From: a virus
Taxonomy: Duplodnaviria > Caudoviricetes
DNA length: 58,558 nt
Virus record (IMG/VR): IMGVR_UViG_3300047550_005955
Coordinates: 1-58,558 of that record
Direction: 5' to 3' (one strand)
Shown: positions 1-58,558 of the stretch, piece by piece
How the letters are laid out: each line of letters begins with the position of its first letter
How positions within the stretch are numbered: position 1 is the first letter of the stretch
The notes under the pieces: model-generated
Database searches by the model: none
The model's input: the letters and a program-made list of their open reading frames with translations, nothing else
Told to the model about the DNA's origin: nothing
Made by a program: the position numbers and the translations under genes

Positions 1-31
1 TTGTTTGTTGAAAAATAACCGGAGATAAACT

Positions 32-1483
32 GTGTCTTTTATTAAAAATGTAAGAACGCGCCGTGGTCCACAATTAAGTTTAAGCGCTTCCAGTGTGACA
101 ATAACTGGATCGTTGATCGGCACTTCTGTTTCTGGAACAACGGCACAGTTTTCTCAGATAACAAGTTCGGCAGTTCTGATCAATAATACGCTGTCGGTTA
201 TAGGTGTATCAACACTTGATGGTGTTTCAGGAACAACTGCACAGTTTACAAGCATAACAGGTTCTCATTCTGGTTCTGGTGCCGGCTTAACAGGTATACC
301 AAATGCTGCGCTCGTTAATAGTGCAATAACAATAGGAACAACCAGTGTTTCACTGGGTGGTTCTGCAACAACCATTCAGGGTGTGACAGTATTAACTGGC
401 TCAACGGTTACAGGTTCGACAGCGCTTTTTACAACAATAACTGGTTCAACTGTTACTGGGTCATCTGCGCAGTTTAATTATATTACCGGAACTGCATTTT
501 TTGCCAATTTTAATGGTTTCCCGTCTGGTGGCTTAAGCGCTCAAGAAAGGCTCAACATTGAGTCTTTTACAAAAATATATGCATCTGGATCTATAACGGC
601 TCAAAGTGGAACAGCGGCGAATCCTGCGTTCAATTTTGGTGTTCAACCTGGTAGTGGAATGTTTTGGGCTGCAAATGCTCAAATTGGTTTTTCTGCAGGA
701 GGCACCGAAGCAGTGCGCATAATAAGAAGTTCGGGCATACCTAGAATAGGAATCGGAGAAATATCTCCGACTGCTCTTGTTCATGCAACTTTAGGCACAG
801 CAGTATTTGATCAGTGTAAAGTGTTGGTAGAAAATACTACTGCTGGAAATACAAATGCGTCGTATGAACTTCAAAGTACGCAGGGTCTTAAGGCAAAATA
901 TTTTCTTGTTCCATATAATGCCAACACTATTGGAGAGTGGTTTAATGGTGGCGTAATACACGCTACCGGCTCAACATCATTGACAAAAGATACTAATCTA
1001 TATTATTCGGCTACCACTCACAGATGGTATAGAAACGCGGGATCTGGTTCTGCCGACAGAATAATGACACTAGACACCAGTGGAAATCTAGGTCTTGGAG
1101 TACTTAATCCATCCTTGAGATTAGATGTGAGCGGCTCTGCGGTAATATCTGGTTCGCTTATTGTAAGTGGTGCGTTTTATGGAAATCTTACACAGATATC
1201 TTCTTCAACAACAAACTACACACTTGTAGCGGCTGATACAGGTAAGACAATAACAATAAACTCTGGATCCGCTGTTACATTAACTGTGCCAACTGGATTG
1301 CCAGTCGGGTTTAATACCGATATAATACAACTTGGTGCAGGACAAATAACTGTGAGTGGCGCAGTAGGTGTTACAATAAATAATCGTCAATCACAAACAA
1401 AAACAGCAGGTCAATATGCTGTTGTGTCTCTACTCTCCAGAGCAGCAGATTTGTTTATATTATCTGGCGATACAGGAGCGTAG
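32..1483 (+). CDS. Virion fibre/appendage protein (Ser/Thr/Gly-rich shaft, beta-rich C-terminal tip)
   Basis: GTG start with GGAG; ITGS/VTGS repeats, fibre-type GNLGLG..P..RLDVSG motif; central part paralogous to 27363..28859. Confidence 0.7.
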   Translation: MSFIKNVRTRRGPQLSLSASSVTITGSLIGTSVSGTTAQFSQITSSAVLINNTLSVIGVSTLDGVSGTTAQFTSITGSHSGSGAGLTGIPNAALVNSAITIGTTSVSLGGSATTIQGVTVLTGSTVTGSTALFTTITGSTVTGSSAQFNYITGTAFFANFNGFPSGGLSAQERLNIESFTKIYASGSITAQSGTAANPAFNFGVQPGSGMFWAANAQIGFSAGGTEAVRIIRSSGIPRIGIGEISPTALVHATLGTAVFDQCKVLVENTTAGNTNASYELQSTQGLKAKYFLVPYNANTIGEWFNGGVIHATGSTSLTKDTNLYYSATTHRWYRNAGSGSADRIMTLDTSGNLGLGVLNPSLRLDVSGSAVISGSLIVSGAFYGNLTQISSSTTNYTLVAADTGKTITINSGSAVTLTVPTGLPVGFNTDIIQLGAGQITVSGAVGVTINNRQSQTKTAGQYAVVSLLSRAADLFILSGDTGA

Positions 1484-1486
1484 TGT

Positions 1487-1744
1487 ATGGGAATATTTTT
1501 TTACAGACCTTCACGCGGACTTCAACTGGTTTTCTCAGAAAGTTTTGAATATCCAAATTGGGAACAGACATTTGATGTCAACAACCTTCCATCGCCGGCA
1601 TTTTCTGGTTCAGCAATATTTGCGGAAAGTTTTGAATATCCAAATTGGGAACAGACATTTGATGTCAACAACCTTCCATCGCCGGCATTTTCTGGTTCAG
1701 TAATATATACAGAAGATTTTGATTCTAGTTGGGATGACACTTGA
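1487..1744 (+). CDS. Small acidic 'FFY' protein with three E-[SD]-F-[ED]-x2-3-W motifs
   Basis: 85 aa, begins MGIFFY, internal 29-aa tandem repeat, fits between flanking + strand genes. Confidence 0.65.
   Translation: MGIFFYRPSRGLQLVFSESFEYPNWEQTFDVNNLPSPAFSGSAIFAESFEYPNWEQTFDVNNLPSPAFSGSVIYTEDFDSSWDDT
1538..1700. repeat. Perfect 76-bp direct repeat, 87-bp period
   Basis: 1538-1613 is identical to 1625-1700; in frame within 1487..1744. Confidence 0.95.
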
Positions 1745-1778
1745 TTGATGCTTTTAGATTTACATAGGAGAAGTATTT

Positions 1779-2492
1779 ATGGCACAGACAGATTGGTTAA
1801 TATTAAGTTCTAGTAACAATATAGTTGGAGGCGGCGACGGTACTGCCACTTTGCATGCAAGTATGTCCAATCCGATTACAAGTTCTGGTGCCTTTTGCAG
1901 AACGTTTCAAAGTAACGATGAAAATCGGTGCTATTCTGTTTTTGTTCCAACTAGTTTGACCAGTTCTGTTTCTGGGTTTTCTCTCAATAAAGCCTACTCT
2001 TTGCGATGCTGGGCTAGAGTTACATTTGATTCAGACAATAGTGTTGCTTTGAGATTTAAAAGTACAACTGATTTAGATTTCAGTTTTAGCAATGAAAATT
2101 CGTACAAAGGAAGCGATGGTACCAGTAAAACAGGTTACGTTGCGTATCTTACGTATAATAGTCTCAAATTTACTGCGCAAAACGATCGCTCTGACGCCAG
2201 CAATATCGTTAACGAGACCGCTGTTGGTTCTTTGACAACAGATACGTGGTACCGAATAAGAATGGATGTTATACCATATAGTAGTTCTTATGATGTTATT
2301 AATATATACACCGGTAGCGAGAATGATACTTGGGGTCTTGTTTATACTAAATCGATTGCAAATTCGTCTATTAATGCTTATGTTCCATGGAATACTGGTT
2401 CACGAGGAGGCATAGGACTTACCGCTTATAGTCGAAGTTCTGCGCGCCCATCTCACTTTGACAAATTTGAATATTATGAGGAAAACATTTAA
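1779..2492 (+). CDS. ConA/lectin-like jelly-roll protein, paralog family member 1
   Basis: AGGAG RBS; WYRIRMDVIP and terminal FDKFEY strands typical of ConA-like folds; similar to 5358, 6128, 35849. Confidence 0.6.
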   Translation: MAQTDWLILSSSNNIVGGGDGTATLHASMSNPITSSGAFCRTFQSNDENRCYSVFVPTSLTSSVSGFSLNKAYSLRCWARVTFDSDNSVALRFKSTTDLDFSFSNENSYKGSDGTSKTGYVAYLTYNSLKFTAQNDRSDASNIVNETAVGSLTTDTWYRIRMDVIPYSSSYDVINIYTGSENDTWGLVYTKSIANSSINAYVPWNTGSRGGIGLTAYSRSSARPSHFDKFEYYEENI

Positions 2493-2502
2493 AGTATTTA
2501 CC

Positions 2503-2510
2503 CTATTTAT
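2503..2510 (+). promoter_or_regulatory. Putative late-promoter motif (C/A)TATTTA(T/C), one of many copies
   Basis: Same motif about 15-60 nt upstream of starts at 5330, 6104, 15019, 15041, 24541, 24675, 28912, 31970, 32589, 36574, 39994, 42907. Confidence 0.65.
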
Positions 2511-2532
2511 ATAAAAAGAAGAGGATAACAAA

Positions 2533-2937
2533 ATGTCGACAGATTTTATGAGTTTACACAGACCGGGTATAGGTAATGCTAGTTCTTATCAGGTATCTGG
2601 TATTCCTTGGGTATCTAGTTCTCTTGCTGTTCCGGCAACTAGCAGTGCTCCATTAGAAATATCTTTTCCGTTGGTTACTAAATCGATAATAGTAAAAAAT
2701 ATTTCTACGGGTAGTGTAAGTTTGAAAGTCGGATTTAGCGCCAATGGTGTATCCTCTGGATTTAACTATTTTTCTCTTTCTGCCGGTGAAAGTTTTTCGG
2801 CAGATCTAAAGATAACAAAACTATATCTTTTGTCAAGTACCGGTACACAACTGTCTGCTAGTGTGATTGCTGGATTAACAAACATCCCGGCAACAGAACT
2901 AGTAAGTAACTGGTCCGGTTCTGTGGGGGTCGGATGA
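2533..2937 (+). CDS. Hypothetical beta-rich virion protein
   Basis: GAGG RBS and late motif upstream; 134 aa, Ser-rich. Confidence 0.7.
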   Translation: MSTDFMSLHRPGIGNASSYQVSGIPWVSSSLAVPATSSAPLEISFPLVTKSIIVKNISTGSVSLKVGFSANGVSSGFNYFSLSAGESFSADLKITKLYLLSSTGTQLSASVIAGLTNIPATELVSNWSGSVGVG

Positions 2938-2938
2938 T

Positions 2939-4531
2939 ATGAGTTTTAATGATGGCTTTTCTATAAAAGGTATTCCGTTTGTATCTCCAATCCCAAATAC
3001 CGCTTCTCTTCTAATCTCAAATCCTGAAGGAACGGGATGGATTGCTGGTGATCTTGTTGACAATGTTGCGAGTGCATCCATAAATATTATATCAACAGTA
3101 GAAACCTCGGGCAATATCGAAGGCAACGGATCCTCAGTAGATAAAGTCAGACTAAAAAACAACATATCTCTGAATAGTGTTACTTCTTCTTTTAAAGGTA
3201 ATCTAGACGGTACATCCAGTTTTTCAATAAACTCTGAAACCGCATCTTATGTTCCAACTGGATCCGCAATACCAACATTTACTTCTGATGTTCGTGCACA
3301 ACTAAGTGGCTCGCAATATGTAACATATGGCGCTGTCAGCGGTGTAATATCTTTGCCATTTACTGGATCTACTCTCGGAACAACGCCGGTTATTTTAGGT
3401 ACAACAGTTATCAACATAAGTGGTCTGACCAGCATAGAGTCCACAAGCATAACCGCGTCTTCTGTTACTGCCAGTAATCTTCTTTCAACAAGAGCAGAAC
3501 TTAACAGCCTAACAGCCTCTTTCATAACATCAAGTCAAATACTTGCAACAAAAGAGCAACTAAATGAATTGACTGCATCTTTCATAACATCAAGTCAAAT
3601 ACTGGCAACAAAATCTCAGGTTAATAATCTAACTGCATCTTTGATAACATCAAGTCAAATATTGGCAACAAACGAGCAACTAACTTATTTAACTGCCTCA
3701 TTCATAACAGGCACACAACTTACGATCGATTATATAGACTACAATACATTAGCACCGGTACCAGCATTTAAAACCGGTCGACTGCATTATAATCCTGATA
3801 CGGCAGATTTAGAATATGATACTGATATTTCTAACGTAACTGTTCAATATGGACAGCAAACAGTTATTAAAGTTAAAAATGAAAACATACAAACAATAAA
3901 CAAGGGAAAACTCGTTAGAATAGTGGGTGGCTCTGGTGCAAATCCACTTATACGCACTGCTAGTTGGGAAAACGATGCCAACTCAGCAAATACACTCGGC
4001 ATGGTAATGCAAACAGTGTCACCAAATGGATTTACGTATGTGTTGTTGAATGGCGTTATTAAAGATATTAATCTACCAACAGCCACTTATACCGCTGGTG
4101 ACATATTGTATCTTTCTTCTAGCGGAGACTATACAAACGTTAAACCCGCTGCTCCAATACACACAGTGAGAGTAGGCGAGGTGGTACGTGCCCAAACAAG
4201 TACTGGTGTTGCGTTTATAAAAATAGATAACGGATATGAACTCGATGAACTACATGATGTTGTGGCAAAAACAGCATCATTGGGTGATTTAATAGCATAT
4301 GACGAATCTAATATGGTCTGGAGAAGCACAAAAACACTAAGTGGCAGTTATGTTGTTACAGGAACACTGTCTGCATCAAATATAACAGTCAATACGTTGA
4401 CTGGTTCAAAAATGTTCTTTAGTGCCAGCAACCCATCAAACTGGACGTCGCCGGCACCAACAACCATAGCGGATGCGATTAATAGAATAGCAGCAGCAGT
4501 TAGTGGCATATTAACCGGCACAATACCATGA
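2939..4531 (+). CDS. Fibre-like protein with 20-aa repeats and a capsid-cement-like C-terminal domain
   Basis: TASFITSSQILATKEQLNEL repeats; GKLVRIVG..TLGMV..NG.I..YTAGDILYLSS..G.YTNVKP pattern. Confidence 0.6.
   Translation: MSFNDGFSIKGIPFVSPIPNTASLLISNPEGTGWIAGDLVDNVASASINIISTVETSGNIEGNGSSVDKVRLKNNISLNSVTSSFKGNLDGTSSFSINSETASYVPTGSAIPTFTSDVRAQLSGSQYVTYGAVSGVISLPFTGSTLGTTPVILGTTVINISGLTSIESTSITASSVTASNLLSTRAELNSLTASFITSSQILATKEQLNELTASFITSSQILATKSQVNNLTASLITSSQILATNEQLTYLTASFITGTQLTIDYIDYNTLAPVPAFKTGRLHYNPDTADLEYDTDISNVTVQYGQQTVIKVKNENIQTINKGKLVRIVGGSGANPLIRTASWENDANSANTLGMVMQTVSPNGFTYVLLNGVIKDINLPTATYTAGDILYLSSSGDYTNVKPAAPIHTVRVGEVVRAQTSTGVAFIKIDNGYELDELHDVVAKTASLGDLIAYDESNMVWRSTKTLSGSYVVTGTLSASNITVNTLTGSKMFFSASNPSNWTSPAPTTIADAINRIAAAVSGILTGTIP
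3511..3710. repeat. 60-bp in-frame tandem repeat, about 3.3 copies
   Basis: ACWGCMTCT TTSATAACATCAAGTCAAAT units at about 3511, 3571, 3631 and a partial unit at 3691. Confidence 0.9.
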
Positions 4532-4542
4532 GGTAAAATGTT

Positions 4543-5322
4543 TTGTTTTTTTATTCGTCACCAGATCCACAACAGATCACTGGAAGCAACAACAGTGGAC
4601 AAAATAGTGGTTCGCAAAACGCGTCCGGTTCAAGTGGCTCTGTATCACTAACATATTCTTTTCAGGAACAGTTTGAAGATAGTTCCTGGCCAGGCTCAAC
4701 AAGAATAGATTGGACCGGAGTTGCTGATCCTGCTTCCGAAGCAGCAAATCTAGACTTTTCTGGGCTCTGGAGCGAATATGTTATTTATACCAGCATCTTC
4801 TCTTCATCTTTTGATATTGGTTCGGAATCTATGCAAGAACTATATGAGTATGGTTTGTCCGGATATGTCGATCCGCAGTTTCTTTTGGAACCAAATATTG
4901 ACGAGCAGTTTGACGACAACTCTTGGGATGGATTAACAAAAATCGATTGGACAGGAGTAGAAGATCCTGCTTCTTCCGCTGCCGATTTAGAACTATACGG
5001 ATCGTGGAGTGGAACTGTTTTATATTCATCAGTACCACAGCCAGATTTTACTAGTGGAAGCGATGGTTTTACAGAAATATACGAATATATGTCGACATAT
5101 GTCGAACCACAGTTTCTTCTAGAACCACAGATTAACGAACAGTTTGAAGATGCTTCTTGGGGAGGCTTATCAAAGATTGATTGGACAGGAGTGGAAGATC
5201 CGTATTCTTCTGCTGGTAGTTTAGAACTATACGGTTTGTGGAGCGGTACCGTTCTTTATTCGTCTGTACCACAACCAGATTTTGGTAGCGGTGTCTCTAA
5301 TTTCACAGAGACATATGAATGA
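4543..5322 (+). CDS. Acidic 'FFY' protein with three ~80-aa repeats (EQFEDxSW..IDWTGVEDP..E.YE)
   Basis: TTG start 8 nt after GAGGT; begins MFFY; very acidic. Confidence 0.7.
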   Translation: MFFYSSPDPQQITGSNNSGQNSGSQNASGSSGSVSLTYSFQEQFEDSSWPGSTRIDWTGVADPASEAANLDFSGLWSEYVIYTSIFSSSFDIGSESMQELYEYGLSGYVDPQFLLEPNIDEQFDDNSWDGLTKIDWTGVEDPASSAADLELYGSWSGTVLYSSVPQPDFTSGSDGFTEIYEYMSTYVEPQFLLEPQINEQFEDASWGGLSKIDWTGVEDPYSSAGSLELYGLWSGTVLYSSVPQPDFGSGVSNFTETYE

Positions 5323-5357
5323 TAGTATTCTATTTATATATACAAGGATAAAACGAC

Positions 5358-6104
5358 GTGGCTCTGACAGATTTTATATACGCTAGTAATCAAGGTTCTG
5401 GTGTTTTTACTACCGGCATTAGCGGTTCTACCGTTGCTCATAGTGCGCTCCCATCTCCACTACAAAACAATGGAAACTATTGCAGATACTGGAGAAGTAA
5501 CTACGGCTCAACCGGATATGTTAATCTTCTTGTCGCGGCAAATATATCGGGATTTAAATCGATTCCATCTACAAAAGCAGTGTCTGTGCGCGCTTGGCTT
5601 AGACCCGGCGCTGCTGCATCGGGTCGACCTGGTTATATTGGTTTGGTAGCGAAAGCGTCATCTGCAACGACACTAACTCCATCATGGGGATACAATTTTT
5701 ATATATTCGATAACACTAACTTTGCTGTTAATTTTGGTAGTATCATTAATACTGATTTTATTAGAAAATATGCAAATCCAACCGGAGGATCATTATACAG
5801 CAACTGGACACATATGAGAATGGACGTTATTCCGGTAAAAAACACGTCAAACAATATTGTTGCCGATAGAGTCAGGTGTTTTGTAGGAGACGGAAATATT
5901 AATGGCGAAACTTGGACTCTTGTTTCAGATCGATTTGCTGAAGCAACTGTACCATCTGGTATAACCCCACAATTTAAAAGTTGGGCTTCGGCAACTGACG
6001 CATATTACGGCTTTGGATCACACGGATCGGAACCAGGAAACGTTCAATTTAAAAACCTTGAGTTCTACGCGGACAACTTAGAGATATTGACAAAAACAAT
6101 ATAA
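5358..6104 (+). CDS. ConA/lectin-like jelly-roll protein, member 2
   Basis: MALTDF..YCRYW..AVSVRAWLR..WTHMRMDVIP..YADNLEI. Confidence 0.6.
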   Translation: MALTDFIYASNQGSGVFTTGISGSTVAHSALPSPLQNNGNYCRYWRSNYGSTGYVNLLVAANISGFKSIPSTKAVSVRAWLRPGAAASGRPGYIGLVAKASSATTLTPSWGYNFYIFDNTNFAVNFGSIINTDFIRKYANPTGGSLYSNWTHMRMDVIPVKNTSNNIVADRVRCFVGDGNINGETWTLVSDRFAEATVPSGITPQFKSWASATDAYYGFGSHGSEPGNVQFKNLEFYADNLEILTKTI

Positions 6105-6127
6105 TATTTACACCAGAGGATAACATT

Positions 6128-6826
6128 GTGGCACAAACAGATTTTACATTTTATGCGGGTGGTGCTGGTGGCATGGATACCTATTTACCATCACAAGGAA
6201 AGGCAACTTTCAACTCTGCGCTGTCTTCCCCTTTTACTGATGGTGGTATGTTTTGTCGAGAATGGTATACAAGATATTCTTCTGGTGACACTGGTTTTTT
6301 TGCAAGAATCAATCAGACTGGTTCTGTTGATAAGTTTACTGGCATGTATGCTGTTTCTATGCGTTGTGCCATAAGACCCGCTACTGCATCAAACGGAGAA
6401 ATAGTAACAAAAGCCGGTTTAATAGGCAAGGGTACCGCTACATATACTGCGATCAATTCAAACTCTTATTATTTTAGAGTAGAAAACAATACACAGTTTA
6501 ATTTTATGGGAACATCCATCAATAATCCTCTTAATACATCTCTTATGAATAAATGGACAAACTTAAGATTAGATGTTATTCCTGTTTTGTCTAATGCGAC
6601 AGTTACATCTGATATTGTGACAGCGTATGTTGAAAGTGGCTCTTTTGGTTCTGGTGAGTGGACACAAGTAACATCAAGTACGCTGGAAGTTGGAAATGCT
6701 AAGTTTATTGCTTGGGATAAGACAACTAAATTTTTTGGATTTGGTTTCTATGGAAATCCAGTTGCTGCAGCAGTACAGACCTGTTACTTTGATAAGTTTC
6801 AAGTTTACATAGACCCTCTCTCGTGA
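6128..6826 (+). CDS. ConA/lectin-like jelly-roll protein, member 3
   Basis: MAQTDF..FCREW..AVSMRCAIR..WTNLRLDVIP..YFDKFQV. Confidence 0.6.
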   Translation: MAQTDFTFYAGGAGGMDTYLPSQGKATFNSALSSPFTDGGMFCREWYTRYSSGDTGFFARINQTGSVDKFTGMYAVSMRCAIRPATASNGEIVTKAGLIGKGTATYTAINSNSYYFRVENNTQFNFMGTSINNPLNTSLMNKWTNLRLDVIPVLSNATVTSDIVTAYVESGSFGSGEWTQVTSSTLEVGNAKFIAWDKTTKFFGFGFYGNPVAAAVQTCYFDKFQVYIDPLS

Positions 6827-6899
6827 TTTTTTTACTTGTCTTTTTATAACGACGAGAGACTATATAAAATATAAAGTCGATTAGACTGGGAAAGTAAAG

Positions 6900-7037
6900 A
6901 TGTTTTTTTATTCTGAACCAGCAACAGTCCAAGTACCAGAAAACAACACGCCTGAAGTTCCAAACGGGGCTATTATGATTGAAGAGGGACTGTATCTTGT
7001 TTCGGAAGAAAACGGACTTTATATTGTACTAGAATAA
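6900..7037 (+). CDS. 45-aa acidic 'FFY' peptide (absent from ORF track)
   Basis: Manual translation MFFYSEPATVQVPENNTPEVPNGAIMIEEGLYLVSEENGLYIVLE*; fills the intergenic gap. Confidence 0.65.
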   Translation: MFFYSEPATVQVPENNTPEVPNGAIMIEEGLYLVSEENGLYIVLE

Positions 7038-7054
7038 TCTAGGAGAGAGACAAA

Positions 7055-7615
7055 ATGACGATTGTTAAAATATCTGAACTTACTTCATCTGCCGGCGTTT
7101 CATCTGGTGATTTATTTATCACCGCAGTAAGTGGAGCGGGTGGTTTCTCAACAAGAAAAGCAACAGCAGCACAGATATCAACTTATGTTAACTCAAGCCT
7201 CGACTCCCGTATTGCTTCAGAAGAAAGCACAAGAAGTTCTTCAGACAGCAGTTTAACCAGTCGCTTATCAAGCGAAGAATCAACCCGTGTTAGTGCCGAT
7301 TCTAGCATCGAGGCTCTTTTGGGAACAGGTTTGGCAACAGCAGTAGCAACATTAAGTTCGAATACTACTCTGGATACCTCTCATCACGTAATATTGGTAG
7401 ATGCAACATCTGCAGAGGTTACATTAACTCTACCAAATGCAACAACAACATCTGCAAGACAATATATGATTAAAAAGAAAGATTCCAGTTCTAATGCTGT
7501 TGTTGTTTCTGCGTCCAACTCACAAACAATAGATGGTCAAGCATCTACGTCTTTCAATACACAATATGAAGCAATAATGGTTGTAAGTGACGGTAGCAAC
7601 TGGTTTATATTCTAA
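7055..7615 (+). CDS. Short fibre: KISEL N-terminus, 18-aa coiled-coil repeats, small C-terminal tip domain
   Basis: AGGAG RBS; SEESTRSSSDSSLTSRL repeats as in 28979; VILVDAT..TLTLP..IKKKDS..SDGSNWFI tip. Confidence 0.7.
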   Translation: MTIVKISELTSSAGVSSGDLFITAVSGAGGFSTRKATAAQISTYVNSSLDSRIASEESTRSSSDSSLTSRLSSEESTRVSADSSIEALLGTGLATAVATLSSNTTLDTSHHVILVDATSAEVTLTLPNATTTSARQYMIKKKDSSSNAVVVSASNSQTIDGQASTSFNTQYEAIMVVSDGSNWFIF

Positions 7616-7636
7616 TCTTGGAAATAGGAGAAAAAA

Positions 7637-9370
7637 ATGTCTTATAATCCAAGAATAAAAAATATATCAGGTGGAACTGTAGATATATCTGGCTCATTAG
7701 CAGCGACAAATGTTTCTACATATGTGAGCGCATCAAATGCCAATATAGCAACTGTTGTTGCAAACAGTATAAGCGCTTCAACGGTTGATTCCGGAACTTC
7801 TTTAGATATAACACTAAAATCAGTTAAATCTTCGATCAGAAAAGTTACTTCCGGTACCAGCGTGCAAACTACTGATAGCGTTATATTGGTTGATGCAGCA
7901 AGTGGAAGTGTGGGTTTAACTCTTCCATCTGCCTCCCTTGTTCCCGGACAAAGATTTACTGTGAAAAAAGTTGATTCTACTGGCAATATCGTGTCGATAT
8001 ATCCACAAAAATCATCTTCGTCTTCTTCTTATTATGAAACAGATATATTATCTGGAAGTTTAGCCGTCACCAGTGGTGACGGCTTTGGTTATTCTGTGTC
8101 CTTAAATGATACTGGAGACAAAATGGCTGTTGGAGCATATCAGGACGAGAGCACTGGTCGTGTTTATGTTTTTTCTATAATAAATAATATTTGGATACAA
8201 GAAAAAATACTTAGCGGCTCCTTGTCCACTAGTGATGATATGTTTGGATATAAAGTTCTTATGAATCCTAGTGGCAACACAATATTTGTGGGTGTTCCAT
8301 TTGACGAAAAAGCACTGGTATCATCAACAGGGTTGGTGTATGTTTTTACGAGTGGCAGTTTCGGTTGGACCGAAACTGCGGTGTTGAGTGGTTCGCGCGC
8401 AATTGATGCTAGCGATAGTTTTGGATACTCTATTTCTCTTAATTCCTCTGGCAATCGATTGGTTGTCGGCGCCCTTACTGACGATCGTGCATCTGGCGGA
8501 ACAGATTGCGGATTAGCGTATGTTTTTTCTAGTGGAAGCGGCGGATGGATTGAGACCGCAATATTAAGCGGCACTTTGGCGTCCGGATCCGGTGATTATT
8601 TTGGATTTTCTGTTTCGATTAACTCAAATGGAGATAGAGTGGTAGTCGGCGCGCGCCAAGATGAAAGAAGTAGCCAAGTAACTACCCGTAACGAAGGATT
8701 GGCCTATGTGTTTGTCAGTTCTAGTGGCGGATGGTCTCAAGATGCTATATTGAGCGGCACACTTGCAACAGATGCGAATGATTATTTTGGTTGTGCAGTA
8801 TCTATTAACTCTGTTGGCGATCGATTGGTTGTTGGTGCCTTGCAGGATGAAAGATCTGGTGGTGCTGCCTCCAGTGGACTTGCTTATGTTTATAATAGCG
8901 GAAGTACCGGCTGGACGCAAAACGGAATATTGAGCGGGACTTTAGCAACTGGATCGGCTGATTATTTCGGATATTCCGTTCTTATGAATTCAAGCGGCAA
9001 TAAAATAATCATAGGAGCACAGTCAGACGAAATACCAAGTGCATCAGCCGCATATCAAAACTCTGGTCTTGTTTATGTTTTCACTAGTGGAAGTTCTGGG
9101 TGGTTTCAGAGCGATATATTGAGTGGAAGCGGTATTCAAGTATCTGATTATTTTGGCTCATCTCTTGCCATCAATTCTAGTGGAGATAAAATTATTATTG
9201 GATCCTATGAAGACGAACCACTTACTGCATCAAATGCTGCTAGTTGGGGGACAGTTTATGTCTTTTCGCAAGTACAAACAGTTGACAGCGCTGGAAAAAA
9301 ATCACTATCTTCTCAAAACGAATCAGTAACGGTCATTAGCGATGGAACCGGAAGTTGGAGTATAATATGA
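7637..9370 (+). CDS. Appendage protein with 7-blade FG-GAP (integrin-alpha-like) beta-propeller
   Basis: Seven D.FG.SV.IN..GD...VGA..D...G.VYVF repeats. Confidence 0.85.
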   Translation: MSYNPRIKNISGGTVDISGSLAATNVSTYVSASNANIATVVANSISASTVDSGTSLDITLKSVKSSIRKVTSGTSVQTTDSVILVDAASGSVGLTLPSASLVPGQRFTVKKVDSTGNIVSIYPQKSSSSSSYYETDILSGSLAVTSGDGFGYSVSLNDTGDKMAVGAYQDESTGRVYVFSIINNIWIQEKILSGSLSTSDDMFGYKVLMNPSGNTIFVGVPFDEKALVSSTGLVYVFTSGSFGWTETAVLSGSRAIDASDSFGYSISLNSSGNRLVVGALTDDRASGGTDCGLAYVFSSGSGGWIETAILSGTLASGSGDYFGFSVSINSNGDRVVVGARQDERSSQVTTRNEGLAYVFVSSSGGWSQDAILSGTLATDANDYFGCAVSINSVGDRLVVGALQDERSGGAASSGLAYVYNSGSTGWTQNGILSGTLATGSADYFGYSVLMNSSGNKIIIGAQSDEIPSASAAYQNSGLVYVFTSGSSGWFQSDILSGSGIQVSDYFGSSLAINSSGDKIIIGSYEDEPLTASNAASWGTVYVFSQVQTVDSAGKKSLSSQNESVTVISDGTGSWSII

Positions 9371-9837
9371 CTTACAATCCAAGAATAAAAAACTCAGATA
9401 ATGGAACGGTAAGAGTATCAGGTAGTGTTGCTGTTAATAAAACAGGAACAAATATAAGTTGCAGTAACTTGACTGTAGATAACTCTTTAACTTTTTCTAA
9501 TGCAACTGGTAGTACTGGAAAACTATCTATATCTTCTTTTTCCGGAATAAAAACTCCAATAAGAAAAGTATCTGATAATACAAATATAAGTACCGATGAC
9601 TATGTTTTGCTGGTTAATGCTGGTAGCAAAACAATAAACATATCACTTCCTTCCTCATCTCAAGTTCCGGGGCAGTATTTTGTTGTCAAAAAAACAGATT
9701 CTAGTAATAACAATGTGATAATATCTGGTTCCTCAATAAGTGAAAAAATAGATGGGTCAAATGGACAAAGTTTGAAAACAAAAAATGAAACAATAAGACT
9801 TGTTAGTGATGGAAGTGGGAGTTGGAGCATAATATGA
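9367..9837 (+). CDS. MTYNPRI-family appendage protein
   Basis: ATGA overlap with upstream stop, GGAG RBS; paralog of the termini of 7637..9370. Confidence 0.75.
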   Translation: MTYNPRIKNSDNGTVRVSGSVAVNKTGTNISCSNLTVDNSLTFSNATGSTGKLSISSFSGIKTPIRKVSDNTNISTDDYVLLVNAGSKTINISLPSSSQVPGQYFVVKKTDSSNNNVIISGSSISEKIDGSNGQSLKTKNETIRLVSDGSGSWSII

Positions 9838-10307
9838 CCTATAATCCAAGAATAACAAATCAACAAAGTGGAGTCGTTGCTGTATCTGGAAACATAGTAG
9901 TTGAGGGAGGTGGCTTGATAACTGCCAGCAATCTAACTTGTGATTCTGTAACTTCATCTAATGCTGTTGGCGGAAACCTTAAAATATCTTCTTATGATTA
10001 CGAACGAACAGTTCCAATAAAAGCGGGTGTTATAAAAACATCTACAAACCTAACATTGACATCCCAGCATCATACAATATTGGTTGAACCATCGTCTGCT
10101 AATGTTACAATAACTTTGCCGACCGCCGCAGATCATGTAGGGAGAAACTATGTTATCAAAAAAAATATTTCTTCTTCGTTTAATGTAACAGTAACAGCAT
10201 CCTTGGCAGCAAATGATATAGATACATCTTCTTCTGTTTCGCTATCTTCTTCTTATCAAACAGTTAGATTAATCAGCGATGGAACTGGTAGTTGGTACAT
10301 TATTTAA
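9834..10307 (+). CDS. MTYNPRI-family appendage protein
   Basis: ATGA overlap, GGAG RBS; same N-terminus and SDGTGSWYII end. Confidence 0.75.
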   Translation: MTYNPRITNQQSGVVAVSGNIVVEGGGLITASNLTCDSVTSSNAVGGNLKISSYDYERTVPIKAGVIKTSTNLTLTSQHHTILVEPSSANVTITLPTAADHVGRNYVIKKNISSSFNVTVTASLAANDIDTSSSVSLSSSYQTVRLISDGTGSWYII

Positions 10308-10332
10308 CAAAATAGAAAGTACGATATATTCT
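10304..10332 (+). promoter_or_regulatory. Putative sigma70-type promoter
   Basis: TTAACA-17-TATTCT, 7 nt before ATG 10340. Confidence 0.45.
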
Positions 10333-10339
10333 ACCTAAA

Positions 10340-10855
10340 ATGATCTTGGGTTTAGATATAAGCACCAGCATAACTGGATATACTATTTTGGATGACAATG
10401 GTGTTGTCGTTGAGTGTGATCATATTGATTTAAAAAACTTTGAAGATACATTTAGCAAAGCAGAGAATGTTGATCTTAAGTTAAATCTACTTTTCCAAAA
10501 ATATAAGATAGAAAGTGTTTGGATAGAAGAAAGTCTACAAATGTTTTCTATGGGCAAGAGTAGCGCTAAAACAATTGCTACACTAACTAAGTTTAATGGC
10601 ATAGTTAGTTGGGTGATATACGATCGCTTTAGTATTGTTCCAAAGTATATACCATCTATTTCCGCAAGAAAGTTGTGCGGCATTAAAATGGAAAAAGGCA
10701 AAAAAGGCAAGGAATGTGTAATGGAACACATGGGAAAAAATGAAAAATGGTTCCAAATAGAGTATACAAAAAAAGATAATATAAAGCCATATTGTTATGA
10801 TCGTGCCGACAGTTGGGTTATAGCAATGGCTGGTCATTTAAAAACAGCAAAATAA
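10340..10855 (+). CDS. RuvC-like Holliday junction resolvase
   Basis: ILGLDISTSITG, WIEE and DRADS acidic motifs. Confidence 0.8.
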   Translation: MILGLDISTSITGYTILDDNGVVVECDHIDLKNFEDTFSKAENVDLKLNLLFQKYKIESVWIEESLQMFSMGKSSAKTIATLTKFNGIVSWVIYDRFSIVPKYIPSISARKLCGIKMEKGKKGKECVMEHMGKNEKWFQIEYTKKDNIKPYCYDRADSWVIAMAGHLKTAK

Positions 10856-10861
10856 AGTAAC

Positions 10862-10890
10862 TTGCAAGTTCATATCTGCCGTGATAGCGT
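10862..10890 (+). promoter_or_regulatory. Putative sigma70-type promoter (extended -10)
   Basis: TTGCAA-17-TAGCGT with TGn, 6 nt before ATG 10897. Confidence 0.5.
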
Positions 10891-10896
10891 TAGTTG

Positions 10897-11835
10897 ATGT
10901 TCGACAACCAAAAAGAAGAAATACTAAAAGACATCTTGGGAAATCCCCAGCACTCCGGTGAAGAGGTTCTTTTCTTCTGCAGAAAATGCAATCATCACAA
11001 GCCAAAACTAAGCGTAAATGTTCGTAAAAACTGTTTTAAATGTTGGGTTTGTAACTTTACCGGTACAAACTTGACGCGTCTTGTACGACGCTATGGAACT
11101 TATCGACACAAACAAGAATGGGCGAAGTATGATGATAAAGTAGACTTATCAGAAGGATCCTTTGTTGATACACTTTTTACAAAACAAGAAAGGGAACAAG
11201 TAAGCCTTTCTCTCCCAAAAGAGTTTATAACACTAACTGGAAAGCATAATCCACTATCTAATATACCGCTGCGATACTTGTATGAGCGCGGATTAAAAAG
11301 AGAAGATATATTAAAGTGGAAAATAGGTTATTGTCCTGATGGTGAATATGCTGGACGAATAGTGGTTCCAAGTTTTAATCTTGAAGGAAAAATAAATTAT
11401 TTTATTGCCCGATCATATCGGGACGATTGGATGAAATATAAAAATCCACCACTACATAAAAACTCAATTATCTTTAATGAACTATATGTTGATTGGTGCA
11501 GCGATGTTGTATTGACGGAAGGTGTGTTTGATGCTATTGTAGCAGGCAACGCAATACCGCTTCTCGGTTCAACACTTCCGGAGACAAGTAGATTGTTTCA
11601 AGAAATAGCAAAACACGATACTCCTATTTATATTGCTCTTGATCCGGACGCAGAAAAGAAAGCAAAACACTTGATTAACGACATGCTACATTACGGTATT
11701 GAACTCTATAAAATAGATGTAAGAGGCTTTCAGGATGTTGGTAGCATGAACAGGGAAGAGTTCTTAAAAAGAAAAAGTGCCTCTCTTCCTATGACGCCAG
11801 ACAATTTATTTAAATATCAATTACAGGGAATATAA
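10897..11835 (+). CDS. DNA primase (Zn finger + TOPRIM)
   Basis: CRKC..CWVC zinc finger; TEGVFDA and DPD TOPRIM motifs. Confidence 0.85.
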   Translation: MFDNQKEEILKDILGNPQHSGEEVLFFCRKCNHHKPKLSVNVRKNCFKCWVCNFTGTNLTRLVRRYGTYRHKQEWAKYDDKVDLSEGSFVDTLFTKQEREQVSLSLPKEFITLTGKHNPLSNIPLRYLYERGLKREDILKWKIGYCPDGEYAGRIVVPSFNLEGKINYFIARSYRDDWMKYKNPPLHKNSIIFNELYVDWCSDVVLTEGVFDAIVAGNAIPLLGSTLPETSRLFQEIAKHDTPIYIALDPDAEKKAKHLINDMLHYGIELYKIDVRGFQDVGSMNREEFLKRKSASLPMTPDNLFKYQLQGI

Positions 11836-14800
11836 TGATTAAACTCGCACATTTAGCGGACACACATATCCGCAACTTAAAATATCACGAAGAATACGAA
11901 ACTGTATTCAAGCAGATTTATAAAACTCTTGAAGAAGAAAAGCCAGATTACATAATCCACTGTGGGGATATAGCACACACAAAAACACAAATCTCACCAG
12001 AGTTTGTTGAAATGACTGCGCGGTTCTTGGAAAACTTATCCAAGATTGCTCCACTACATATTATTCTTGGAAACCATGACGGAAACTTAAAAAATAGTTC
12101 TCGTCAGGACAGTATTTCGCCTATTGTTAATGCGTTGAATAATAAAAATATTGTCCTTCATAAAGGTTCTGGAGAAAAAATAATTCAGGATGGATTAACA
12201 TTTAATGTTCTTTCTATCTTTGACGAAGAAAACTGGAAAAAGCCAACAAATCAAGACTGGATAAATATTGCTCTTTATCACGGAGCAATTGCTGGTGTAT
12301 CAACAGATATTGGCTATACGATGGAGCATTCAGATCATGACCTTTCTATTTTTTCTGGTTTCGATTATGCTCTTCTTGGAGATATTCATAAAACTAATCA
12401 GATTGTTGATACAGAAGGTCGTGTTCGCTACCCTGGATCAACTATCCAACAAAACCACGGCGAAACAGACGACAAAGGATTCCTAATTTGGGAAATTGAA
12501 GATAAAAATATTTTTAATGTCAGACACTTTGTTGTTCCTAATCCTCGCCCATTTATCACAATTAAATTGGACGAGTTCGGCAAGTTTGACGAGAGCATAC
12601 AGATAAAAGAAGGTGCGCGCGTTCGTGTAATGAGCGAGCACAATCTTGCCGTTCAGGATATTCGTAAGGCAACAGATGTTATTAAGGTAAAGTATAATCC
12701 AGAAAGCATCACGTTCTTAAACAAGGCAACAGAGCGCATCGATATTTCTGAAACATTGCAGAGAGTAAATGTAGAAGATTTGCGAAATCTTGCTACACAA
12801 GAAAAACTTATTACAGAATATCTTAAAGACTTTAATCCAACACAAGAAGTATTAACAAAGGTCTTTGAACTAAATAAAAAATATAACACTCTTGTCGAGG
12901 AAAACGAAGAAGTTTCCCGCAATGTTCGTTGGTCCCTAAAATCTCTTAAATGGGATCACTTATTTAACTATGGAAAAAATAACGTTATCAACTTTGCCGA
13001 TCTAAACGGTGTTGTTGGTATATTTGGCAAAAACTTTTCTGGCAAATCTAGCATTATTGATTCTCTGCTTTGGACAATGCAGAACTCAACAAGTAAAAAT
13101 GTTCGTAAAAATCTAAACATAATAAATCAAAATCAGCAAAGTTGTTCGGCAGAAGCAGAAATAGTTGTAAACAATAAACAATACTTGATTGAGCGCAGCG
13201 CCGAAAAATATACAAAGAAGTTAAACGGCGAAGAAACGGCAGAAGCCAAAACTGATGTTTGGTTTTCATCTTGCGAAATAGATCAACCTGAAGATTGCCG
13301 TAACTTTGAGCGCGGAAATCTAAATGGGCTCGATCGTAATGAAACGGATAAAAATATTCGAAAAGTATTTGGCACACTTGAAGATTTTCTTTTTACATCT
13401 ATGGCTTCACAACTTGGATCTCTTGATTTTATAAACGAAGGATCGACGCGTCGTAAGGAGATTCTTGGTAAGTTTATTGATCTGGATATATTTGCAAAAA
13501 AATATAAAATGGCAAATACCGATTCAACAGATCTAAAGGCTGCTTTAAAGCGCCTTGAAGGAAAAGACTACGATAAAGATATAAACGAAGCACAAGCAAA
13601 GGTCGCAGAACTAAAAGATAAATCACAAGTTCAAAGTTCTGAATGTGAACTAATAAAGGAAGAAACAAAAAAACTATCAGAGCAGATTACAGATATTGAT
13701 GTACAGATTGGTTCGCTTCCGAAAATAGAAGTCGTAGATCTTTATGAAGCAAACAATGCTTTGGAGAAGATAAAACAGGAAATCCAATCTTTTACCGAAA
13801 CAATCGGTAAGAATAATAAGTTTGTCGAGGAAAAGCAGGAGGCGCTCGATAAAGCGGCTAAACTTTTAGAAGAAATAAACATAAAAGAAGTAAGTGGACG
13901 CAAAGAAGCACTTGAAAAGGCAAACAAGGCTTTAGATAAACTTTTGCACGATGTTGTAGATCAGGAAAAAGAACTTAAAAAGGCAAATAAAGAAATAAAA
14001 ATCCTAGAAGAAGTGCCTTGCGGTGATGGGTATTTGACGACTTGCAAGTTCTTGACCAATGCAAACTCTACAAAAGAAAACATTCCAGGAACAGAACTAT
14101 CTATTAACTTGCTAAAGAAGAAAAAAGTTGAACTAGAAAAGGAAATAGAGTCCCTTAATCCAGAAGAAATAGAAAAATCTATTAGTGTTCACAGTGTCCT
14201 TCTCGAAAAACGAAGAAATATGGAGTCTCTTATTTCAGGTAAGCGGCTTGAGACAGAAAAACTAAACAATAAACTTATTCTCTCTTCAGCAAATGCCGAT
14301 AAACTAGAAAAAAATATAGAAGATTATTTCAAGAATGAACAAGTAGCGCTGAAGTTAAAAGATTTGAAGTCTAAAAAGTCTGATTTACTCAATGAAAAGC
14401 AGTCTTTGACAAAAAAACTAACAGATTGCGAAGCAAATATATTAAAAATGCATCGCGAGATAGGTTCTCTTGAACAAAAGGTGCAAACCTTGGAAGAATC
14501 AAAGAGCGAACTGTTTAAGTTGAGAGAAGAATATACCGCGATTGCTATGTTTGAAAAGGCTATGCACAGTAATGGCATTAGTTATGACATAATCCGCAAA
14601 AAACTGCCAGTCATAAACGAAGAAATAGCAAAAATACTTGCTAACGTAGTTAACTTTGAAGTATTTTTTGAGGATGATGGTAAAAAACTAGATATTCTTA
14701 TTAAGCATCCGAAGTACGATCCTCGTCCGATTGAACTTGGTAGTGGTGCCGAAAAGAGTTTGGCTGCTATGGCTATTCGTTTGGCGTTAACCAAGATCAG

Positions 14801-15011
14801 TTCATTACCGATCGGGGATATTATGATCTTAGACGAACCAGCAACCGCGCTTGATGAAGAAAATATGGAAGGTTTTATGAGAATATTAGATATGCTAAAA
14901 AGTCATTTTAAGACTATTATTTTGATTTCTCATCTTCCAGAACTAAAAGATGTTGCTGATGTTCAAATAACTATTGATAATATAGATGGATATGCTTGTG
15001 TGAAAATATAA
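11835..15011 (+). CDS. Fused Mre11/SbcD-Rad50/SbcC (T4 gp47-gp46-like) recombination nuclease-ATPase
   Basis: DTH, GD, GNHD, GDIH phosphoesterase motifs; Walker A GKNFSGKSS; coiled coil with Cys pair; GSGAE signature; Walker B ILDEP. Confidence 0.92.
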   Translation: MIKLAHLADTHIRNLKYHEEYETVFKQIYKTLEEEKPDYIIHCGDIAHTKTQISPEFVEMTARFLENLSKIAPLHIILGNHDGNLKNSSRQDSISPIVNALNNKNIVLHKGSGEKIIQDGLTFNVLSIFDEENWKKPTNQDWINIALYHGAIAGVSTDIGYTMEHSDHDLSIFSGFDYALLGDIHKTNQIVDTEGRVRYPGSTIQQNHGETDDKGFLIWEIEDKNIFNVRHFVVPNPRPFITIKLDEFGKFDESIQIKEGARVRVMSEHNLAVQDIRKATDVIKVKYNPESITFLNKATERIDISETLQRVNVEDLRNLATQEKLITEYLKDFNPTQEVLTKVFELNKKYNTLVEENEEVSRNVRWSLKSLKWDHLFNYGKNNVINFADLNGVVGIFGKNFSGKSSIIDSLLWTMQNSTSKNVRKNLNIINQNQQSCSAEAEIVVNNKQYLIERSAEKYTKKLNGEETAEAKTDVWFSSCEIDQPEDCRNFERGNLNGLDRNETDKNIRKVFGTLEDFLFTSMASQLGSLDFINEGSTRRKEILGKFIDLDIFAKKYKMANTDSTDLKAALKRLEGKDYDKDINEAQAKVAELKDKSQVQSSECELIKEETKKLSEQITDIDVQIGSLPKIEVVDLYEANNALEKIKQEIQSFTETIGKNNKFVEEKQEALDKAAKLLEEINIKEVSGRKEALEKANKALDKLLHDVVDQEKELKKANKEIKILEEVPCGDGYLTTCKFLTNANSTKENIPGTELSINLLKKKKVELEKEIESLNPEEIEKSISVHSVLLEKRRNMESLISGKRLETEKLNNKLILSSANADKLEKNIEDYFKNEQVALKLKDLKSKKSDLLNEKQSLTKKLTDCEANILKMHREIGSLEQKVQTLEESKSELFKLREEYTAIAMFEKAMHSNGISYDIIRKKLPVINEEIAKILANVVNFEVFFEDDGKKLDILIKHPKYDPRPIELGSGAEKSLAAMAIRLALTKISSLPIGDIMILDEPATALDEENMEGFMRILDMLKSHFKTIILISHLPELKDVADVQITIDNIDGYACVKI

Positions 15012-15018
15012 AAATAAA

Positions 15019-15061
15019 ATATTTATTTTAGATGAGCCATCTATTTATTGTAGATGAACCT
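15019..15061 (+). repeat. Two tandem 21-bp copies resembling the endonuclease insertion-site sequence, each containing the late-promoter motif
   Basis: ATATTTATTTTAGATGAGCCA and CTATTTATTGTAGATGAACCT versus 15787 ATATTTATATTAGACGAGCCT. Confidence 0.75.
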
Positions 15062-15073
15062 ATGTGGGTGTCT

Positions 15074-15787
15074 ATGATGATTAGTGGAATATATAAAATA
15101 TTAAATAAAATAAATGGTAAATTTTATATTGGTAGTAGTATTAATATAAAAACCAGATGGTCTAAGCACAAAAGTTTATTAAGAAACAATAAACACGACA
15201 ACGAACATTTACAAAATGCTTGGAATATATATGGTGAAGATAGTTTTGAGTTTATAATATTGTATGAAGTTGAACAATGTCTTTTGTTGCAAGAAGAAGA
15301 AAATATTATAAAAAATTTAAATTGTTGCGATAGACAGATTGGATATAACAAAACAGAAAATACTCTTTGTCCGATGAGAGGAAAGAAGTTGAGCGAAGAA
15401 ACGATCTGCAAACTAAGAGCCGCATCTACAGGGAAAAAACATACCGAAGAAACAAAACACAAGATTAGTCAATCAAATAAAAACAAAGTTGTTTCAGAAG
15501 AAACTAGAAGAAAAATGAGTGATGCTAAAAAAGGAAAAGAAATCTTACACAAAGAAAAACTTGATAATTCAAAAAAAACAAAACAATTTAGAGAAAAAAT
15601 AAGTAAATTTGCAAAAACAAGAACTGGTATTAAAAATCCTAACTCTAGATTAAACTTGCAACAGATAGAGACTATAATGCAAGACTTAGAACAAAATATT
15701 TTAAAAATTCAAGAAATAGCAAACAAATTTAATGTTTCTCGCTCAACAATAAAAAGAATTAAATATAAACAAACTTACGTAGATTGA
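15074..15787 (+). mobile_element. Free-standing GIY-YIG homing endonuclease (NUMOD3-like repeats, C-terminal HTH)
   Basis: SGIYKI..FYIGSS..R..H; HTEETKHKIS/SEETRRKMS repeats; IANKFNVSRSTI HTH; more AT-rich than its neighbours; start probably 15074 or 15077. Confidence 0.9.
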
Positions 15788-15978
15788 TATTTATATTAGA
15801 CGAGCCTGCAACTGCTCTTGACGAAGAAAATATGGAAGGATTTGTAAGAATCATTGATATGCTAAAGACACAGTTCAAGACAATCATACTTATTTCTCAC
15901 CTAGCAGAGTTAAAAGATGTTGCTGACGTACAAATAACCATTGATAACGTTGATGGTTATGCACATGTGGAGGCATAA
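15784..15978 (+). pseudogene. Displaced duplicate of the Rad50/gp46 C-terminus (Walker B to end)
   Basis: IFILDEPATALDEENMEGFVRIIDMLK.. nearly identical in protein to the last ~63 aa of 11835..15011, with many synonymous changes. Confidence 0.85.
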
Positions 15979-16215
15979 ATGAATATGGGGAAGATAAAAC
16001 AACAACTATTAGACCGATTGGTCGGAAAAGTGGTCAGCAGAAAACTTCTTGTATGGATAGTTGCTACTGTTGGTGTGCCGCTCCATTTTATTGACGGTGA
16101 TCAGTGGATGCAGATTAGCATTATTTATATCGGATCACAGGCTGTTATAACGGGCATTACTGAATATGTTAGAGCCAGCAAAGGTTTACCGTCACGGGCT
16201 TCCGAAGAGGGATGA
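15979..16215 (+). CDS. Holin-like two-TM protein
   Basis: SRKLLVW..TM..W..I..IYIGSQ pattern; GGAGG RBS; M-N-M possible dual start. Confidence 0.55.
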   Translation: MNMGKIKQQLLDRLVGKVVSRKLLVWIVATVGVPLHFIDGDQWMQISIIYIGSQAVITGITEYVRASKGLPSRASEEG

Positions 16216-16313
16216 ATATTCAAGCAGATATTATAGACGTAATCTTAACTTCACTAGGAATAGTGTTTATAATCTCTTATGCATTGGAGATGTTATATGG
16301 TGAAAAGAAATAA
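16212..16313 (+). CDS. 33-aa single-TM peptide (absent from ORF track)
   Basis: MNIQADIIDVILTSLGIVFIISYALEMLYGEKK*, ATGA overlap with upstream stop. Confidence 0.45.
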   Translation: MNIQADIIDVILTSLGIVFIISYALEMLYGEKK

Positions 16314-16689
16314 AGTTGGATTTTTTAATAGAATATTGAACACAATAAAAAGAAACTGGTATTTATTTGTTATAGCCGCTCTAGGAATAGTAATATTCGG
16401 CATGACATATATTCACGGTGGGAAACTGTCTGGATTAATCAACTCTCTTGGAACTTTATCCGATAACTATAGAAAACAAGTTAAAACAATCGATAAGTTA
16501 TCTGAAAAAAAATCTGCTAGCGACAAGAAGGCAATAAAAGATAGTAAAAAAAATCTGAAAGAGATAGAGGCAAGAGGAAAAGAAAGTTTAGAAAATATTG
16601 AAAAAGAAAAGCAGAAAACGGTTGATAATCTGAAGAAGAAGAAATCAAAAGAACTAGCCAAAAAAGTAAAAGACGAGTTTAAGTTATAA
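16297..16689 (+). CDS. N-terminal TM plus basic coiled coil (i-spanin-like)
   Basis: GGAG before ATG 16297; one hydrophobic segment then a helical region. Confidence 0.5.
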   Translation: MVKRNKVGFFNRILNTIKRNWYLFVIAALGIVIFGMTYIHGGKLSGLINSLGTLSDNYRKQVKTIDKLSEKKSASDKKAIKDSKKNLKEIEARGKESLENIEKEKQKTVDNLKKKKSKELAKKVKDEFKL

Positions 16690-16691
16690 AA

Positions 16692-17036
16692 ATGAACACA
16701 AATGAATATATCTACAGAGCGTTCGTTATAGATGTCCACGATGGCGATACATGTACCGTTGATATTGACTTAGGTTTTGGTATATGGATGCGAAATCAAA
16801 AATTAAGATTTTATGGAATAAATGCTCCGGAGTTAACGGGAGAGCAAAAGCAATCCGGTTTAAAATCCCGCGATTACGTTAGTTCTCTCATATTAAACAA
16901 AGAAGTGCTGATAGAGACTCAAAAAGACAAAAGTGAAAAGTATGGCAGATGGTTAGCGACAATATGGATAGATGGAACTAATCTAAACAAAAAGTTGGTA
17001 GAGGAAGGCTTTGCAAGAGAATATCTTGTAAAATAA
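16692..17036 (+). CDS. Thermonuclease (SNase family)
   Basis: DVHDGDT, RFYGINAPE, KYGRWLA motifs. Confidence 0.9.
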   Translation: MNTNEYIYRAFVIDVHDGDTCTVDIDLGFGIWMRNQKLRFYGINAPELTGEQKQSGLKSRDYVSSLILNKEVLIETQKDKSEKYGRWLATIWIDGTNLNKKLVEEGFAREYLVK

Positions 17037-17040
17037 AAAA

Positions 17041-17457
17041 ATGAAAACATTATGCTTAATAATATCATTAACGTTATCTTCAGTTTGTTTCGCTCAAACA
17101 GCAGTAGAAAAAGGACAACCATCCCCAGACGATGGTGTGTTTCTAACAAATGAAGAAGCAGCAAAAATACTCGCAGAAAAAGAAGCATGCGAAAAAAGAT
17201 GTCAAGTTAATATTAAAACAGAAGTAGAAAAACAGAAAACAAACTGCGAAACTGAAAAAAATCTTTTAAAAAATGAACTCGACTTTCAGAAAAATAAGTT
17301 TGACGAAATAATCGCTCTTCGCGACAAACAGGAAGAAGAGTTGATCCGAAAAATAAAAGAGCAAAACAACGGACTATATTGGTTTCTTGGTGGTGCTGCT
17401 GTTGGAATAGCAGTGGCAGCCGGAACTGTATTAGTGGTTGATTTTATACAAAAATAA
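17041..17457 (+). CDS. Exported coiled-coil protein with C-terminal TM (possible spanin component)
   Basis: Signal peptide, Cys-containing coil, Gly/Ala-rich C-terminal TM. Confidence 0.5.
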   Translation: MKTLCLIISLTLSSVCFAQTAVEKGQPSPDDGVFLTNEEAAKILAEKEACEKRCQVNIKTEVEKQKTNCETEKNLLKNELDFQKNKFDEIIALRDKQEEELIRKIKEQNNGLYWFLGGAAVGIAVAAGTVLVVDFIQK

Positions 17458-17458
17458 T

Positions 17459-17860
17459 ATGGATAAAGATTGGGATTACATAGCGGGAGTTGAGCGCGCC
17501 ATAAAAGAAAAATATGGCGACGCAGCAATACACAACCCAAAAGCAAACTGGAATGAAGAAAAAGAAAAAAAGTACGTTGAACAAGTAAAAGAAAGAGCCG
17601 ATTCAATCAAGGAAAAAGCCGAAAAACAAGAAACAATCCAAGAAAATGGGTTTTTATTAAAGAAAAAACTAGTTATTAGCAAAACTACTCGGGTTTGTCC
17701 CGTCACAAACTGTAACCGTTATTCTTTTAGTATAAAAGATGATGTTTACATGAACAAGTTTGGGTGTTGCCATGAGTGCTACATTCAACATGTGGAAGGA
17801 CGAGAGGACCTGTGGGGCGAAAGAAAGAAGGTGATTACAAATGATACTAGCAAAACTTGA
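17459..17860 (+). CDS. Hypothetical zinc-finger protein
   Basis: CPVTNC..CCHEC. Confidence 0.65.
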   Translation: MDKDWDYIAGVERAIKEKYGDAAIHNPKANWNEEKEKKYVEQVKERADSIKEKAEKQETIQENGFLLKKKLVISKTTRVCPVTNCNRYSFSIKDDVYMNKFGCCHECYIQHVEGREDLWGERKKVITNDTSKT

Positions 17861-18038
17861 AGAGGCACTTAAGGCGCTAGAAGGCTGCAAAGAAGATTGT
17901 GCAAAAGTTCAAAAAGGCAATCGTTCTGCTGCAACTCGTTTGCGTAAAGATGTAGCCGTTGTTGCAAAACTATTAAAAGAACTACGTGCCGCAGCACTTG
18001 AAACTGTTAAAGAAGCAAAAGCAGCAAAAGAAGAGTGA
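17841..18038 (+). CDS. Histone H1-like (Hc1 family) protein
   Basis: KGNRSAATRLRK..L.K..ELR matches the Hc1-type KGNKAAGTRARK motif. Confidence 0.75.
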   Translation: MILAKLEEALKALEGCKEDCAKVQKGNRSAATRLRKDVAVVAKLLKELRAAALETVKEAKAAKEE

Positions 18039-18057
18039 TTCACTCGGAGGTTCAACG

Positions 18058-18606
18058 ATGTCCGCAGAACTTATGGAAATAATAAAAGGCATATCACAGG
18101 TAATGGCAAATACCTATGATGGTGCGCGTGATGAAAAAGGTGAAAAGATCAAAGCCGGTTTACGCCGCGAAGAAGGTGTTGATTTCCACAAGTTTAATGG
18201 AACCTCTGCAGAGTGTCGTCTCCTAGATGGATTCAGGGCTCGTGTTGGATTTTATGCAGACAAAGATGGTGCATGGCCATGTTTAAATGTGAGTTATCAC
18301 ACCGAAGTTAAACTTGAAGAAGCACACGATCCAAAACTAGAAGAAGAAGTGGAAGAACGTATTGCTGATGCTGTTAAATATCTTAAAAAAGAGTTTAAGA
18401 AAGTAACAGGTAAAGAACTGGTCGCCGATAAACAGGGCGATCCTGAAATGCGTTTAGAACAAACTTCGCGGATCCGCACCTTTGTTACGGCAAAGTGTTG
18501 CTACAAAATCGGCGGTGTTGAAATGCCTAAGTTAGAAAATCCGTCAGACGTTAAACGCTCCGAAGAACTTCAAAAATGGTTAGCATTAGGTGGGCTTAAA
18601 AAATGA
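18058..18606 (+). CDS. Hypothetical phage protein
   Basis: GGAGG RBS before ATG 18058. Confidence 0.7.
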   Translation: MSAELMEIIKGISQVMANTYDGARDEKGEKIKAGLRREEGVDFHKFNGTSAECRLLDGFRARVGFYADKDGAWPCLNVSYHTEVKLEEAHDPKLEEEVEERIADAVKYLKKEFKKVTGKELVADKQGDPEMRLEQTSRIRTFVTAKCCYKIGGVEMPKLENPSDVKRSEELQKWLALGGLKK

Positions 18607-19106
18607 AAATAACTAAATCAAGATTATTAGAAATCATAAAAGAAGAAGTTGCTTTATATACAAAAAGCAAACAACAAAGTTTATATGAGTTTAATGTTGT
18701 TGATTTAATGGAGATGCTCAATGAAGAGCCAGCCGATAAAGACGATGATGGACAAATATCGAAAAAAGAGTTTGAAGAAATAGTCGACTCGGAAGAAGAA
18801 CATGCTGGATTAGAAGAAGTGGAACAGGTCAAACACAAAGGTAAAACCTATAAAGCGTCGGCATCCACAATGAAGGCTATTAGAGGTGGTGGCGGTGGAC
18901 CTGGAAAAGTAACACCAGCCGAGTTTAAAAAAGCAGTTGATCAAGCAAAAAGTTGGGCAGATGATCCGGAAGCGGTTGCAGCAGCAGGAAGATTAATCGC
19001 AAAGAAAAAAGCCGGCACCATGGAAGAATCAGATGTAGAAGAAGACAAACTGCTAGATCCAAAAACCAAAGAACCACTCAACAAACATAAAAAGCCAAAG
19101 CATTGA
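18603..19106 (+). CDS. Putative internal head protein (MKITKSRLLEIIKEE leader)
   Basis: N-terminal motif shared with 24702, 25282, 26655. Confidence 0.55.
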   Translation: MKITKSRLLEIIKEEVALYTKSKQQSLYEFNVVDLMEMLNEEPADKDDDGQISKKEFEEIVDSEEEHAGLEEVEQVKHKGKTYKASASTMKAIRGGGGGPGKVTPAEFKKAVDQAKSWADDPEAVAAAGRLIAKKKAGTMEESDVEEDKLLDPKTKEPLNKHKKPKH

Positions 19107-19114
19107 TATGAAAT

Positions 19115-20707
19115 ATGGGACATTCTCTTACAAAAGAACAGGTAAAGGAAGAAATAAAAAAGTGTGGTAGAGATCCCACATATTTTATAAGCAACTATTG
19201 TAAGATATCTCACCCAGAAAAAGGCTTAATACCATTCGGTCTTTATGGATATCAAGAGCAAACCATAAAAGATTTCGAAGATTATCGATTTAATATCGTA
19301 TTAAAAGCGCGACAACTTGGTTTATCGACAGCAGTAGCCGGATATATTGCTTGGATGCTTCTTTTCCGCAGACAAAAGAGCGTTCTTGTAATAGCAACAA
19401 AACTTGATGTTGCGGCAAACCTTGTAAAAAAAGTTAAAAAAATGATCAAATACGTTCCAGAGTGGTTGCGTATTGCTGAAATAAGTATTGATAATAGAAA
19501 CAGTTTCGAGTTAAACAACGGTTCGTGGATCAAGGCTTCCTCAACAAGTGAAAGCGCTGGTCGTTCAGAAGCACTATCTTTGCTGGTGATAGATGAAGCG
19601 GCATTCGTAGATGGCATGGATGAACTTTGGAAAAGTATATTTCCCACGCTATCAACTGGTGGTCGCTGTGTCGCTATATCAACACCAAATGGTGTTGGTA
19701 ACTGGTTTCACGAAACATATACAAACGCTGAAAACAAAACAAACGATTTTCATGCGATAAAACTAAACTGGGATGCGCACCCTGAACGCGATCGTGCTTG
19801 GTTTGAAGCAACCACGCGAAATATGAACAGGCGAGACGTCGCGCAAGAGTTGGAATGTTCATTTAATGCTTCTGGTGAAGGCGTAATCCATCCAGAAGAT
19901 ATGGAAAAGTTGCGCTCAATAACAGTTGAACCAAAATATCGTACCGGATTTGATCGCAACTATTGGATATGGGAAGAACACAGACCAGAGTTTAAATACT
20001 TAATGGTTGCCGACGTTGCTCGCGGCGATGGAAAAGACTATTCTGCCTTCCATATTATTAAAATCGAAACAATGGAACAAGTAGCAGAGTATCAAGGCAA
20101 AATAGCGCCAGATATATATGCAGATATGTTGTTTCAAACAGGAAAAGAATATGGAAATGCTCTTCTTGTTGTAGAAAATAATAATATTGGTTATAATGTT
20201 CTTGGAAAACTAATAGAAAGAAACTATCCAAATCTTTATTATTCTGTTAAATCAACTCACGAATACATAGAGCAAGTTCAAGCGGAATATATGAACAATT
20301 CTATCCCAGGTTTCTCAACAACCCCAAAAACCCGTCCAATGATTGTTGCTAAGTTGGAAGAATTTATCAGAAATAGTATAATTAAAATATATTCATCGCG
20401 CACAATAGAAGAATTGTCGACTTTTATATGGAACAACGGAAGACCGGAGGCGATGAGAGGAAGAAACGACGATTTAACAATGTCTCTTGCTATTGCTTGT
20501 TGGGTAAGAGATACCGCTTTAACTGTTGCAAAAACTGATGTAGAATATACAAAGGCAATGTTTAACTCTATTATGGTAGCAAATACACGAGTTCAAACAA
20601 AAATACCCGGGCAGGTAGGATATGATAGAAAATATAGCAATGATTCGGTAGACACCAAGCAGTTAAAAGAGTTCTATAATATGTATAACTGGCTTTATAA
20701 GGGATAA
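19115..20707 (+). CDS. Terminase large subunit (T4 gp17-like)
   Basis: LKARQLGLST Walker A, LVIDEAA Walker B, STPNG, DVARGDGKDYSAF nuclease motif. Confidence 0.95.
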   Translation: MGHSLTKEQVKEEIKKCGRDPTYFISNYCKISHPEKGLIPFGLYGYQEQTIKDFEDYRFNIVLKARQLGLSTAVAGYIAWMLLFRRQKSVLVIATKLDVAANLVKKVKKMIKYVPEWLRIAEISIDNRNSFELNNGSWIKASSTSESAGRSEALSLLVIDEAAFVDGMDELWKSIFPTLSTGGRCVAISTPNGVGNWFHETYTNAENKTNDFHAIKLNWDAHPERDRAWFEATTRNMNRRDVAQELECSFNASGEGVIHPEDMEKLRSITVEPKYRTGFDRNYWIWEEHRPEFKYLMVADVARGDGKDYSAFHIIKIETMEQVAEYQGKIAPDIYADMLFQTGKEYGNALLVVENNNIGYNVLGKLIERNYPNLYYSVKSTHEYIEQVQAEYMNNSIPGFSTTPKTRPMIVAKLEEFIRNSIIKIYSSRTIEELSTFIWNNGRPEAMRGRNDDLTMSLAIACWVRDTALTVAKTDVEYTKAMFNSIMVANTRVQTKIPGQVGYDRKYSNDSVDTKQLKEFYNMYNWLYKG

Positions 20708-20710
20708 TAA

Positions 20711-22798
20711 ATGGCTGACAACTCAAAACCAATAAATCGTAGTGATATGAGAAACATTAATCCACGCGGGTCAAGGATTAACAGCGATAGAAACCCATAT
20801 AATCCGGATAATAATCTTTTTAAGCGTTTAACAAGACTTTTCTCTGGTCCAATAGTAAACCGTCGTCAGCAACAATATAAAAGTGAGCGACGTCGCAGAC
20901 TGGATAAATATCAGTTTCAATCTGCACAAGGTCAACAGTTCAAGAAGTCATCATATAACCCATTTGATTATGTCCACTCACAGAGTATGGCGAATCAAAA
21001 CCGTGCTGAAAGATATGTTGATTTTGAACAAATGGAATACACACCAGAAATTGCCTCTGCATTAGACATATACGCAGATGAAATGACCACTAGCAACGAA
21101 CTAGAAAAACTTTTATCAATCGATTGCCCAAATGAAGAAATAAAAAGCGTTCTACATGGGTTATATTATGACATTTTAAATGTAGAGTTCAACCTATTTG
21201 GTTGGTGCCGAACGATGTGCAAGTTTGGTGATTTCTTTCTTTATCTAGATATCGATGAGCGAGATGGAATAAAGAATGCTATTGGTATTCCACCATATGA
21301 AATCGAGCGCATTGAGGGCGAGGATGAGAAAAACCCAAACTATGTCCAGTTCCAGTGGAATAGTGGCGGTATGACTTTTGAAAACTGGCAACTAGCCCAT
21401 TTCCGTATTCTTGGAAACGATAAATATGCTCCATATGGAACAAGCACATTAGAAGCCGCACGCCGCATATGGCGACAGTTGACACTACTAGAAGATGCAA
21501 TGATGGCTTATCGCATTGTACGTTCAGCAGAACGCCGTGTGTTTTATATTGATGTTGGAAATGTCGCTCCAAACGATGTTGAACAGTTCATGCAAAAAGC
21601 AATGACCCAACTTAAACGCAATCAAGTTGTTGACGAAAAGACCGGACGTGTTGATTTAAGATACAATCCGTTGTCAATTGAAGAAGATTATTTTATTCCT
21701 ATCCGTGGTCAGGCATCAACAAAGATTGAAAGTTTGGCTGGTGGTCAATATACTGGCGATATCGATGATGTTAAATATTTGCGCGATAAGTTATTCAGTG
21801 CACTAAAAATACCACAAAGTTATTTATCTCGTGGTGAGGGTAGCGAAGAAGATAAGACAACCTTGGCACAAAAAGATATTCGTTTTGCTCGTACAATACA
21901 ACGCTTGCAGCGCTCGGTAATAAGCGAACTGGAGAAGATAGGGATTATACATCTTTTCGTTCTTGGATATAGAAACGAAGATTTAGTCAAGTTTAAACTA
22001 AAACTGAATAATCCATCAAAGATTGCAGAACTTCAAGAGTTGGAAACTTGGAAAACGCGTTTTGAAGTTGCAAGTGGCGCAACAGAAGGATATTTCAGTC
22101 GTCGTTGGGTAGCCAAGAAAATCTTCAACATGACTGATGAAGAGTTCTTACGCAATCAGCGTGAAATGTTCTATGATAGTAAGTTTAAGGCTGCAGTAGA
22201 AAAAGCAGGAGCAGATGTAGAAGCCGCAGCAGGAGATCAAGATAGTGGATTAGGTGGAATGGCACCATCAACGGGTGGAGAAGAAACCCCGCCAGTCGAC
22301 TTAGGTGCATTAACGGCAGAACCAGAAGGTGCTGCTACAACACCAGATAATGCGGCGGCAGAAGCACCTGCTGAAACACCAGCAGGTGGCGGAGGAGAAA
22401 GTTCACTATTGGCAGCACCAGGTAAACGCGATGATCGCATGACAACTACGCCTGCTTCTAGGGGAAAACTATATCTTCCAGCCAAATATAAAGGTGGAGA
22501 TCATAGACCACAAGGGGCACGTACAAGAAGTTATCAATCAAAGTTCAGTAAAGAATTGAGCGGAGGCTCAGAAAGAAACGTTTGGGGATCTGGCGCGCAA
22601 GAAATAATGGGCTTGTCTAATGGAATTTACGAAGAATATGAAAATAGTTATACTAAAGAGATACTTAGTGAAGGAAAAGAAACAAAAGAAGTGCCACTAG
22701 AACAAAAAATACTTCAGAACAATGATGATCTAAAAAAGTTACTCAAATCTTTGGAGATTAAGGATGCAGGAAAAAAAGATGATAAAAACAAAGCATAA
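20711..22798 (+). CDS. Portal protein (T4 gp20-like) with a long low-complexity C-terminal extension
   Basis: YRIVRSAERRVFYIDVGN, EEDYFIP.RG, DIDDVKY, DIRFARTIQRLQ. Confidence 0.95.
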   Translation: MADNSKPINRSDMRNINPRGSRINSDRNPYNPDNNLFKRLTRLFSGPIVNRRQQQYKSERRRRLDKYQFQSAQGQQFKKSSYNPFDYVHSQSMANQNRAERYVDFEQMEYTPEIASALDIYADEMTTSNELEKLLSIDCPNEEIKSVLHGLYYDILNVEFNLFGWCRTMCKFGDFFLYLDIDERDGIKNAIGIPPYEIERIEGEDEKNPNYVQFQWNSGGMTFENWQLAHFRILGNDKYAPYGTSTLEAARRIWRQLTLLEDAMMAYRIVRSAERRVFYIDVGNVAPNDVEQFMQKAMTQLKRNQVVDEKTGRVDLRYNPLSIEEDYFIPIRGQASTKIESLAGGQYTGDIDDVKYLRDKLFSALKIPQSYLSRGEGSEEDKTTLAQKDIRFARTIQRLQRSVISELEKIGIIHLFVLGYRNEDLVKFKLKLNNPSKIAELQELETWKTRFEVASGATEGYFSRRWVAKKIFNMTDEEFLRNQREMFYDSKFKAAVEKAGADVEAAAGDQDSGLGGMAPSTGGEETPPVDLGALTAEPEGAATTPDNAAAEAPAETPAGGGGESSLLAAPGKRDDRMTTTPASRGKLYLPAKYKGGDHRPQGARTRSYQSKFSKELSGGSERNVWGSGAQEIMGLSNGIYEEYENSYTKEILSEGKETKEVPLEQKILQNNDDLKKLLKSLEIKDAGKKDDKNKA

Positions 22799-23624
22799 CA
22801 AAAAAAGAAACACTGCATTTCTTTATGAAGTTATTATTCGTGAAATAACTTCATCAATCATTGAAAAGAACAATGATAAAAAGAACTTCTTAATCGGCGT
22901 TCTCAAAGAGTTTTTTGGGACAAATAAGATATTAAAAAAAGAGTTAGATCTATATGGTGCCATCAACCAAACTCACGGAATGGATAAAGAGGTGGCAGAA
23001 AAACTTCTTCGCGAAGCAAAGTTTCAATACGAAACTCTAGATAAAAAAAATATTTTTAATCAACAAACAAAACTCATTAATGTGTTAAGCAGGTACTCAA
23101 ACGGAAAAATATTTTCCAGATTTGTACCAGATTATAAAAATCTAGCAACAATATCTCAGGTTTTTAATAATAGTGTGCCAATAAAAGAAAAAATATTATT
23201 GGAAACGACGCTGGTTAATAAAATGGTATCTTCACAGGAAGAATCAGAAAAAGAAAAACTCCAGACAATTGACAGTCTAACTTATAAACTATTTGTTAAA
23301 AAGTTTAATGAACAATACAGCGCATCTTTATTGTCTGAACAAAAACAACTAATAACAAAATATGTTATGAGTTTTGCCGATAGTGGAATAGAGTTTAAAC
23401 TTTTCCTAAACGAAGAGATAGAAAGAATAAAAAATGCACTGAAAAGTTCTGCAGGCAACAAAGAAATATCTGGCGATCCAGTGATGGCTAAAAAAACAAA
23501 TCTCGTTCTTGAAAAAGTTGAAAAATATAAAGAGCGTCAAATAGATGTTGACATGATAAAGGAAGTGTTAAAAATCCAAAGTCTTCTTGGTGAGATGTCT
23601 AATGAAACAGAGGGAACCGTATAA
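22779..23624 (+). CDS. Helical head-module protein, function unknown
   Basis: KHNKKRNTAFLYE N-terminus; directly follows portal. Confidence 0.7.
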   Translation: MIKTKHNKKRNTAFLYEVIIREITSSIIEKNNDKKNFLIGVLKEFFGTNKILKKELDLYGAINQTHGMDKEVAEKLLREAKFQYETLDKKNIFNQQTKLINVLSRYSNGKIFSRFVPDYKNLATISQVFNNSVPIKEKILLETTLVNKMVSSQEESEKEKLQTIDSLTYKLFVKKFNEQYSASLLSEQKQLITKYVMSFADSGIEFKLFLNEEIERIKNALKSSAGNKEISGDPVMAKKTNLVLEKVEKYKERQIDVDMIKEVLKIQSLLGEMSNETEGTV

Positions 23625-24197
23625 ATGGCTGATATAGAAGTTAAACTTGACGATCAAGACACGTCATCAGACTTTACTTCCGATATGGATACTGCCGATA
23701 AACAAGAAAAATCGGTTAAGTTTAACATTAAGTTGAAAGCAAGAAAAACGATTGATGGAAACATTATTGTGTCCGATCATCCGGATATCGATATCGTTAT
23801 AATGCCAGAAAAAATGAAAGTTATTACATTTGCCAAAGATAATTTTGACGACACTGTTTATGAAACACAAAATCGAATGTTTAAATATCTTTTCAGAAAA
23901 GGTGTATTAGTACCAGATAGCGTTTGTGGTAGCAATGTTTATGGTTCTTTGGAAGGAAAAATCCAGCAACCAAAACAAGAAATACCAATCGATGACCTCA
24001 TGTTGATGTTGGTTGGAAAGTTTATAGAACAAGAAAAACCATCATACATGTACCAAAAATCACTTGAAGACGTGTTTGTTGATAATGTAACAAATCCAGG
24101 CGAAGAAAACAGTACAGAGTTGGGAGAAGTCCCAGCGGCAACAGAAAAAGGTTCTGTACCAATTCATCAAGTTCGTCGTTATGCGTACGGTCTATGA
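23625..24197 (+). CDS. Hypothetical protein
   Basis: 190-aa ORF abutting both neighbours; GAGGG RBS. Confidence 0.7.
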   Translation: MADIEVKLDDQDTSSDFTSDMDTADKQEKSVKFNIKLKARKTIDGNIIVSDHPDIDIVIMPEKMKVITFAKDNFDDTVYETQNRMFKYLFRKGVLVPDSVCGSNVYGSLEGKIQQPKQEIPIDDLMLMLVGKFIEQEKPSYMYQKSLEDVFVDNVTNPGEENSTELGEVPAATEKGSVPIHQVRRYAYGL

Positions 24198-24535
24198 TGA
24201 ACTTAATAGTTTTTATTCTTGCTTGTGCGGGACTAACACAAATACTTTGCTATGCAAAGATATTTGACAATATCAGACCACAAAAAGGGTTCTTTGGTGA
24301 ACTCTTTTCTTGTTCTATGTGTATTGGTTTTCATGTAGGATATTCTCTCTTTTTGTTGTTTTGGCATTTTGATATAGTGCTGTTTCCAAATATATTTGCC
24401 GGGTCATTTATATTTGCCGCTATATCATCTTTTACAAGTTATTTCTTAGATAAAGCGATAAGCGATGAAGGAATCGCAATAAAAGCGGGCAATAAAGCAA
24501 ATATTAAAGACTATCCATATGATAAATGGGTATGA
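24194..24535 (+). CDS. Membrane protein with CxxC (DUF1360-like)
   Basis: Three hydrophobic segments, ELFSCSMCIGF. Confidence 0.6.
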   Translation: MMNLIVFILACAGLTQILCYAKIFDNIRPQKGFFGELFSCSMCIGFHVGYSLFLLFWHFDIVLFPNIFAGSFIFAAISSFTSYFLDKAISDEGIAIKAGNKANIKDYPYDKWV

Positions 24536-24563
24536 GCAGCATATTTATTGTGAAGAGGTGTAT

Positions 24564-24650
24564 ATGCGAAATACTGGTTTAACAAACATTTCGATTCGTA
24601 AATGGTTTCTACCTTCAACAAACGTAAGGCGTTGCTGTAAGGGAAGTTAA
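24564..24650 (+). CDS. 28-aa peptide ending RRCCKGS (absent from ORF track)
   Basis: Late motif at 24541, GAGGTG RBS, MRNTGLTNISIRKWFLPSTNVRRCCKGS*, followed by GCAGG-TTGCG-CCTGC hairpin. Confidence 0.5.
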   Translation: MRNTGLTNISIRKWFLPSTNVRRCCKGS

Positions 24651-24701
24651 GTCGTGCAGGTTGCGCCTGCTTATATATTTATAAACTGGGAAACTTTTAA
24701 A

Positions 24702-25289
24702 ATGAAGATATCAAGAGAAGAACTACAAGAAATCATCAAAGAAGAGTTAACAAAACTTATTAGTGAAGAAAAACTCGATGAAGGTTTTTTAGATAAACTA
24801 TTGGGAAAAGATTCTGTTAAGTTTGGTGATTTTGTAACTGGAGATGAAATAAAGAAAAAACTTGATGTTGTCCAACAAGCGCTCGGACAACTACGTGGCT
24901 TGGCTGCAAAACAAGACAATAAGCAACTCGCCCTAGGAATAACAAATATTTCAGACAACGTTGCACAGTTATATGGCATGACAACCCCAGCCGGCGAAAA
25001 ACTTCAAACGATTGACTCTGAGTTTCTAAAAAACTTAAAAGATAGACTCGAATCTGGTAGCAAGAAGGATAGCAGAGCAAGACTTATGAGTGTTTTAGCA
25101 AAAATATCCCCAGAAACAAAAAATGTTCCAGAAAACACAGAACAGTTAAGGGCTCTTGTGTTAAGTAAACTACGTGGCATGCCAGATCCAGAAATGTATG
25201 GAAAAAAGAAGTTTAGCCCAGCAGTTGGAAGAGCGTCATCTGTTGCTTCATCTGCAAAACTTGAAGAAGGCGAAGCAGAAGATGAGTAA
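24702..25289 (+). CDS. Putative internal head protein (MKISREELQEIIKEE leader)
   Basis: Late motif upstream; shared leader. Confidence 0.6.
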   Translation: MKISREELQEIIKEELTKLISEEKLDEGFLDKLLGKDSVKFGDFVTGDEIKKKLDVVQQALGQLRGLAAKQDNKQLALGITNISDNVAQLYGMTTPAGEKLQTIDSEFLKNLKDRLESGSKKDSRARLMSVLAKISPETKNVPENTEQLRALVLSKLRGMPDPEMYGKKKFSPAVGRASSVASSAKLEEGEAEDE

Positions 25290-26049
25290 AATATCCGAAC
25301 AACAACTAAAAGAAATAATACGCGAGGAACTGCAAGAACAGGGTATTCTTTCTAAAATAGGCAAATGGTTCAAAAAAACCCCACAGCCGGGAGTGACAGA
25401 TCCTGGAGTTTTTGATAAACCAACTGCCGTTTCAAAACCACCAGAAGCCACAACTTCTCCGGTACCTACACTAGACGAACCAGAAAAGGAAAAGCAGTCT
25501 GCTGCTTCTTCTGTGTCCGCCGAACCACAACAACCAGCAGCAGGACAGCCAGAACAACAGCCACAAGAGCCCAGAAGTATTAAGCCACCTAAAGGCGCTA
25601 GAGACATTAAAGGCAGTGTTGAGTACAAAAAATCTATGTCTGATTTATCTTCAATTTTATCAAAAGCAGAATTTATTAAAAGCGACATAGCACAAAAAAT
25701 AGTTAATGATATACACTCATTAATGGGTAATGGAAAATTTAGCACTCTCGTACTAAAAGAACAAGAACATATATTAAATATTTCACAAATCTTGGATAAA
25801 AATGGCATAAAAGGAACTTTTAAAATCAAGTTGTTAAAATTAATAAGTGATTGGGCTGCAGCCAATAGTAAAATAGTAAAAAATGAAATTGGAAAGTCCT
25901 TAAGTCAAGTTCCTACTGTACAAACAACACAGCCGGCAAAACCAGTTACTGCTCCTTTGCAAAAAGGGATGGAAAAAGCAGGTGGAAGACTTGGCGAGTC
26001 TGTAGAAAATAAAATATATGATAAATGGAAAAGATTAGTAAAAGGTTAA
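25282..26049 (+). CDS. Putative internal head protein (MSKISEQQLKEIIREE leader)
   Basis: Shared leader; Pro/Gln-rich linker. Confidence 0.6.
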   Translation: MSKISEQQLKEIIREELQEQGILSKIGKWFKKTPQPGVTDPGVFDKPTAVSKPPEATTSPVPTLDEPEKEKQSAASSVSAEPQQPAAGQPEQQPQEPRSIKPPKGARDIKGSVEYKKSMSDLSSILSKAEFIKSDIAQKIVNDIHSLMGNGKFSTLVLKEQEHILNISQILDKNGIKGTFKIKLLKLISDWAAANSKIVKNEIGKSLSQVPTVQTTQPAKPVTAPLQKGMEKAGGRLGESVENKIYDKWKRLVKG

Positions 26050-26052
26050 TAT

Positions 26053-26658
26053 ATGAACAAGTTTCTATTACGCGAATACTTTGAACTTTGTGAAGGCGGT
26101 GTTTGTCAGGATTTATTGACAGAAGCCGAAAAAGTATTTGTTAAAAGCGGCGGAATGATGCTTACAGGTGTGATGCAACGCGCTGATGCAAAAAATGGAA
26201 ATGGTCGTGTATATCCAGAAAATATATTACGCCGCGAAGTAGAAAACTATAAAAAACTAGTTTCTGAAAATCGTGCCCTTGGAGAACTAGATCATCCAGA
26301 TGAAAGCGTGATCAATCTTAAAAATGCCTCGCATATTGTTACAGACATATGGTGGAACGGCAAAGATGTAATGGGTAAAGTAAAAGTATTATCAACACCA
26401 TCTGGGCAAATATTAAAATCACTTGTTGAAAGTGGAGTTAAACTTGGTATATCATCGCGCGGCTTGGGCAGTGTAAAAGAAAGAGTGGGATTAACCATGG
26501 TTGAAGATGATTTTCAACTTATATGTTTTGACTTTGTAAGCGAGCCATCAACAATTGGGGCTTTTATGAACTTAAGTGAGAGTAAAAAATCTCCAAATAT
26601 TTTTACAAAAGCGGATAGAATAAACCGTTTACTAAACGATATTGTGGGTGTTGAATGA
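26053..26658 (+). CDS. Prohead protease (T4 gp21-like)
   Basis: NGNGRVYP, ALGELDHP, GISSRGLGS, DFVSEPS. Confidence 0.95.
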   Translation: MNKFLLREYFELCEGGVCQDLLTEAEKVFVKSGGMMLTGVMQRADAKNGNGRVYPENILRREVENYKKLVSENRALGELDHPDESVINLKNASHIVTDIWWNGKDVMGKVKVLSTPSGQILKSLVESGVKLGISSRGLGSVKERVGLTMVEDDFQLICFDFVSEPSTIGAFMNLSESKKSPNIFTKADRINRLLNDIVGVE

Positions 26659-27113
26659 AAAAAAGTGAGTTAAAGGAACTGATCAAGCCGATTGTAAAAG
26701 AATGTGTTGAAGAAAGTGTGCGCGAAATAGTGTTAGAAAGCGGGCTTCTTTCTTCTGTTATTAATGAGGTTGTTAGGGGAACGTTACCGCTATTAGTTGA
26801 AGCGGCAAGCAAACAAGAAGCCAGAATAGAAACCCCAAAACAAAAACAACCACCAAAAAATAACGAGTTGATGGAACAACTAAAACGAGAAAGACAGCAA
26901 ACGGCATCAGAATATGCACAGCAAAATGCTGCTGTTGCAAGTTCTCTTTCAATGAAGGTGGGTAATATAGATGTATTTAAAGGTACAAAACCTGCTCCAG
27001 CAGAAACAGTTAATGAGGGAGTTGCAAATCCGCTCGGTGGAGTTGACCCTCGTGACCCCGGTGTTGATATTAGCCGCCTACTTGGTGGCAAAAAGTTTAT
27101 TAATGTAAAATAA
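26655..27113 (+). CDS. Hypothetical head-module protein
   Basis: MKKSELKELIK..VKE leader; DPRDPGVDIS C-terminus. Confidence 0.65.
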   Translation: MKKSELKELIKPIVKECVEESVREIVLESGLLSSVINEVVRGTLPLLVEAASKQEARIETPKQKQPPKNNELMEQLKRERQQTASEYAQQNAAVASSLSMKVGNIDVFKGTKPAPAETVNEGVANPLGGVDPRDPGVDISRLLGGKKFINVK

Positions 27114-27123
27114 CGAGGCAAAA

Positions 27124-27327
27124 ATGAAAGTAAGTTTAGACGAAGTCGGTGGAAATGTAGATAAAATGATAAAGCGTTTTCTTAAAAAAACAAAGAAAAT
27201 GCGAATCGTAGAAGGATGTCTAGAAAGAAGATATTATATGAAGCCTTCTGCTAGAAAAAACGAAGAACGTAGACGCCGCGCAAGGATATTGGAAAAAGAA
27301 AAACAAGCGCTTCCAAAAGAAGATTGA
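27124..27327 (+). CDS. rpsU: Phage-encoded 30S ribosomal protein bS21
   Basis: 67 aa, basic; NVDKMIKRFLKK..RRYYMKPS..K..RRR; GAGG RBS. Confidence 0.85.
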   Translation: MKVSLDEVGGNVDKMIKRFLKKTKKMRIVEGCLERRYYMKPSARKNEERRRRARILEKEKQALPKED

Positions 27328-27362
27328 AGAATCTAATTAATAGATTGTAAACTGGAGGCTGG

Positions 27363-28859
27363 ATGGCTAAAATAGTTGTCAAAACCAATGGTGAAATATC
27401 CAGTTCCGCTGGTATTATTATACCCAGCGGTTTAACTATTTCTGGAAATGTAATAATTGGCGACAATTTTACAGACACATTAACAGTTAATGCAGCCGCC
27501 ACTTTCAATGACGACTTAACAGTTATCGATACTATTTCTGGATCGATTGGTAGGTATACATCGATAACTGGCTCGATTGTTACCGGCTCAACAGCACAGT
27601 TTACAACTGTAACTGGTTCAATTGTTACTGGATCGTCTGCTAGATTCAATAATATCACAGGAACAATACTGTTGGCGAATGCAACAGAGTTTGTTACTGG
27701 GAGTTTAAGTGCTGGTGAGAGAACGAATTTACAAAATAATACAAAAATATATTCTTTTGGTTCAATAACTGCACAAAGTGGCACAGCAGCAGCACCGGCA
27801 TTTAATTTTGGCGCACAACCTGGCAGTGGAATGTTCTGGGCTGCAAATGCTCAAGTGGGATTTTCTGCCAATGGAACAGAAGTTATGCGTTATGTTAATG
27901 ACGCAAATAGTCCAAAATTAGGAATCAATCAAAACTCTCCAACAGGTCTTTTACACGCTACTTTATCAACATCAACGCCAAATCTAGCAAAAATCATAGT
28001 AAGCAACCCAACTGCGGGAAACACAAATATTTCTTATGATCTGCAAGGTGATCAAAGTCTCAATATAAGGCTATTAAATATTCCACATAATGCAACTGCT
28101 TTTGGAGAGTGGACTCGCGGTGGAGTTTTGCATGCCAGTGGTTCAACAGCGCTATCAAATGATTCTAATCTGCATTATTCTGCTGTAACTCATAAGTGGT
28201 ATAGAAACGCGGGATCTGGTTCTGCTGATAGGACAATGACACTAAATTCAAGTGGCAACCTTGGGATAGGAAACTCATCGCCAAATGCAAAACTAGATGT
28301 CAATGGAAACGCAATAGTTTCCGGAAATCTTACCATAACTGGTTCAACGGCGCTAGCAACAATAAGTGGAACAACTGCACAGTTTACAACTATAACTTCT
28401 TCATTTACTGGATCTGGTGCCGGTCTATATAACCTAACTGCATCTGGTATATCTAACTTTACAAATGATGTGCGCGCACAGTTTAGTGCTGGTACAAACA
28501 TAACAATCGCTAATGGTATTATATCATCAACCGGCGGTGGTGGTGGCGGAGGATCTGCTGATCTTGGATTAGTTAAGAATGTCGTATTTGTTACTGGATC
28601 TACGGTTTTAACAAATGACAATCACGTTGTTTTAGTTAACTGCAGTACGCAATCTATAACCTTAACTCTTCCCTCTGCTTCTTCTGCCGGCATTAGAAAT
28701 TTTATCGTGAAGAAAATAGACTCTACCAGCAATAACGTTACAATATCCGGCTCAACAACAAGTGAAAAAATAGATGGAAATAATAGTATTTCTTTCTATA
28801 CTCAATATGAGTGTTTTACGATAATCAGCGACGCAACTTCTAGTTGGTACATCGTCTAA
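27363..28859 (+). CDS. Virion fibre/appendage protein, paralog of 32..1483 with a different tip
   Basis: GGAGG RBS; shared SITAQSGTAA..RNAGSGSADR block; poly-Gly hinge; VLVNC..TLTLP..VKKIDS..SWYIV tip. Confidence 0.75.
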   Translation: MAKIVVKTNGEISSSAGIIIPSGLTISGNVIIGDNFTDTLTVNAAATFNDDLTVIDTISGSIGRYTSITGSIVTGSTAQFTTVTGSIVTGSSARFNNITGTILLANATEFVTGSLSAGERTNLQNNTKIYSFGSITAQSGTAAAPAFNFGAQPGSGMFWAANAQVGFSANGTEVMRYVNDANSPKLGINQNSPTGLLHATLSTSTPNLAKIIVSNPTAGNTNISYDLQGDQSLNIRLLNIPHNATAFGEWTRGGVLHASGSTALSNDSNLHYSAVTHKWYRNAGSGSADRTMTLNSSGNLGIGNSSPNAKLDVNGNAIVSGNLTITGSTALATISGTTAQFTTITSSFTGSGAGLYNLTASGISNFTNDVRAQFSAGTNITIANGIISSTGGGGGGGSADLGLVKNVVFVTGSTVLTNDNHVVLVNCSTQSITLTLPSASSAGIRNFIVKKIDSTSNNVTISGSTTSEKIDGNNSISFYTQYECFTIISDATSSWYIV

Positions 28860-28978
28860 AATCCTCTTGATATAACACACTATATCTATTTGTCTTTAGA
28901 TCGATTGCTAACTATTTACTAGCAACGCAACCAGTGTATCGCTGGTATGTTGTATTTTTATAAGGGAGATAAATAAAT

Positions 28979-31858
28979 ATGTCAAAACAGAAAGGTTTTG
29001 CAGTTATATCTGGCTCTAGCACAGTAGTAGCCAAGATAATGGAAAATGGGACCGTAGTATTCGGTCAGGATAAGCCAGTAAATCTACGCGTAAGCGGTAC
29101 ACTGGTTCTTGATCTTTCCGGTTCAGCAGGTGGTACTGGTAAGGTACTACACGTAGACGCAGCCGGCAGTGCTTCTTTAAGCAAAGTTGCTGCTAGTAAT
29201 GTAACGGTAAATGCAGTTGGTGGTGTATCTGGTGATAACGTCCAAGCAATATTGGAAGGTTTACAGAGCAATATTAGTGCTCTAGATACTGGTGCGAGCC
29301 AGGATCTTTCTAGCCTCGAGGCTCGCCTCTCTGGTGAAGAAGTTTCACGTTCTTCTGGCGACACTAGTCTCACTAGTAGACTTTCAGGTGAAGAAAGCAC
29401 CCGCGCTGCAGCAGTTAGTAGTTTAAACACTGCTTTAAGTACTGAAGTAGCAAGTTTAGATACTGTTATTTCTAACGAAGTTTCTAGTTTAGAAAGCAAA
29501 ATTAACGACGACATTAGCAGTCTAGTTAATGGTGCACCAAGCGTACTAGATACCCTCAAAGAACTCGCTGATGCGATTAGCGGCGACGCAAGTTTCGTAT
29601 CAACAGTATTCAGCAAGGATTCTAGTCTAGAAGCAGCCATTTCTTCAGAAGTGTCTGCCCGTGAAAGTGCAGTAACCTCATTGCAATCGGCTCTTGAATC
29701 ATCGGCATCTACCGATTTTGCAAGTGTTGATACACGTTTAAGTGCAGCAGAATCTACCGAAGCAGCAGATGTAGATAGTCTTGATTCAAGATTGTCAACT
29801 GCCGAAGCGGATCACGATTCAGACGTACTCAGCATTGATAATAGACTTTCAACTGAAGAAAATGCTCGCGGTTCAGCAGATACCAGCCTAACCAGCCGCC
29901 TATCAACTGAAGAAAATGCCCGCGCTAGCGCAGATTCTTCATTAGAATCTAAACTTAGTGCTGACATGTCTGCCGAAGCAAGTATTCGTGCAAGTGCTGA
30001 TAGCAGTCTAACCAGCCGCTTGTCAACCGAAGAAAGCGCTCGTTCAAGTGCCGATGGTAGTATCGACGCTCGTGTAAGTGCAGAAGAAAGTACACGCGCT
30101 GCAGCAGATACCAGCCTAACAAGCCGTTTATCAACTGAAGAAAGTGCACGTACAAGTGCAGTATCAAGTGTTGATAGTCGCGTTTCATCCGAAGAAAGCG
30201 CTCGTGCAAGTGGAGACAGCAGTCTCGCTTCCGCTCTCTCGGCTGAATCTTCGACACGCGCAAGTGCAGACAGCAGTCTAGCATCTGCCGTTTCAGCCGC
30301 AGAAAGTTCTGCTAACAGTTATACCGATTCAGCAGTTGCTGCATTGGTTGATAGTGCACCAGAACTTCTCAACACACTAAATGAACTTGCTGCAGCACTA
30401 GGCGATGACGCAAACTTCGCTACAACCGTAACAAGTACCATTGCTTCTAACGTTGCAAGTATAGAGGCAGTAGTATCAGGTGAAGCAAGTACTCGTGCAA
30501 GTGCAGATTCTTCATTAGAATCGAAACTTAGTGCCGATATGTCTACCGAAGCCAGCACCCGTGCAAGTGCTGACAGTAGCCTAACAAGTCGCTTATCATC
30601 TGAAGAAAGTGCCCGTGCAAGTGCAGATTCTTCACTTGAATCAAAACTAAGCGCTGACATGTCAACTGAAGCCAGTACTCGTGCAAGTGCTGACAGCAGT
30701 TTGACCAGTCGTTTGTCATCTGAAGAAAGTACTCGTACAGCAGCAGTTTCAAGTGTTGATTCTCGTGTTTCAACCGAAGAAAGTGCTCGTGCAAGTGCTG
30801 ATAGCAGCCTAACAAGCCGCTTATCAACCGAAGAAAGTGCACGTACAAGTGCAGATTCCAGTATTGATGCTCGTGTCAGCACTGAAGAATCAACACGCGC
30901 TTCCGCTGATAGTAGTCTAACAAGTCGTCTATCAACTGAAGAAAGTGCACGCGCAAGTGCAGACAGTAGTCTATCAAGCGCTCTATCAAGTGAAGAATCA
31001 TCCCGTGTTTCTGGCGATGCATCCGTATTAACGTCTGCAAACAGTTACACAGATTCTGCTGTAGCGGCTCTTGTTGATTCTGCTCCAGCACTTCTTGATA
31101 CACTAAATGAACTTGCTGCAGCACTGGGCGATGATCCAAACTTTGCTACAACTGTAACAAGTACGATCGCCAGCCACAACGCAGCGTTGTCAAGCGATAT
31201 TTCAACCGAAGCAAGTACTCGTGCTTCTGCTGATAGCAGCCTAACAAGTCGCTTATCAACCGAAGAAAGTGCACGTTCCTCTGCTGATAGTAGTCTAACA
31301 AGTCGCCTATCAACTGAAGAAAGTACTCGCGATTCAGCCGATAGTAGCCTAACAAGCCGTCTATCAACTGAAGAGAGTGCTCGTACTTCTGCTGATAGTA
31401 GCCTAACAAGCCGTCTATCAAGCGAAGAATCAGCGCGCGCGGCAGGAGATGATTCTCTTGATACTCGCCTCGATAATGTTGAAGCAACCACTCTTGTAAT
31501 CAATGGCACAGCCAATGAAGTTACAGTAACTGGTTCATTCGCATTTGGTGTTGCAAATACGTTCACAATCGGTCTACCAGATGATGTAACCGTTGCTGGT
31601 AACCTAACTGTAAATGGAAACGCAACACTAGGTGATAGTTCTGCTGATCAAGTGACTGTTAACGGTAAGTTCCAGGCTCCTAAGTTTACCGCTCTAACAA
31701 TCCCAGCAGCATACACCTCTGGTGATCAGTCGGCTAATAATGGACATATGTTCTATCTTGATGCCGCTGATGATGCTGTAGCCGCCTTCCCACAGGGACA
31801 GAAATGGTACTTCTGTGAAGACGGTGAATGGCATGCAAGTCCATTCTTTGCTGAATGA
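28979..31858 (+). CDS. Long coiled-coil fibre (18-aa repeats)
   Basis: Dozens of RASADSSLTSRLSTEESA-type units; three SAP..L.TL.ELAAA..D..F segments typical of phage fibres. Confidence 0.8.
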   Translation: MSKQKGFAVISGSSTVVAKIMENGTVVFGQDKPVNLRVSGTLVLDLSGSAGGTGKVLHVDAAGSASLSKVAASNVTVNAVGGVSGDNVQAILEGLQSNISALDTGASQDLSSLEARLSGEEVSRSSGDTSLTSRLSGEESTRAAAVSSLNTALSTEVASLDTVISNEVSSLESKINDDISSLVNGAPSVLDTLKELADAISGDASFVSTVFSKDSSLEAAISSEVSARESAVTSLQSALESSASTDFASVDTRLSAAESTEAADVDSLDSRLSTAEADHDSDVLSIDNRLSTEENARGSADTSLTSRLSTEENARASADSSLESKLSADMSAEASIRASADSSLTSRLSTEESARSSADGSIDARVSAEESTRAAADTSLTSRLSTEESARTSAVSSVDSRVSSEESARASGDSSLASALSAESSTRASADSSLASAVSAAESSANSYTDSAVAALVDSAPELLNTLNELAAALGDDANFATTVTSTIASNVASIEAVVSGEASTRASADSSLESKLSADMSTEASTRASADSSLTSRLSSEESARASADSSLESKLSADMSTEASTRASADSSLTSRLSSEESTRTAAVSSVDSRVSTEESARASADSSLTSRLSTEESARTSADSSIDARVSTEESTRASADSSLTSRLSTEESARASADSSLSSALSSEESSRVSGDASVLTSANSYTDSAVAALVDSAPALLDTLNELAAALGDDPNFATTVTSTIASHNAALSSDISTEASTRASADSSLTSRLSTEESARSSADSSLTSRLSTEESTRDSADSSLTSRLSTEESARTSADSSLTSRLSSEESARAAGDDSLDTRLDNVEATTLVINGTANEVTVTGSFAFGVANTFTIGLPDDVTVAGNLTVNGNATLGDSSADQVTVNGKFQAPKFTALTIPAAYTSGDQSANNGHMFYLDAADDAVAAFPQGQKWYFCEDGEWHASPFFAE
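29310..31475. repeat. Degenerate 54-bp coding tandem array with higher-order duplications
   Basis: Recurrent GATAGCAGCCTAACAAGCCGCTTATCAACCGAAGAAAGTGC-like units. Confidence 0.9.
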
Positions 31859-31888
31859 TAGTATAATATAAACTACTTGTTTTAGTTT

Positions 31889-31918
31889 AGCCGGCGCCTT
31901 AGTGGCGCCGGTTTTTTT
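31889..31918 (+). terminator. Rho-independent terminator
   Basis: CCGGCGCC-TTAGT-GGCGCCGG followed by T7. Confidence 0.9.
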
Positions 31919-31999
31919 GTGTTTATTAAAAAAAATGCTGTTTTTTTGGCTAAAATAGCATTTTGTTCCATATTTATAAGCGTAGCAAGCGAGTAATAT

Positions 32000-32551
32000 A
32001 TGTCTAAAGGGCTTTCTGTAGTAAGCGGTTCAACTCACGTACACAAACTATTAAGCGACGGAACAGTAAGTTTTAGTGGTTCTGTACAAATCACCGGAAC
32101 AATAATACCGGAAGGTGATGGCGCGCGTTCATTAGGTTCTGACGAAAAAAGATGGTCAGATGTTTATGCAATACAAACAACAGTTGGTGCGGTTTTCGAA
32201 ACTGGTCTTACAACTATTGGATTGGGAGAGTATCCAACTGGAACTGTTGTTATTTGGGAAAGTGGAAAAGTAAAGCCATGTAATACAAAAGAAGACTGCA
32301 GAGTTGTTGGAGCAACAAAGCATGGAAAAGATCAACCTATTATATTAGGCGCAGAATATGTGTTGGTAACAGGAAAAGTCAAAGAGGGAGACTGGATAGT
32401 TACCAGCGAAACGGCGGGACATGGTTGTGCTGCAAAAATATACGGCTTTTTTGGCAAAAGACGTGATTTATTTGGAAAAGTAATAGGTCAAGCGCTTGAA
32501 GATTCTGATGCTGAAAGTGCACTTATTAAATGCTTTATAAAGAAAATCTAG
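32000..32551 (+). CDS. Fibre-associated protein with a peptidase G2/intramolecular-chaperone-like domain
   Basis: LGS..KRW.DVYA then GTVV..VVG..V.VTG.VK.GD.IVTS..AGHG..VIG.ALED; N-terminus resembles 28979. Confidence 0.55.
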   Translation: MSKGLSVVSGSTHVHKLLSDGTVSFSGSVQITGTIIPEGDGARSLGSDEKRWSDVYAIQTTVGAVFETGLTTIGLGEYPTGTVVIWESGKVKPCNTKEDCRVVGATKHGKDQPIILGAEYVLVTGKVKEGDWIVTSETAGHGCAAKIYGFFGKRRDLFGKVIGQALEDSDAESALIKCFIKKI

Positions 32552-32633
32552 TTTTTAACGCAAAAATGGCATCTTATAAAAAATAAAACTATTTATTTCA
32601 GATAAAAGTGTATTTTCTCTAGGAGTATGTTTA

Positions 32634-33851
32634 ATGAGTAGTTCAAAATTATTAGAACAAGCAATAGTTGACGCACAAGCATTACGTGATGCCGCGTTTA
32701 AAAGTGCGCAAGAAACTCTTTTGGAAAAATACGCCCCACAAATAAAAGAAGCAGTTCAGCAACTGCTAGAACAAGAAGAAGAGACGCCAGATGCCGATAC
32801 TGCTAGTCCAACAGATGCATTGGCCGGTGGGCAATCTGATATGCCATTAACTGATTTTGGTGGAAGCGCTGAAACATCGATGGGTAAAGGCAAAGTTGCT
32901 GGAACAGCAAATGAGTTACCATTAGCGGCTACTGACGGTGAAAAACTATGTCCTTGCCCAGATGATGACAAAGAAGTCGAAGTAGAACTAGATTTAGGCG
33001 CTCTTGCCGATCAACTAAGCGATGAAGCAGAAGAGGAAGAAGCACCTGGATTAGAATCCGGTCCAGCAACAGGTATGATGGGTTCTCCACAGGCTGCTGG
33101 TGGTGCTACCGCTCTTCAAGAAGATATTGAAGAAGTAGCCGGTGATAAGATGATGTCATTAGGCGAAGAAGAACTTCTTGAAGTTTCATTAGACGAACTT
33201 TTGACCACAGAAGAACAGTTAGAAGAAGATGAAGTCGAAGAAGCGAAAGATGGCGTTCCTGAAACCGAAAGGGAAAAAGAACTTGCAGCAATGGCGCCAC
33301 CAAAAAACAAGATCACACGCGGCGATGTAGTTGCAGCAAAAATAGCAAGCGGCAAAAAAGAAGAATCATTAAGCGAATCAAAAGCAAAACAACTATTAAC
33401 CGCATCTACCGAACTATTAAAAGAACACAAGTCTCTCCTGAAATCAGTCGAGAGCAAAGATGAAAAAATCAAACAACTGTTGGATGAGAACAAAAAATTC
33501 GCATCCACTATAGAAGAAATGTCGCAAGCATTTAAGAAACTTGAAGAAGTTAATCTTACAAATGCCCGACTCTTCTATTCAAATCAGGTCTTGAAAAGCG
33601 CCTCCTTGAATGAGCGACAAAAAAATCACATTGTCGATGCTGTTTCAAAGGCTGATTCTGTAAATGAGGCAAAAACGGTATATGAAACACTGGTCAATTC
33701 AGTGGGTGCACCATTAGACAAAGAAAGGTCACCAAAATCACTGAATGAAGCAATCAGCAAAAAGAGTTCATTCCGTCTGCCTCACAAGCAAGCAGAACAA
33801 CCCGCAGATCCAAATAAAGATCGCTGGTTAAAATTAGCCGGTATTAAATAA
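32634..33851 (+). CDS. Prohead scaffold/core protein
   Basis: Acidic and helical, directly upstream of MCP; VNLTNARL.Y, terminal RWLKLAGIK. Confidence 0.8.
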   Translation: MSSSKLLEQAIVDAQALRDAAFKSAQETLLEKYAPQIKEAVQQLLEQEEETPDADTASPTDALAGGQSDMPLTDFGGSAETSMGKGKVAGTANELPLAATDGEKLCPCPDDDKEVEVELDLGALADQLSDEAEEEEAPGLESGPATGMMGSPQAAGGATALQEDIEEVAGDKMMSLGEEELLEVSLDELLTTEEQLEEDEVEEAKDGVPETEREKELAAMAPPKNKITRGDVVAAKIASGKKEESLSESKAKQLLTASTELLKEHKSLLKSVESKDEKIKQLLDENKKFASTIEEMSQAFKKLEEVNLTNARLFYSNQVLKSASLNERQKNHIVDAVSKADSVNEAKTVYETLVNSVGAPLDKERSPKSLNEAISKKSSFRLPHKQAEQPADPNKDRWLKLAGIK

Positions 33852-33879
33852 TACCAAATATACTTTAAGGAGTTTAAAA

Positions 33880-35550
33880 ATGTCAGTTATCAAACGTTTA
33901 ACAGAAGGCGTAGTAAAACGTGACCTCGAAAAAGAAGGTGGCGCTCTACTATCAAAATGGTCAGAAACAGGTCTATTAGAAGGTATTGGCGATGAAAAAG
34001 CCAAGGCTTCAATGGCTCGTCTATTAGAAAATCAGGCTCAGGAACTACTCCGCGAAGCCAATACAATGACAGGAGGTGATGTAGAAGGTTTTGCCGCCGT
34101 AGCGTTCCCAATTGTACGCCGCGTGTTCGGTCAGTTGATTGCTAATGAACTCGTTAGCGTACAGCCAATGAGTTTACCAAGTGGACTTATCTTCTTCCTA
34201 GACTTCACCTTTGATCGTACACGTTCAGGTGCAGTAGTAAGTTCATCACTATTCGGTGGTGGCGTAGTAGGTTCACAGTTAACCGGTGGTGTTAGTCTTT
34301 CCGGTCTTAATGCTGAAAACTCACTTCGTGCATTAAACAACGGTTATTCACTCGATACCGGTTCGAACAGTGTCACATGTACATTGGTTGCCAGTGGTAC
34401 TTTTGGTACCGGCGATGTTGCTCTAGATAAACTTTGCAAGTTTGATCCAGATGTTGCCGTAAGTTCGTCCGTAGCAGTGTTTACTGTTTTGGCAAGTGCA
34501 CTTTCACAACTAGATCGCACCAATCTTATTGCGATCTCGGGTACCTTTGAAAGTGGTTCATTAGTACGTCGTTTAAGTACTGCCGCTGATTCAACTGGTG
34601 CTGCAATGGGTGGAGAAGCATTTACCCATGTTCGTCTAGTTGTAGTTGGTACTGGTGCTGCAAGTCTAGCAACTGGTGCTCGTGCATTAACTTGGCCATT
34701 ACGTGATGCTCTTGGTAATGTTGGTGCTGGTGCAATCGGTGCTATCGTCGCCTCACAGGTAACCTTTGAAGGCGAAGCAAACATTCCAGAAATCGACATC
34801 AAAGTTGACAGTGTCGCTGTAACTGCTAAGAGTCGCAAACTCAAAGCCAAGTGGACACCAGAACTTGGTCAAGATCTCAATGCTTACCACAATCTAGATG
34901 CAGAAGTTGAGTTGACCTCAATTCTCAGCGAACAGATTGGTCTTGAAATCGATCAGGAAATGTTAGGTGAACTAGTACGTGGTGCAACTGCTGCAACCCT
35001 ATACTGGTCACGTCGTCCGGGTAAGTTCCTTGATCGTACAACCGGTGTAGCAATCGCCAACGGTTCAACCGATCTAAATGGCGCTGACTTTACCGGTAAC
35101 GTAAGTATGTGGTATGAAACCCTCGTTGAAACAATCAACGATGTATCAGCCGCTATCCACCGTAAGACACTTCGTGGTGGTGCAAACTTCGTTGTTTGCG
35201 GACCAGAAGTTGCTAACATCCTTGAGTTCACCACTGGATTCCGTGCAAACGTAGTCCATGATGATGCCAAGGGTACAATCGGTGCAGTCAAAGCCGGTTC
35301 ACTAAGCAAGAAATGGGATGTATTTGTTGATCCGTACTTCCCACGTAACATCGTGCTCGTAGGTCGTAAAGGTTCCAGTTTCCTTGAAAGTGGATTCGTT
35401 TACGCTCCATACGTACCACTACAAGTTACGCCAACCATCTTTGGTACCGAAGACTTCGTACCACGTAAGGGTGTTATGACTCGTTATGCCAAGAAGATGG
35501 TACGTCCAGATATGTATGGCTTGGTGGTAGTCGAAGATCTTCTAGGTTGA
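33880..35550 (+). CDS. Major capsid protein (T4 gp23-like)
   Basis: VSVQPMSLPSGLIFFLD, RKLKAKWTPELGQDLNAYH.LDAE.EL, YAPYVPL, KGVMTRY. Confidence 0.97.
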   Translation: MSVIKRLTEGVVKRDLEKEGGALLSKWSETGLLEGIGDEKAKASMARLLENQAQELLREANTMTGGDVEGFAAVAFPIVRRVFGQLIANELVSVQPMSLPSGLIFFLDFTFDRTRSGAVVSSSLFGGGVVGSQLTGGVSLSGLNAENSLRALNNGYSLDTGSNSVTCTLVASGTFGTGDVALDKLCKFDPDVAVSSSVAVFTVLASALSQLDRTNLIAISGTFESGSLVRRLSTAADSTGAAMGGEAFTHVRLVVVGTGAASLATGARALTWPLRDALGNVGAGAIGAIVASQVTFEGEANIPEIDIKVDSVAVTAKSRKLKAKWTPELGQDLNAYHNLDAEVELTSILSEQIGLEIDQEMLGELVRGATAATLYWSRRPGKFLDRTTGVAIANGSTDLNGADFTGNVSMWYETLVETINDVSAAIHRKTLRGGANFVVCGPEVANILEFTTGFRANVVHDDAKGTIGAVKAGSLSKKWDVFVDPYFPRNIVLVGRKGSSFLESGFVYAPYVPLQVTPTIFGTEDFVPRKGVMTRYAKKMVRPDMYGLVVVEDLLG

Positions 35551-35570
35551 TCTTAAAATAATCTAGATGA

Positions 35571-35604
35571 GAAAGCCCGCCTGAAATATGGCGGGTTTCT
35601 TTTT
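35571..35604 (+). terminator. Rho-independent terminator after MCP
   Basis: GAAAGCCCGCC..GGCGGGTTTC plus T-tract. Confidence 0.85.
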
Positions 35605-35718
35605 CTATCGTCGTCATATCATCTTGTCAACAAAAACATAAAAGAATATTCAGAGTTTTTAGAACTATATATATGTGTTACGCTGTTATCTAGCAGCACA
35701 TTAATGGAGACATAAAAT

Positions 35719-35811
35719 ATGTTTTTTTATAAAGAAGTTGTAGTAGAGAATCCTTTTGAACTAATCACTACTGGTGTTGAAGATTTTGAGGCTGCCGGTG
35801 GATGGTTATAA
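35719..35811 (+). CDS. 30-aa acidic 'FFY' peptide (absent from ORF track)
   Basis: GGAG RBS; MFFYKEVVVENPFELITTGVEDFEAAGGWL*. Confidence 0.65.
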   Translation: MFFYKEVVVENPFELITTGVEDFEAAGGWL

Positions 35812-35848
35812 AGAATTTTGCTTTTTAAAATATAAGGAGAAATAAAAA

Positions 35849-36496
35849 ATGGCTTATTCAGATTGGAGTATTTATTTGCCAAACAATGGCTATGCGGCAC
35901 AAAGCGCTAAGGCGTATGGCAATGATTTTCCAGCACCAACTGGCAACAGCGGCTATTATTGTCGTGAATTAGTAGAGAGTGCAGAAATATATGCATCTGG
36001 TTCGCAATTTATCAATGTTAGCAGTGAATATGCGATAAGAGTTCAGGCGCTTGTCAAGGGCAATATAATGTTGTATATAAATGCCGGCACGATTAATGGC
36101 TACCAGCATAATGGATTTACTTTCCGAGTGGGTGCATATTACTGGATGTCGCAAGTAGTGATGGAGGGTGCGCAAGGAAACAGTGTTAATGTGCACAGTA
36201 TATCAGATGGTACTATTCAATTTCCAAATACTAACTGGAACAGCATTAGATTTACTTTATATCCAATAAATGAAACCCAAGACAGGGTTATTGGAGAAGT
36301 AGAACAGGGAATTGGAAGCGGCATATGGCTTAAATCATTTACCGGATCAAACGGGATGACGGCTACAATGGATGCCGTTATGAACAACCAACCGGGTGTC
36401 GCTGGACGTCGAGTCGGTGTGCGCGCTGGTGGTGGCACAGGATATGTTGATCAACTAAGTGTGTCCTTGGCGGCATTACCAGTTGCTATACCCTGA
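35849..36496 (+). CDS. ConA/lectin-like jelly-roll protein, member 4
   Basis: AAGGAG RBS; MAYSDW..YCREL..YAIRV..WNSIRFTLYP..DRV..YVDQLSV. Confidence 0.6.
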   Translation: MAYSDWSIYLPNNGYAAQSAKAYGNDFPAPTGNSGYYCRELVESAEIYASGSQFINVSSEYAIRVQALVKGNIMLYINAGTINGYQHNGFTFRVGAYYWMSQVVMEGAQGNSVNVHSISDGTIQFPNTNWNSIRFTLYPINETQDRVIGEVEQGIGSGIWLKSFTGSNGMTATMDAVMNNQPGVAGRRVGVRAGGGTGYVDQLSVSLAALPVAIP

Positions 36497-36519
36497 TAAA
36501 AATAAAATATATTATTTTC

Positions 36520-36550
36520 AAGAGCATCCAGAAATGGGTGCTTTTGTTTT
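36520..36550 (+). terminator. Rho-independent terminator
   Basis: AAGAGCATCCA-GAAA-TGGGTGCTTTT plus T-tract. Confidence 0.8.
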
Positions 36551-36608
36551 ATTGAACAAAGAATATGTTTAAACTATTTATATTAAGTCGCGCGAGGTAA
36601 TAACATAG

Positions 36609-37925
36609 ATGTCTGTTCCTATTTTAACTCCTAAAAGTCAAACAAGTGCAATAGCGTTGCCGATAACTGGTACATATGAAAATGTTACTGCAAGTTTGCC
36701 ACTTGGCGTATACGCTGATAGTGCTGATTTTGTTAGTGGAGCAGTAGATCAAGTTGCTTATACCTATAAAATGATAGGTGGAGACGTTCTTGATATCGAA
36801 ATAACAGAAGGACAAGTATATGCCAGTTATGAAGACGCTGTGCTAACATATTCTTATCTTGTCAACTTGCATCAAGCAAAAAACTCAATAGGTTCTCTAC
36901 TTGGTTCTCCAACTGGAAGTTTTGATAGTGATGGCGAAATAAAAAGCGGAAGCGCACTTTATGATCTTGTAAGCGGCTCTGGACCATTAAATCTAACTTA
37001 TCCGATGTATGATATTACCGCTGTTCGCGATATTGCGGACGCATTCTCACACGAGGCTGGAGTTGGTGGCAAGATAGATATTTACTCGGCATCTTTTGAT
37101 GCATTACCAACAATACAAGATTATGATTTACAGGCTGTTGTTGAAAACTTATCAACAAATCCAAGTTCTTCTCTTTACGGAAAGATACCTGCTGGCTCTA
37201 GAATAACAGTTAGAAAAGTTTATTATAAATCTGCGCGTGCTATGTGGAGATTTTATGGTTATTATGGTGGCTTAAACGCAGTAGGAAATCTTTCAACATA
37301 CGGTCAATATGCAGATGACAGTACTTTTGAGATTATTCCTGCCTGGCACAACAAGTTACAAGCCATGGCTTACGAAGATAACATCTATACCAGAATATCG
37401 CATTATTCTTATGAAATAAAAAACAATAAGTTAAGAATATATCCACAGCCAGATTCTACTGATATTCATCAATATTGGTTTGAGTTTTCTGTTTCTGCCG
37501 GCAATGGAGCAAACGTCGGAATAGGTGCACTTTCTGGTTCATCTTATTTGTCCGTGCAGGGCAAAGATGCAAGAATCGGTGGCGTTAATAACATAAACAG
37601 CCTGCCTTTTTCAAATATACCTTTTGATAAAATAAATGCGATCGGTAAGCACTGGATTCGTCGCTATGCTCTTGCGGTTGCGAAAGGAATGCTAGCAGAA
37701 GTTCGTTCAAAGTTTGCAAACATTCCTATTCCCGGTGAGAGCATAACGTTAAATGGCGCTGATTTGCGCGCGCAAAGTAAAGAAGAAAAAGATGCATTAA
37801 AAGAAGAACTATTGAAGATTCTTGAAGACACAGATTATGCAATATTAGCAGAGAAGAGAGCATCGATCAACGATAATGCGAATAAGATACTTTCTTCCAT
37901 TCCGAATGCTATATTTGTGGGGTAG
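36609..37925 (+). CDS. Neck/head-completion protein (gp13-like)
   Basis: LDIEIT..Q; WIRRYALA.AK.ML..VR.KF..IPG..ITLNG..L; position after MCP. Confidence 0.8.
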   Translation: MSVPILTPKSQTSAIALPITGTYENVTASLPLGVYADSADFVSGAVDQVAYTYKMIGGDVLDIEITEGQVYASYEDAVLTYSYLVNLHQAKNSIGSLLGSPTGSFDSDGEIKSGSALYDLVSGSGPLNLTYPMYDITAVRDIADAFSHEAGVGGKIDIYSASFDALPTIQDYDLQAVVENLSTNPSSSLYGKIPAGSRITVRKVYYKSARAMWRFYGYYGGLNAVGNLSTYGQYADDSTFEIIPAWHNKLQAMAYEDNIYTRISHYSYEIKNNKLRIYPQPDSTDIHQYWFEFSVSAGNGANVGIGALSGSSYLSVQGKDARIGGVNNINSLPFSNIPFDKINAIGKHWIRRYALAVAKGMLAEVRSKFANIPIPGESITLNGADLRAQSKEEKDALKEELLKILEDTDYAILAEKRASINDNANKILSSIPNAIFVG

Positions 37926-37929
37926 TTAA

Positions 37930-38721
37930 ATGAGTGATGATAACAAGTGGAAGCAACCAGAACAACCACCGCCACCACTTTTTCTTGGTAAAAAAGAAAG
38001 AGATCTAACCAAACAAATCAATGATGAAATCATTGAAAGAGTTATTGGTCAAACTATTATATATTTTCCAATAAATGTAAAAAATACTCATTTTCATCCA
38101 CTGTATGGTGAAGCAATAGAAAAAGTTTTTCTTCGTCCAGTAGTTATAAAGGCTCTTGTAAAACTTGATTCAGACGAAACATCAACAGAGATATATGGTC
38201 TAGATAAAGATTCTCAGTTGACAATAAACTTCCACAAAAGAAGACTTACAGAAGATCAGGATCTTTTTGTAAGAGAAGGTGATGTTGTTTTTTATGGTAC
38301 AAAGTTTTATGAAATAATGAAACTTGCAGAACCACGTCCATTATTTGGACAAATAGAGCACAAGTTTGAGATACAAGCAACCTGCAAGCGTGCACGACAA
38401 GGTTTCTTTGATGAGCCGATTGCAATATTGCAAATAAGAGAAAAATATAGACAAACCCAAAGAAGCATATATGACATTATTGCAGAAACAGATGTAGACG
38501 GCGCTTGTGACGGAAAAATACAACTCATATCTGGCAAAAGAACAAGTTCTCAAAGAAGTCAGTTTTTGGATTATGTATTAAATGCAGACAAGTATGATGG
38601 TTGTGTTGTTTATTTAACAGAAATAGATGAAGATGAGACATATGGTGATTTTGATCAAATAGATAAGTTTTATTTCAACGAAAGCGGTGTTTGGTACCCA
38701 AGTCAGTTTTTCGCGATATAG
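37930..38721 (+). CDS. Neck protein (gp14-like) with an extra C-terminal domain
   Basis: HPLYGEA..K.F..PV, VREGDVV.YG..FYEI; position in module. Confidence 0.7.
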   Translation: MSDDNKWKQPEQPPPPLFLGKKERDLTKQINDEIIERVIGQTIIYFPINVKNTHFHPLYGEAIEKVFLRPVVIKALVKLDSDETSTEIYGLDKDSQLTINFHKRRLTEDQDLFVREGDVVFYGTKFYEIMKLAEPRPLFGQIEHKFEIQATCKRARQGFFDEPIAILQIREKYRQTQRSIYDIIAETDVDGACDGKIQLISGKRTSSQRSQFLDYVLNADKYDGCVVYLTEIDEDETYGDFDQIDKFYFNESGVWYPSQFFAI

Positions 38722-38731
38722 GAAAACAAAT

Positions 38732-38977
38732 ATGAAATCTAAAACATTTGACAAGTTTAAGCACATATCTGGCAAAAGAGACTGGAAAAAACGCGAACTA
38801 TTTCTGGATATGGTTAATAATCCGGAAAAATATAAAGGTTTTATTGTGTTTTTAAAAGAAGTAGATGAAGATGAACTATATGAGCCATTTGTTTCTGTAA
38901 AAAAATATTATTTCAACGAAGGCGGCGTATGGCAAACCGGAGATATGTTCGGTGCACCAACATTTTTTGAAGAATAG
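38732..38977 (+). CDS. Stand-alone paralog of the neck protein C-terminal domain
   Basis: ISGKR..FLD.V.N..KY.G..V.L.E.DEDE.Y..F....YFNE.GVW shared with 37930..38721. Confidence 0.75.
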   Translation: MKSKTFDKFKHISGKRDWKKRELFLDMVNNPEKYKGFIVFLKEVDEDELYEPFVSVKKYYFNEGGVWQTGDMFGAPTFFEE

Positions 38978-38988
38978 GCTATAATAAA

Positions 38989-39927
38989 ATGAAAAAGAAC
39001 ACAGAATACGAAAGGATTGGTTTAGAAAGCAAGAATCAGGCTTCCATTGAGCCATCTACAATAGAAACAATCGATCTAGCGATCTATGAATGGCTAGACA
39101 AACAGATGAATATTCATACGCATTCAAATCGCGGATGGAAAAAAACACCGGTTATCTGGGTAAACGGCGAAAGAGCACATCAAATAAAGTTTGACAGAAC
39201 ACTGCGAGATGTCAATGGAAACTTTATATTGCCAGTCATAACGCTGCAAAGAGAAACAATAGTAAAAAGTCTCACAAAAAAGGGAACATTCTATGCAAAT
39301 GTTCCACCCGATGATTTTCGTGGTGGCACCGTCACTGTAACTAAGTTGATATCCCAAGAAAAATCGGGAAACTATGCAAAAAACAACAATAACAAAAAGT
39401 TTGTACAATATAATGTAAAAGAAAAAAATAATAAAAAAATATATGAAGTTACAAAAATACCATTGCCCGTATATGTTGATGTAAAATACACAATAACGGT
39501 TAGTACAGAATATCAGCAACAAATGAATGAAATAATCCAGCCATTTATGACGTATTCTTCTGGTATAAACTATTTTAAAATATCAAAAGAACAGCACATA
39601 TACGAGGCTTTTTTTGATAAAGATTCAACTTTTAAAAATGATGGAAATGTAACAAAACTAGAAAACGAAAATCGCCTATTTAAAACCGAGTTTTCTGTTA
39701 ATGTATTAGGATATTTGCTTGGTGGCGGCGCAAATAATGACAGACCAAAGGTTACAACAACAGAAACAATAGTTGAGGTTAAGTTTCCGCGTGAAAGAGA
39801 ATGGTTTGGCGAAAAAGAAGATGTTGAGCCACTGCCAGTTATACCGCCAGTTGTAGAAGAATATCTGCTATTAGAGGATGGACAAGTATTGTTGGCAGAA
39901 AATGGAGAACCTCTTCTCTTTGAGTGA
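38989..39927 (+). CDS. Tail terminator/sheath stabiliser (gp15-like)
   Basis: PVIWV.GER, LPVITL.R, P.PVYVDVKY.I....QQQMNEII; acidic LLLEDG tail. Confidence 0.7.
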   Translation: MKKNTEYERIGLESKNQASIEPSTIETIDLAIYEWLDKQMNIHTHSNRGWKKTPVIWVNGERAHQIKFDRTLRDVNGNFILPVITLQRETIVKSLTKKGTFYANVPPDDFRGGTVTVTKLISQEKSGNYAKNNNNKKFVQYNVKEKNNKKIYEVTKIPLPVYVDVKYTITVSTEYQQQMNEIIQPFMTYSSGINYFKISKEQHIYEAFFDKDSTFKNDGNVTKLENENRLFKTEFSVNVLGYLLGGGANNDRPKVTTTETIVEVKFPREREWFGEKEDVEPLPVIPPVVEEYLLLEDGQVLLAENGEPLLFE

Positions 39928-40036
39928 ACAAATATTTTGAGATGATATATTCTCTAAATTGGCTTTATTACTTTCTTTTGAGGAAAAAACTTACTATTTA
40001 CATTAGAAATACAACGTTGTATAGGAGTATCATATA

Positions 40037-42904
40037 ATGAGTGGTGCAAATAAGTTCAAATTTATATCTCCAGGTGTTCAGATCAAGGAAATTGATCGCT
40101 CCCAGATTAATAACGTAAGTGACGCCGTAGGACCAGTTATAGTTGGTCGTTCTCGTCGCGGTCCCGGCATGGTACCCGTTAAAGTTCGCTCATACGAAGA
40201 GTTCGTAAGTATATTCGGTGAGCCAGTTCGTGGTTCTAGCGAAGGGGATATTTGGAGAGAAGGAAATCTAACTGCACCAATGTATAGTACTTGGGCTGCA
40301 AAAGCATATTTAGCAAACTCAAATCCAGTAACATTCATACGCCTCATGGGTTCATCACATCCACAATTAGTTGAAGGAGCGGGCGAGGCTGGTTGGAAAA
40401 CCTCAAAATCACTATCAGGTTCTGTCGGTGATAATGGTGGTGGTGCATATGGTTTATTTATAGTTCCATCTGGCTCTAACTCAGTTACCGGCGCTCTTGC
40501 TGCCGTATTTTATGTTGATAGTGGCGTAGGTCTTGCATTAGCCGGTGCTACTTCAGATGGCTCAAGTGTGACTGGTTCTGCTACACTCGTTAAGTCGATT
40601 GGTAATGAACTAGAGTTTAGAATGAAGATTCTTTCCTCTGACAATCTGAACGGAACACCAGTATTAGATACGTCATTTAATTTTGACAAAAACTCAGACA
40701 AATATATTCGTAAAGTATTTAATACAAATCCAACTTTAGTCAATTCAAGTATTACATCTACAGAAAACAGAGAAAAATACTGGCTAGGTGAAACCTTCGC
40801 TGATTTCATGCGCGATACAGTTGGATCCTCTGCGCTTGTTTCCGGTGCTTATGCATTTATTGCCGGATTAAAGAGTACAACTGCAGGCGTAGATTTATCA
40901 AACTTCCAAGTAGAAGCACAGCCAGCAAAAACCGGCTGGATTCTAGGACAGGATTTAAGTACTGTAACCGGCTCTTTCAATCCAGAAAACATGCCAAAAC
41001 TCTTTAGATTTGTCGCTCTTGGTGGCGAAGGTTCTGGCGACTGGACACAAAGAAACATAAAGATTTCTATTAGTAATGTAAAATATTCTCCATCTACTTA
41101 TGAAAAATATGGCTCATTTACCGTAGAAGTCCGCAATACCGCCGATACAGATGCAAGTCCGGCAGTATTGGAAGTGTACACTAATGTAAATTTAAATCCA
41201 GAATCAGAAAATTACATCGCGAAAAGAATCGGCGATAAATATCTAGAATGGACCGATGATACAGTCACTGGAGAAAAGAGACACAGAGTGTTTGGTACAT
41301 TTGATAACGTATCTAAACTAGTTCGTGTTGAAATGAGTCCATTAGTAGAAGAAAATGGCATCGATCCAGAATCATTACCATTCGGATTTTTGGGACCAGT
41401 CAGATACAAGAAGACCGTACTTTCTGCTGGTAGTTTAAGTGGAAACGATATGGTGAAGGCTAGTGGTTCCATTCCGCTTGTACCAACATCATTTAGCGGC
41501 GACGTATATATGCCTGGCTTAAGCGGCAGTTTGTCGGCAGATTTGTTGTTCCCACAGGTTAAACTACGTGTTTCAAGTTCAGATGCGGGTGTATTAAACG
41601 ATCGTGACGCATATTATGGTGTTGTTACAAATCAAGGCACATTATCAAAACTGAATGAAGATTTAGTAGATCTAACTCGCGTCAGACCATCCGATCTGGA
41701 TACATTCGTACCATCTGGTAGTATCACAGAGTATTCAACCATCTTTACTCTTGATGACGTCAGACAAGTATCTGGATCCGGTGGATTGGTTAATGGAAAA
41801 TATTTCTGGGAAAATGGAAGCCGTGTTGCTGGAAGATCAATAAGCGCAACAGAAGGTTCATACAAAGATGTGTTGGATATGGGTGTCGACAAGTTTAGCA
41901 TACCAATGTTTGGTGGCTTCGATGGTTTAAATATAAAAGAAAAAGAACCATTTGCAAATCGTGTACTTGGTGTATCTTCCGATCCAACAGAAAACTACGC
42001 ACAGTATAGTATCCAGAAATCACTAGACATGATTTCGGATCCAGAAGTGGTTGAAATGAATCTTTTGACTGTTCCCGGTGTTACAAACACTACAATAACC
42101 AACAAGGTTCTAGATGTAGCAAGATCAAGAAACGATGCATTGGCAATAGTAGATCTTGAAGGTGGCTATCAGCCAACAACTGAAAATGCAAATCCAGAAC
42201 GTCAAAGACTTGGAAATGTAAATACAGTTGTTTCAAACATCAAGGCTAGAAACCTAAACAATAGTTTTGGTTGTGCTTACTACCCATGGGTATCAATTGA
42301 TGGCGGAAATAGTGTACCACTATGGGTACCACCATCAGTCGTTGCCCTTGGAACAATGGCAAGCAGTCAAGAATCAACTGCAGTTTGGTTTGCTCCAGCC
42401 GGCTTTAATCGCGGTGGATTATCAAACGGTTCAGCGGGTTTGACTGTTCTCGATGTACGTGAAAAACTATCACTCAAGCAGCGCGATGCATTGTATGAAG
42501 TAAATGTAAATCCGATTGCTTCTTTCCCAAGTGAAGGAATTGTAATCTTTGGTCAAAAGACATTACAGGCAACTGCTTCTGCACTTGATCGCATCAATGT
42601 ACGTCGTCTTGTTATCTATCTCAAGGATAAAGTTGGCAAGATTTCAAATGGAGTATTGTTTGATCCAAACTTACAGGTAACTTGGGATCGATTCTTAGCA
42701 CAAGTAAACCCATTAATGGCTGACACCAAGGCTCGTTTTGGTTTAAGTGACTATAAAGTCGTTCTAGATAGTACAACTACTACGCCAGATTTAGTAGATC
42801 GCAACATAATGTATGCCAAGATCTACATCAAGCCCGCGCGTGCAATTGAATTTATCGCGATTGACTTTATCATAACAAATACTGGTGCAAGTTTTGACGA
42901 ATGA
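40037..42904 (+). CDS. Contractile tail sheath protein
   Basis: SPGVQIKEID, WFAPAGFNRG, GQKTLQ..SALDRINVRRL, KPARAIEFI. Confidence 0.97.
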   Translation: MSGANKFKFISPGVQIKEIDRSQINNVSDAVGPVIVGRSRRGPGMVPVKVRSYEEFVSIFGEPVRGSSEGDIWREGNLTAPMYSTWAAKAYLANSNPVTFIRLMGSSHPQLVEGAGEAGWKTSKSLSGSVGDNGGGAYGLFIVPSGSNSVTGALAAVFYVDSGVGLALAGATSDGSSVTGSATLVKSIGNELEFRMKILSSDNLNGTPVLDTSFNFDKNSDKYIRKVFNTNPTLVNSSITSTENREKYWLGETFADFMRDTVGSSALVSGAYAFIAGLKSTTAGVDLSNFQVEAQPAKTGWILGQDLSTVTGSFNPENMPKLFRFVALGGEGSGDWTQRNIKISISNVKYSPSTYEKYGSFTVEVRNTADTDASPAVLEVYTNVNLNPESENYIAKRIGDKYLEWTDDTVTGEKRHRVFGTFDNVSKLVRVEMSPLVEENGIDPESLPFGFLGPVRYKKTVLSAGSLSGNDMVKASGSIPLVPTSFSGDVYMPGLSGSLSADLLFPQVKLRVSSSDAGVLNDRDAYYGVVTNQGTLSKLNEDLVDLTRVRPSDLDTFVPSGSITEYSTIFTLDDVRQVSGSGGLVNGKYFWENGSRVAGRSISATEGSYKDVLDMGVDKFSIPMFGGFDGLNIKEKEPFANRVLGVSSDPTENYAQYSIQKSLDMISDPEVVEMNLLTVPGVTNTTITNKVLDVARSRNDALAIVDLEGGYQPTTENANPERQRLGNVNTVVSNIKARNLNNSFGCAYYPWVSIDGGNSVPLWVPPSVVALGTMASSQESTAVWFAPAGFNRGGLSNGSAGLTVLDVREKLSLKQRDALYEVNVNPIASFPSEGIVIFGQKTLQATASALDRINVRRLVIYLKDKVGKISNGVLFDPNLQVTWDRFLAQVNPLMADTKARFGLSDYKVVLDSTTTTPDLVDRNIMYAKIYIKPARAIEFIAIDFIITNTGASFDE

Positions 42905-42941
42905 TAATATTTATTAATATAACTTAAAGAGGAATTTTAAA

Positions 42942-43574
42942 ATGAGTTTAATTTGGACAAATGCTGCGTTGGAGCCAAAAAGAAAGTTTAAATATTTATT
43001 ATCTTTTACCGGTCTACCAGATTTTCAATTTCTGGCACAAACATGTGATCGTCCGGGGGTTAAAGTTGGCGCGAGCGAGCATAAATATTTTGACAAAACT
43101 TATTATCACCCTGGTAAAGTAACTTGGGATCCAAATCCGCTTAGTGTTAAATTAGTTGATATACAAAAAATAGGAGCAGACACATCAGTAGTTGATACAA
43201 ATGATGGCTTAATGGATCTTTTTGTTAGATCTGGTCTTAGCGGATTAATCGCTGTCGGAGGAGAAGTAAGAACAATAGGCAAATTCTCTGCTGTCAATGC
43301 TTTAGGTACTGTTAATATAAGAGTACTAAACTCTGCATTAAATTCAGAGAATATTGCTCTAAACACATCAGATAATGTTGCAATCACAAGTAATGGCGTT
43401 ACGGAACAATGGATTCTACAAAATGCTTGGCTAGAGTCATTTAAGCCAGATGCTCTAGATTATGCAAGTGAAGACATATTAACAGTCACAATGCAAATAA
43501 GATATGATTGGGCAGAACTCAAAACTGGCGCCGCCGTTGATGATAATACTCCAATTGTTAATAAGTTCGGTTGA
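42942..43574 (+). CDS. Tail tube protein (gp19-like)
   Basis: EPKRKFKY, PGKVTW, EQWILQNAW, LDY, IRYDWA; follows sheath. Confidence 0.85.
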   Translation: MSLIWTNAALEPKRKFKYLLSFTGLPDFQFLAQTCDRPGVKVGASEHKYFDKTYYHPGKVTWDPNPLSVKLVDIQKIGADTSVVDTNDGLMDLFVRSGLSGLIAVGGEVRTIGKFSAVNALGTVNIRVLNSALNSENIALNTSDNVAITSNGVTEQWILQNAWLESFKPDALDYASEDILTVTMQIRYDWAELKTGAAVDDNTPIVNKFG

Positions 43575-43586
43575 TAGAGGTGATTA

Positions 43587-44456
43587 ATGAATGATAGAGA
43601 CAATGAACGTAGGCTCCAAATAGCAGCCGAAGATACAGTCTCTACAAATGCAGTTGCAAGCGGCGGGCTTAAGTCAAAGTTAGACTTGGCTTTTGCCGCT
43701 CCAACTCTTTTTGTAGAACTACCATCAAAAGGGCGATTCTATAAACAAGGCAGTCCTTTACATGGAAAAGAAACTTTAGAAATAAAGTTCATGACAGCCA
43801 AAGAAGAAGATATACTTACTTCTAGGGCTCTTATTAAAAAGGGTATAGTTTTAGATCGATTAATCGAAAGTGTTTTGGTTGATAAGAACATCAACCCGGC
43901 AGAACTACTAATAGGCGATCGCAATGCCATATTGGTTGACGCGCGAATAAGTGGATTTGGCAGTAAATATATTACAAATGTTACTTGTCCATCTTGTAAT
44001 ACAACTGCTAAATTTTCTTTCTTGCTAGATGAAAATAAGAAAGTATTTGATGGCGCTATCCCAGAAAATCTTGCTGATAAAGTTCGCCATGTTAGCGGAA
44101 AGACTTTTTCAATCAAGTTGCCACAAACAGATGTAGATATACATATTCGTCTTATGGATGGTAATGATGAAAAAGCAGTACTGCAAATATCAGAGGCAAA
44201 TAAAAATAACACCATCGATAGCAGTAACACACAGCAACTTAAGTTACTTATTGAGTCAGCCGAAGGCGAAACAGATAAAAAATTAATATCACAGTTCATA
44301 GATGTTATGCCATTGAGGGATTCAAAGTTCCTAAAAGAAACATACAAAGCGTTAACTCCAAATGTTGATTTAACTCAACAGTTCTCCTGTAAAGCCTGTG
44401 ACTTCAGTGCAGACATGGAGGTGCCATTTAATATGGAGTTTTTTTGGGTTAAATGA
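43587..44456 (+). CDS. Tail/baseplate assembly chaperone (gp26-like, two CxxC)
   Basis: VELPSKG.FY, MTAKEEDIL, GDRNAIL..AR...G, CPSC, CKAC; between tube and tape measure. Confidence 0.75.
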   Translation: MNDRDNERRLQIAAEDTVSTNAVASGGLKSKLDLAFAAPTLFVELPSKGRFYKQGSPLHGKETLEIKFMTAKEEDILTSRALIKKGIVLDRLIESVLVDKNINPAELLIGDRNAILVDARISGFGSKYITNVTCPSCNTTAKFSFLLDENKKVFDGAIPENLADKVRHVSGKTFSIKLPQTDVDIHIRLMDGNDEKAVLQISEANKNNTIDSSNTQQLKLLIESAEGETDKKLISQFIDVMPLRDSKFLKETYKALTPNVDLTQQFSCKACDFSADMEVPFNMEFFWVK

Positions 44457-44628
44457 TGAATATATCGAAAGTGTATATGAAGCATTTTTTGCCTTAAAAT
44501 ATCATGGTGGATGGAGTTTTACGGAAGCATACAACTTACCAATACCGATTCGCGATTGGTTTGTCAAGCGTCTGGTAAAGCAGAAAAAAGAAGAAGCAGA
44601 ACAAATAGAAAAAGCATCTAAAAGGTAA
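44440..44628 (+). CDS. Frameshift extension of the chaperone (G/GT-type)
   Basis: +1-frame ORF FFGLNDEYIESVYEAFFALKYHGGWSFTEAYNLPIPIRDWFVKRL.. has no convincing start and overlaps TTT TTT TGG. Confidence 0.65.
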   Translation, partial: FFGLNDEYIESVYEAFFALKYHGGWSFTEAYNLPIPIRDWFVKRLVKQKKEEAEQIEKASKR

Positions 44629-44640
44629 AAATATAAATTT

Positions 44641-44677
44641 ATGTGCTTGTTACTAAATACTATAGTAACAGGCATAT
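44641..44677 (+). promoter_or_regulatory. 15-bp stem hairpin upstream of tape measure gene
   Basis: ATGTGCTTGTTACTA-AATACTA-TAGTAACAGGCATAT with two G-U pairs. Confidence 0.55.
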
Positions 44678-44698
44678 ATTATTTTAGGATCCTATTAA

Positions 44699-47143
44699 AT
44701 GGCTGACAATCCAAAGACACTAGAAGAAGCACTCGAGAGAATACGGGCTCTTGAAGAACAAAATGCCAAAAAAGATAAAATTACTTATGAAAACGCACAA
44801 GATGCACTAGCAATAGAAAGACAAATATTACAACAACTTGAATCAATAAAAGATAAAAAAGATGAAATAGCAGATTCGGATAAAATTATATCAGATCTCG
44901 AACAACAGTTAAATAAAACACAGATTGCTAGATTTAATCTTTTACAAAAAGAATATTTACAACTTCTAGAAAAACAAAAATTAGGAAAAGACTTTTCTAA
45001 GCAAGACGAAGAAAGACTTAAAGATTTAAAAGATCAAACGTTCGAACTTGGTAAACATTTAGAAAATCAAAAACAACAAAAAAAATCACAAGAAGAAATA
45101 AAATCTCTCGGCAACGACATACTTCAGAACATAAAACAACAAACGTTATCACTAGAACAACACATAATGAAAATAAGTGTTGCAACTGGTGGATATGCAG
45201 CGATTAACAGCAACATCAGAGAAGCCGGAAGACTGTCGCAAGCAGCAACAATTGGCACCGGTATAACTGGAGAAGAAAATCTAAAAGCACTGGAATCACT
45301 GTCAAGTGGTTTTATTGGCTTGACAACAAACAGTGCAGAATCTATATCATCAATGCAGGTCGCTTCTGCTCAGTTAAATAAACTAGGTGTAGATCTGGCA
45401 ACCAGTACAAAAGGTTTTGACAGTCTTGTTAATGCGATGGGAAAAACACCACAACAAGCAGCAAAAATACAAGAAAGTTTTGTACAAATGTCTGCAAAAA
45501 ATAGATTGGCGCTAGGAGAAGTAACAAAGGCTTTTTCTGAAAATTCTTCACGTTTTGTTGGCTATGGCGAACAAATGACAAAAGTGTTAGATGGTTTAGC
45601 AGAGCAGTCTCTTAAAACCAGCATTTCAATAAACGGTTTGGTTAAAATTGCCCAGGGATTTGATACCTTTGATGATGCAAGTAAAAAAGTTGGAAGCCTA
45701 AATGCATTATTGGGCGGAGATTATTTTAACAGCGTTGAAATGCTAACTGCCAGCGACGAAGAAAGAATAAGACTTCTTAAAGACGGTGTGGCTGCGTCCG
45801 GAATGCAATGGGAAAGCATGAATCGTTTCCAGAAAATGGCTATTGCAAATGCTGCTGGTATCAGTGATCTAAATGAAGCATCAAAAATGTTTGGAAAAAC
45901 TTCATTAGAAAATACAAAACAACAGGCAGAAGCAGCGCAGGTTCAAAAGACACTTGCCGAACAAGCAGAAAGTGTTAGCCTTGCAACAGATAAGATGAAA
46001 AGTGGATTAAATGGTTTAATGATAGCGGTTGAACCACTTGTTAGTGGCTTGGTAACTTTAGGCGGCTTGCTAGGAGAAGTTATACAAAAATTAAACTGGT
46101 TTTTTAGTGTCGGTGGAAGTTTTCCAACGTTTGGAGCAATTGCTACTAGTGTTATTGTTTTTATAGCAACCAAAGCCAGTTTACTTGGGAAAGCCTTTGG
46201 ATATGTGGGAAGTAAAATAGGGAACGTATTTTCGAAATTTAAATTATTTGCTGCCGAAGCGGCGCCGGCAGATGCGGCTATGACAAAAAGTGGTACCACG
46301 ATATCTTCTTCCCTGAAAACAATAGGTGTCGCCGCGACTAAAGCAGCAATTGGAATATTGGCAATTGGAGCAGCCGCTTTAATGACCGGCGTCGGTATTG
46401 GTCTGGCTGCGCTGGGAATGTCAAAATTGGTTGCATCATTTAAAGATTTAACGGGAAAACAAATACTTGGTGGGCTAGCGGCGATGATTATAGTTATGGG
46501 TGGTTTTATATTGGTAATTGGTTCTTTGGCGGCAGTCGCAATATTTGCTGCAGCCCCAATCGCTGGATTAGCCGGCGCTTTAATGGCTATTGGAGCAGCC
46601 GCCGCGCTAATAGGCGCGGGAATGGGAGCGGCTGCTGCTGGAATTGGCTATATGGTAAATGGTGTTGCTAATCTGGTGGTTGCTTTAGACAATTTAAAAA
46701 CAGACAGTGTCAGCAAGTTGCTTGACATATTCAGTGAAGAAAATATAGAAAAAGTTAATAATTTTGCATCTGCCATAGCAAAACTTAGTGTATCAATGCA
46801 GAGTTTAGGAGATAATCTATCTGCGATTGAACTTCGTCAGCCAACACTTAAATCTGTGGTAGAAAATATTGGAAATGTAAATGTCGATATTAAATCTCCA
46901 GAAAGTTCAGCAGCGCCGACTGCCGGTAGAACAACAGAAAAATCTCTTATCCCAGCAGCACAAACAATGGTTGTGCCAATGGTTGTACAAATAGACGGAA
47001 AGAATTTTATAGAAATATTTAAGAAAGATATTGAAAAGATAGCACAAAAAATTGCAGGAGCAGAAGCGCTTAAAACGCTTGAAACAACCGGGTTTACTCG
47101 ATCTGGCGAATTTGCAGTTGATTTGACAGAACGCGCGCGCTAA
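44699..47143 (+). CDS. Tape measure protein
   Basis: Long helical protein with Ala/Gly hydrophobic region; canonical position. Confidence 0.85.
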   Translation: MADNPKTLEEALERIRALEEQNAKKDKITYENAQDALAIERQILQQLESIKDKKDEIADSDKIISDLEQQLNKTQIARFNLLQKEYLQLLEKQKLGKDFSKQDEERLKDLKDQTFELGKHLENQKQQKKSQEEIKSLGNDILQNIKQQTLSLEQHIMKISVATGGYAAINSNIREAGRLSQAATIGTGITGEENLKALESLSSGFIGLTTNSAESISSMQVASAQLNKLGVDLATSTKGFDSLVNAMGKTPQQAAKIQESFVQMSAKNRLALGEVTKAFSENSSRFVGYGEQMTKVLDGLAEQSLKTSISINGLVKIAQGFDTFDDASKKVGSLNALLGGDYFNSVEMLTASDEERIRLLKDGVAASGMQWESMNRFQKMAIANAAGISDLNEASKMFGKTSLENTKQQAEAAQVQKTLAEQAESVSLATDKMKSGLNGLMIAVEPLVSGLVTLGGLLGEVIQKLNWFFSVGGSFPTFGAIATSVIVFIATKASLLGKAFGYVGSKIGNVFSKFKLFAAEAAPADAAMTKSGTTISSSLKTIGVAATKAAIGILAIGAAALMTGVGIGLAALGMSKLVASFKDLTGKQILGGLAAMIIVMGGFILVIGSLAAVAIFAAAPIAGLAGALMAIGAAAALIGAGMGAAAAGIGYMVNGVANLVVALDNLKTDSVSKLLDIFSEENIEKVNNFASAIAKLSVSMQSLGDNLSAIELRQPTLKSVVENIGNVNVDIKSPESSAAPTAGRTTEKSLIPAAQTMVVPMVVQIDGKNFIEIFKKDIEKIAQKIAGAEALKTLETTGFTRSGEFAVDLTERAR

Positions 47144-47157
47144 TAAGGTATTATATA

Positions 47158-47880
47158 ATGGTATTATATCCAAATCCAAATGAAAGAGCGAGAGTTGTCA
47201 TAACATCTTTGGCACATAAAGATACTGTAGAATTTTTTCCTTATGATTTTGAATTCGACGACAACTACAAGCCAGATTGGAATTCGTATGATGCATTTGG
47301 ACGAATGGATCCTATAATGGTTTACAAAAGGACTTCCCGGGAAGCAAATTTAAACTTTAATTTAGTTGCAGAAGAAAGCATGTTCGATAACGTAGCAAAA
47401 CCACCAGAGCTGGGTCAAGCAGAATATAATTTTAATCAATTACAAAACTTGATCAAATTTCTATATCCGGTATATGACAATCCGGTTGGAAATGTAGATC
47501 AGATAATAAAAAATAAATTTGACAAATTAATTGATCAACAAATAAGAGATCCAAATATTACGCCAGAACAGTTTACGGCAACCTCTCAAGAAGTTCAAAG
47601 AACTACAGATATTCTGACACAAGCAAGACAAGAAGCGATAGATTATGGTATTCAAACAATAAAAAAATCGCCACTTATAACAATAAGCTTTATGAACTTG
47701 TTAAACAATCAACAATATGTTGCTGCTATAACCAGTTTTAAACATAAAATGAAGTTTGATGTTGGAAATTCGAGGTTTATGGAAAGAGGTATGGCTTATC
47801 CGGGTGAAATCAATATTAATATCGGCTTCAGAATTGTACACACTTCGATACCAGGACAATATATTAACTATGAAATTTAA
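47158..47880 (+). CDS. Tube-initiator/baseplate protein
   Basis: F.DNY.PDWN....GRMDPI..YKRT.R pattern after tape measure. Confidence 0.65.
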   Translation: MVLYPNPNERARVVITSLAHKDTVEFFPYDFEFDDNYKPDWNSYDAFGRMDPIMVYKRTSREANLNFNLVAEESMFDNVAKPPELGQAEYNFNQLQNLIKFLYPVYDNPVGNVDQIIKNKFDKLIDQQIRDPNITPEQFTATSQEVQRTTDILTQARQEAIDYGIQTIKKSPLITISFMNLLNNQQYVAAITSFKHKMKFDVGNSRFMERGMAYPGEININIGFRIVHTSIPGQYINYEI

Positions 47881-47891
47881 TTGAGATTTTT

Positions 47892-48233
47892 ATGACTATT
47901 AAAAGATATACAAATAGAACCTTAAAATACAATTCCAATCAACTAATACAGAAAATATTGGAACGTAAAAATATTATTGGTATAAAACATTACAACTCCC
48001 CAGTTATTGAGATACCAACTTATTTGGATAGAGTAAATATAAAAACCACCACTGAAGTTTGGAAACGCGGCGATAGACTGTACAAATATGCAGAAAAATA
48101 TTACTCTAATCCAGAATTGTGGTGGATTATTGCTATGTACAACAATAAGCCAACAGATGCGCACTTTGCAATTGGCGATGTTTTTTACATTCCGATTGAT
48201 TTGGCGAATTTATTTGAATATGCAAAAATCTAG
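47892..48233 (+). CDS. LysM-like baseplate wedge protein (gp53/gpX-like)
   Basis: GDRLYKYAEKYY.NPELWWIIA..N..GD..YIP. Confidence 0.8.
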   Translation: MTIKRYTNRTLKYNSNQLIQKILERKNIIGIKHYNSPVIEIPTYLDRVNIKTTTEVWKRGDRLYKYAEKYYSNPELWWIIAMYNNKPTDAHFAIGDVFYIPIDLANLFEYAKI

Positions 48234-48246
48234 TGAGTGAAACGTT

Positions 48247-50913
48247 ATGAGATGGCCATGGCAAACAAAAGAAGAATCAGACGAAAAATCAAACTATAGA
48301 CGCATTAATGATCAGTCTATACTCATAGCGAATATAGAAAAAATAATAGAGAGTGAAGCCTACTATAGTTTGCAAAGCGGTCCTTTAATGCTTGGCTATA
48401 ATATACAAGAGCCAGAAACTAGCATAAATAGTGTTTATAATTTTAAAGATTTCATAGAGACATATAGTAAGCTATCGCCGGCTGATTTATCCAACCTTGT
48501 ACCATTTATTGAAATATACAAGGTATATCCAGATGAAGATAATCAGGAAACTTATAGAATTCCATTTAATAACTATTATCCGTCAAAAGCAAAAGATTCG
48601 ATTTTGTTAAACGGCTCAGATCGAGGATATCAAGCAAATATTGTTAATGTTGAATTTGTTTCTCAGGGTAAAGATACTGCGACAATGTATCTTTATACGG
48701 TAAAAATTAATTTTATATTTGATTCTGTTGCAACACTTTTTAATCAAAACTCTAGATATATAGAACTCTTTAATCCACCAAAAAAACACAAAGACAAAGT
48801 TAGAAATGCCGATGATAAATATTATCAATTAATTTTAAAATTTGGATGGGATGTTAATACGGATTTTCCTTCTGAAATAGCAACAGCGCTTCATCCAAAA
48901 GAATTGACTAGATTTGCAGATGCATCTAAAAGCACTGTTTATATTAACTATACAAAACATAATTTAGTTTTCAATGAGGATGGTAGTGTCTCGCTTTCTG
49001 TAGAGTACATTGGTAGCATAGAATCTGAAGCACGAAATGCTGATAAGATTAATGCTTTCGAAAGTCCAGATGTGACCGAAATTAAACAAGTACAGAGTGA
49101 TATCGATTTTAAAGAGCAAAAACTCAAAGAAGTGTATGGTGAAAAATTAGAAATTAATGTTACCAAGGACGACAAAGATGATAATGTAGAAATTAAATTT
49201 TTAATTGATGGAAAAAACATTGAAAACATTTCGCGCGCCGACGTCGATTATCTAATCGAAAAATATAAACAAAAATATAAATTAGAGAAAAACTCACTAG
49301 ACAGTTTGATGGCAACCCTAATTGAAAACATAATTGTACAATATGGAGAAATGCCATACATACGTATGAATAAAAGTCGTTATGATGAAGCAGTAAAGAT
49401 ACTGGAGCAGTATTCATCTTACAATGAAGCAGAGCAAGTTGAAAAAGAAAAAGAAAAGAATCGGTTGTATTCAGCCGATCAAAAAACCACAATACTAAAA
49501 AGATCTTTGGCTGCAATAAAGCCTGATCCTTCGATGGGAAATCGATATCAAAGAAACGAAGACGAAGAATATCTTCGAGATCGCATAAAAAAAGATCAAA
49601 CAGTTTCTAAACTTATTTCACAAAATAAATTATCAAACGACGACACACTCGATGTCTATGACATAAGATACTTTACATTTGGCACTCTCATAAAATCTCT
49701 TACGTCCATGGATTCGGAATATTTTACAATCGCAACAAATTGCAATATTAATTTAGCTGGCGATCTTATAAGTGCAAAGCAGTTTATTGAGGCAAACGGA
49801 AAATTAATTGTAGAATCTGGAATAAAAATCGATGAATCAAATTTGATAATAGAAAATAAAACTCACACAATTAATATATTTGATATTCCGATAGCAATAT
49901 CTACATTTAAATACTGGTTTACAAAAAACGTTACCAGCCAGAATTTAACATCGATGACATTAATTAATTTTTTGAATCTTTGTGTCAATGATTTGCTGAT
50001 GTTGGCGGTAAGGAGTGATAATCGAGATTATGTTCCAAAACAAAATGTCAGATTTAAATTCTTTTTTGATAAAGTTGATATTAATAATGAGAATGAACTT
50101 TTAAAAAAGGCTCTGTTGCAAGCAAATGAAAAAGAATATAGTATCTTTTCTAGAGATAGAAAGTATCCATCATCGATTGATCCCATTTTGTTGCAAAATA
50201 ATAAAAATATTTCTTTTTCTGACAATTCAGTGAATTCTCAAAAAACAACAAAAAAAATTATTATTTTTTATGCTATCCCAACTTTTGTTTCAAGAAAATA
50301 TAATGCTAAAAAAGATTTACAAGATGGAATCCCTCACTTCTTCTATGGTGCTTCAAATAGTATTGCAAACAAAATAACGTTCAGAGATGAAAACATACCA
50401 TTCTACAAAGAAGCAAATATCCAGTCTCAAGTCGATAGAAAACCGTGGAGTCCGGGAATATTTTTGCGTGGTAAGTATAACGTTATCATAGATACAATTG
50501 GCACTGTTAATTTTAAGGTTGGTAGTATGTTTTACGTTTCACCATCATTTACCGGCGTTGTCGATATTAGTGAGCCAATAGAGTATGGAATAGGTGGATA
50601 TTTTAATCTAGTATCAATTAAAATATCGATTGATTCGGGAAAATATACAACTTCACTAGAGGGAAATTGGGTTGCAACAGGTACTGGAGAATATACCGAT
50701 CTTACACACAAGGGAATCAGTTTAATTAAACTATCAAAACCACTGGAAATCCTGCAAACGATTCAACAACAGCAGATATCTGAACAACAAGACATATTGG
50801 CAGAACTCTTAAATCAGGGTACTGCTCGCCCGGGTGAAAATTTACAAGATGTTGTCAATAGAACTGGAGTTGTCTATACTGGAAGCGGCAAAAGGGTACC
50901 ACGCAGTGGATAG
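48247..50913 (+). CDS. Putative baseplate hub protein
   Basis: LKFGW, DGSVSLSVEYIG, GIGGYF.L.SI...I.SG.YTT.L pattern; position. Confidence 0.55.
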   Translation: MRWPWQTKEESDEKSNYRRINDQSILIANIEKIIESEAYYSLQSGPLMLGYNIQEPETSINSVYNFKDFIETYSKLSPADLSNLVPFIEIYKVYPDEDNQETYRIPFNNYYPSKAKDSILLNGSDRGYQANIVNVEFVSQGKDTATMYLYTVKINFIFDSVATLFNQNSRYIELFNPPKKHKDKVRNADDKYYQLILKFGWDVNTDFPSEIATALHPKELTRFADASKSTVYINYTKHNLVFNEDGSVSLSVEYIGSIESEARNADKINAFESPDVTEIKQVQSDIDFKEQKLKEVYGEKLEINVTKDDKDDNVEIKFLIDGKNIENISRADVDYLIEKYKQKYKLEKNSLDSLMATLIENIIVQYGEMPYIRMNKSRYDEAVKILEQYSSYNEAEQVEKEKEKNRLYSADQKTTILKRSLAAIKPDPSMGNRYQRNEDEEYLRDRIKKDQTVSKLISQNKLSNDDTLDVYDIRYFTFGTLIKSLTSMDSEYFTIATNCNINLAGDLISAKQFIEANGKLIVESGIKIDESNLIIENKTHTINIFDIPIAISTFKYWFTKNVTSQNLTSMTLINFLNLCVNDLLMLAVRSDNRDYVPKQNVRFKFFFDKVDINNENELLKKALLQANEKEYSIFSRDRKYPSSIDPILLQNNKNISFSDNSVNSQKTTKKIIIFYAIPTFVSRKYNAKKDLQDGIPHFFYGASNSIANKITFRDENIPFYKEANIQSQVDRKPWSPGIFLRGKYNVIIDTIGTVNFKVGSMFYVSPSFTGVVDISEPIEYGIGGYFNLVSIKISIDSGKYTTSLEGNWVATGTGEYTDLTHKGISLIKLSKPLEILQTIQQQQISEQQDILAELLNQGTARPGENLQDVVNRTGVVYTGSGKRVPRSG

Positions 50914-50940
50914 TACTGCAACACACTCATCAACTAAAAT

Positions 50941-52218
50941 ATGATTATCAATAACTTAAACGACAAATATCTAGATAAACTAAATGACAACTCACAGACA
51001 CAAGATGATGTGAACTCTCAAAATTATCGTATATTGCCAGTGGGAAAAAATGGACAGGGTAGTTTTAAACTTTTTTATCAAAGAAAAAACTATGAAAAAG
51101 CATTAAACAACTTTTTAGAAGAACGCTCAATAAGTGTCTCTAGTTTTAAAGATTTAATATATTCTCATTCTTTGTATGGAAAAATAAACAATAAAAAAGA
51201 AGTGGTAATAGTTAAAAAGCAAAAGTTAAAACAACTTGTTTGTGAAAAGAAAGTTACACTTATAAATATTGTCGCTGATGCATATGATGATTTATATAAA
51301 AAACACAAATCGATTGTCGATCGAAAACAAATATCTACAAAAAGCAAATTTTACGATATAACGCCAAAAGTAGGATATATATCAGCAAACCTAGAACACA
51401 GTAGATATGTTAATACGTATTTTAATGATTTCTTAAACTTTATAAAAGCACAAGCAACACAAGATGATATTATTAACTTGCCGAGTCTTATTAAAAATTT
51501 TGTGTATTTCTATAATCGCGAAACTACCTCGACGCTAATCAACAAGAGCACTTTTATATCGACCACTTTATGCTCGCCATTTTCAACTGGTTTAATGGTT
51601 CAGTTTACAGAAGACAAGCACGATGACGATAAAAACAAGTTTGAAAAATATATATCAGATCCATCTTTTGTTGCCTTTGATAATCTTGTTAAAGAGTTTG
51701 GCTTTGTTTTGGATCGCCATGCACCATGGAGACTTGTATTTGATTTGGCTAGCCCGACAGCAGAAAAATATTTAAGCAAATACAATATAACAGATATTGG
51801 ACAATATTTTGAAGAATATTATGATATGGCTGATAAGTTTGATTACGATACCCTTAAGGTTAATCTGGTAAACTTGTACAACTTCATTGCTAATGGACAA
51901 CCAGAGATAAAAGAGATAAAGTTTAAATCAAAAAATAATAATATATGTGTATCACAAAAAACAATAACAAGAAAGTTGTTGGATATAAAAAACTTGAACA
52001 AAGAAATAACAGAAGAAGAGATGATAAAACTATTTTTTTATTTCAAATCTGTTGAGAATATGTTGATATCATCCGAACAGCAATATATGGATGAAGTAAG
52101 TGAAATATTGTCGATATACAAGTTCAGAAATATTTCTGAATGTTTAAAAATAATATCAGAAAAAACAAAACTAAATATGGGCAAAGGAAATAAAGCATTT
52201 CGTATATTTTTGCCATAA
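50941..52218 (+). CDS. Hypothetical protein, possibly a degenerate peptidase M15-like fold
   Basis: VADAYDDL..GYIS and KEFGFVLDRHAPWRL resemble the M15 scaffold without EPWH. Confidence 0.5.
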   Translation: MIINNLNDKYLDKLNDNSQTQDDVNSQNYRILPVGKNGQGSFKLFYQRKNYEKALNNFLEERSISVSSFKDLIYSHSLYGKINNKKEVVIVKKQKLKQLVCEKKVTLINIVADAYDDLYKKHKSIVDRKQISTKSKFYDITPKVGYISANLEHSRYVNTYFNDFLNFIKAQATQDDIINLPSLIKNFVYFYNRETTSTLINKSTFISTTLCSPFSTGLMVQFTEDKHDDDKNKFEKYISDPSFVAFDNLVKEFGFVLDRHAPWRLVFDLASPTAEKYLSKYNITDIGQYFEEYYDMADKFDYDTLKVNLVNLYNFIANGQPEIKEIKFKSKNNNICVSQKTITRKLLDIKNLNKEITEEEMIKLFFYFKSVENMLISSEQQYMDEVSEILSIYKFRNISECLKIISEKTKLNMGKGNKAFRIFLP

Positions 52219-52225
52219 AAGTTGC

Positions 52226-52254
52226 TTGACACTTGGAGCCTGCCGGGCTAAACT
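52226..52254 (+). promoter_or_regulatory. Sigma70-type promoter
   Basis: TTGACA-17-TAAACT. Confidence 0.75.
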
Positions 52255-52262
52255 GTTGCGTT

Positions 52263-53447
52263 ATGACCTTTTTAACGCTAGACGATAAAGAAGAGTGTAT
52301 TGGATATTATTGTGACGGCAAGTTGATTTTTGGCGAAAAACCATCAACTAATGAAAACAAAACCTGGAAATACTCGCCTCAACACTCTGGCGATCAGATG
52401 CTATATGCAAGTCTGTTTTGTGCTGGTAAAGACTTTGATGAAGTGTGTCCTGAGAGACTTCAGGAAACTTGGATCAAACTAAACTCGTTGGCAAAAGCAT
52501 ACATTAGATCGTTTTTGGAGGCAAAAGTCTCGTTGAAAGAAAACTGTTTTTATGATTTGGTTCCAAAACAGTTTTTGATCGATTATTGTGATATTAAGTG
52601 TCAAATAATCGACGATGTGTTGAATACTTGTGAGAAACCAAATAACTACGACTTCTTGCTTGATCTGGACAAACTTATCCATCAGATAAGAAGAACAAAA
52701 ATGAACTTAAAGTTTGATGTTCTCAAAAAAGAACAGCACGATCAAAAAACAAGAGATTTTGTACAAAAATATACAAACAAAGAAAGTAGCATTGTCTACA
52801 ATCAGTTTTCAAGCAAGACAGGCAGGCTAACAACTGAAGAAAATAGTTTTCCCATTTTGAATCTAAGCAAACAATACAGAAAAGTTATTCATCCAAAAAA
52901 TGATTTTTTCCTAGAACTAGATTATAATGCCGCTGAAGTGCGCGTATTTCTTGCTCTTAGTGGATTTAAGCAGCCGGAAACAGATATCCATGAATGGAAT
53001 CGCATTAAGTTTGGATATGATGATAGAAGCGAAGCAAAAAATAATATTATTTCTTGGTTGTATGGAAAGAAAAACAAAAAAGAACAAGATTTTAAAAAGT
53101 TTTATAATACAGAACTAATAAAATCTAAATATTGGGATGGATATCTTGTAACCAATCATTATGGTAGAAAGATTGCCGCTGATGACTTTCACTGTGTGAA
53201 CTATATTGTACAAAGCACGGCAGCAGATTTAGCATTGAGGCAGGCAATCGAAGTCAACAAAGTCTTAAATGGATGTCAATCTAAGATTAGTATGATAATC
53301 CACGATAGTATTTTGATTGATATGAAAAAAGAAGAAAAAGAAAAAATCAACAGCATAATAGATACATATAGTAAAACAGAGTTTGGAAAGTTTCTTTGTT
53401 CCGTTAAGGTCGGAAAAAATTTTGGAGAAATGAAAAAAATCCTATGA
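52263..53447 (+). CDS. Short family-A DNA polymerase-like protein
   Basis: KTGRL, motif A LDYNAAEVR, motif B RSEAK..WLYG, NYIVQSTAAD, motif C IHDS. Confidence 0.8.
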   Translation: MTFLTLDDKEECIGYYCDGKLIFGEKPSTNENKTWKYSPQHSGDQMLYASLFCAGKDFDEVCPERLQETWIKLNSLAKAYIRSFLEAKVSLKENCFYDLVPKQFLIDYCDIKCQIIDDVLNTCEKPNNYDFLLDLDKLIHQIRRTKMNLKFDVLKKEQHDQKTRDFVQKYTNKESSIVYNQFSSKTGRLTTEENSFPILNLSKQYRKVIHPKNDFFLELDYNAAEVRVFLALSGFKQPETDIHEWNRIKFGYDDRSEAKNNIISWLYGKKNKKEQDFKKFYNTELIKSKYWDGYLVTNHYGRKIAADDFHCVNYIVQSTAADLALRQAIEVNKVLNGCQSKISMIIHDSILIDMKKEEKEKINSIIDTYSKTEFGKFLCSVKVGKNFGEMKKIL

Positions 53448-54286
53448 TATCCGTGGTTGGTATTGGAAATTTTTGTTCCAAAATAGTGGATGCGCTAAAG
53501 CAATATCCGCAATATAATGTCTATAAAATCATCAGCACCCCAGAGCATTCCGAAAACATGCTGAGTGTCGGAGATTTAAAAAACTCAGAAATGTATGAGC
53601 AGTTACAAGTTGATTATCCCACATTTATTAAAGATACAAACTCTTTTGTTACTGTTTTTATTGATGGCTCGGAACCAATAAGTGGCGTTGTATTGAAGTT
53701 TCTTGAAGGTTTAAAAACAAGACAAATAAAAATCGTATATATCTGTTCAGATTTACAGTTGATGTCTTCGTTGGAAAAAACGCAAGACAAAATATGCTTC
53801 AATGTTTTGCAAGAGTATGCAAGATCTGGATTGTTTAAAAATATAACACTGATAGACAAAACCAAACTAGAAAACATACTTGGCAATGTATCAATATTGG
53901 AATATGAAGAAAAAATAATCAACTTGGTTGTTTCTACGTATCACATGACCAATGTTTATGCGAATACAAAACCGGTCCTTACTAACTCTATTGAAAACAA
54001 TACCGTGTGCCGTATATCTACTTATGGCTTATCCGATATCGGAGGCGACGCAATACGTTGGTTCTTCGATATAAATAATATTGATAATATTGTATATTAT
54101 TTTGCTATCAATTCAGATACTCTGAAAAAGGAACAAAAACTTCTTCAAAGCATTAAAAAGCAGGTAAAAGATAAGCAAGTCGATAATATGAAGGTAATGT
54201 TTGGCGTTTATGAAACCACATATATGCAAAACTATGTCTATTGCGAAGCAAACACCAAAATCATCCAGACGCGCAGCAGTGCTTGA
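53444..54286 (+). CDS. Degenerate tubulin/FtsZ-like protein
   Basis: VVGIGNFCSKIVDAL N-terminal loop, Rossmann-like spacing, LIDK in place of the DN motif; GGGTGSG loop degenerate (DGSEPISG). Confidence 0.5.
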   Translation: MISVVGIGNFCSKIVDALKQYPQYNVYKIISTPEHSENMLSVGDLKNSEMYEQLQVDYPTFIKDTNSFVTVFIDGSEPISGVVLKFLEGLKTRQIKIVYICSDLQLMSSLEKTQDKICFNVLQEYARSGLFKNITLIDKTKLENILGNVSILEYEEKIINLVVSTYHMTNVYANTKPVLTNSIENNTVCRISTYGLSDIGGDAIRWFFDINNIDNIVYYFAINSDTLKKEQKLLQSIKKQVKDKQVDNMKVMFGVYETTYMQNYVYCEANTKIIQTRSSA

Positions 54287-54311
54287 CATGTGATCTGATC
54301 TGTGCTATGAT
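54283..54311 (+). promoter_or_regulatory. Sigma70-type promoter
   Basis: TTGACA-17-TATGAT with TGn. Confidence 0.8.
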
Positions 54312-54369
54312 GCATCAACACCTGTTGATCCTTCGGATCTTAACAGAAACAACAAAGGATGAAAAACGT

Positions 54370-54702
54370 ATGTCAAAGATCAATGTAAATCGTCGCGGAC
54401 CAACAGCAGATGCTGGGCTTACACTTGAAAGTCTCCGTCCAGGAGAAACTTTCCGCTTCCCACGCTCCACTACCGGAGTAGTATATCAACTACTCACTGT
54501 AAGTAATAGCATGCAGAAGCGAAGCCTACGTTCCAATTGGGAGTTTATTTTTGTTAATGTCTCTAATGGACGCGTATTTGGCACCGATGATCCGCGCAGC
54601 GTAGTACTAGTTGACTGTTCGCTTACTGCTCGTGAACGTACTCCATCTACTAGTACTTCACGAAGGCGTACACGAAAACTTGCTCGCCGTCGCTCACGTT
54701 GA
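54370..54702 (+). CDS. Small basic protein with Arg-rich tail
   Basis: AAGGA upstream; own promoter and terminator; ends SRRRTRKLARRRSR. Confidence 0.7.
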   Translation: MSKINVNRRGPTADAGLTLESLRPGETFRFPRSTTGVVYQLLTVSNSMQKRSLRSNWEFIFVNVSNGRVFGTDDPRSVVLVDCSLTARERTPSTSTSRRRTRKLARRRSR

Positions 54703-54722
54703 TTAAAAACTGAATAACTTAT

Positions 54723-54757
54723 AGTAAAAGGGCAGATTTTCTGCCCTTTACTTTTTT
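54723..54757 (+). terminator. Rho-independent terminator
   Basis: AAGGGCAGA-TTT-TCTGCCCTT plus T-tract. Confidence 0.85.
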
Positions 54758-54802
54758 ATAGAAGGATGATAAGTATTAATGAAGGTCAGCGTTGAAACAG
54801 AT

Positions 54803-54831
54803 TTGACAGAAGGATCGCTGACTGCTATGCT
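54803..54831 (+). promoter_or_regulatory. Sigma70-type promoter for SSB
   Basis: TTGACA-17-TATGCT with TGn. Confidence 0.75.
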
Positions 54832-54899
54832 TGGTTTTGATAGAGCCAACATTTAACGGTTCACTCAACAATAAGTTGAAGTACCACAGGAGAAATAAA

Positions 54900-55637
54900 A
54901 TGGGTATTGATATTCGCGCAATGCAAAAGAAACTTGAAAAACTGAATAATAAAGGTAAGTCATCTTCAGATTCTGCGTTCTGGAAACCAGAAGATGGCTC
55001 ACACGAAGTAAGGGTTCTCCCAACTTCAGATGGAGATCCATTTAAAGAATATTGGTTTCACTATAATGTAGGCACAGGTGGTATTCTTTGTCCAAAACGA
55101 AACTATGGCGAAGATTGTCCGATCTGTGAGTTTGCTACAAAACTCTTTAAGGAAGGCGATCCAGAGAGTGTTGCAAGTGCAAAAGAACTGTTTGTTCGCC
55201 AGCGTTTCTGTTCCCCGATTCTTGTTCGTGGATCAGAAAAAGATGGGGTAAAGATTTGGTCATACAGCAAGACTGTTTATGAAGAACTGCTTAAGACCGT
55301 TCTTGATCCAGATTATGGCGACATTACTGATCTAGAAAACGGATTTGATCTAAAGGTTGATAAAGGCAAGAAGAATGGTGCTCGTTATTCAACCATGACG
55401 GTCAAGCCAAAACCAAAATCAGGTCCAATGTGTAAGGGTCTTGGAACAGAAGAATGCAAGGAACTGCTCGATAGCATTCCAGATTTCTCGACACTATTTA
55501 CACGTTCATCATCATCAGAAGTTCAGGTTGCTTTGGATAAACATCTAGCAGAACCAGATGAAACAACTGTTGGTGTCGAAAAGGGTGGTGGCGCCGAAAA
55601 TGCTGTTGACGCAGCCATTCGAGAGTTAGATCTCTGA
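54900..55637 (+). CDS. Single-stranded DNA-binding protein (gp32-like)
   Basis: AGGAG RBS; FWKP..VRVLP..FHY..LCP..CPICE; DYGDITD..G.D; acidic tail. Confidence 0.85.
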   Translation: MGIDIRAMQKKLEKLNNKGKSSSDSAFWKPEDGSHEVRVLPTSDGDPFKEYWFHYNVGTGGILCPKRNYGEDCPICEFATKLFKEGDPESVASAKELFVRQRFCSPILVRGSEKDGVKIWSYSKTVYEELLKTVLDPDYGDITDLENGFDLKVDKGKKNGARYSTMTVKPKPKSGPMCKGLGTEECKELLDSIPDFSTLFTRSSSSEVQVALDKHLAEPDETTVGVEKGGGAENAVDAAIRELDL

Positions 55638-55650
55638 TAAAGATTCTTAC

Positions 55651-55700
55651 TTGACTTGAGCGACCAAAGAGGCTAAAATCTCTTTGGTCGTTTTTATTTT
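55651..55700 (+). terminator. Terminator hairpin superimposed on a sigma70-type promoter
   Basis: CGACCAAAGAG-GCTAAAAT-CTCTTTGGTCG plus T-tract; TTGACT-17-TAAAAT with the -10 in the loop. Confidence 0.7.
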
Positions 55701-55734
55701 CTATCACGGATCTTTCTAAAAAAGGAGCACAACA

Positions 55735-56889
55735 ATGGCGGCACAAAAAGAAGTAAAAGCAGGTAAGTTAGATGTAGGTGAACTAAGAAAATCTCTTAAT
55801 CAAAAACTAAAGGGAAATGTGTTCGATCTACGTGAACAAAATCCAACAGACGTAAAAGAATGGATCCCAACAGGGGCAACATGGCTTGATGGTATTGTGG
55901 CAAAAGGAAAAATGGGAGGAATACCGGTAGGAAAAATAATCGAGATTGCCGGTATTCAAGCAACAGGTAAAAGTTATCTTGCAGCCGTTATCGCTGGAAA
56001 TGCACAACGTCAAGGAATCGTACCGGTATATTTTGATGCCGAAAGCGCAATCAATAGCGAGTTTCTACAAAAAGCCGGCTGTGATCTAGAAAACCTGATC
56101 TACATCCAACCATCAGATCTTGAAACCGTGTTTGAAACCATGGAATCATTAATGGCAGGTAATACACATAAGTTCCTGTTTATTATCGATAGTCTGGCAG
56201 CAACTCCAACAAAAGTTGATGTTGAGGGAACTTTTAATCCAAATGAGCGTATCGGCGTGAAAGCAGCCCTATTAGCAAAAGCATTTCAAAAAATCACAAC
56301 ACCTCTTGCTCAACATGAATCAACCTTGATCATACTTAATCAGTTGAAGGTTAATATCAAAGCAACAAGCGAAGCCCCTATGGGTGGAAAGTATTTAACT
56401 GATAGTCAAAAGTATGGAACTCCAGGTGGTTCATCGCCAGATTTCTTTACAAGTTTGCGTATTTGGCTTACTAAATCATTTGCCAAAGATAGTATGGTAT
56501 ATGATGAAAAAGGCTACCAGATTGGTTCGCATGTTCGTGCTCGTATAGAAAAATCACGGTTTGGAACACAAAATCGTATTGCTGAGTTTAAGATTCTATG
56601 GGGCGATCAAGTTGGTGTAATGAATGAAGAAAGTGTCCTTGAGGCAATCAAGGGTAAAACCGAACATCTTGAAACGGGAACTTGGAATAAACTAACATAT
56701 GCTGATGGAAGCGTAGAAAAGTGGCAAGGTCTTGAAGAAGGTTTCGTTAATCTAATGAAAATAAATGAAAAGTTTCGTAATCGTGTAATGGAAATATTTG
56801 ATTATGAAGTTATTCAGAAGTTTGATAAAAAACTTGGGGATGCAAAGGACTTTTTGAATGATGGAAAAGGAGAAGATGTGCAGACTTGA
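55735..56889 (+). CDS. recA: RecA/UvsX-like recombinase
   Basis: GGIPVGKIIEIAG.QATGKS Walker A, YFDAE, IIDSLAA, ILNQ, TPGG, KSRF. Confidence 0.9.
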   Translation: MAAQKEVKAGKLDVGELRKSLNQKLKGNVFDLREQNPTDVKEWIPTGATWLDGIVAKGKMGGIPVGKIIEIAGIQATGKSYLAAVIAGNAQRQGIVPVYFDAESAINSEFLQKAGCDLENLIYIQPSDLETVFETMESLMAGNTHKFLFIIDSLAATPTKVDVEGTFNPNERIGVKAALLAKAFQKITTPLAQHESTLIILNQLKVNIKATSEAPMGGKYLTDSQKYGTPGGSSPDFFTSLRIWLTKSFAKDSMVYDEKGYQIGSHVRARIEKSRFGTQNRIAEFKILWGDQVGVMNEESVLEAIKGKTEHLETGTWNKLTYADGSVEKWQGLEEGFVNLMKINEKFRNRVMEIFDYEVIQKFDKKLGDAKDFLNDGKGEDVQT

Positions 56890-56914
56890 CAGCCTGCCGA
56901 TCGCATGCTAATCT
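56886..56914 (+). promoter_or_regulatory. Sigma70-type promoter
   Basis: TTGACA-17-TAATCT with TGn. Confidence 0.75.
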
Positions 56915-56955
56915 GTGATCTCTAACGCCCTTGTGGCACAACAGGAGGGACGAGT

Positions 56956-57451
56956 ATGAAGTATTCGTCGTTTGTAGGAGTTCGCTGAGTCTATCGCCAC
57001 GGAGTTTCGTGACGATTCGCTACAGCATCAGATTGTTGCCCTTGCCGTAAAGGGTGGAAAGATTGTTAGTTTTGGCGTCAATAAGCGACGTTATGCTCGC
57101 AATAAGAGTGTTTTTAAGTGTTCTATGCATGCTGAAATTGACTTGATGGATAAGATGGGAGACAAGGCACGAGGTAGTAAAATCTATCTCTACCGTTTCA
57201 ATAATACTTCTTCTCCTTGTGCTCGGGAGAATAAGAATGGCAAGCCTTGTCCGCTTTGTCAGCATGCCTTGAAGAAGGCAGGAGTTTCTCGCGTTGTGTA
57301 TATTGATGATTCGGGAGATATTCAGACACTTAAGAATCGTGATATGATCGGTCTTGTTGGTGAGCCATCCAAGATTACCAATCATTTTCTTGATCGGCAC
57401 GGTGATGATCACCATGGTAAGTTTATTGTAATGCAGTTTGTTGCTGCCTGA
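56956..57451 (+). pseudogene. Cytidine/dCMP deaminase-fold gene with a +1 frame break near codons 8-10
   Basis: HAE and PCPLC zinc motifs; the domain's N-terminal part (56978-57124) is open but out of frame with the RBS-supported ATG 56956. Confidence 0.7.
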
Positions 57452-57650
57452 AAGGAAAATTGTGCGTTCCGATTTCAACAAAGAAACAGGCGAAGGTTAT
57501 TACGCATTTGATAGAAGTGATGTTTTTGAAGCATTATCTCTATGGTGCGCTAATAAAGGAATCAATCTAAAGGATAGACAAATTGTATCTTTTGATTGTT
57601 CTGGCGATCCACATTTTACTGTAGAGTTAGAGTTCGTAACGAAAAAATAA
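57438..57650 (+). CDS. Hypothetical protein
   Basis: 70-aa ORF filling the gap; start uncertain. Confidence 0.5.
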   Translation: MLLPERKIVRSDFNKETGEGYYAFDRSDVFEALSLWCANKGINLKDRQIVSFDCSGDPHFTVELEFVTKK

Positions 57651-57660
57651 GGAGAAACAA

Positions 57661-57753
57661 ATGGCCCATCCACATAAGAACAGACCTCGAAAAGGCCGAC
57701 GAAAAATTGGAAGCAAAAAACGTAAAGCCCGTAAAAAAGGTCGTAAAGCCTGA
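57661..57753 (+). CDS. 30-aa Lys/Arg-rich peptide (absent from ORF track)
   Basis: AGGAG RBS; MAHPHKNRPRKGRRKIGSKKRKARKKGRKA*; terminator follows. Confidence 0.7.
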   Translation: MAHPHKNRPRKGRRKIGSKKRKARKKGRKA

Positions 57754-57759
57754 TTTTAG

Positions 57760-57785
57760 AATCCCCCGAAAGGGGGATTTTTTTT
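57760..57785 (+). terminator. Rho-independent terminator
   Basis: AATCCCCC-GAAA-GGGGGATT plus T-tract. Confidence 0.9.
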
Positions 57786-57788
57786 GCC

Positions 57789-57817
57789 TTGTGATCTCAA
57801 CTTAACAATGTTAGAGT
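57789..57817 (+). promoter_or_regulatory. Putative sigma70-type promoter
   Basis: TTGTGA-17-TAGAGT with TGn, 5 nt before ATG 57823. Confidence 0.45.
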
Positions 57818-57822
57818 AACTT

Positions 57823-58558
57823 ATGAAGAAAATTCTTGTAATAGATTTTCAAAATCTTTTTATACGCTCCTATGTAACAAATCCATCTATCTCTAAAAAT
57901 GGAGATCCAATTGGTGGAATTGCCGGCACTTTTAAATCAATACAAAAAGTTTGTCGGGAAACAAAAGCAGACAAAATTATTGTATGTCATGATGGTGCTG
58001 GTGGAAGTAGAAAAAAGAAAGCACTAAACAAAAACTATAAAGAAGGACGCAATCCTCTACGATTAAACAGAAACATAAAAGTTCTTGATGAAAAGCAAGA
58101 ATATGATAATCGTATATGGCAGCAGTTAAGAACGTTTGAATATCTTAATCTATGCCCGATTATACAGATTATGGAAGAGAATGTAGAAGCAGATGACATA
58201 ATCTCCTATGTCTGCCAATATGGAGCATTTAAAGACGATATAAAGATGATTTTATCAAGTGACAAGGACTTTATCCAGTTGCTGGATGATAAAACAATAT
58301 TGCTTCGTCCAGTTCAAGAAGAAATATTAAACAAGAATCGTGTATTAGAGGAATATAAAATACATCCAAAGAACTTTGCTCTTGCCCGATCAATTGCCGG
58401 CGATAAGAGTGATAATCTTGATGGCGTTAGGGGTGTTGGACTAATAACATTGGCAAAAAAGTTTCCATTATTAGCAGAAAATCAATCTTATTGTGTTGAT
58501 GATATACTTGAAAAATGTAAAGAGAATATTGCAGAAGGAAAAGTCTTTCAAAGTATTC
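57823..58558 (+). CDS. 5'-3' exonuclease/flap endonuclease (T4 RNase H-like), truncated by window end
   Basis: Manual translation: MKKILVIDFQNLFIR..NYKEGR..EADDII..SSDKDFIQL..GDKSDNLDGVRGVG. Confidence 0.9.
   Translation, partial: MKKILVIDFQNLFIRSYVTNPSISKNGDPIGGIAGTFKSIQKVCRETKADKIIVCHDGAGGSRKKKALNKNYKEGRNPLRLNRNIKVLDEKQEYDNRIWQQLRTFEYLNLCPIIQIMEENVEADDIISYVCQYGAFKDDIKMILSSDKDFIQLLDDKTILLRPVQEEILNKNRVLEEYKIHPKNFALARSIAGDKSDNLDGVRGVGLITLAKKFPLLAENQSYCVDDILEKCKENIAEGKVFQSI

What the first reader, a model, noticed from the sequence alone, without database searches (positions are those of the whole stretch)
1487..36496. Recurrent two-gene cassette: acidic 'FFY' adaptor plus lectin-like jelly-roll that may lack its first strand (candidate in-trans display system)
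Seen: four acidic ORFs begin with FFY (1487 MGIFFY, 4543 MFFY, 6900 MFFY, 35719 MFFY); two are too short for the ORF track. Three sit immediately upstream of members of one paralog family (1779; 5358+6128; 35849) and carry 3, 3 and 1 copies of E-[DSQ]-F-[ED]-x2-4-W (ESFEYPNW, EDFDSSW, EQFEDSSW, EDFEAAGGW). The 35719+35849 pair is a self-contained unit between two terminators, 29 kb from the others. Known: many ConA/GH16/CBM-type jelly rolls start with an F-x-D-D-F-[ED] strand that packs beside the terminal F/I-D-x-h strand at a Ca2+ site. The four partners keep the terminal strand (FDKF, ADNL, FDKF, VDQL) but start directly at MAxTD[WF]. Inference: the FFY proteins donate the missing strand in trans, FFY anchors them to the virion, and repeat number sets how many lectin domains are displayed.
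Basis: partly seen in the sequence, partly recalled or inferred. Interest (0 to 1): 0.85.

Follow-up and report, generated by a model that had tools for sequence, protein, structure and literature searches.

The report
Phage adaptor-plus-lectin-fold gene pair
An uncultured T4-like freshwater phage carries three copies of a previously undescribed gene pair, a tiny acidic repeat protein followed by a lectin-fold protein, that recurs in other uncultured phages and probably forms a docking system for surface proteins, though binding itself is not yet shown.

Summary
All four FFY-start ORFs and all four jelly-roll paralogs are at the stated coordinates. The pairing is far beyond chance. A frame carrying [ED]xF[ED]x2-5W ends -4 to +44 nt before the first partner gene in 9 of 9 partner clusters: 3 in the window and 6 in other phage contigs, GC 0.36-0.57. 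The control rate in unrelated phage loci is 1 of 327 ORFs.

Both halves are real families with no Pfam or PHROG model. The partners have 286 representative clusters, and 116 of the 150 listed begin M-[ASTGP]-x-x-D-[WFY] at residue 1. The adaptors gave 20 proteins with aromatic N-termini and the last motif at the C-terminal end. Two natural fusions of adaptor and partner exist.

The partner models as a complete ConA/LamG-like sandwich on its own. The claim that it lacks a strand is therefore not supported. In a modelled natural fusion, the adaptor part adds one N-terminal strand.

Long relatives carry cadherin, PKD, Ig, LamG or RCC1 domains after this domain. In near-identical strains, partner amino-acid changes cluster in loop residues 79-125.

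Best reading: a two-part dock-and-display module on the virion. Binding is inferred, not shown.

The parts
32..1483 (+). Fibre-like protein directly upstream of the first adaptor. Its C-terminal domain matches phrog_8780 (minor tail protein).
   Evidence: The fibre upstream of the L005 adaptor carries the same C-terminal domain.
1487..1744 (+). Adaptor 1 (85 aa, MGIFFY...). Three docking motifs; contains an 87-bp tandem duplication.
   Evidence: Relatives P0165 and P0171 (56 aa) have 2 motifs.
1779..2492 (+). Partner 1, ConA/LamG-like jelly-roll family (237 aa, MAQTDW...).
2533..2937 (+). 134-aa protein of unknown family that also follows the partner in L110.
   Evidence: 55% identity to L110:3348-3740. 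No Pfam or PHROG hit.
4543..5322 (+). Adaptor 2 (259 aa, TTG start, MFFY...). Three repeats of about 78 aa, each opening with EQF[ED]D..W.
   Evidence: Repeats show pN/pS of 0.29-0.60.
5358..6104 (+). Partner 2a (248 aa, MALTDF...).
6128..6826 (+). Partner 2b (232 aa, MAQTDF...).
6900..7037 (+). FFY small protein of a second type (45 aa). It has MFFYSE at the N-terminus and two copies of E[EN]GLY[LI]V[SL]E at the C-terminus, and precedes fibre-like gene 7055-7615.
   Evidence: Relative P0180 is 68% identical, with both ends conserved and the middle diverged.
35573..35598 (+). Terminator-like hairpin after the major capsid gene.
35719..35811 (+). Adaptor 3 (30 aa, MFFYKEVVVENPFE...EDFEAAGGWL). 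One terminal motif.
   Evidence: No nucleotide change in two natural haplotypes.
35849..36496 (+). Partner 3 (215 aa, MAYSDW...). This is the one that was modelled.
36083..36223 (+). Variable patch of partner 3 (codons 79-125). It falls in the low-confidence loops.
   Evidence: All 12 of 12 and 8 of 8 amino-acid changes of two natural haplotypes fall here. pLDDT blocks there are 54-77.
36519..36546 (+). Terminator-like hairpin after partner 3.

Best explanation
This is a two-component surface module of uncultured T4-like and jumbo phages.

Component 1 is a small, very acidic adaptor. It has an aromatic N-terminal peptide (FFY type, or in some phages a larger N-terminal domain). It also has 1-4 copies of a short docking motif, h-h-[FY]-x-[ED]-x-F-[ED]-x2-5-W, with the last copy usually at the extreme C-terminus.

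Component 2 is encoded immediately downstream. It is a roughly 215-250 aa ConA/LamG-like beta-sandwich whose conserved free N-terminus, (M)A-x-[ST]-D-[WF], begins at residue 1.

Inferred mechanism:
- Each motif docks one sandwich domain next to that N-terminus, probably by adding an edge beta-strand and pairing its acidic residues with the family's conserved arginines.
- The adaptor's N-terminal end fixes the assembly to a fibre (cassettes at 1487 and 4543) or to the head (cassette at 35719).
- The sandwich exposes variable loops as a ligand-binding surface. In some phages it instead carries extra adhesion domains.

Shown: gene pairing, family conservation, natural fusions, fold class, and a localised variable patch.
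Inferred: physical binding, strand addition, virion location and valency.
For: - Adjacency: 9 of 9 partner clusters have a motif-bearing frame ending -4 to +44 nt upstream, across GC 0.36-0.57. The control is 1 of 327 ORFs in 78 unrelated phage loci.
- Natural fusions: P0080 (seen on 3 contigs) and P0086 (1 contig) carry an adaptor-type N-terminus, then ENFE or EQNFE, then the partner domain.
- Adaptor family: 20 proteins were called independently in other assemblies. N-termini include MGIYFY, MIFY, MGFFF, MGVVFY, MGIIFF and MRPGFINSF. All 12 rows of alignment A6 end in LESFE..GGW or a close variant.
- Partner N-terminus: fixed at residue 1 in 116 of 150 representatives.
- Fusion model: AF2 of P0080 (pLDDT 86.4) places an extra strand at residues 11-16 just before ENFES, while residues 1-6 are disordered.
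- Domain architecture: long family members have this domain first, followed by cadherin, PKD, Big_13, LamG_3 or RCC1.
- Co-inheritance: the AAGGW-type adaptors (35719, L005) go with the ..P.PIP-ending partner subfamily.
- Coding evidence: 4543 repeats give pN/pS of 0.29-0.60. SD-like sequences lie 8-10 nt before the starts of 1487, 4543 and 35719.
- Strain variation: all amino-acid changes in partner 35849 fall in residues 79-125, and only synonymous changes occur elsewhere in the gene.
- Modular ends: the 6900 protein and P0180 keep both ends while the linker diverges.
Against: - No direct evidence of binding exists.
- The partner models as a complete domain alone, with a confident N-terminus. 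Nothing requires a donated strand.
- In the fusion model the ExFE residues are a turn, not the strand, and the added strand has only moderate confidence.
- Motif number and partner gene number do not correlate.
- No virion proteomics is available, and no cultured phage carries either family: three tblastn searches of 50,697 phage records found nothing.
- Only 6 independent non-window loci could be examined.
- P0086 is a singleton from a 943-bp contig.
- The strain comparison rests on two haplotypes from assembled contigs.
Confidence: 0.55

Rival explanations
1. Strict in-trans strand complementation. The partner is an incomplete jelly roll that cannot fold or function until the ExFE strand of the adaptor fills an open groove, as a split protein does.
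For: - Natural fusions place ENFE or EQNFE 2-3 residues before the partner's SDF start.
- The fusion model adds an N-terminal strand.
- Several of the 23 family representatives without the standard start carry short hydrophobic N-terminal extensions in cis, such as MALGLILSSSD or MVAISQSDF.
Against: - The partner alone models at pLDDT 85.5 with the N-terminal block at 92, and has a full set of about 12 strand elements.
- ExFE itself is modelled as a turn.
- 116 of 150 family members start at the same residue with no sign of truncation.
- The premise that related jelly rolls begin with FxDDF[ED] is recalled and was not tested here.
Confidence: 0.2
2. The small protein is a transient assembly chaperone or cap. 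It would serve either the upstream fibre, like tail-fibre assembly proteins encoded after fibre genes, or the jelly roll, and would be absent from the mature virion.
For: - 1487 and 4543 follow fibre-like genes directly. The L005 adaptor overlaps the stop of a fibre gene with the same phrog_8780 C-terminal domain.
- Chaperone caps on phage fibres are described in PMC10579305. Only the search listing and the start of the abstract were seen.
Against: - 35719 follows the capsid gene across a terminator.
- L007, L110 and L008 fuse the motifs to larger N-terminal parts.
- Natural fusions join the adaptor to the partner, not to the fibre.
- No hit to any Tfa or chaperone family was found in Pfam or PHROGs.
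Confidence: 0.15
3. The FFY starts reflect a DNA or RNA signal, (A/T)TGTTTTTTTAT (a T7 run: slippage site, promoter or terminator element), and the short ORFs are incidental.
For: All four FFY starts use the same T7 run, and 4 of the 12 T>=7 runs on the + strand are these.
Against: - Relatives keep aromatic or hydrophobic N-termini with other sequences and codons, such as MGVVFY, MIFY and MRPGFINSF.
- The ORFs are conserved as proteins in other assemblies.
- The 4543 repeats are under purifying selection.
- TTT is simply the expected Phe codon at 37.6% GC.
Confidence: 0.03

Closest known systems
ConA-like lectin/glucanase (LamG-type) domains on phage virions, e.g. the LamG domain-containing protein of Erwinia phage Ea35-70 (BFVD W6B1H1), plus legume lectins and TtX122 domains in the PDB
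   Same: Two-sheet jelly-roll fold. Foldseek probability is 1.0 with TM 0.41-0.55. The C-terminal strand resembles ..Y[IF]D.F.v. The nearest ESM Atlas clusters include a 'putative LamG' cluster.
   Different: The window proteins have no Pfam hit. Only 2 of 115 family members touch Laminin_G_3, with best E 5.7e-4. TM values are modest. The conserved start at residue 1 and the obligate upstream motif gene are not features of known LamG families, as far as I recall.
Adaptor or branched receptor-binding assemblies of phages (G7C gp66/gp63.1, CBA120 tailspikes, SP6/K1-5 adaptors). Recalled, not checked here.
   Same: A separate protein links one or more receptor-binding proteins to the virion. The genes are clustered.
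   Different: Those use folded N-terminal docking domains. Here the adaptor is a 30-260 aa acidic protein with repeated short linear motifs and a 3-5 residue aromatic N-terminus.
Donor-strand complementation in chaperone-usher pili. Recalled.
   Same: It shares the idea of a beta-strand supplied by another polypeptide to the edge of a sandwich domain.
   Different: Pilins have an incomplete Ig fold with an open groove. Here the domain models as complete, and strand addition is seen only in a model of a cis fusion.
Cohesin-dockerin scaffoldins of cellulosomes. Recalled; analogy only.
   Same: A scaffold with repeated docking sites could hold several copies of a beta-sandwich module.
   Different: There is no sequence or fold relation. 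The scaffold sites here are roughly 10-25 residue peptides, not folded cohesins.
T4 Hoc-type head decoration. Recalled.
   Same: One cassette sits right after the major capsid gene. Long relatives carry Ig, cadherin or PKD adhesion domains.
   Different: Hoc is a single chain with its own capsid-binding domain. No homology was detected.

Membership tests
ConA-like lectin/glucanase fold (structural superfamily) | Two-sheet antiparallel jelly-roll sandwich similar to solved members | tested here: met
   - AF2 model of 35849: pLDDT 85.5.
- Foldseek against the PDB: 2w68_B at E 1.4e-5, 1fat and 1ioa at TM 0.48-0.51.
- P0080 model: 103 hits at E<=1e-3, with legume lectins at TM about 0.49.
Pfam Laminin_G_3 (PF13385) | Score above the Pfam gathering threshold | tested here: not met
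   0 of 4 window partners match. Only 2 of 115 family members match at E<=0.01, with best E 5.7e-4.
Lectin (carbohydrate-binding) function | Sugar and/or Ca2+ binding site residues | not testable with these tools
   No residue-level superposition is available. The only indirect hint is a variable loop patch at residues 79-125.
Donor-strand complementation systems | Acceptor domain lacks a strand and exposes a groove | tested here: inconclusive
   The partner models as complete alone. The cis-fusion model adds a strand at residues 11-16. No coordinates could be inspected.
Donor-strand complementation systems | Demonstrated inter-chain strand insertion | not tested
   No usable complex model or experiment exists.
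Tail-fibre assembly chaperones (Tfa/gp38-like) | Homology to a known chaperone family | tested here: not met
   No Pfam or PHROG hit for any adaptor.
Tail-fibre assembly chaperones (Tfa/gp38-like) | Encoded directly after the fibre gene | tested here: inconclusive
   True for 1487 and 4543. Not true for 6900 or 35719.
New adaptor family (this report) | Aromatic N-terminus, at least one [ED]xF[ED]x2-5W motif, and a partner gene immediately downstream | tested here: met
   1487, 4543 and 35719 meet all three features. 6900 meets only the first.

The most novel reading that the evidence does not exclude
This is a peptide-scaffold display system. A minimal acidic scaffold carries tandem short linear motifs, and each motif captures one ConA-like domain by beta-strand augmentation at that domain's free N-terminus. 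Tandem duplication or loss of an 87-bp unit would then tune how many receptor-binding domains a fibre or capsid site displays. The same FFY anchor is reused with other docking motifs (the 6900 type), pointing to a general rule in these phages: the C-terminal motif of gene n docks the N-terminus of gene n+1.
Probability: 0.3. Interest if true: 0.8.

Novelty: new variant of a known kind. Interest (0 to 1): 0.62.

Why it matters
If the pair binds as inferred, it would be a very small, modular way for phages to attach and multiply receptor-binding or adhesion domains. It would rest on a short peptide motif of roughly 10-25 residues and a roughly 220-residue sandwich domain.

That would explain a recurrent block of dark-matter genes in Far-T4-like and jumbo phages of aquatic metagenomes. 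It would also give a handle on host-range variation, through the variable loop patch and the repeat-number polymorphism. A natural peptide/domain docking pair could be useful for display engineering.

It also shows that ORFs of 30-50 aa, normally dropped by gene callers, can be conserved structural parts.

Tried and rejected
- Complex prediction on 35849 (with alignment A2) plus the 30-aa 35719 peptide gave scores of 0.00 and 0.01. The verdict was 'no answer' and the controls were not run. This is no evidence either way.
- The look-up of sequencing runs listed no RNA holder, so expression could not be examined.
- The search for related loci failed for lack of a conserved stretch with A2 on viral contigs and with A4 on genome contigs. 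The machine was unavailable twice.
- The metagenome scan with A4 added only one new usable locus, L010.
- The scan with full-length P0032 retrieved 78 loci through its C-terminal LamG_3 domain only. These served as the background set.
- The scan with adaptor alignment A6 refound only the L005 record.
- The DNA pattern for E-D-F-D-x-x-W-x-G-T matched 11 stretches. Only 1 of them, the L007 record, had a partner downstream. The rest look like chance matches.
- tblastn of a window partner, the L005 partner and adaptor P0170 against 50,697 GenBank phage records found no match.
- The word-index search with partner 6128 found only itself and one 88% relative.
- The ESM Atlas gave no usable hit for the 4543 protein.
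- The T4 late-promoter consensus TATAAATA is not enriched on the coding strand: 2 of 12 matches.
- Frameshift or readthrough fusion of adaptor and partner is rejected. Frame offsets differ between cassettes, each partner has its own SD-like sequence and ATG/GTG start, and the Met at residue 1 is conserved.
- An isopeptide (SpyTag-like) link was considered and set aside. The partner family has no invariant or nearly invariant Lys.
- A DGR origin for the variable patch was considered and set aside. The substitutions are not adenine-specific.
- Three literature searches returned nothing on this cassette (listings and abstract starts only).
Full report
**Context.** The window is a 58,558-bp IMG/VR virus record, estimated about 32% complete. 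All long ORFs lie on the + strand. Its major capsid protein (33880-35550) is T4-type. The best matches are about 48-52% identical over about 65% of its length, to Flavobacterium phage immuto, Microcystis phage Mel-JY01 and uncultured jumbo phages; Rhodothermus phage RM378 matches at 40%. This fits the uncultivated 'Far-T4' phages (PMC4360716; only the listing and abstract start were seen). No GenBank phage shares DNA with the first 12 kb.

**Observation.**
- 4543 starts at TTG, the only in-frame start after the stop at 4534-4536.
- SD-like sequences precede 1487 (AGGAG), 4543 (GAGG) and 35719 (GGAG).
- The motif [ED]xF[ED]x2-5W occurs 8 times in the + strand frames of the whole window, 7 of them in the three adaptors.
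- The partners are paralogs at 17-26% identity, and there is no fifth copy.
- The 35719/35849 pair lies between two terminator-like hairpins.
- Minor corrections are listed in the observation check.

**Is the pairing real?** I looked for partner homologs elsewhere without reference to the small ORF.
- A profile of the four paralogs finds 286 representative clusters at E<=1e-3 among 1.84 billion proteins.
- None of the 10 looked up carries an informative name; the few names given are 'hypothetical protein'.
- Six independent contigs with upstream sequence could be fetched: L005 (a 371-kb terminally redundant jumbo phage), L006, L007, L008, L010 and L110.
- In all six, and in the three window clusters, a frame bearing the motif ends between 4 nt inside and 44 nt before the first partner gene. 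That is 9 of 9, across GC 0.36-0.57.
- In 78 unrelated phage loci, the motif lay within 300 nt upstream of 1 of 327 ORFs of at least 150 aa.
- In 8 of 9 clusters the last motif is within the final 14 residues. 4543 has longer repeats and is the exception.

**The adaptor family.**
- A profile of seven adaptors retrieves 20 proteins called independently in other assemblies.
- Their N-termini are MGIYFY, MIFY, MGFFF, MGVVFY, MGIIFF, MPQYY, MPTWFFF or MRPGFINSF, often followed by [DE]P[FW].
- Their bodies are 1-3 repeats such as ..PLESFEY.G.WPGT...YP.TFTGF.TPS.., and they end in PLESFE..GGW.
- The FFY feature is therefore a protein-level trait, not a by-product of the T7 run.
- P0165 equals the window's 1487 protein minus one 29-aa unit. 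The window copy carries an 87-bp tandem duplication at 93% identity. Repeat number is thus polymorphic among close relatives.
- The three long repeats of 4543 differ mostly at synonymous sites, with pN/pS of 0.29-0.60.
- In L007, L110 and L008 the motifs sit at the C-terminus of larger proteins. The N-terminal end is therefore the exchangeable part.

**Fusions.** Two partner-family proteins carry an entire adaptor in cis. P0086 begins MFFYSEAPFRIDQWTLQYEQNFEI-MPSDFSY.. and P0080 begins MGGILFNKGTRSVVATENFESIS-SDFDFYV... P0080 was seen on 3 contigs. P0086 was seen on one 943-bp contig.

**The partner.**
- It has no Pfam or PHROG model.
- 116 of 150 representatives start M-[ASTGP]-x-x-D-[WFY] at residue 1, and 127 do by a looser rule. 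Several of the other 23 have short hydrophobic extensions such as MALGLILSSSD.
- AF2 with a 115-sequence alignment gives pLDDT 85.5 and pTM 0.84, with the first ten residues at 92.
- Foldseek places it among ConA-like lectin folds. PDB matches include the V. cholerae sialidase lectin domain, PHA-L, arcelin and TtX122, at TM 0.41-0.51. BFVD matches include phage LamG-type proteins at TM up to 0.55.
- Sequence links are faint: 2 of 115 members match Laminin_G_3, and a PDB profile hit at E 0.15 covers only the last strands.
- The domain therefore does not look truncated.

**The fusion model.** AF2 on P0080 gives pLDDT 86.4.
- Residues 1-6 are disordered.
- Residues 11-16 (RSVVAT) form an added strand, with block pLDDT about 75.
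- ENFES is a turn or short helix.
- The family's first strand (FDFYV) follows.
- This is compatible with strand augmentation by the hydrophobic stretch before ExFE. It is only a model of a cis fusion, and I could not inspect contacts.

**What the domain is for.**
- Family members with C-terminal extensions have this domain first, followed by cadherin repeats, PKD, Big_13, LamG_3 or RCC1 repeats. In phage fibre and decoration proteins the N-terminal part usually attaches and the C-terminal part binds; this rule is recalled. The conserved sandwich may therefore be the docking module.
- Contigs from four public aquatic or freshwater runs were laid on the 35719/35849 cassette. X3 was identical and covered only part of it. 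X6 and X9 share one haplotype and X10 has another, each about 98% identical over the 1,001 bases (20-21 differences).
- All amino-acid changes in the partner (12 of 12 and 8 of 8 changed codons) fall in residues 79-125. Those are the low-confidence loops.
- The other hit codons in the gene are synonymous (5 and 6).
- No change occurs between 35616 and 35949, which includes the 30-aa ORF.
- A localised variable patch suits an exposed ligand-binding surface. The sample is small.

**Where it sits.**
- 1487 and 4543 directly follow fibre-like genes. The fibre upstream of the L005 adaptor shares the phrog_8780 C-terminal domain with window ORF 32-1483.
- The third cassette follows the capsid gene.
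- A 134-aa protein follows the partner both here and in L110, at 55% identity.
- These placements suggest tail-fibre and head sites but do not prove them.

**The 6900 ORF.** It lacks the motif. Its 68%-identical relative P0180 keeps MFFYSE and the C-terminal IEEGLYLVSEENGLYIVLE exactly while the middle diverges. The same anchor seems to be combined with another C-terminal motif. That motif lies in front of a fibre gene starting M..KISEL. In L005 a similar C-terminal ..EDGDILITESGDLITL also precedes a M..KRISEL fibre.

**Verdict.** The cassette is real, conserved and undescribed in the libraries and the three literature searches I ran. The most likely function is a dock-and-display module. The specific claim that the jelly roll lacks its first strand is not supported. 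Strand addition remains a reasonable mechanism. Physical binding, virion location and valency are untested.

Noticed in passing
window 6900-7037 and 7055-7615; L005:136-1875 and 1905-2549: A second possible docking pair. A C-terminal double motif lies directly upstream of a fibre gene whose product starts M..K(R)ISEL. The motif is E[EN]GLY[LI]V[SL]E twice in the window and EDGDILITESGDLITL in L005.
   Followed up: partly
window 2533-2937; L110:3348-3740: A 134-aa protein of no known family follows the partner gene in both phages, at 55% identity.
   Followed up: partly
window 2504, 5331, 15788, 16122, 31971, 36575 (+ strand TATTTATA): 10 of the 12 TATAAATA matches are on the minus strand, reading TATTTATA on the coding strand. 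Several lie 20-30 nt before gene starts (2533, 5358, 32000, 36609). This may be a phage promoter or leader element.
   Followed up: no
window 3510-3709: A 60-bp tandem repeat (3.3 copies, 79% matches) inside fibre gene 2939-4531 encodes a 20-aa ..LTASFITSSQILATKEQLN.. repeat.
   Followed up: no
window 7637-9370: The 577-aa protein has about eight repeats of ..ILSG....D.FGYSV..N..G....VGA..DE.., resembling FG-GAP or beta-propeller repeats. It has no PHROG hit.
   Followed up: no
window 33880-35550: The T4-type major capsid protein aligns to relatives in two pieces covering only 60-65% of its length. This suggests a large insertion domain.
   Followed up: no
window 36609-37925: The 438-aa protein after the third cassette has a C-terminal match to phrog_211 (head-tail adaptor Ad2, E 2.6e-10).
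   Followed up: no
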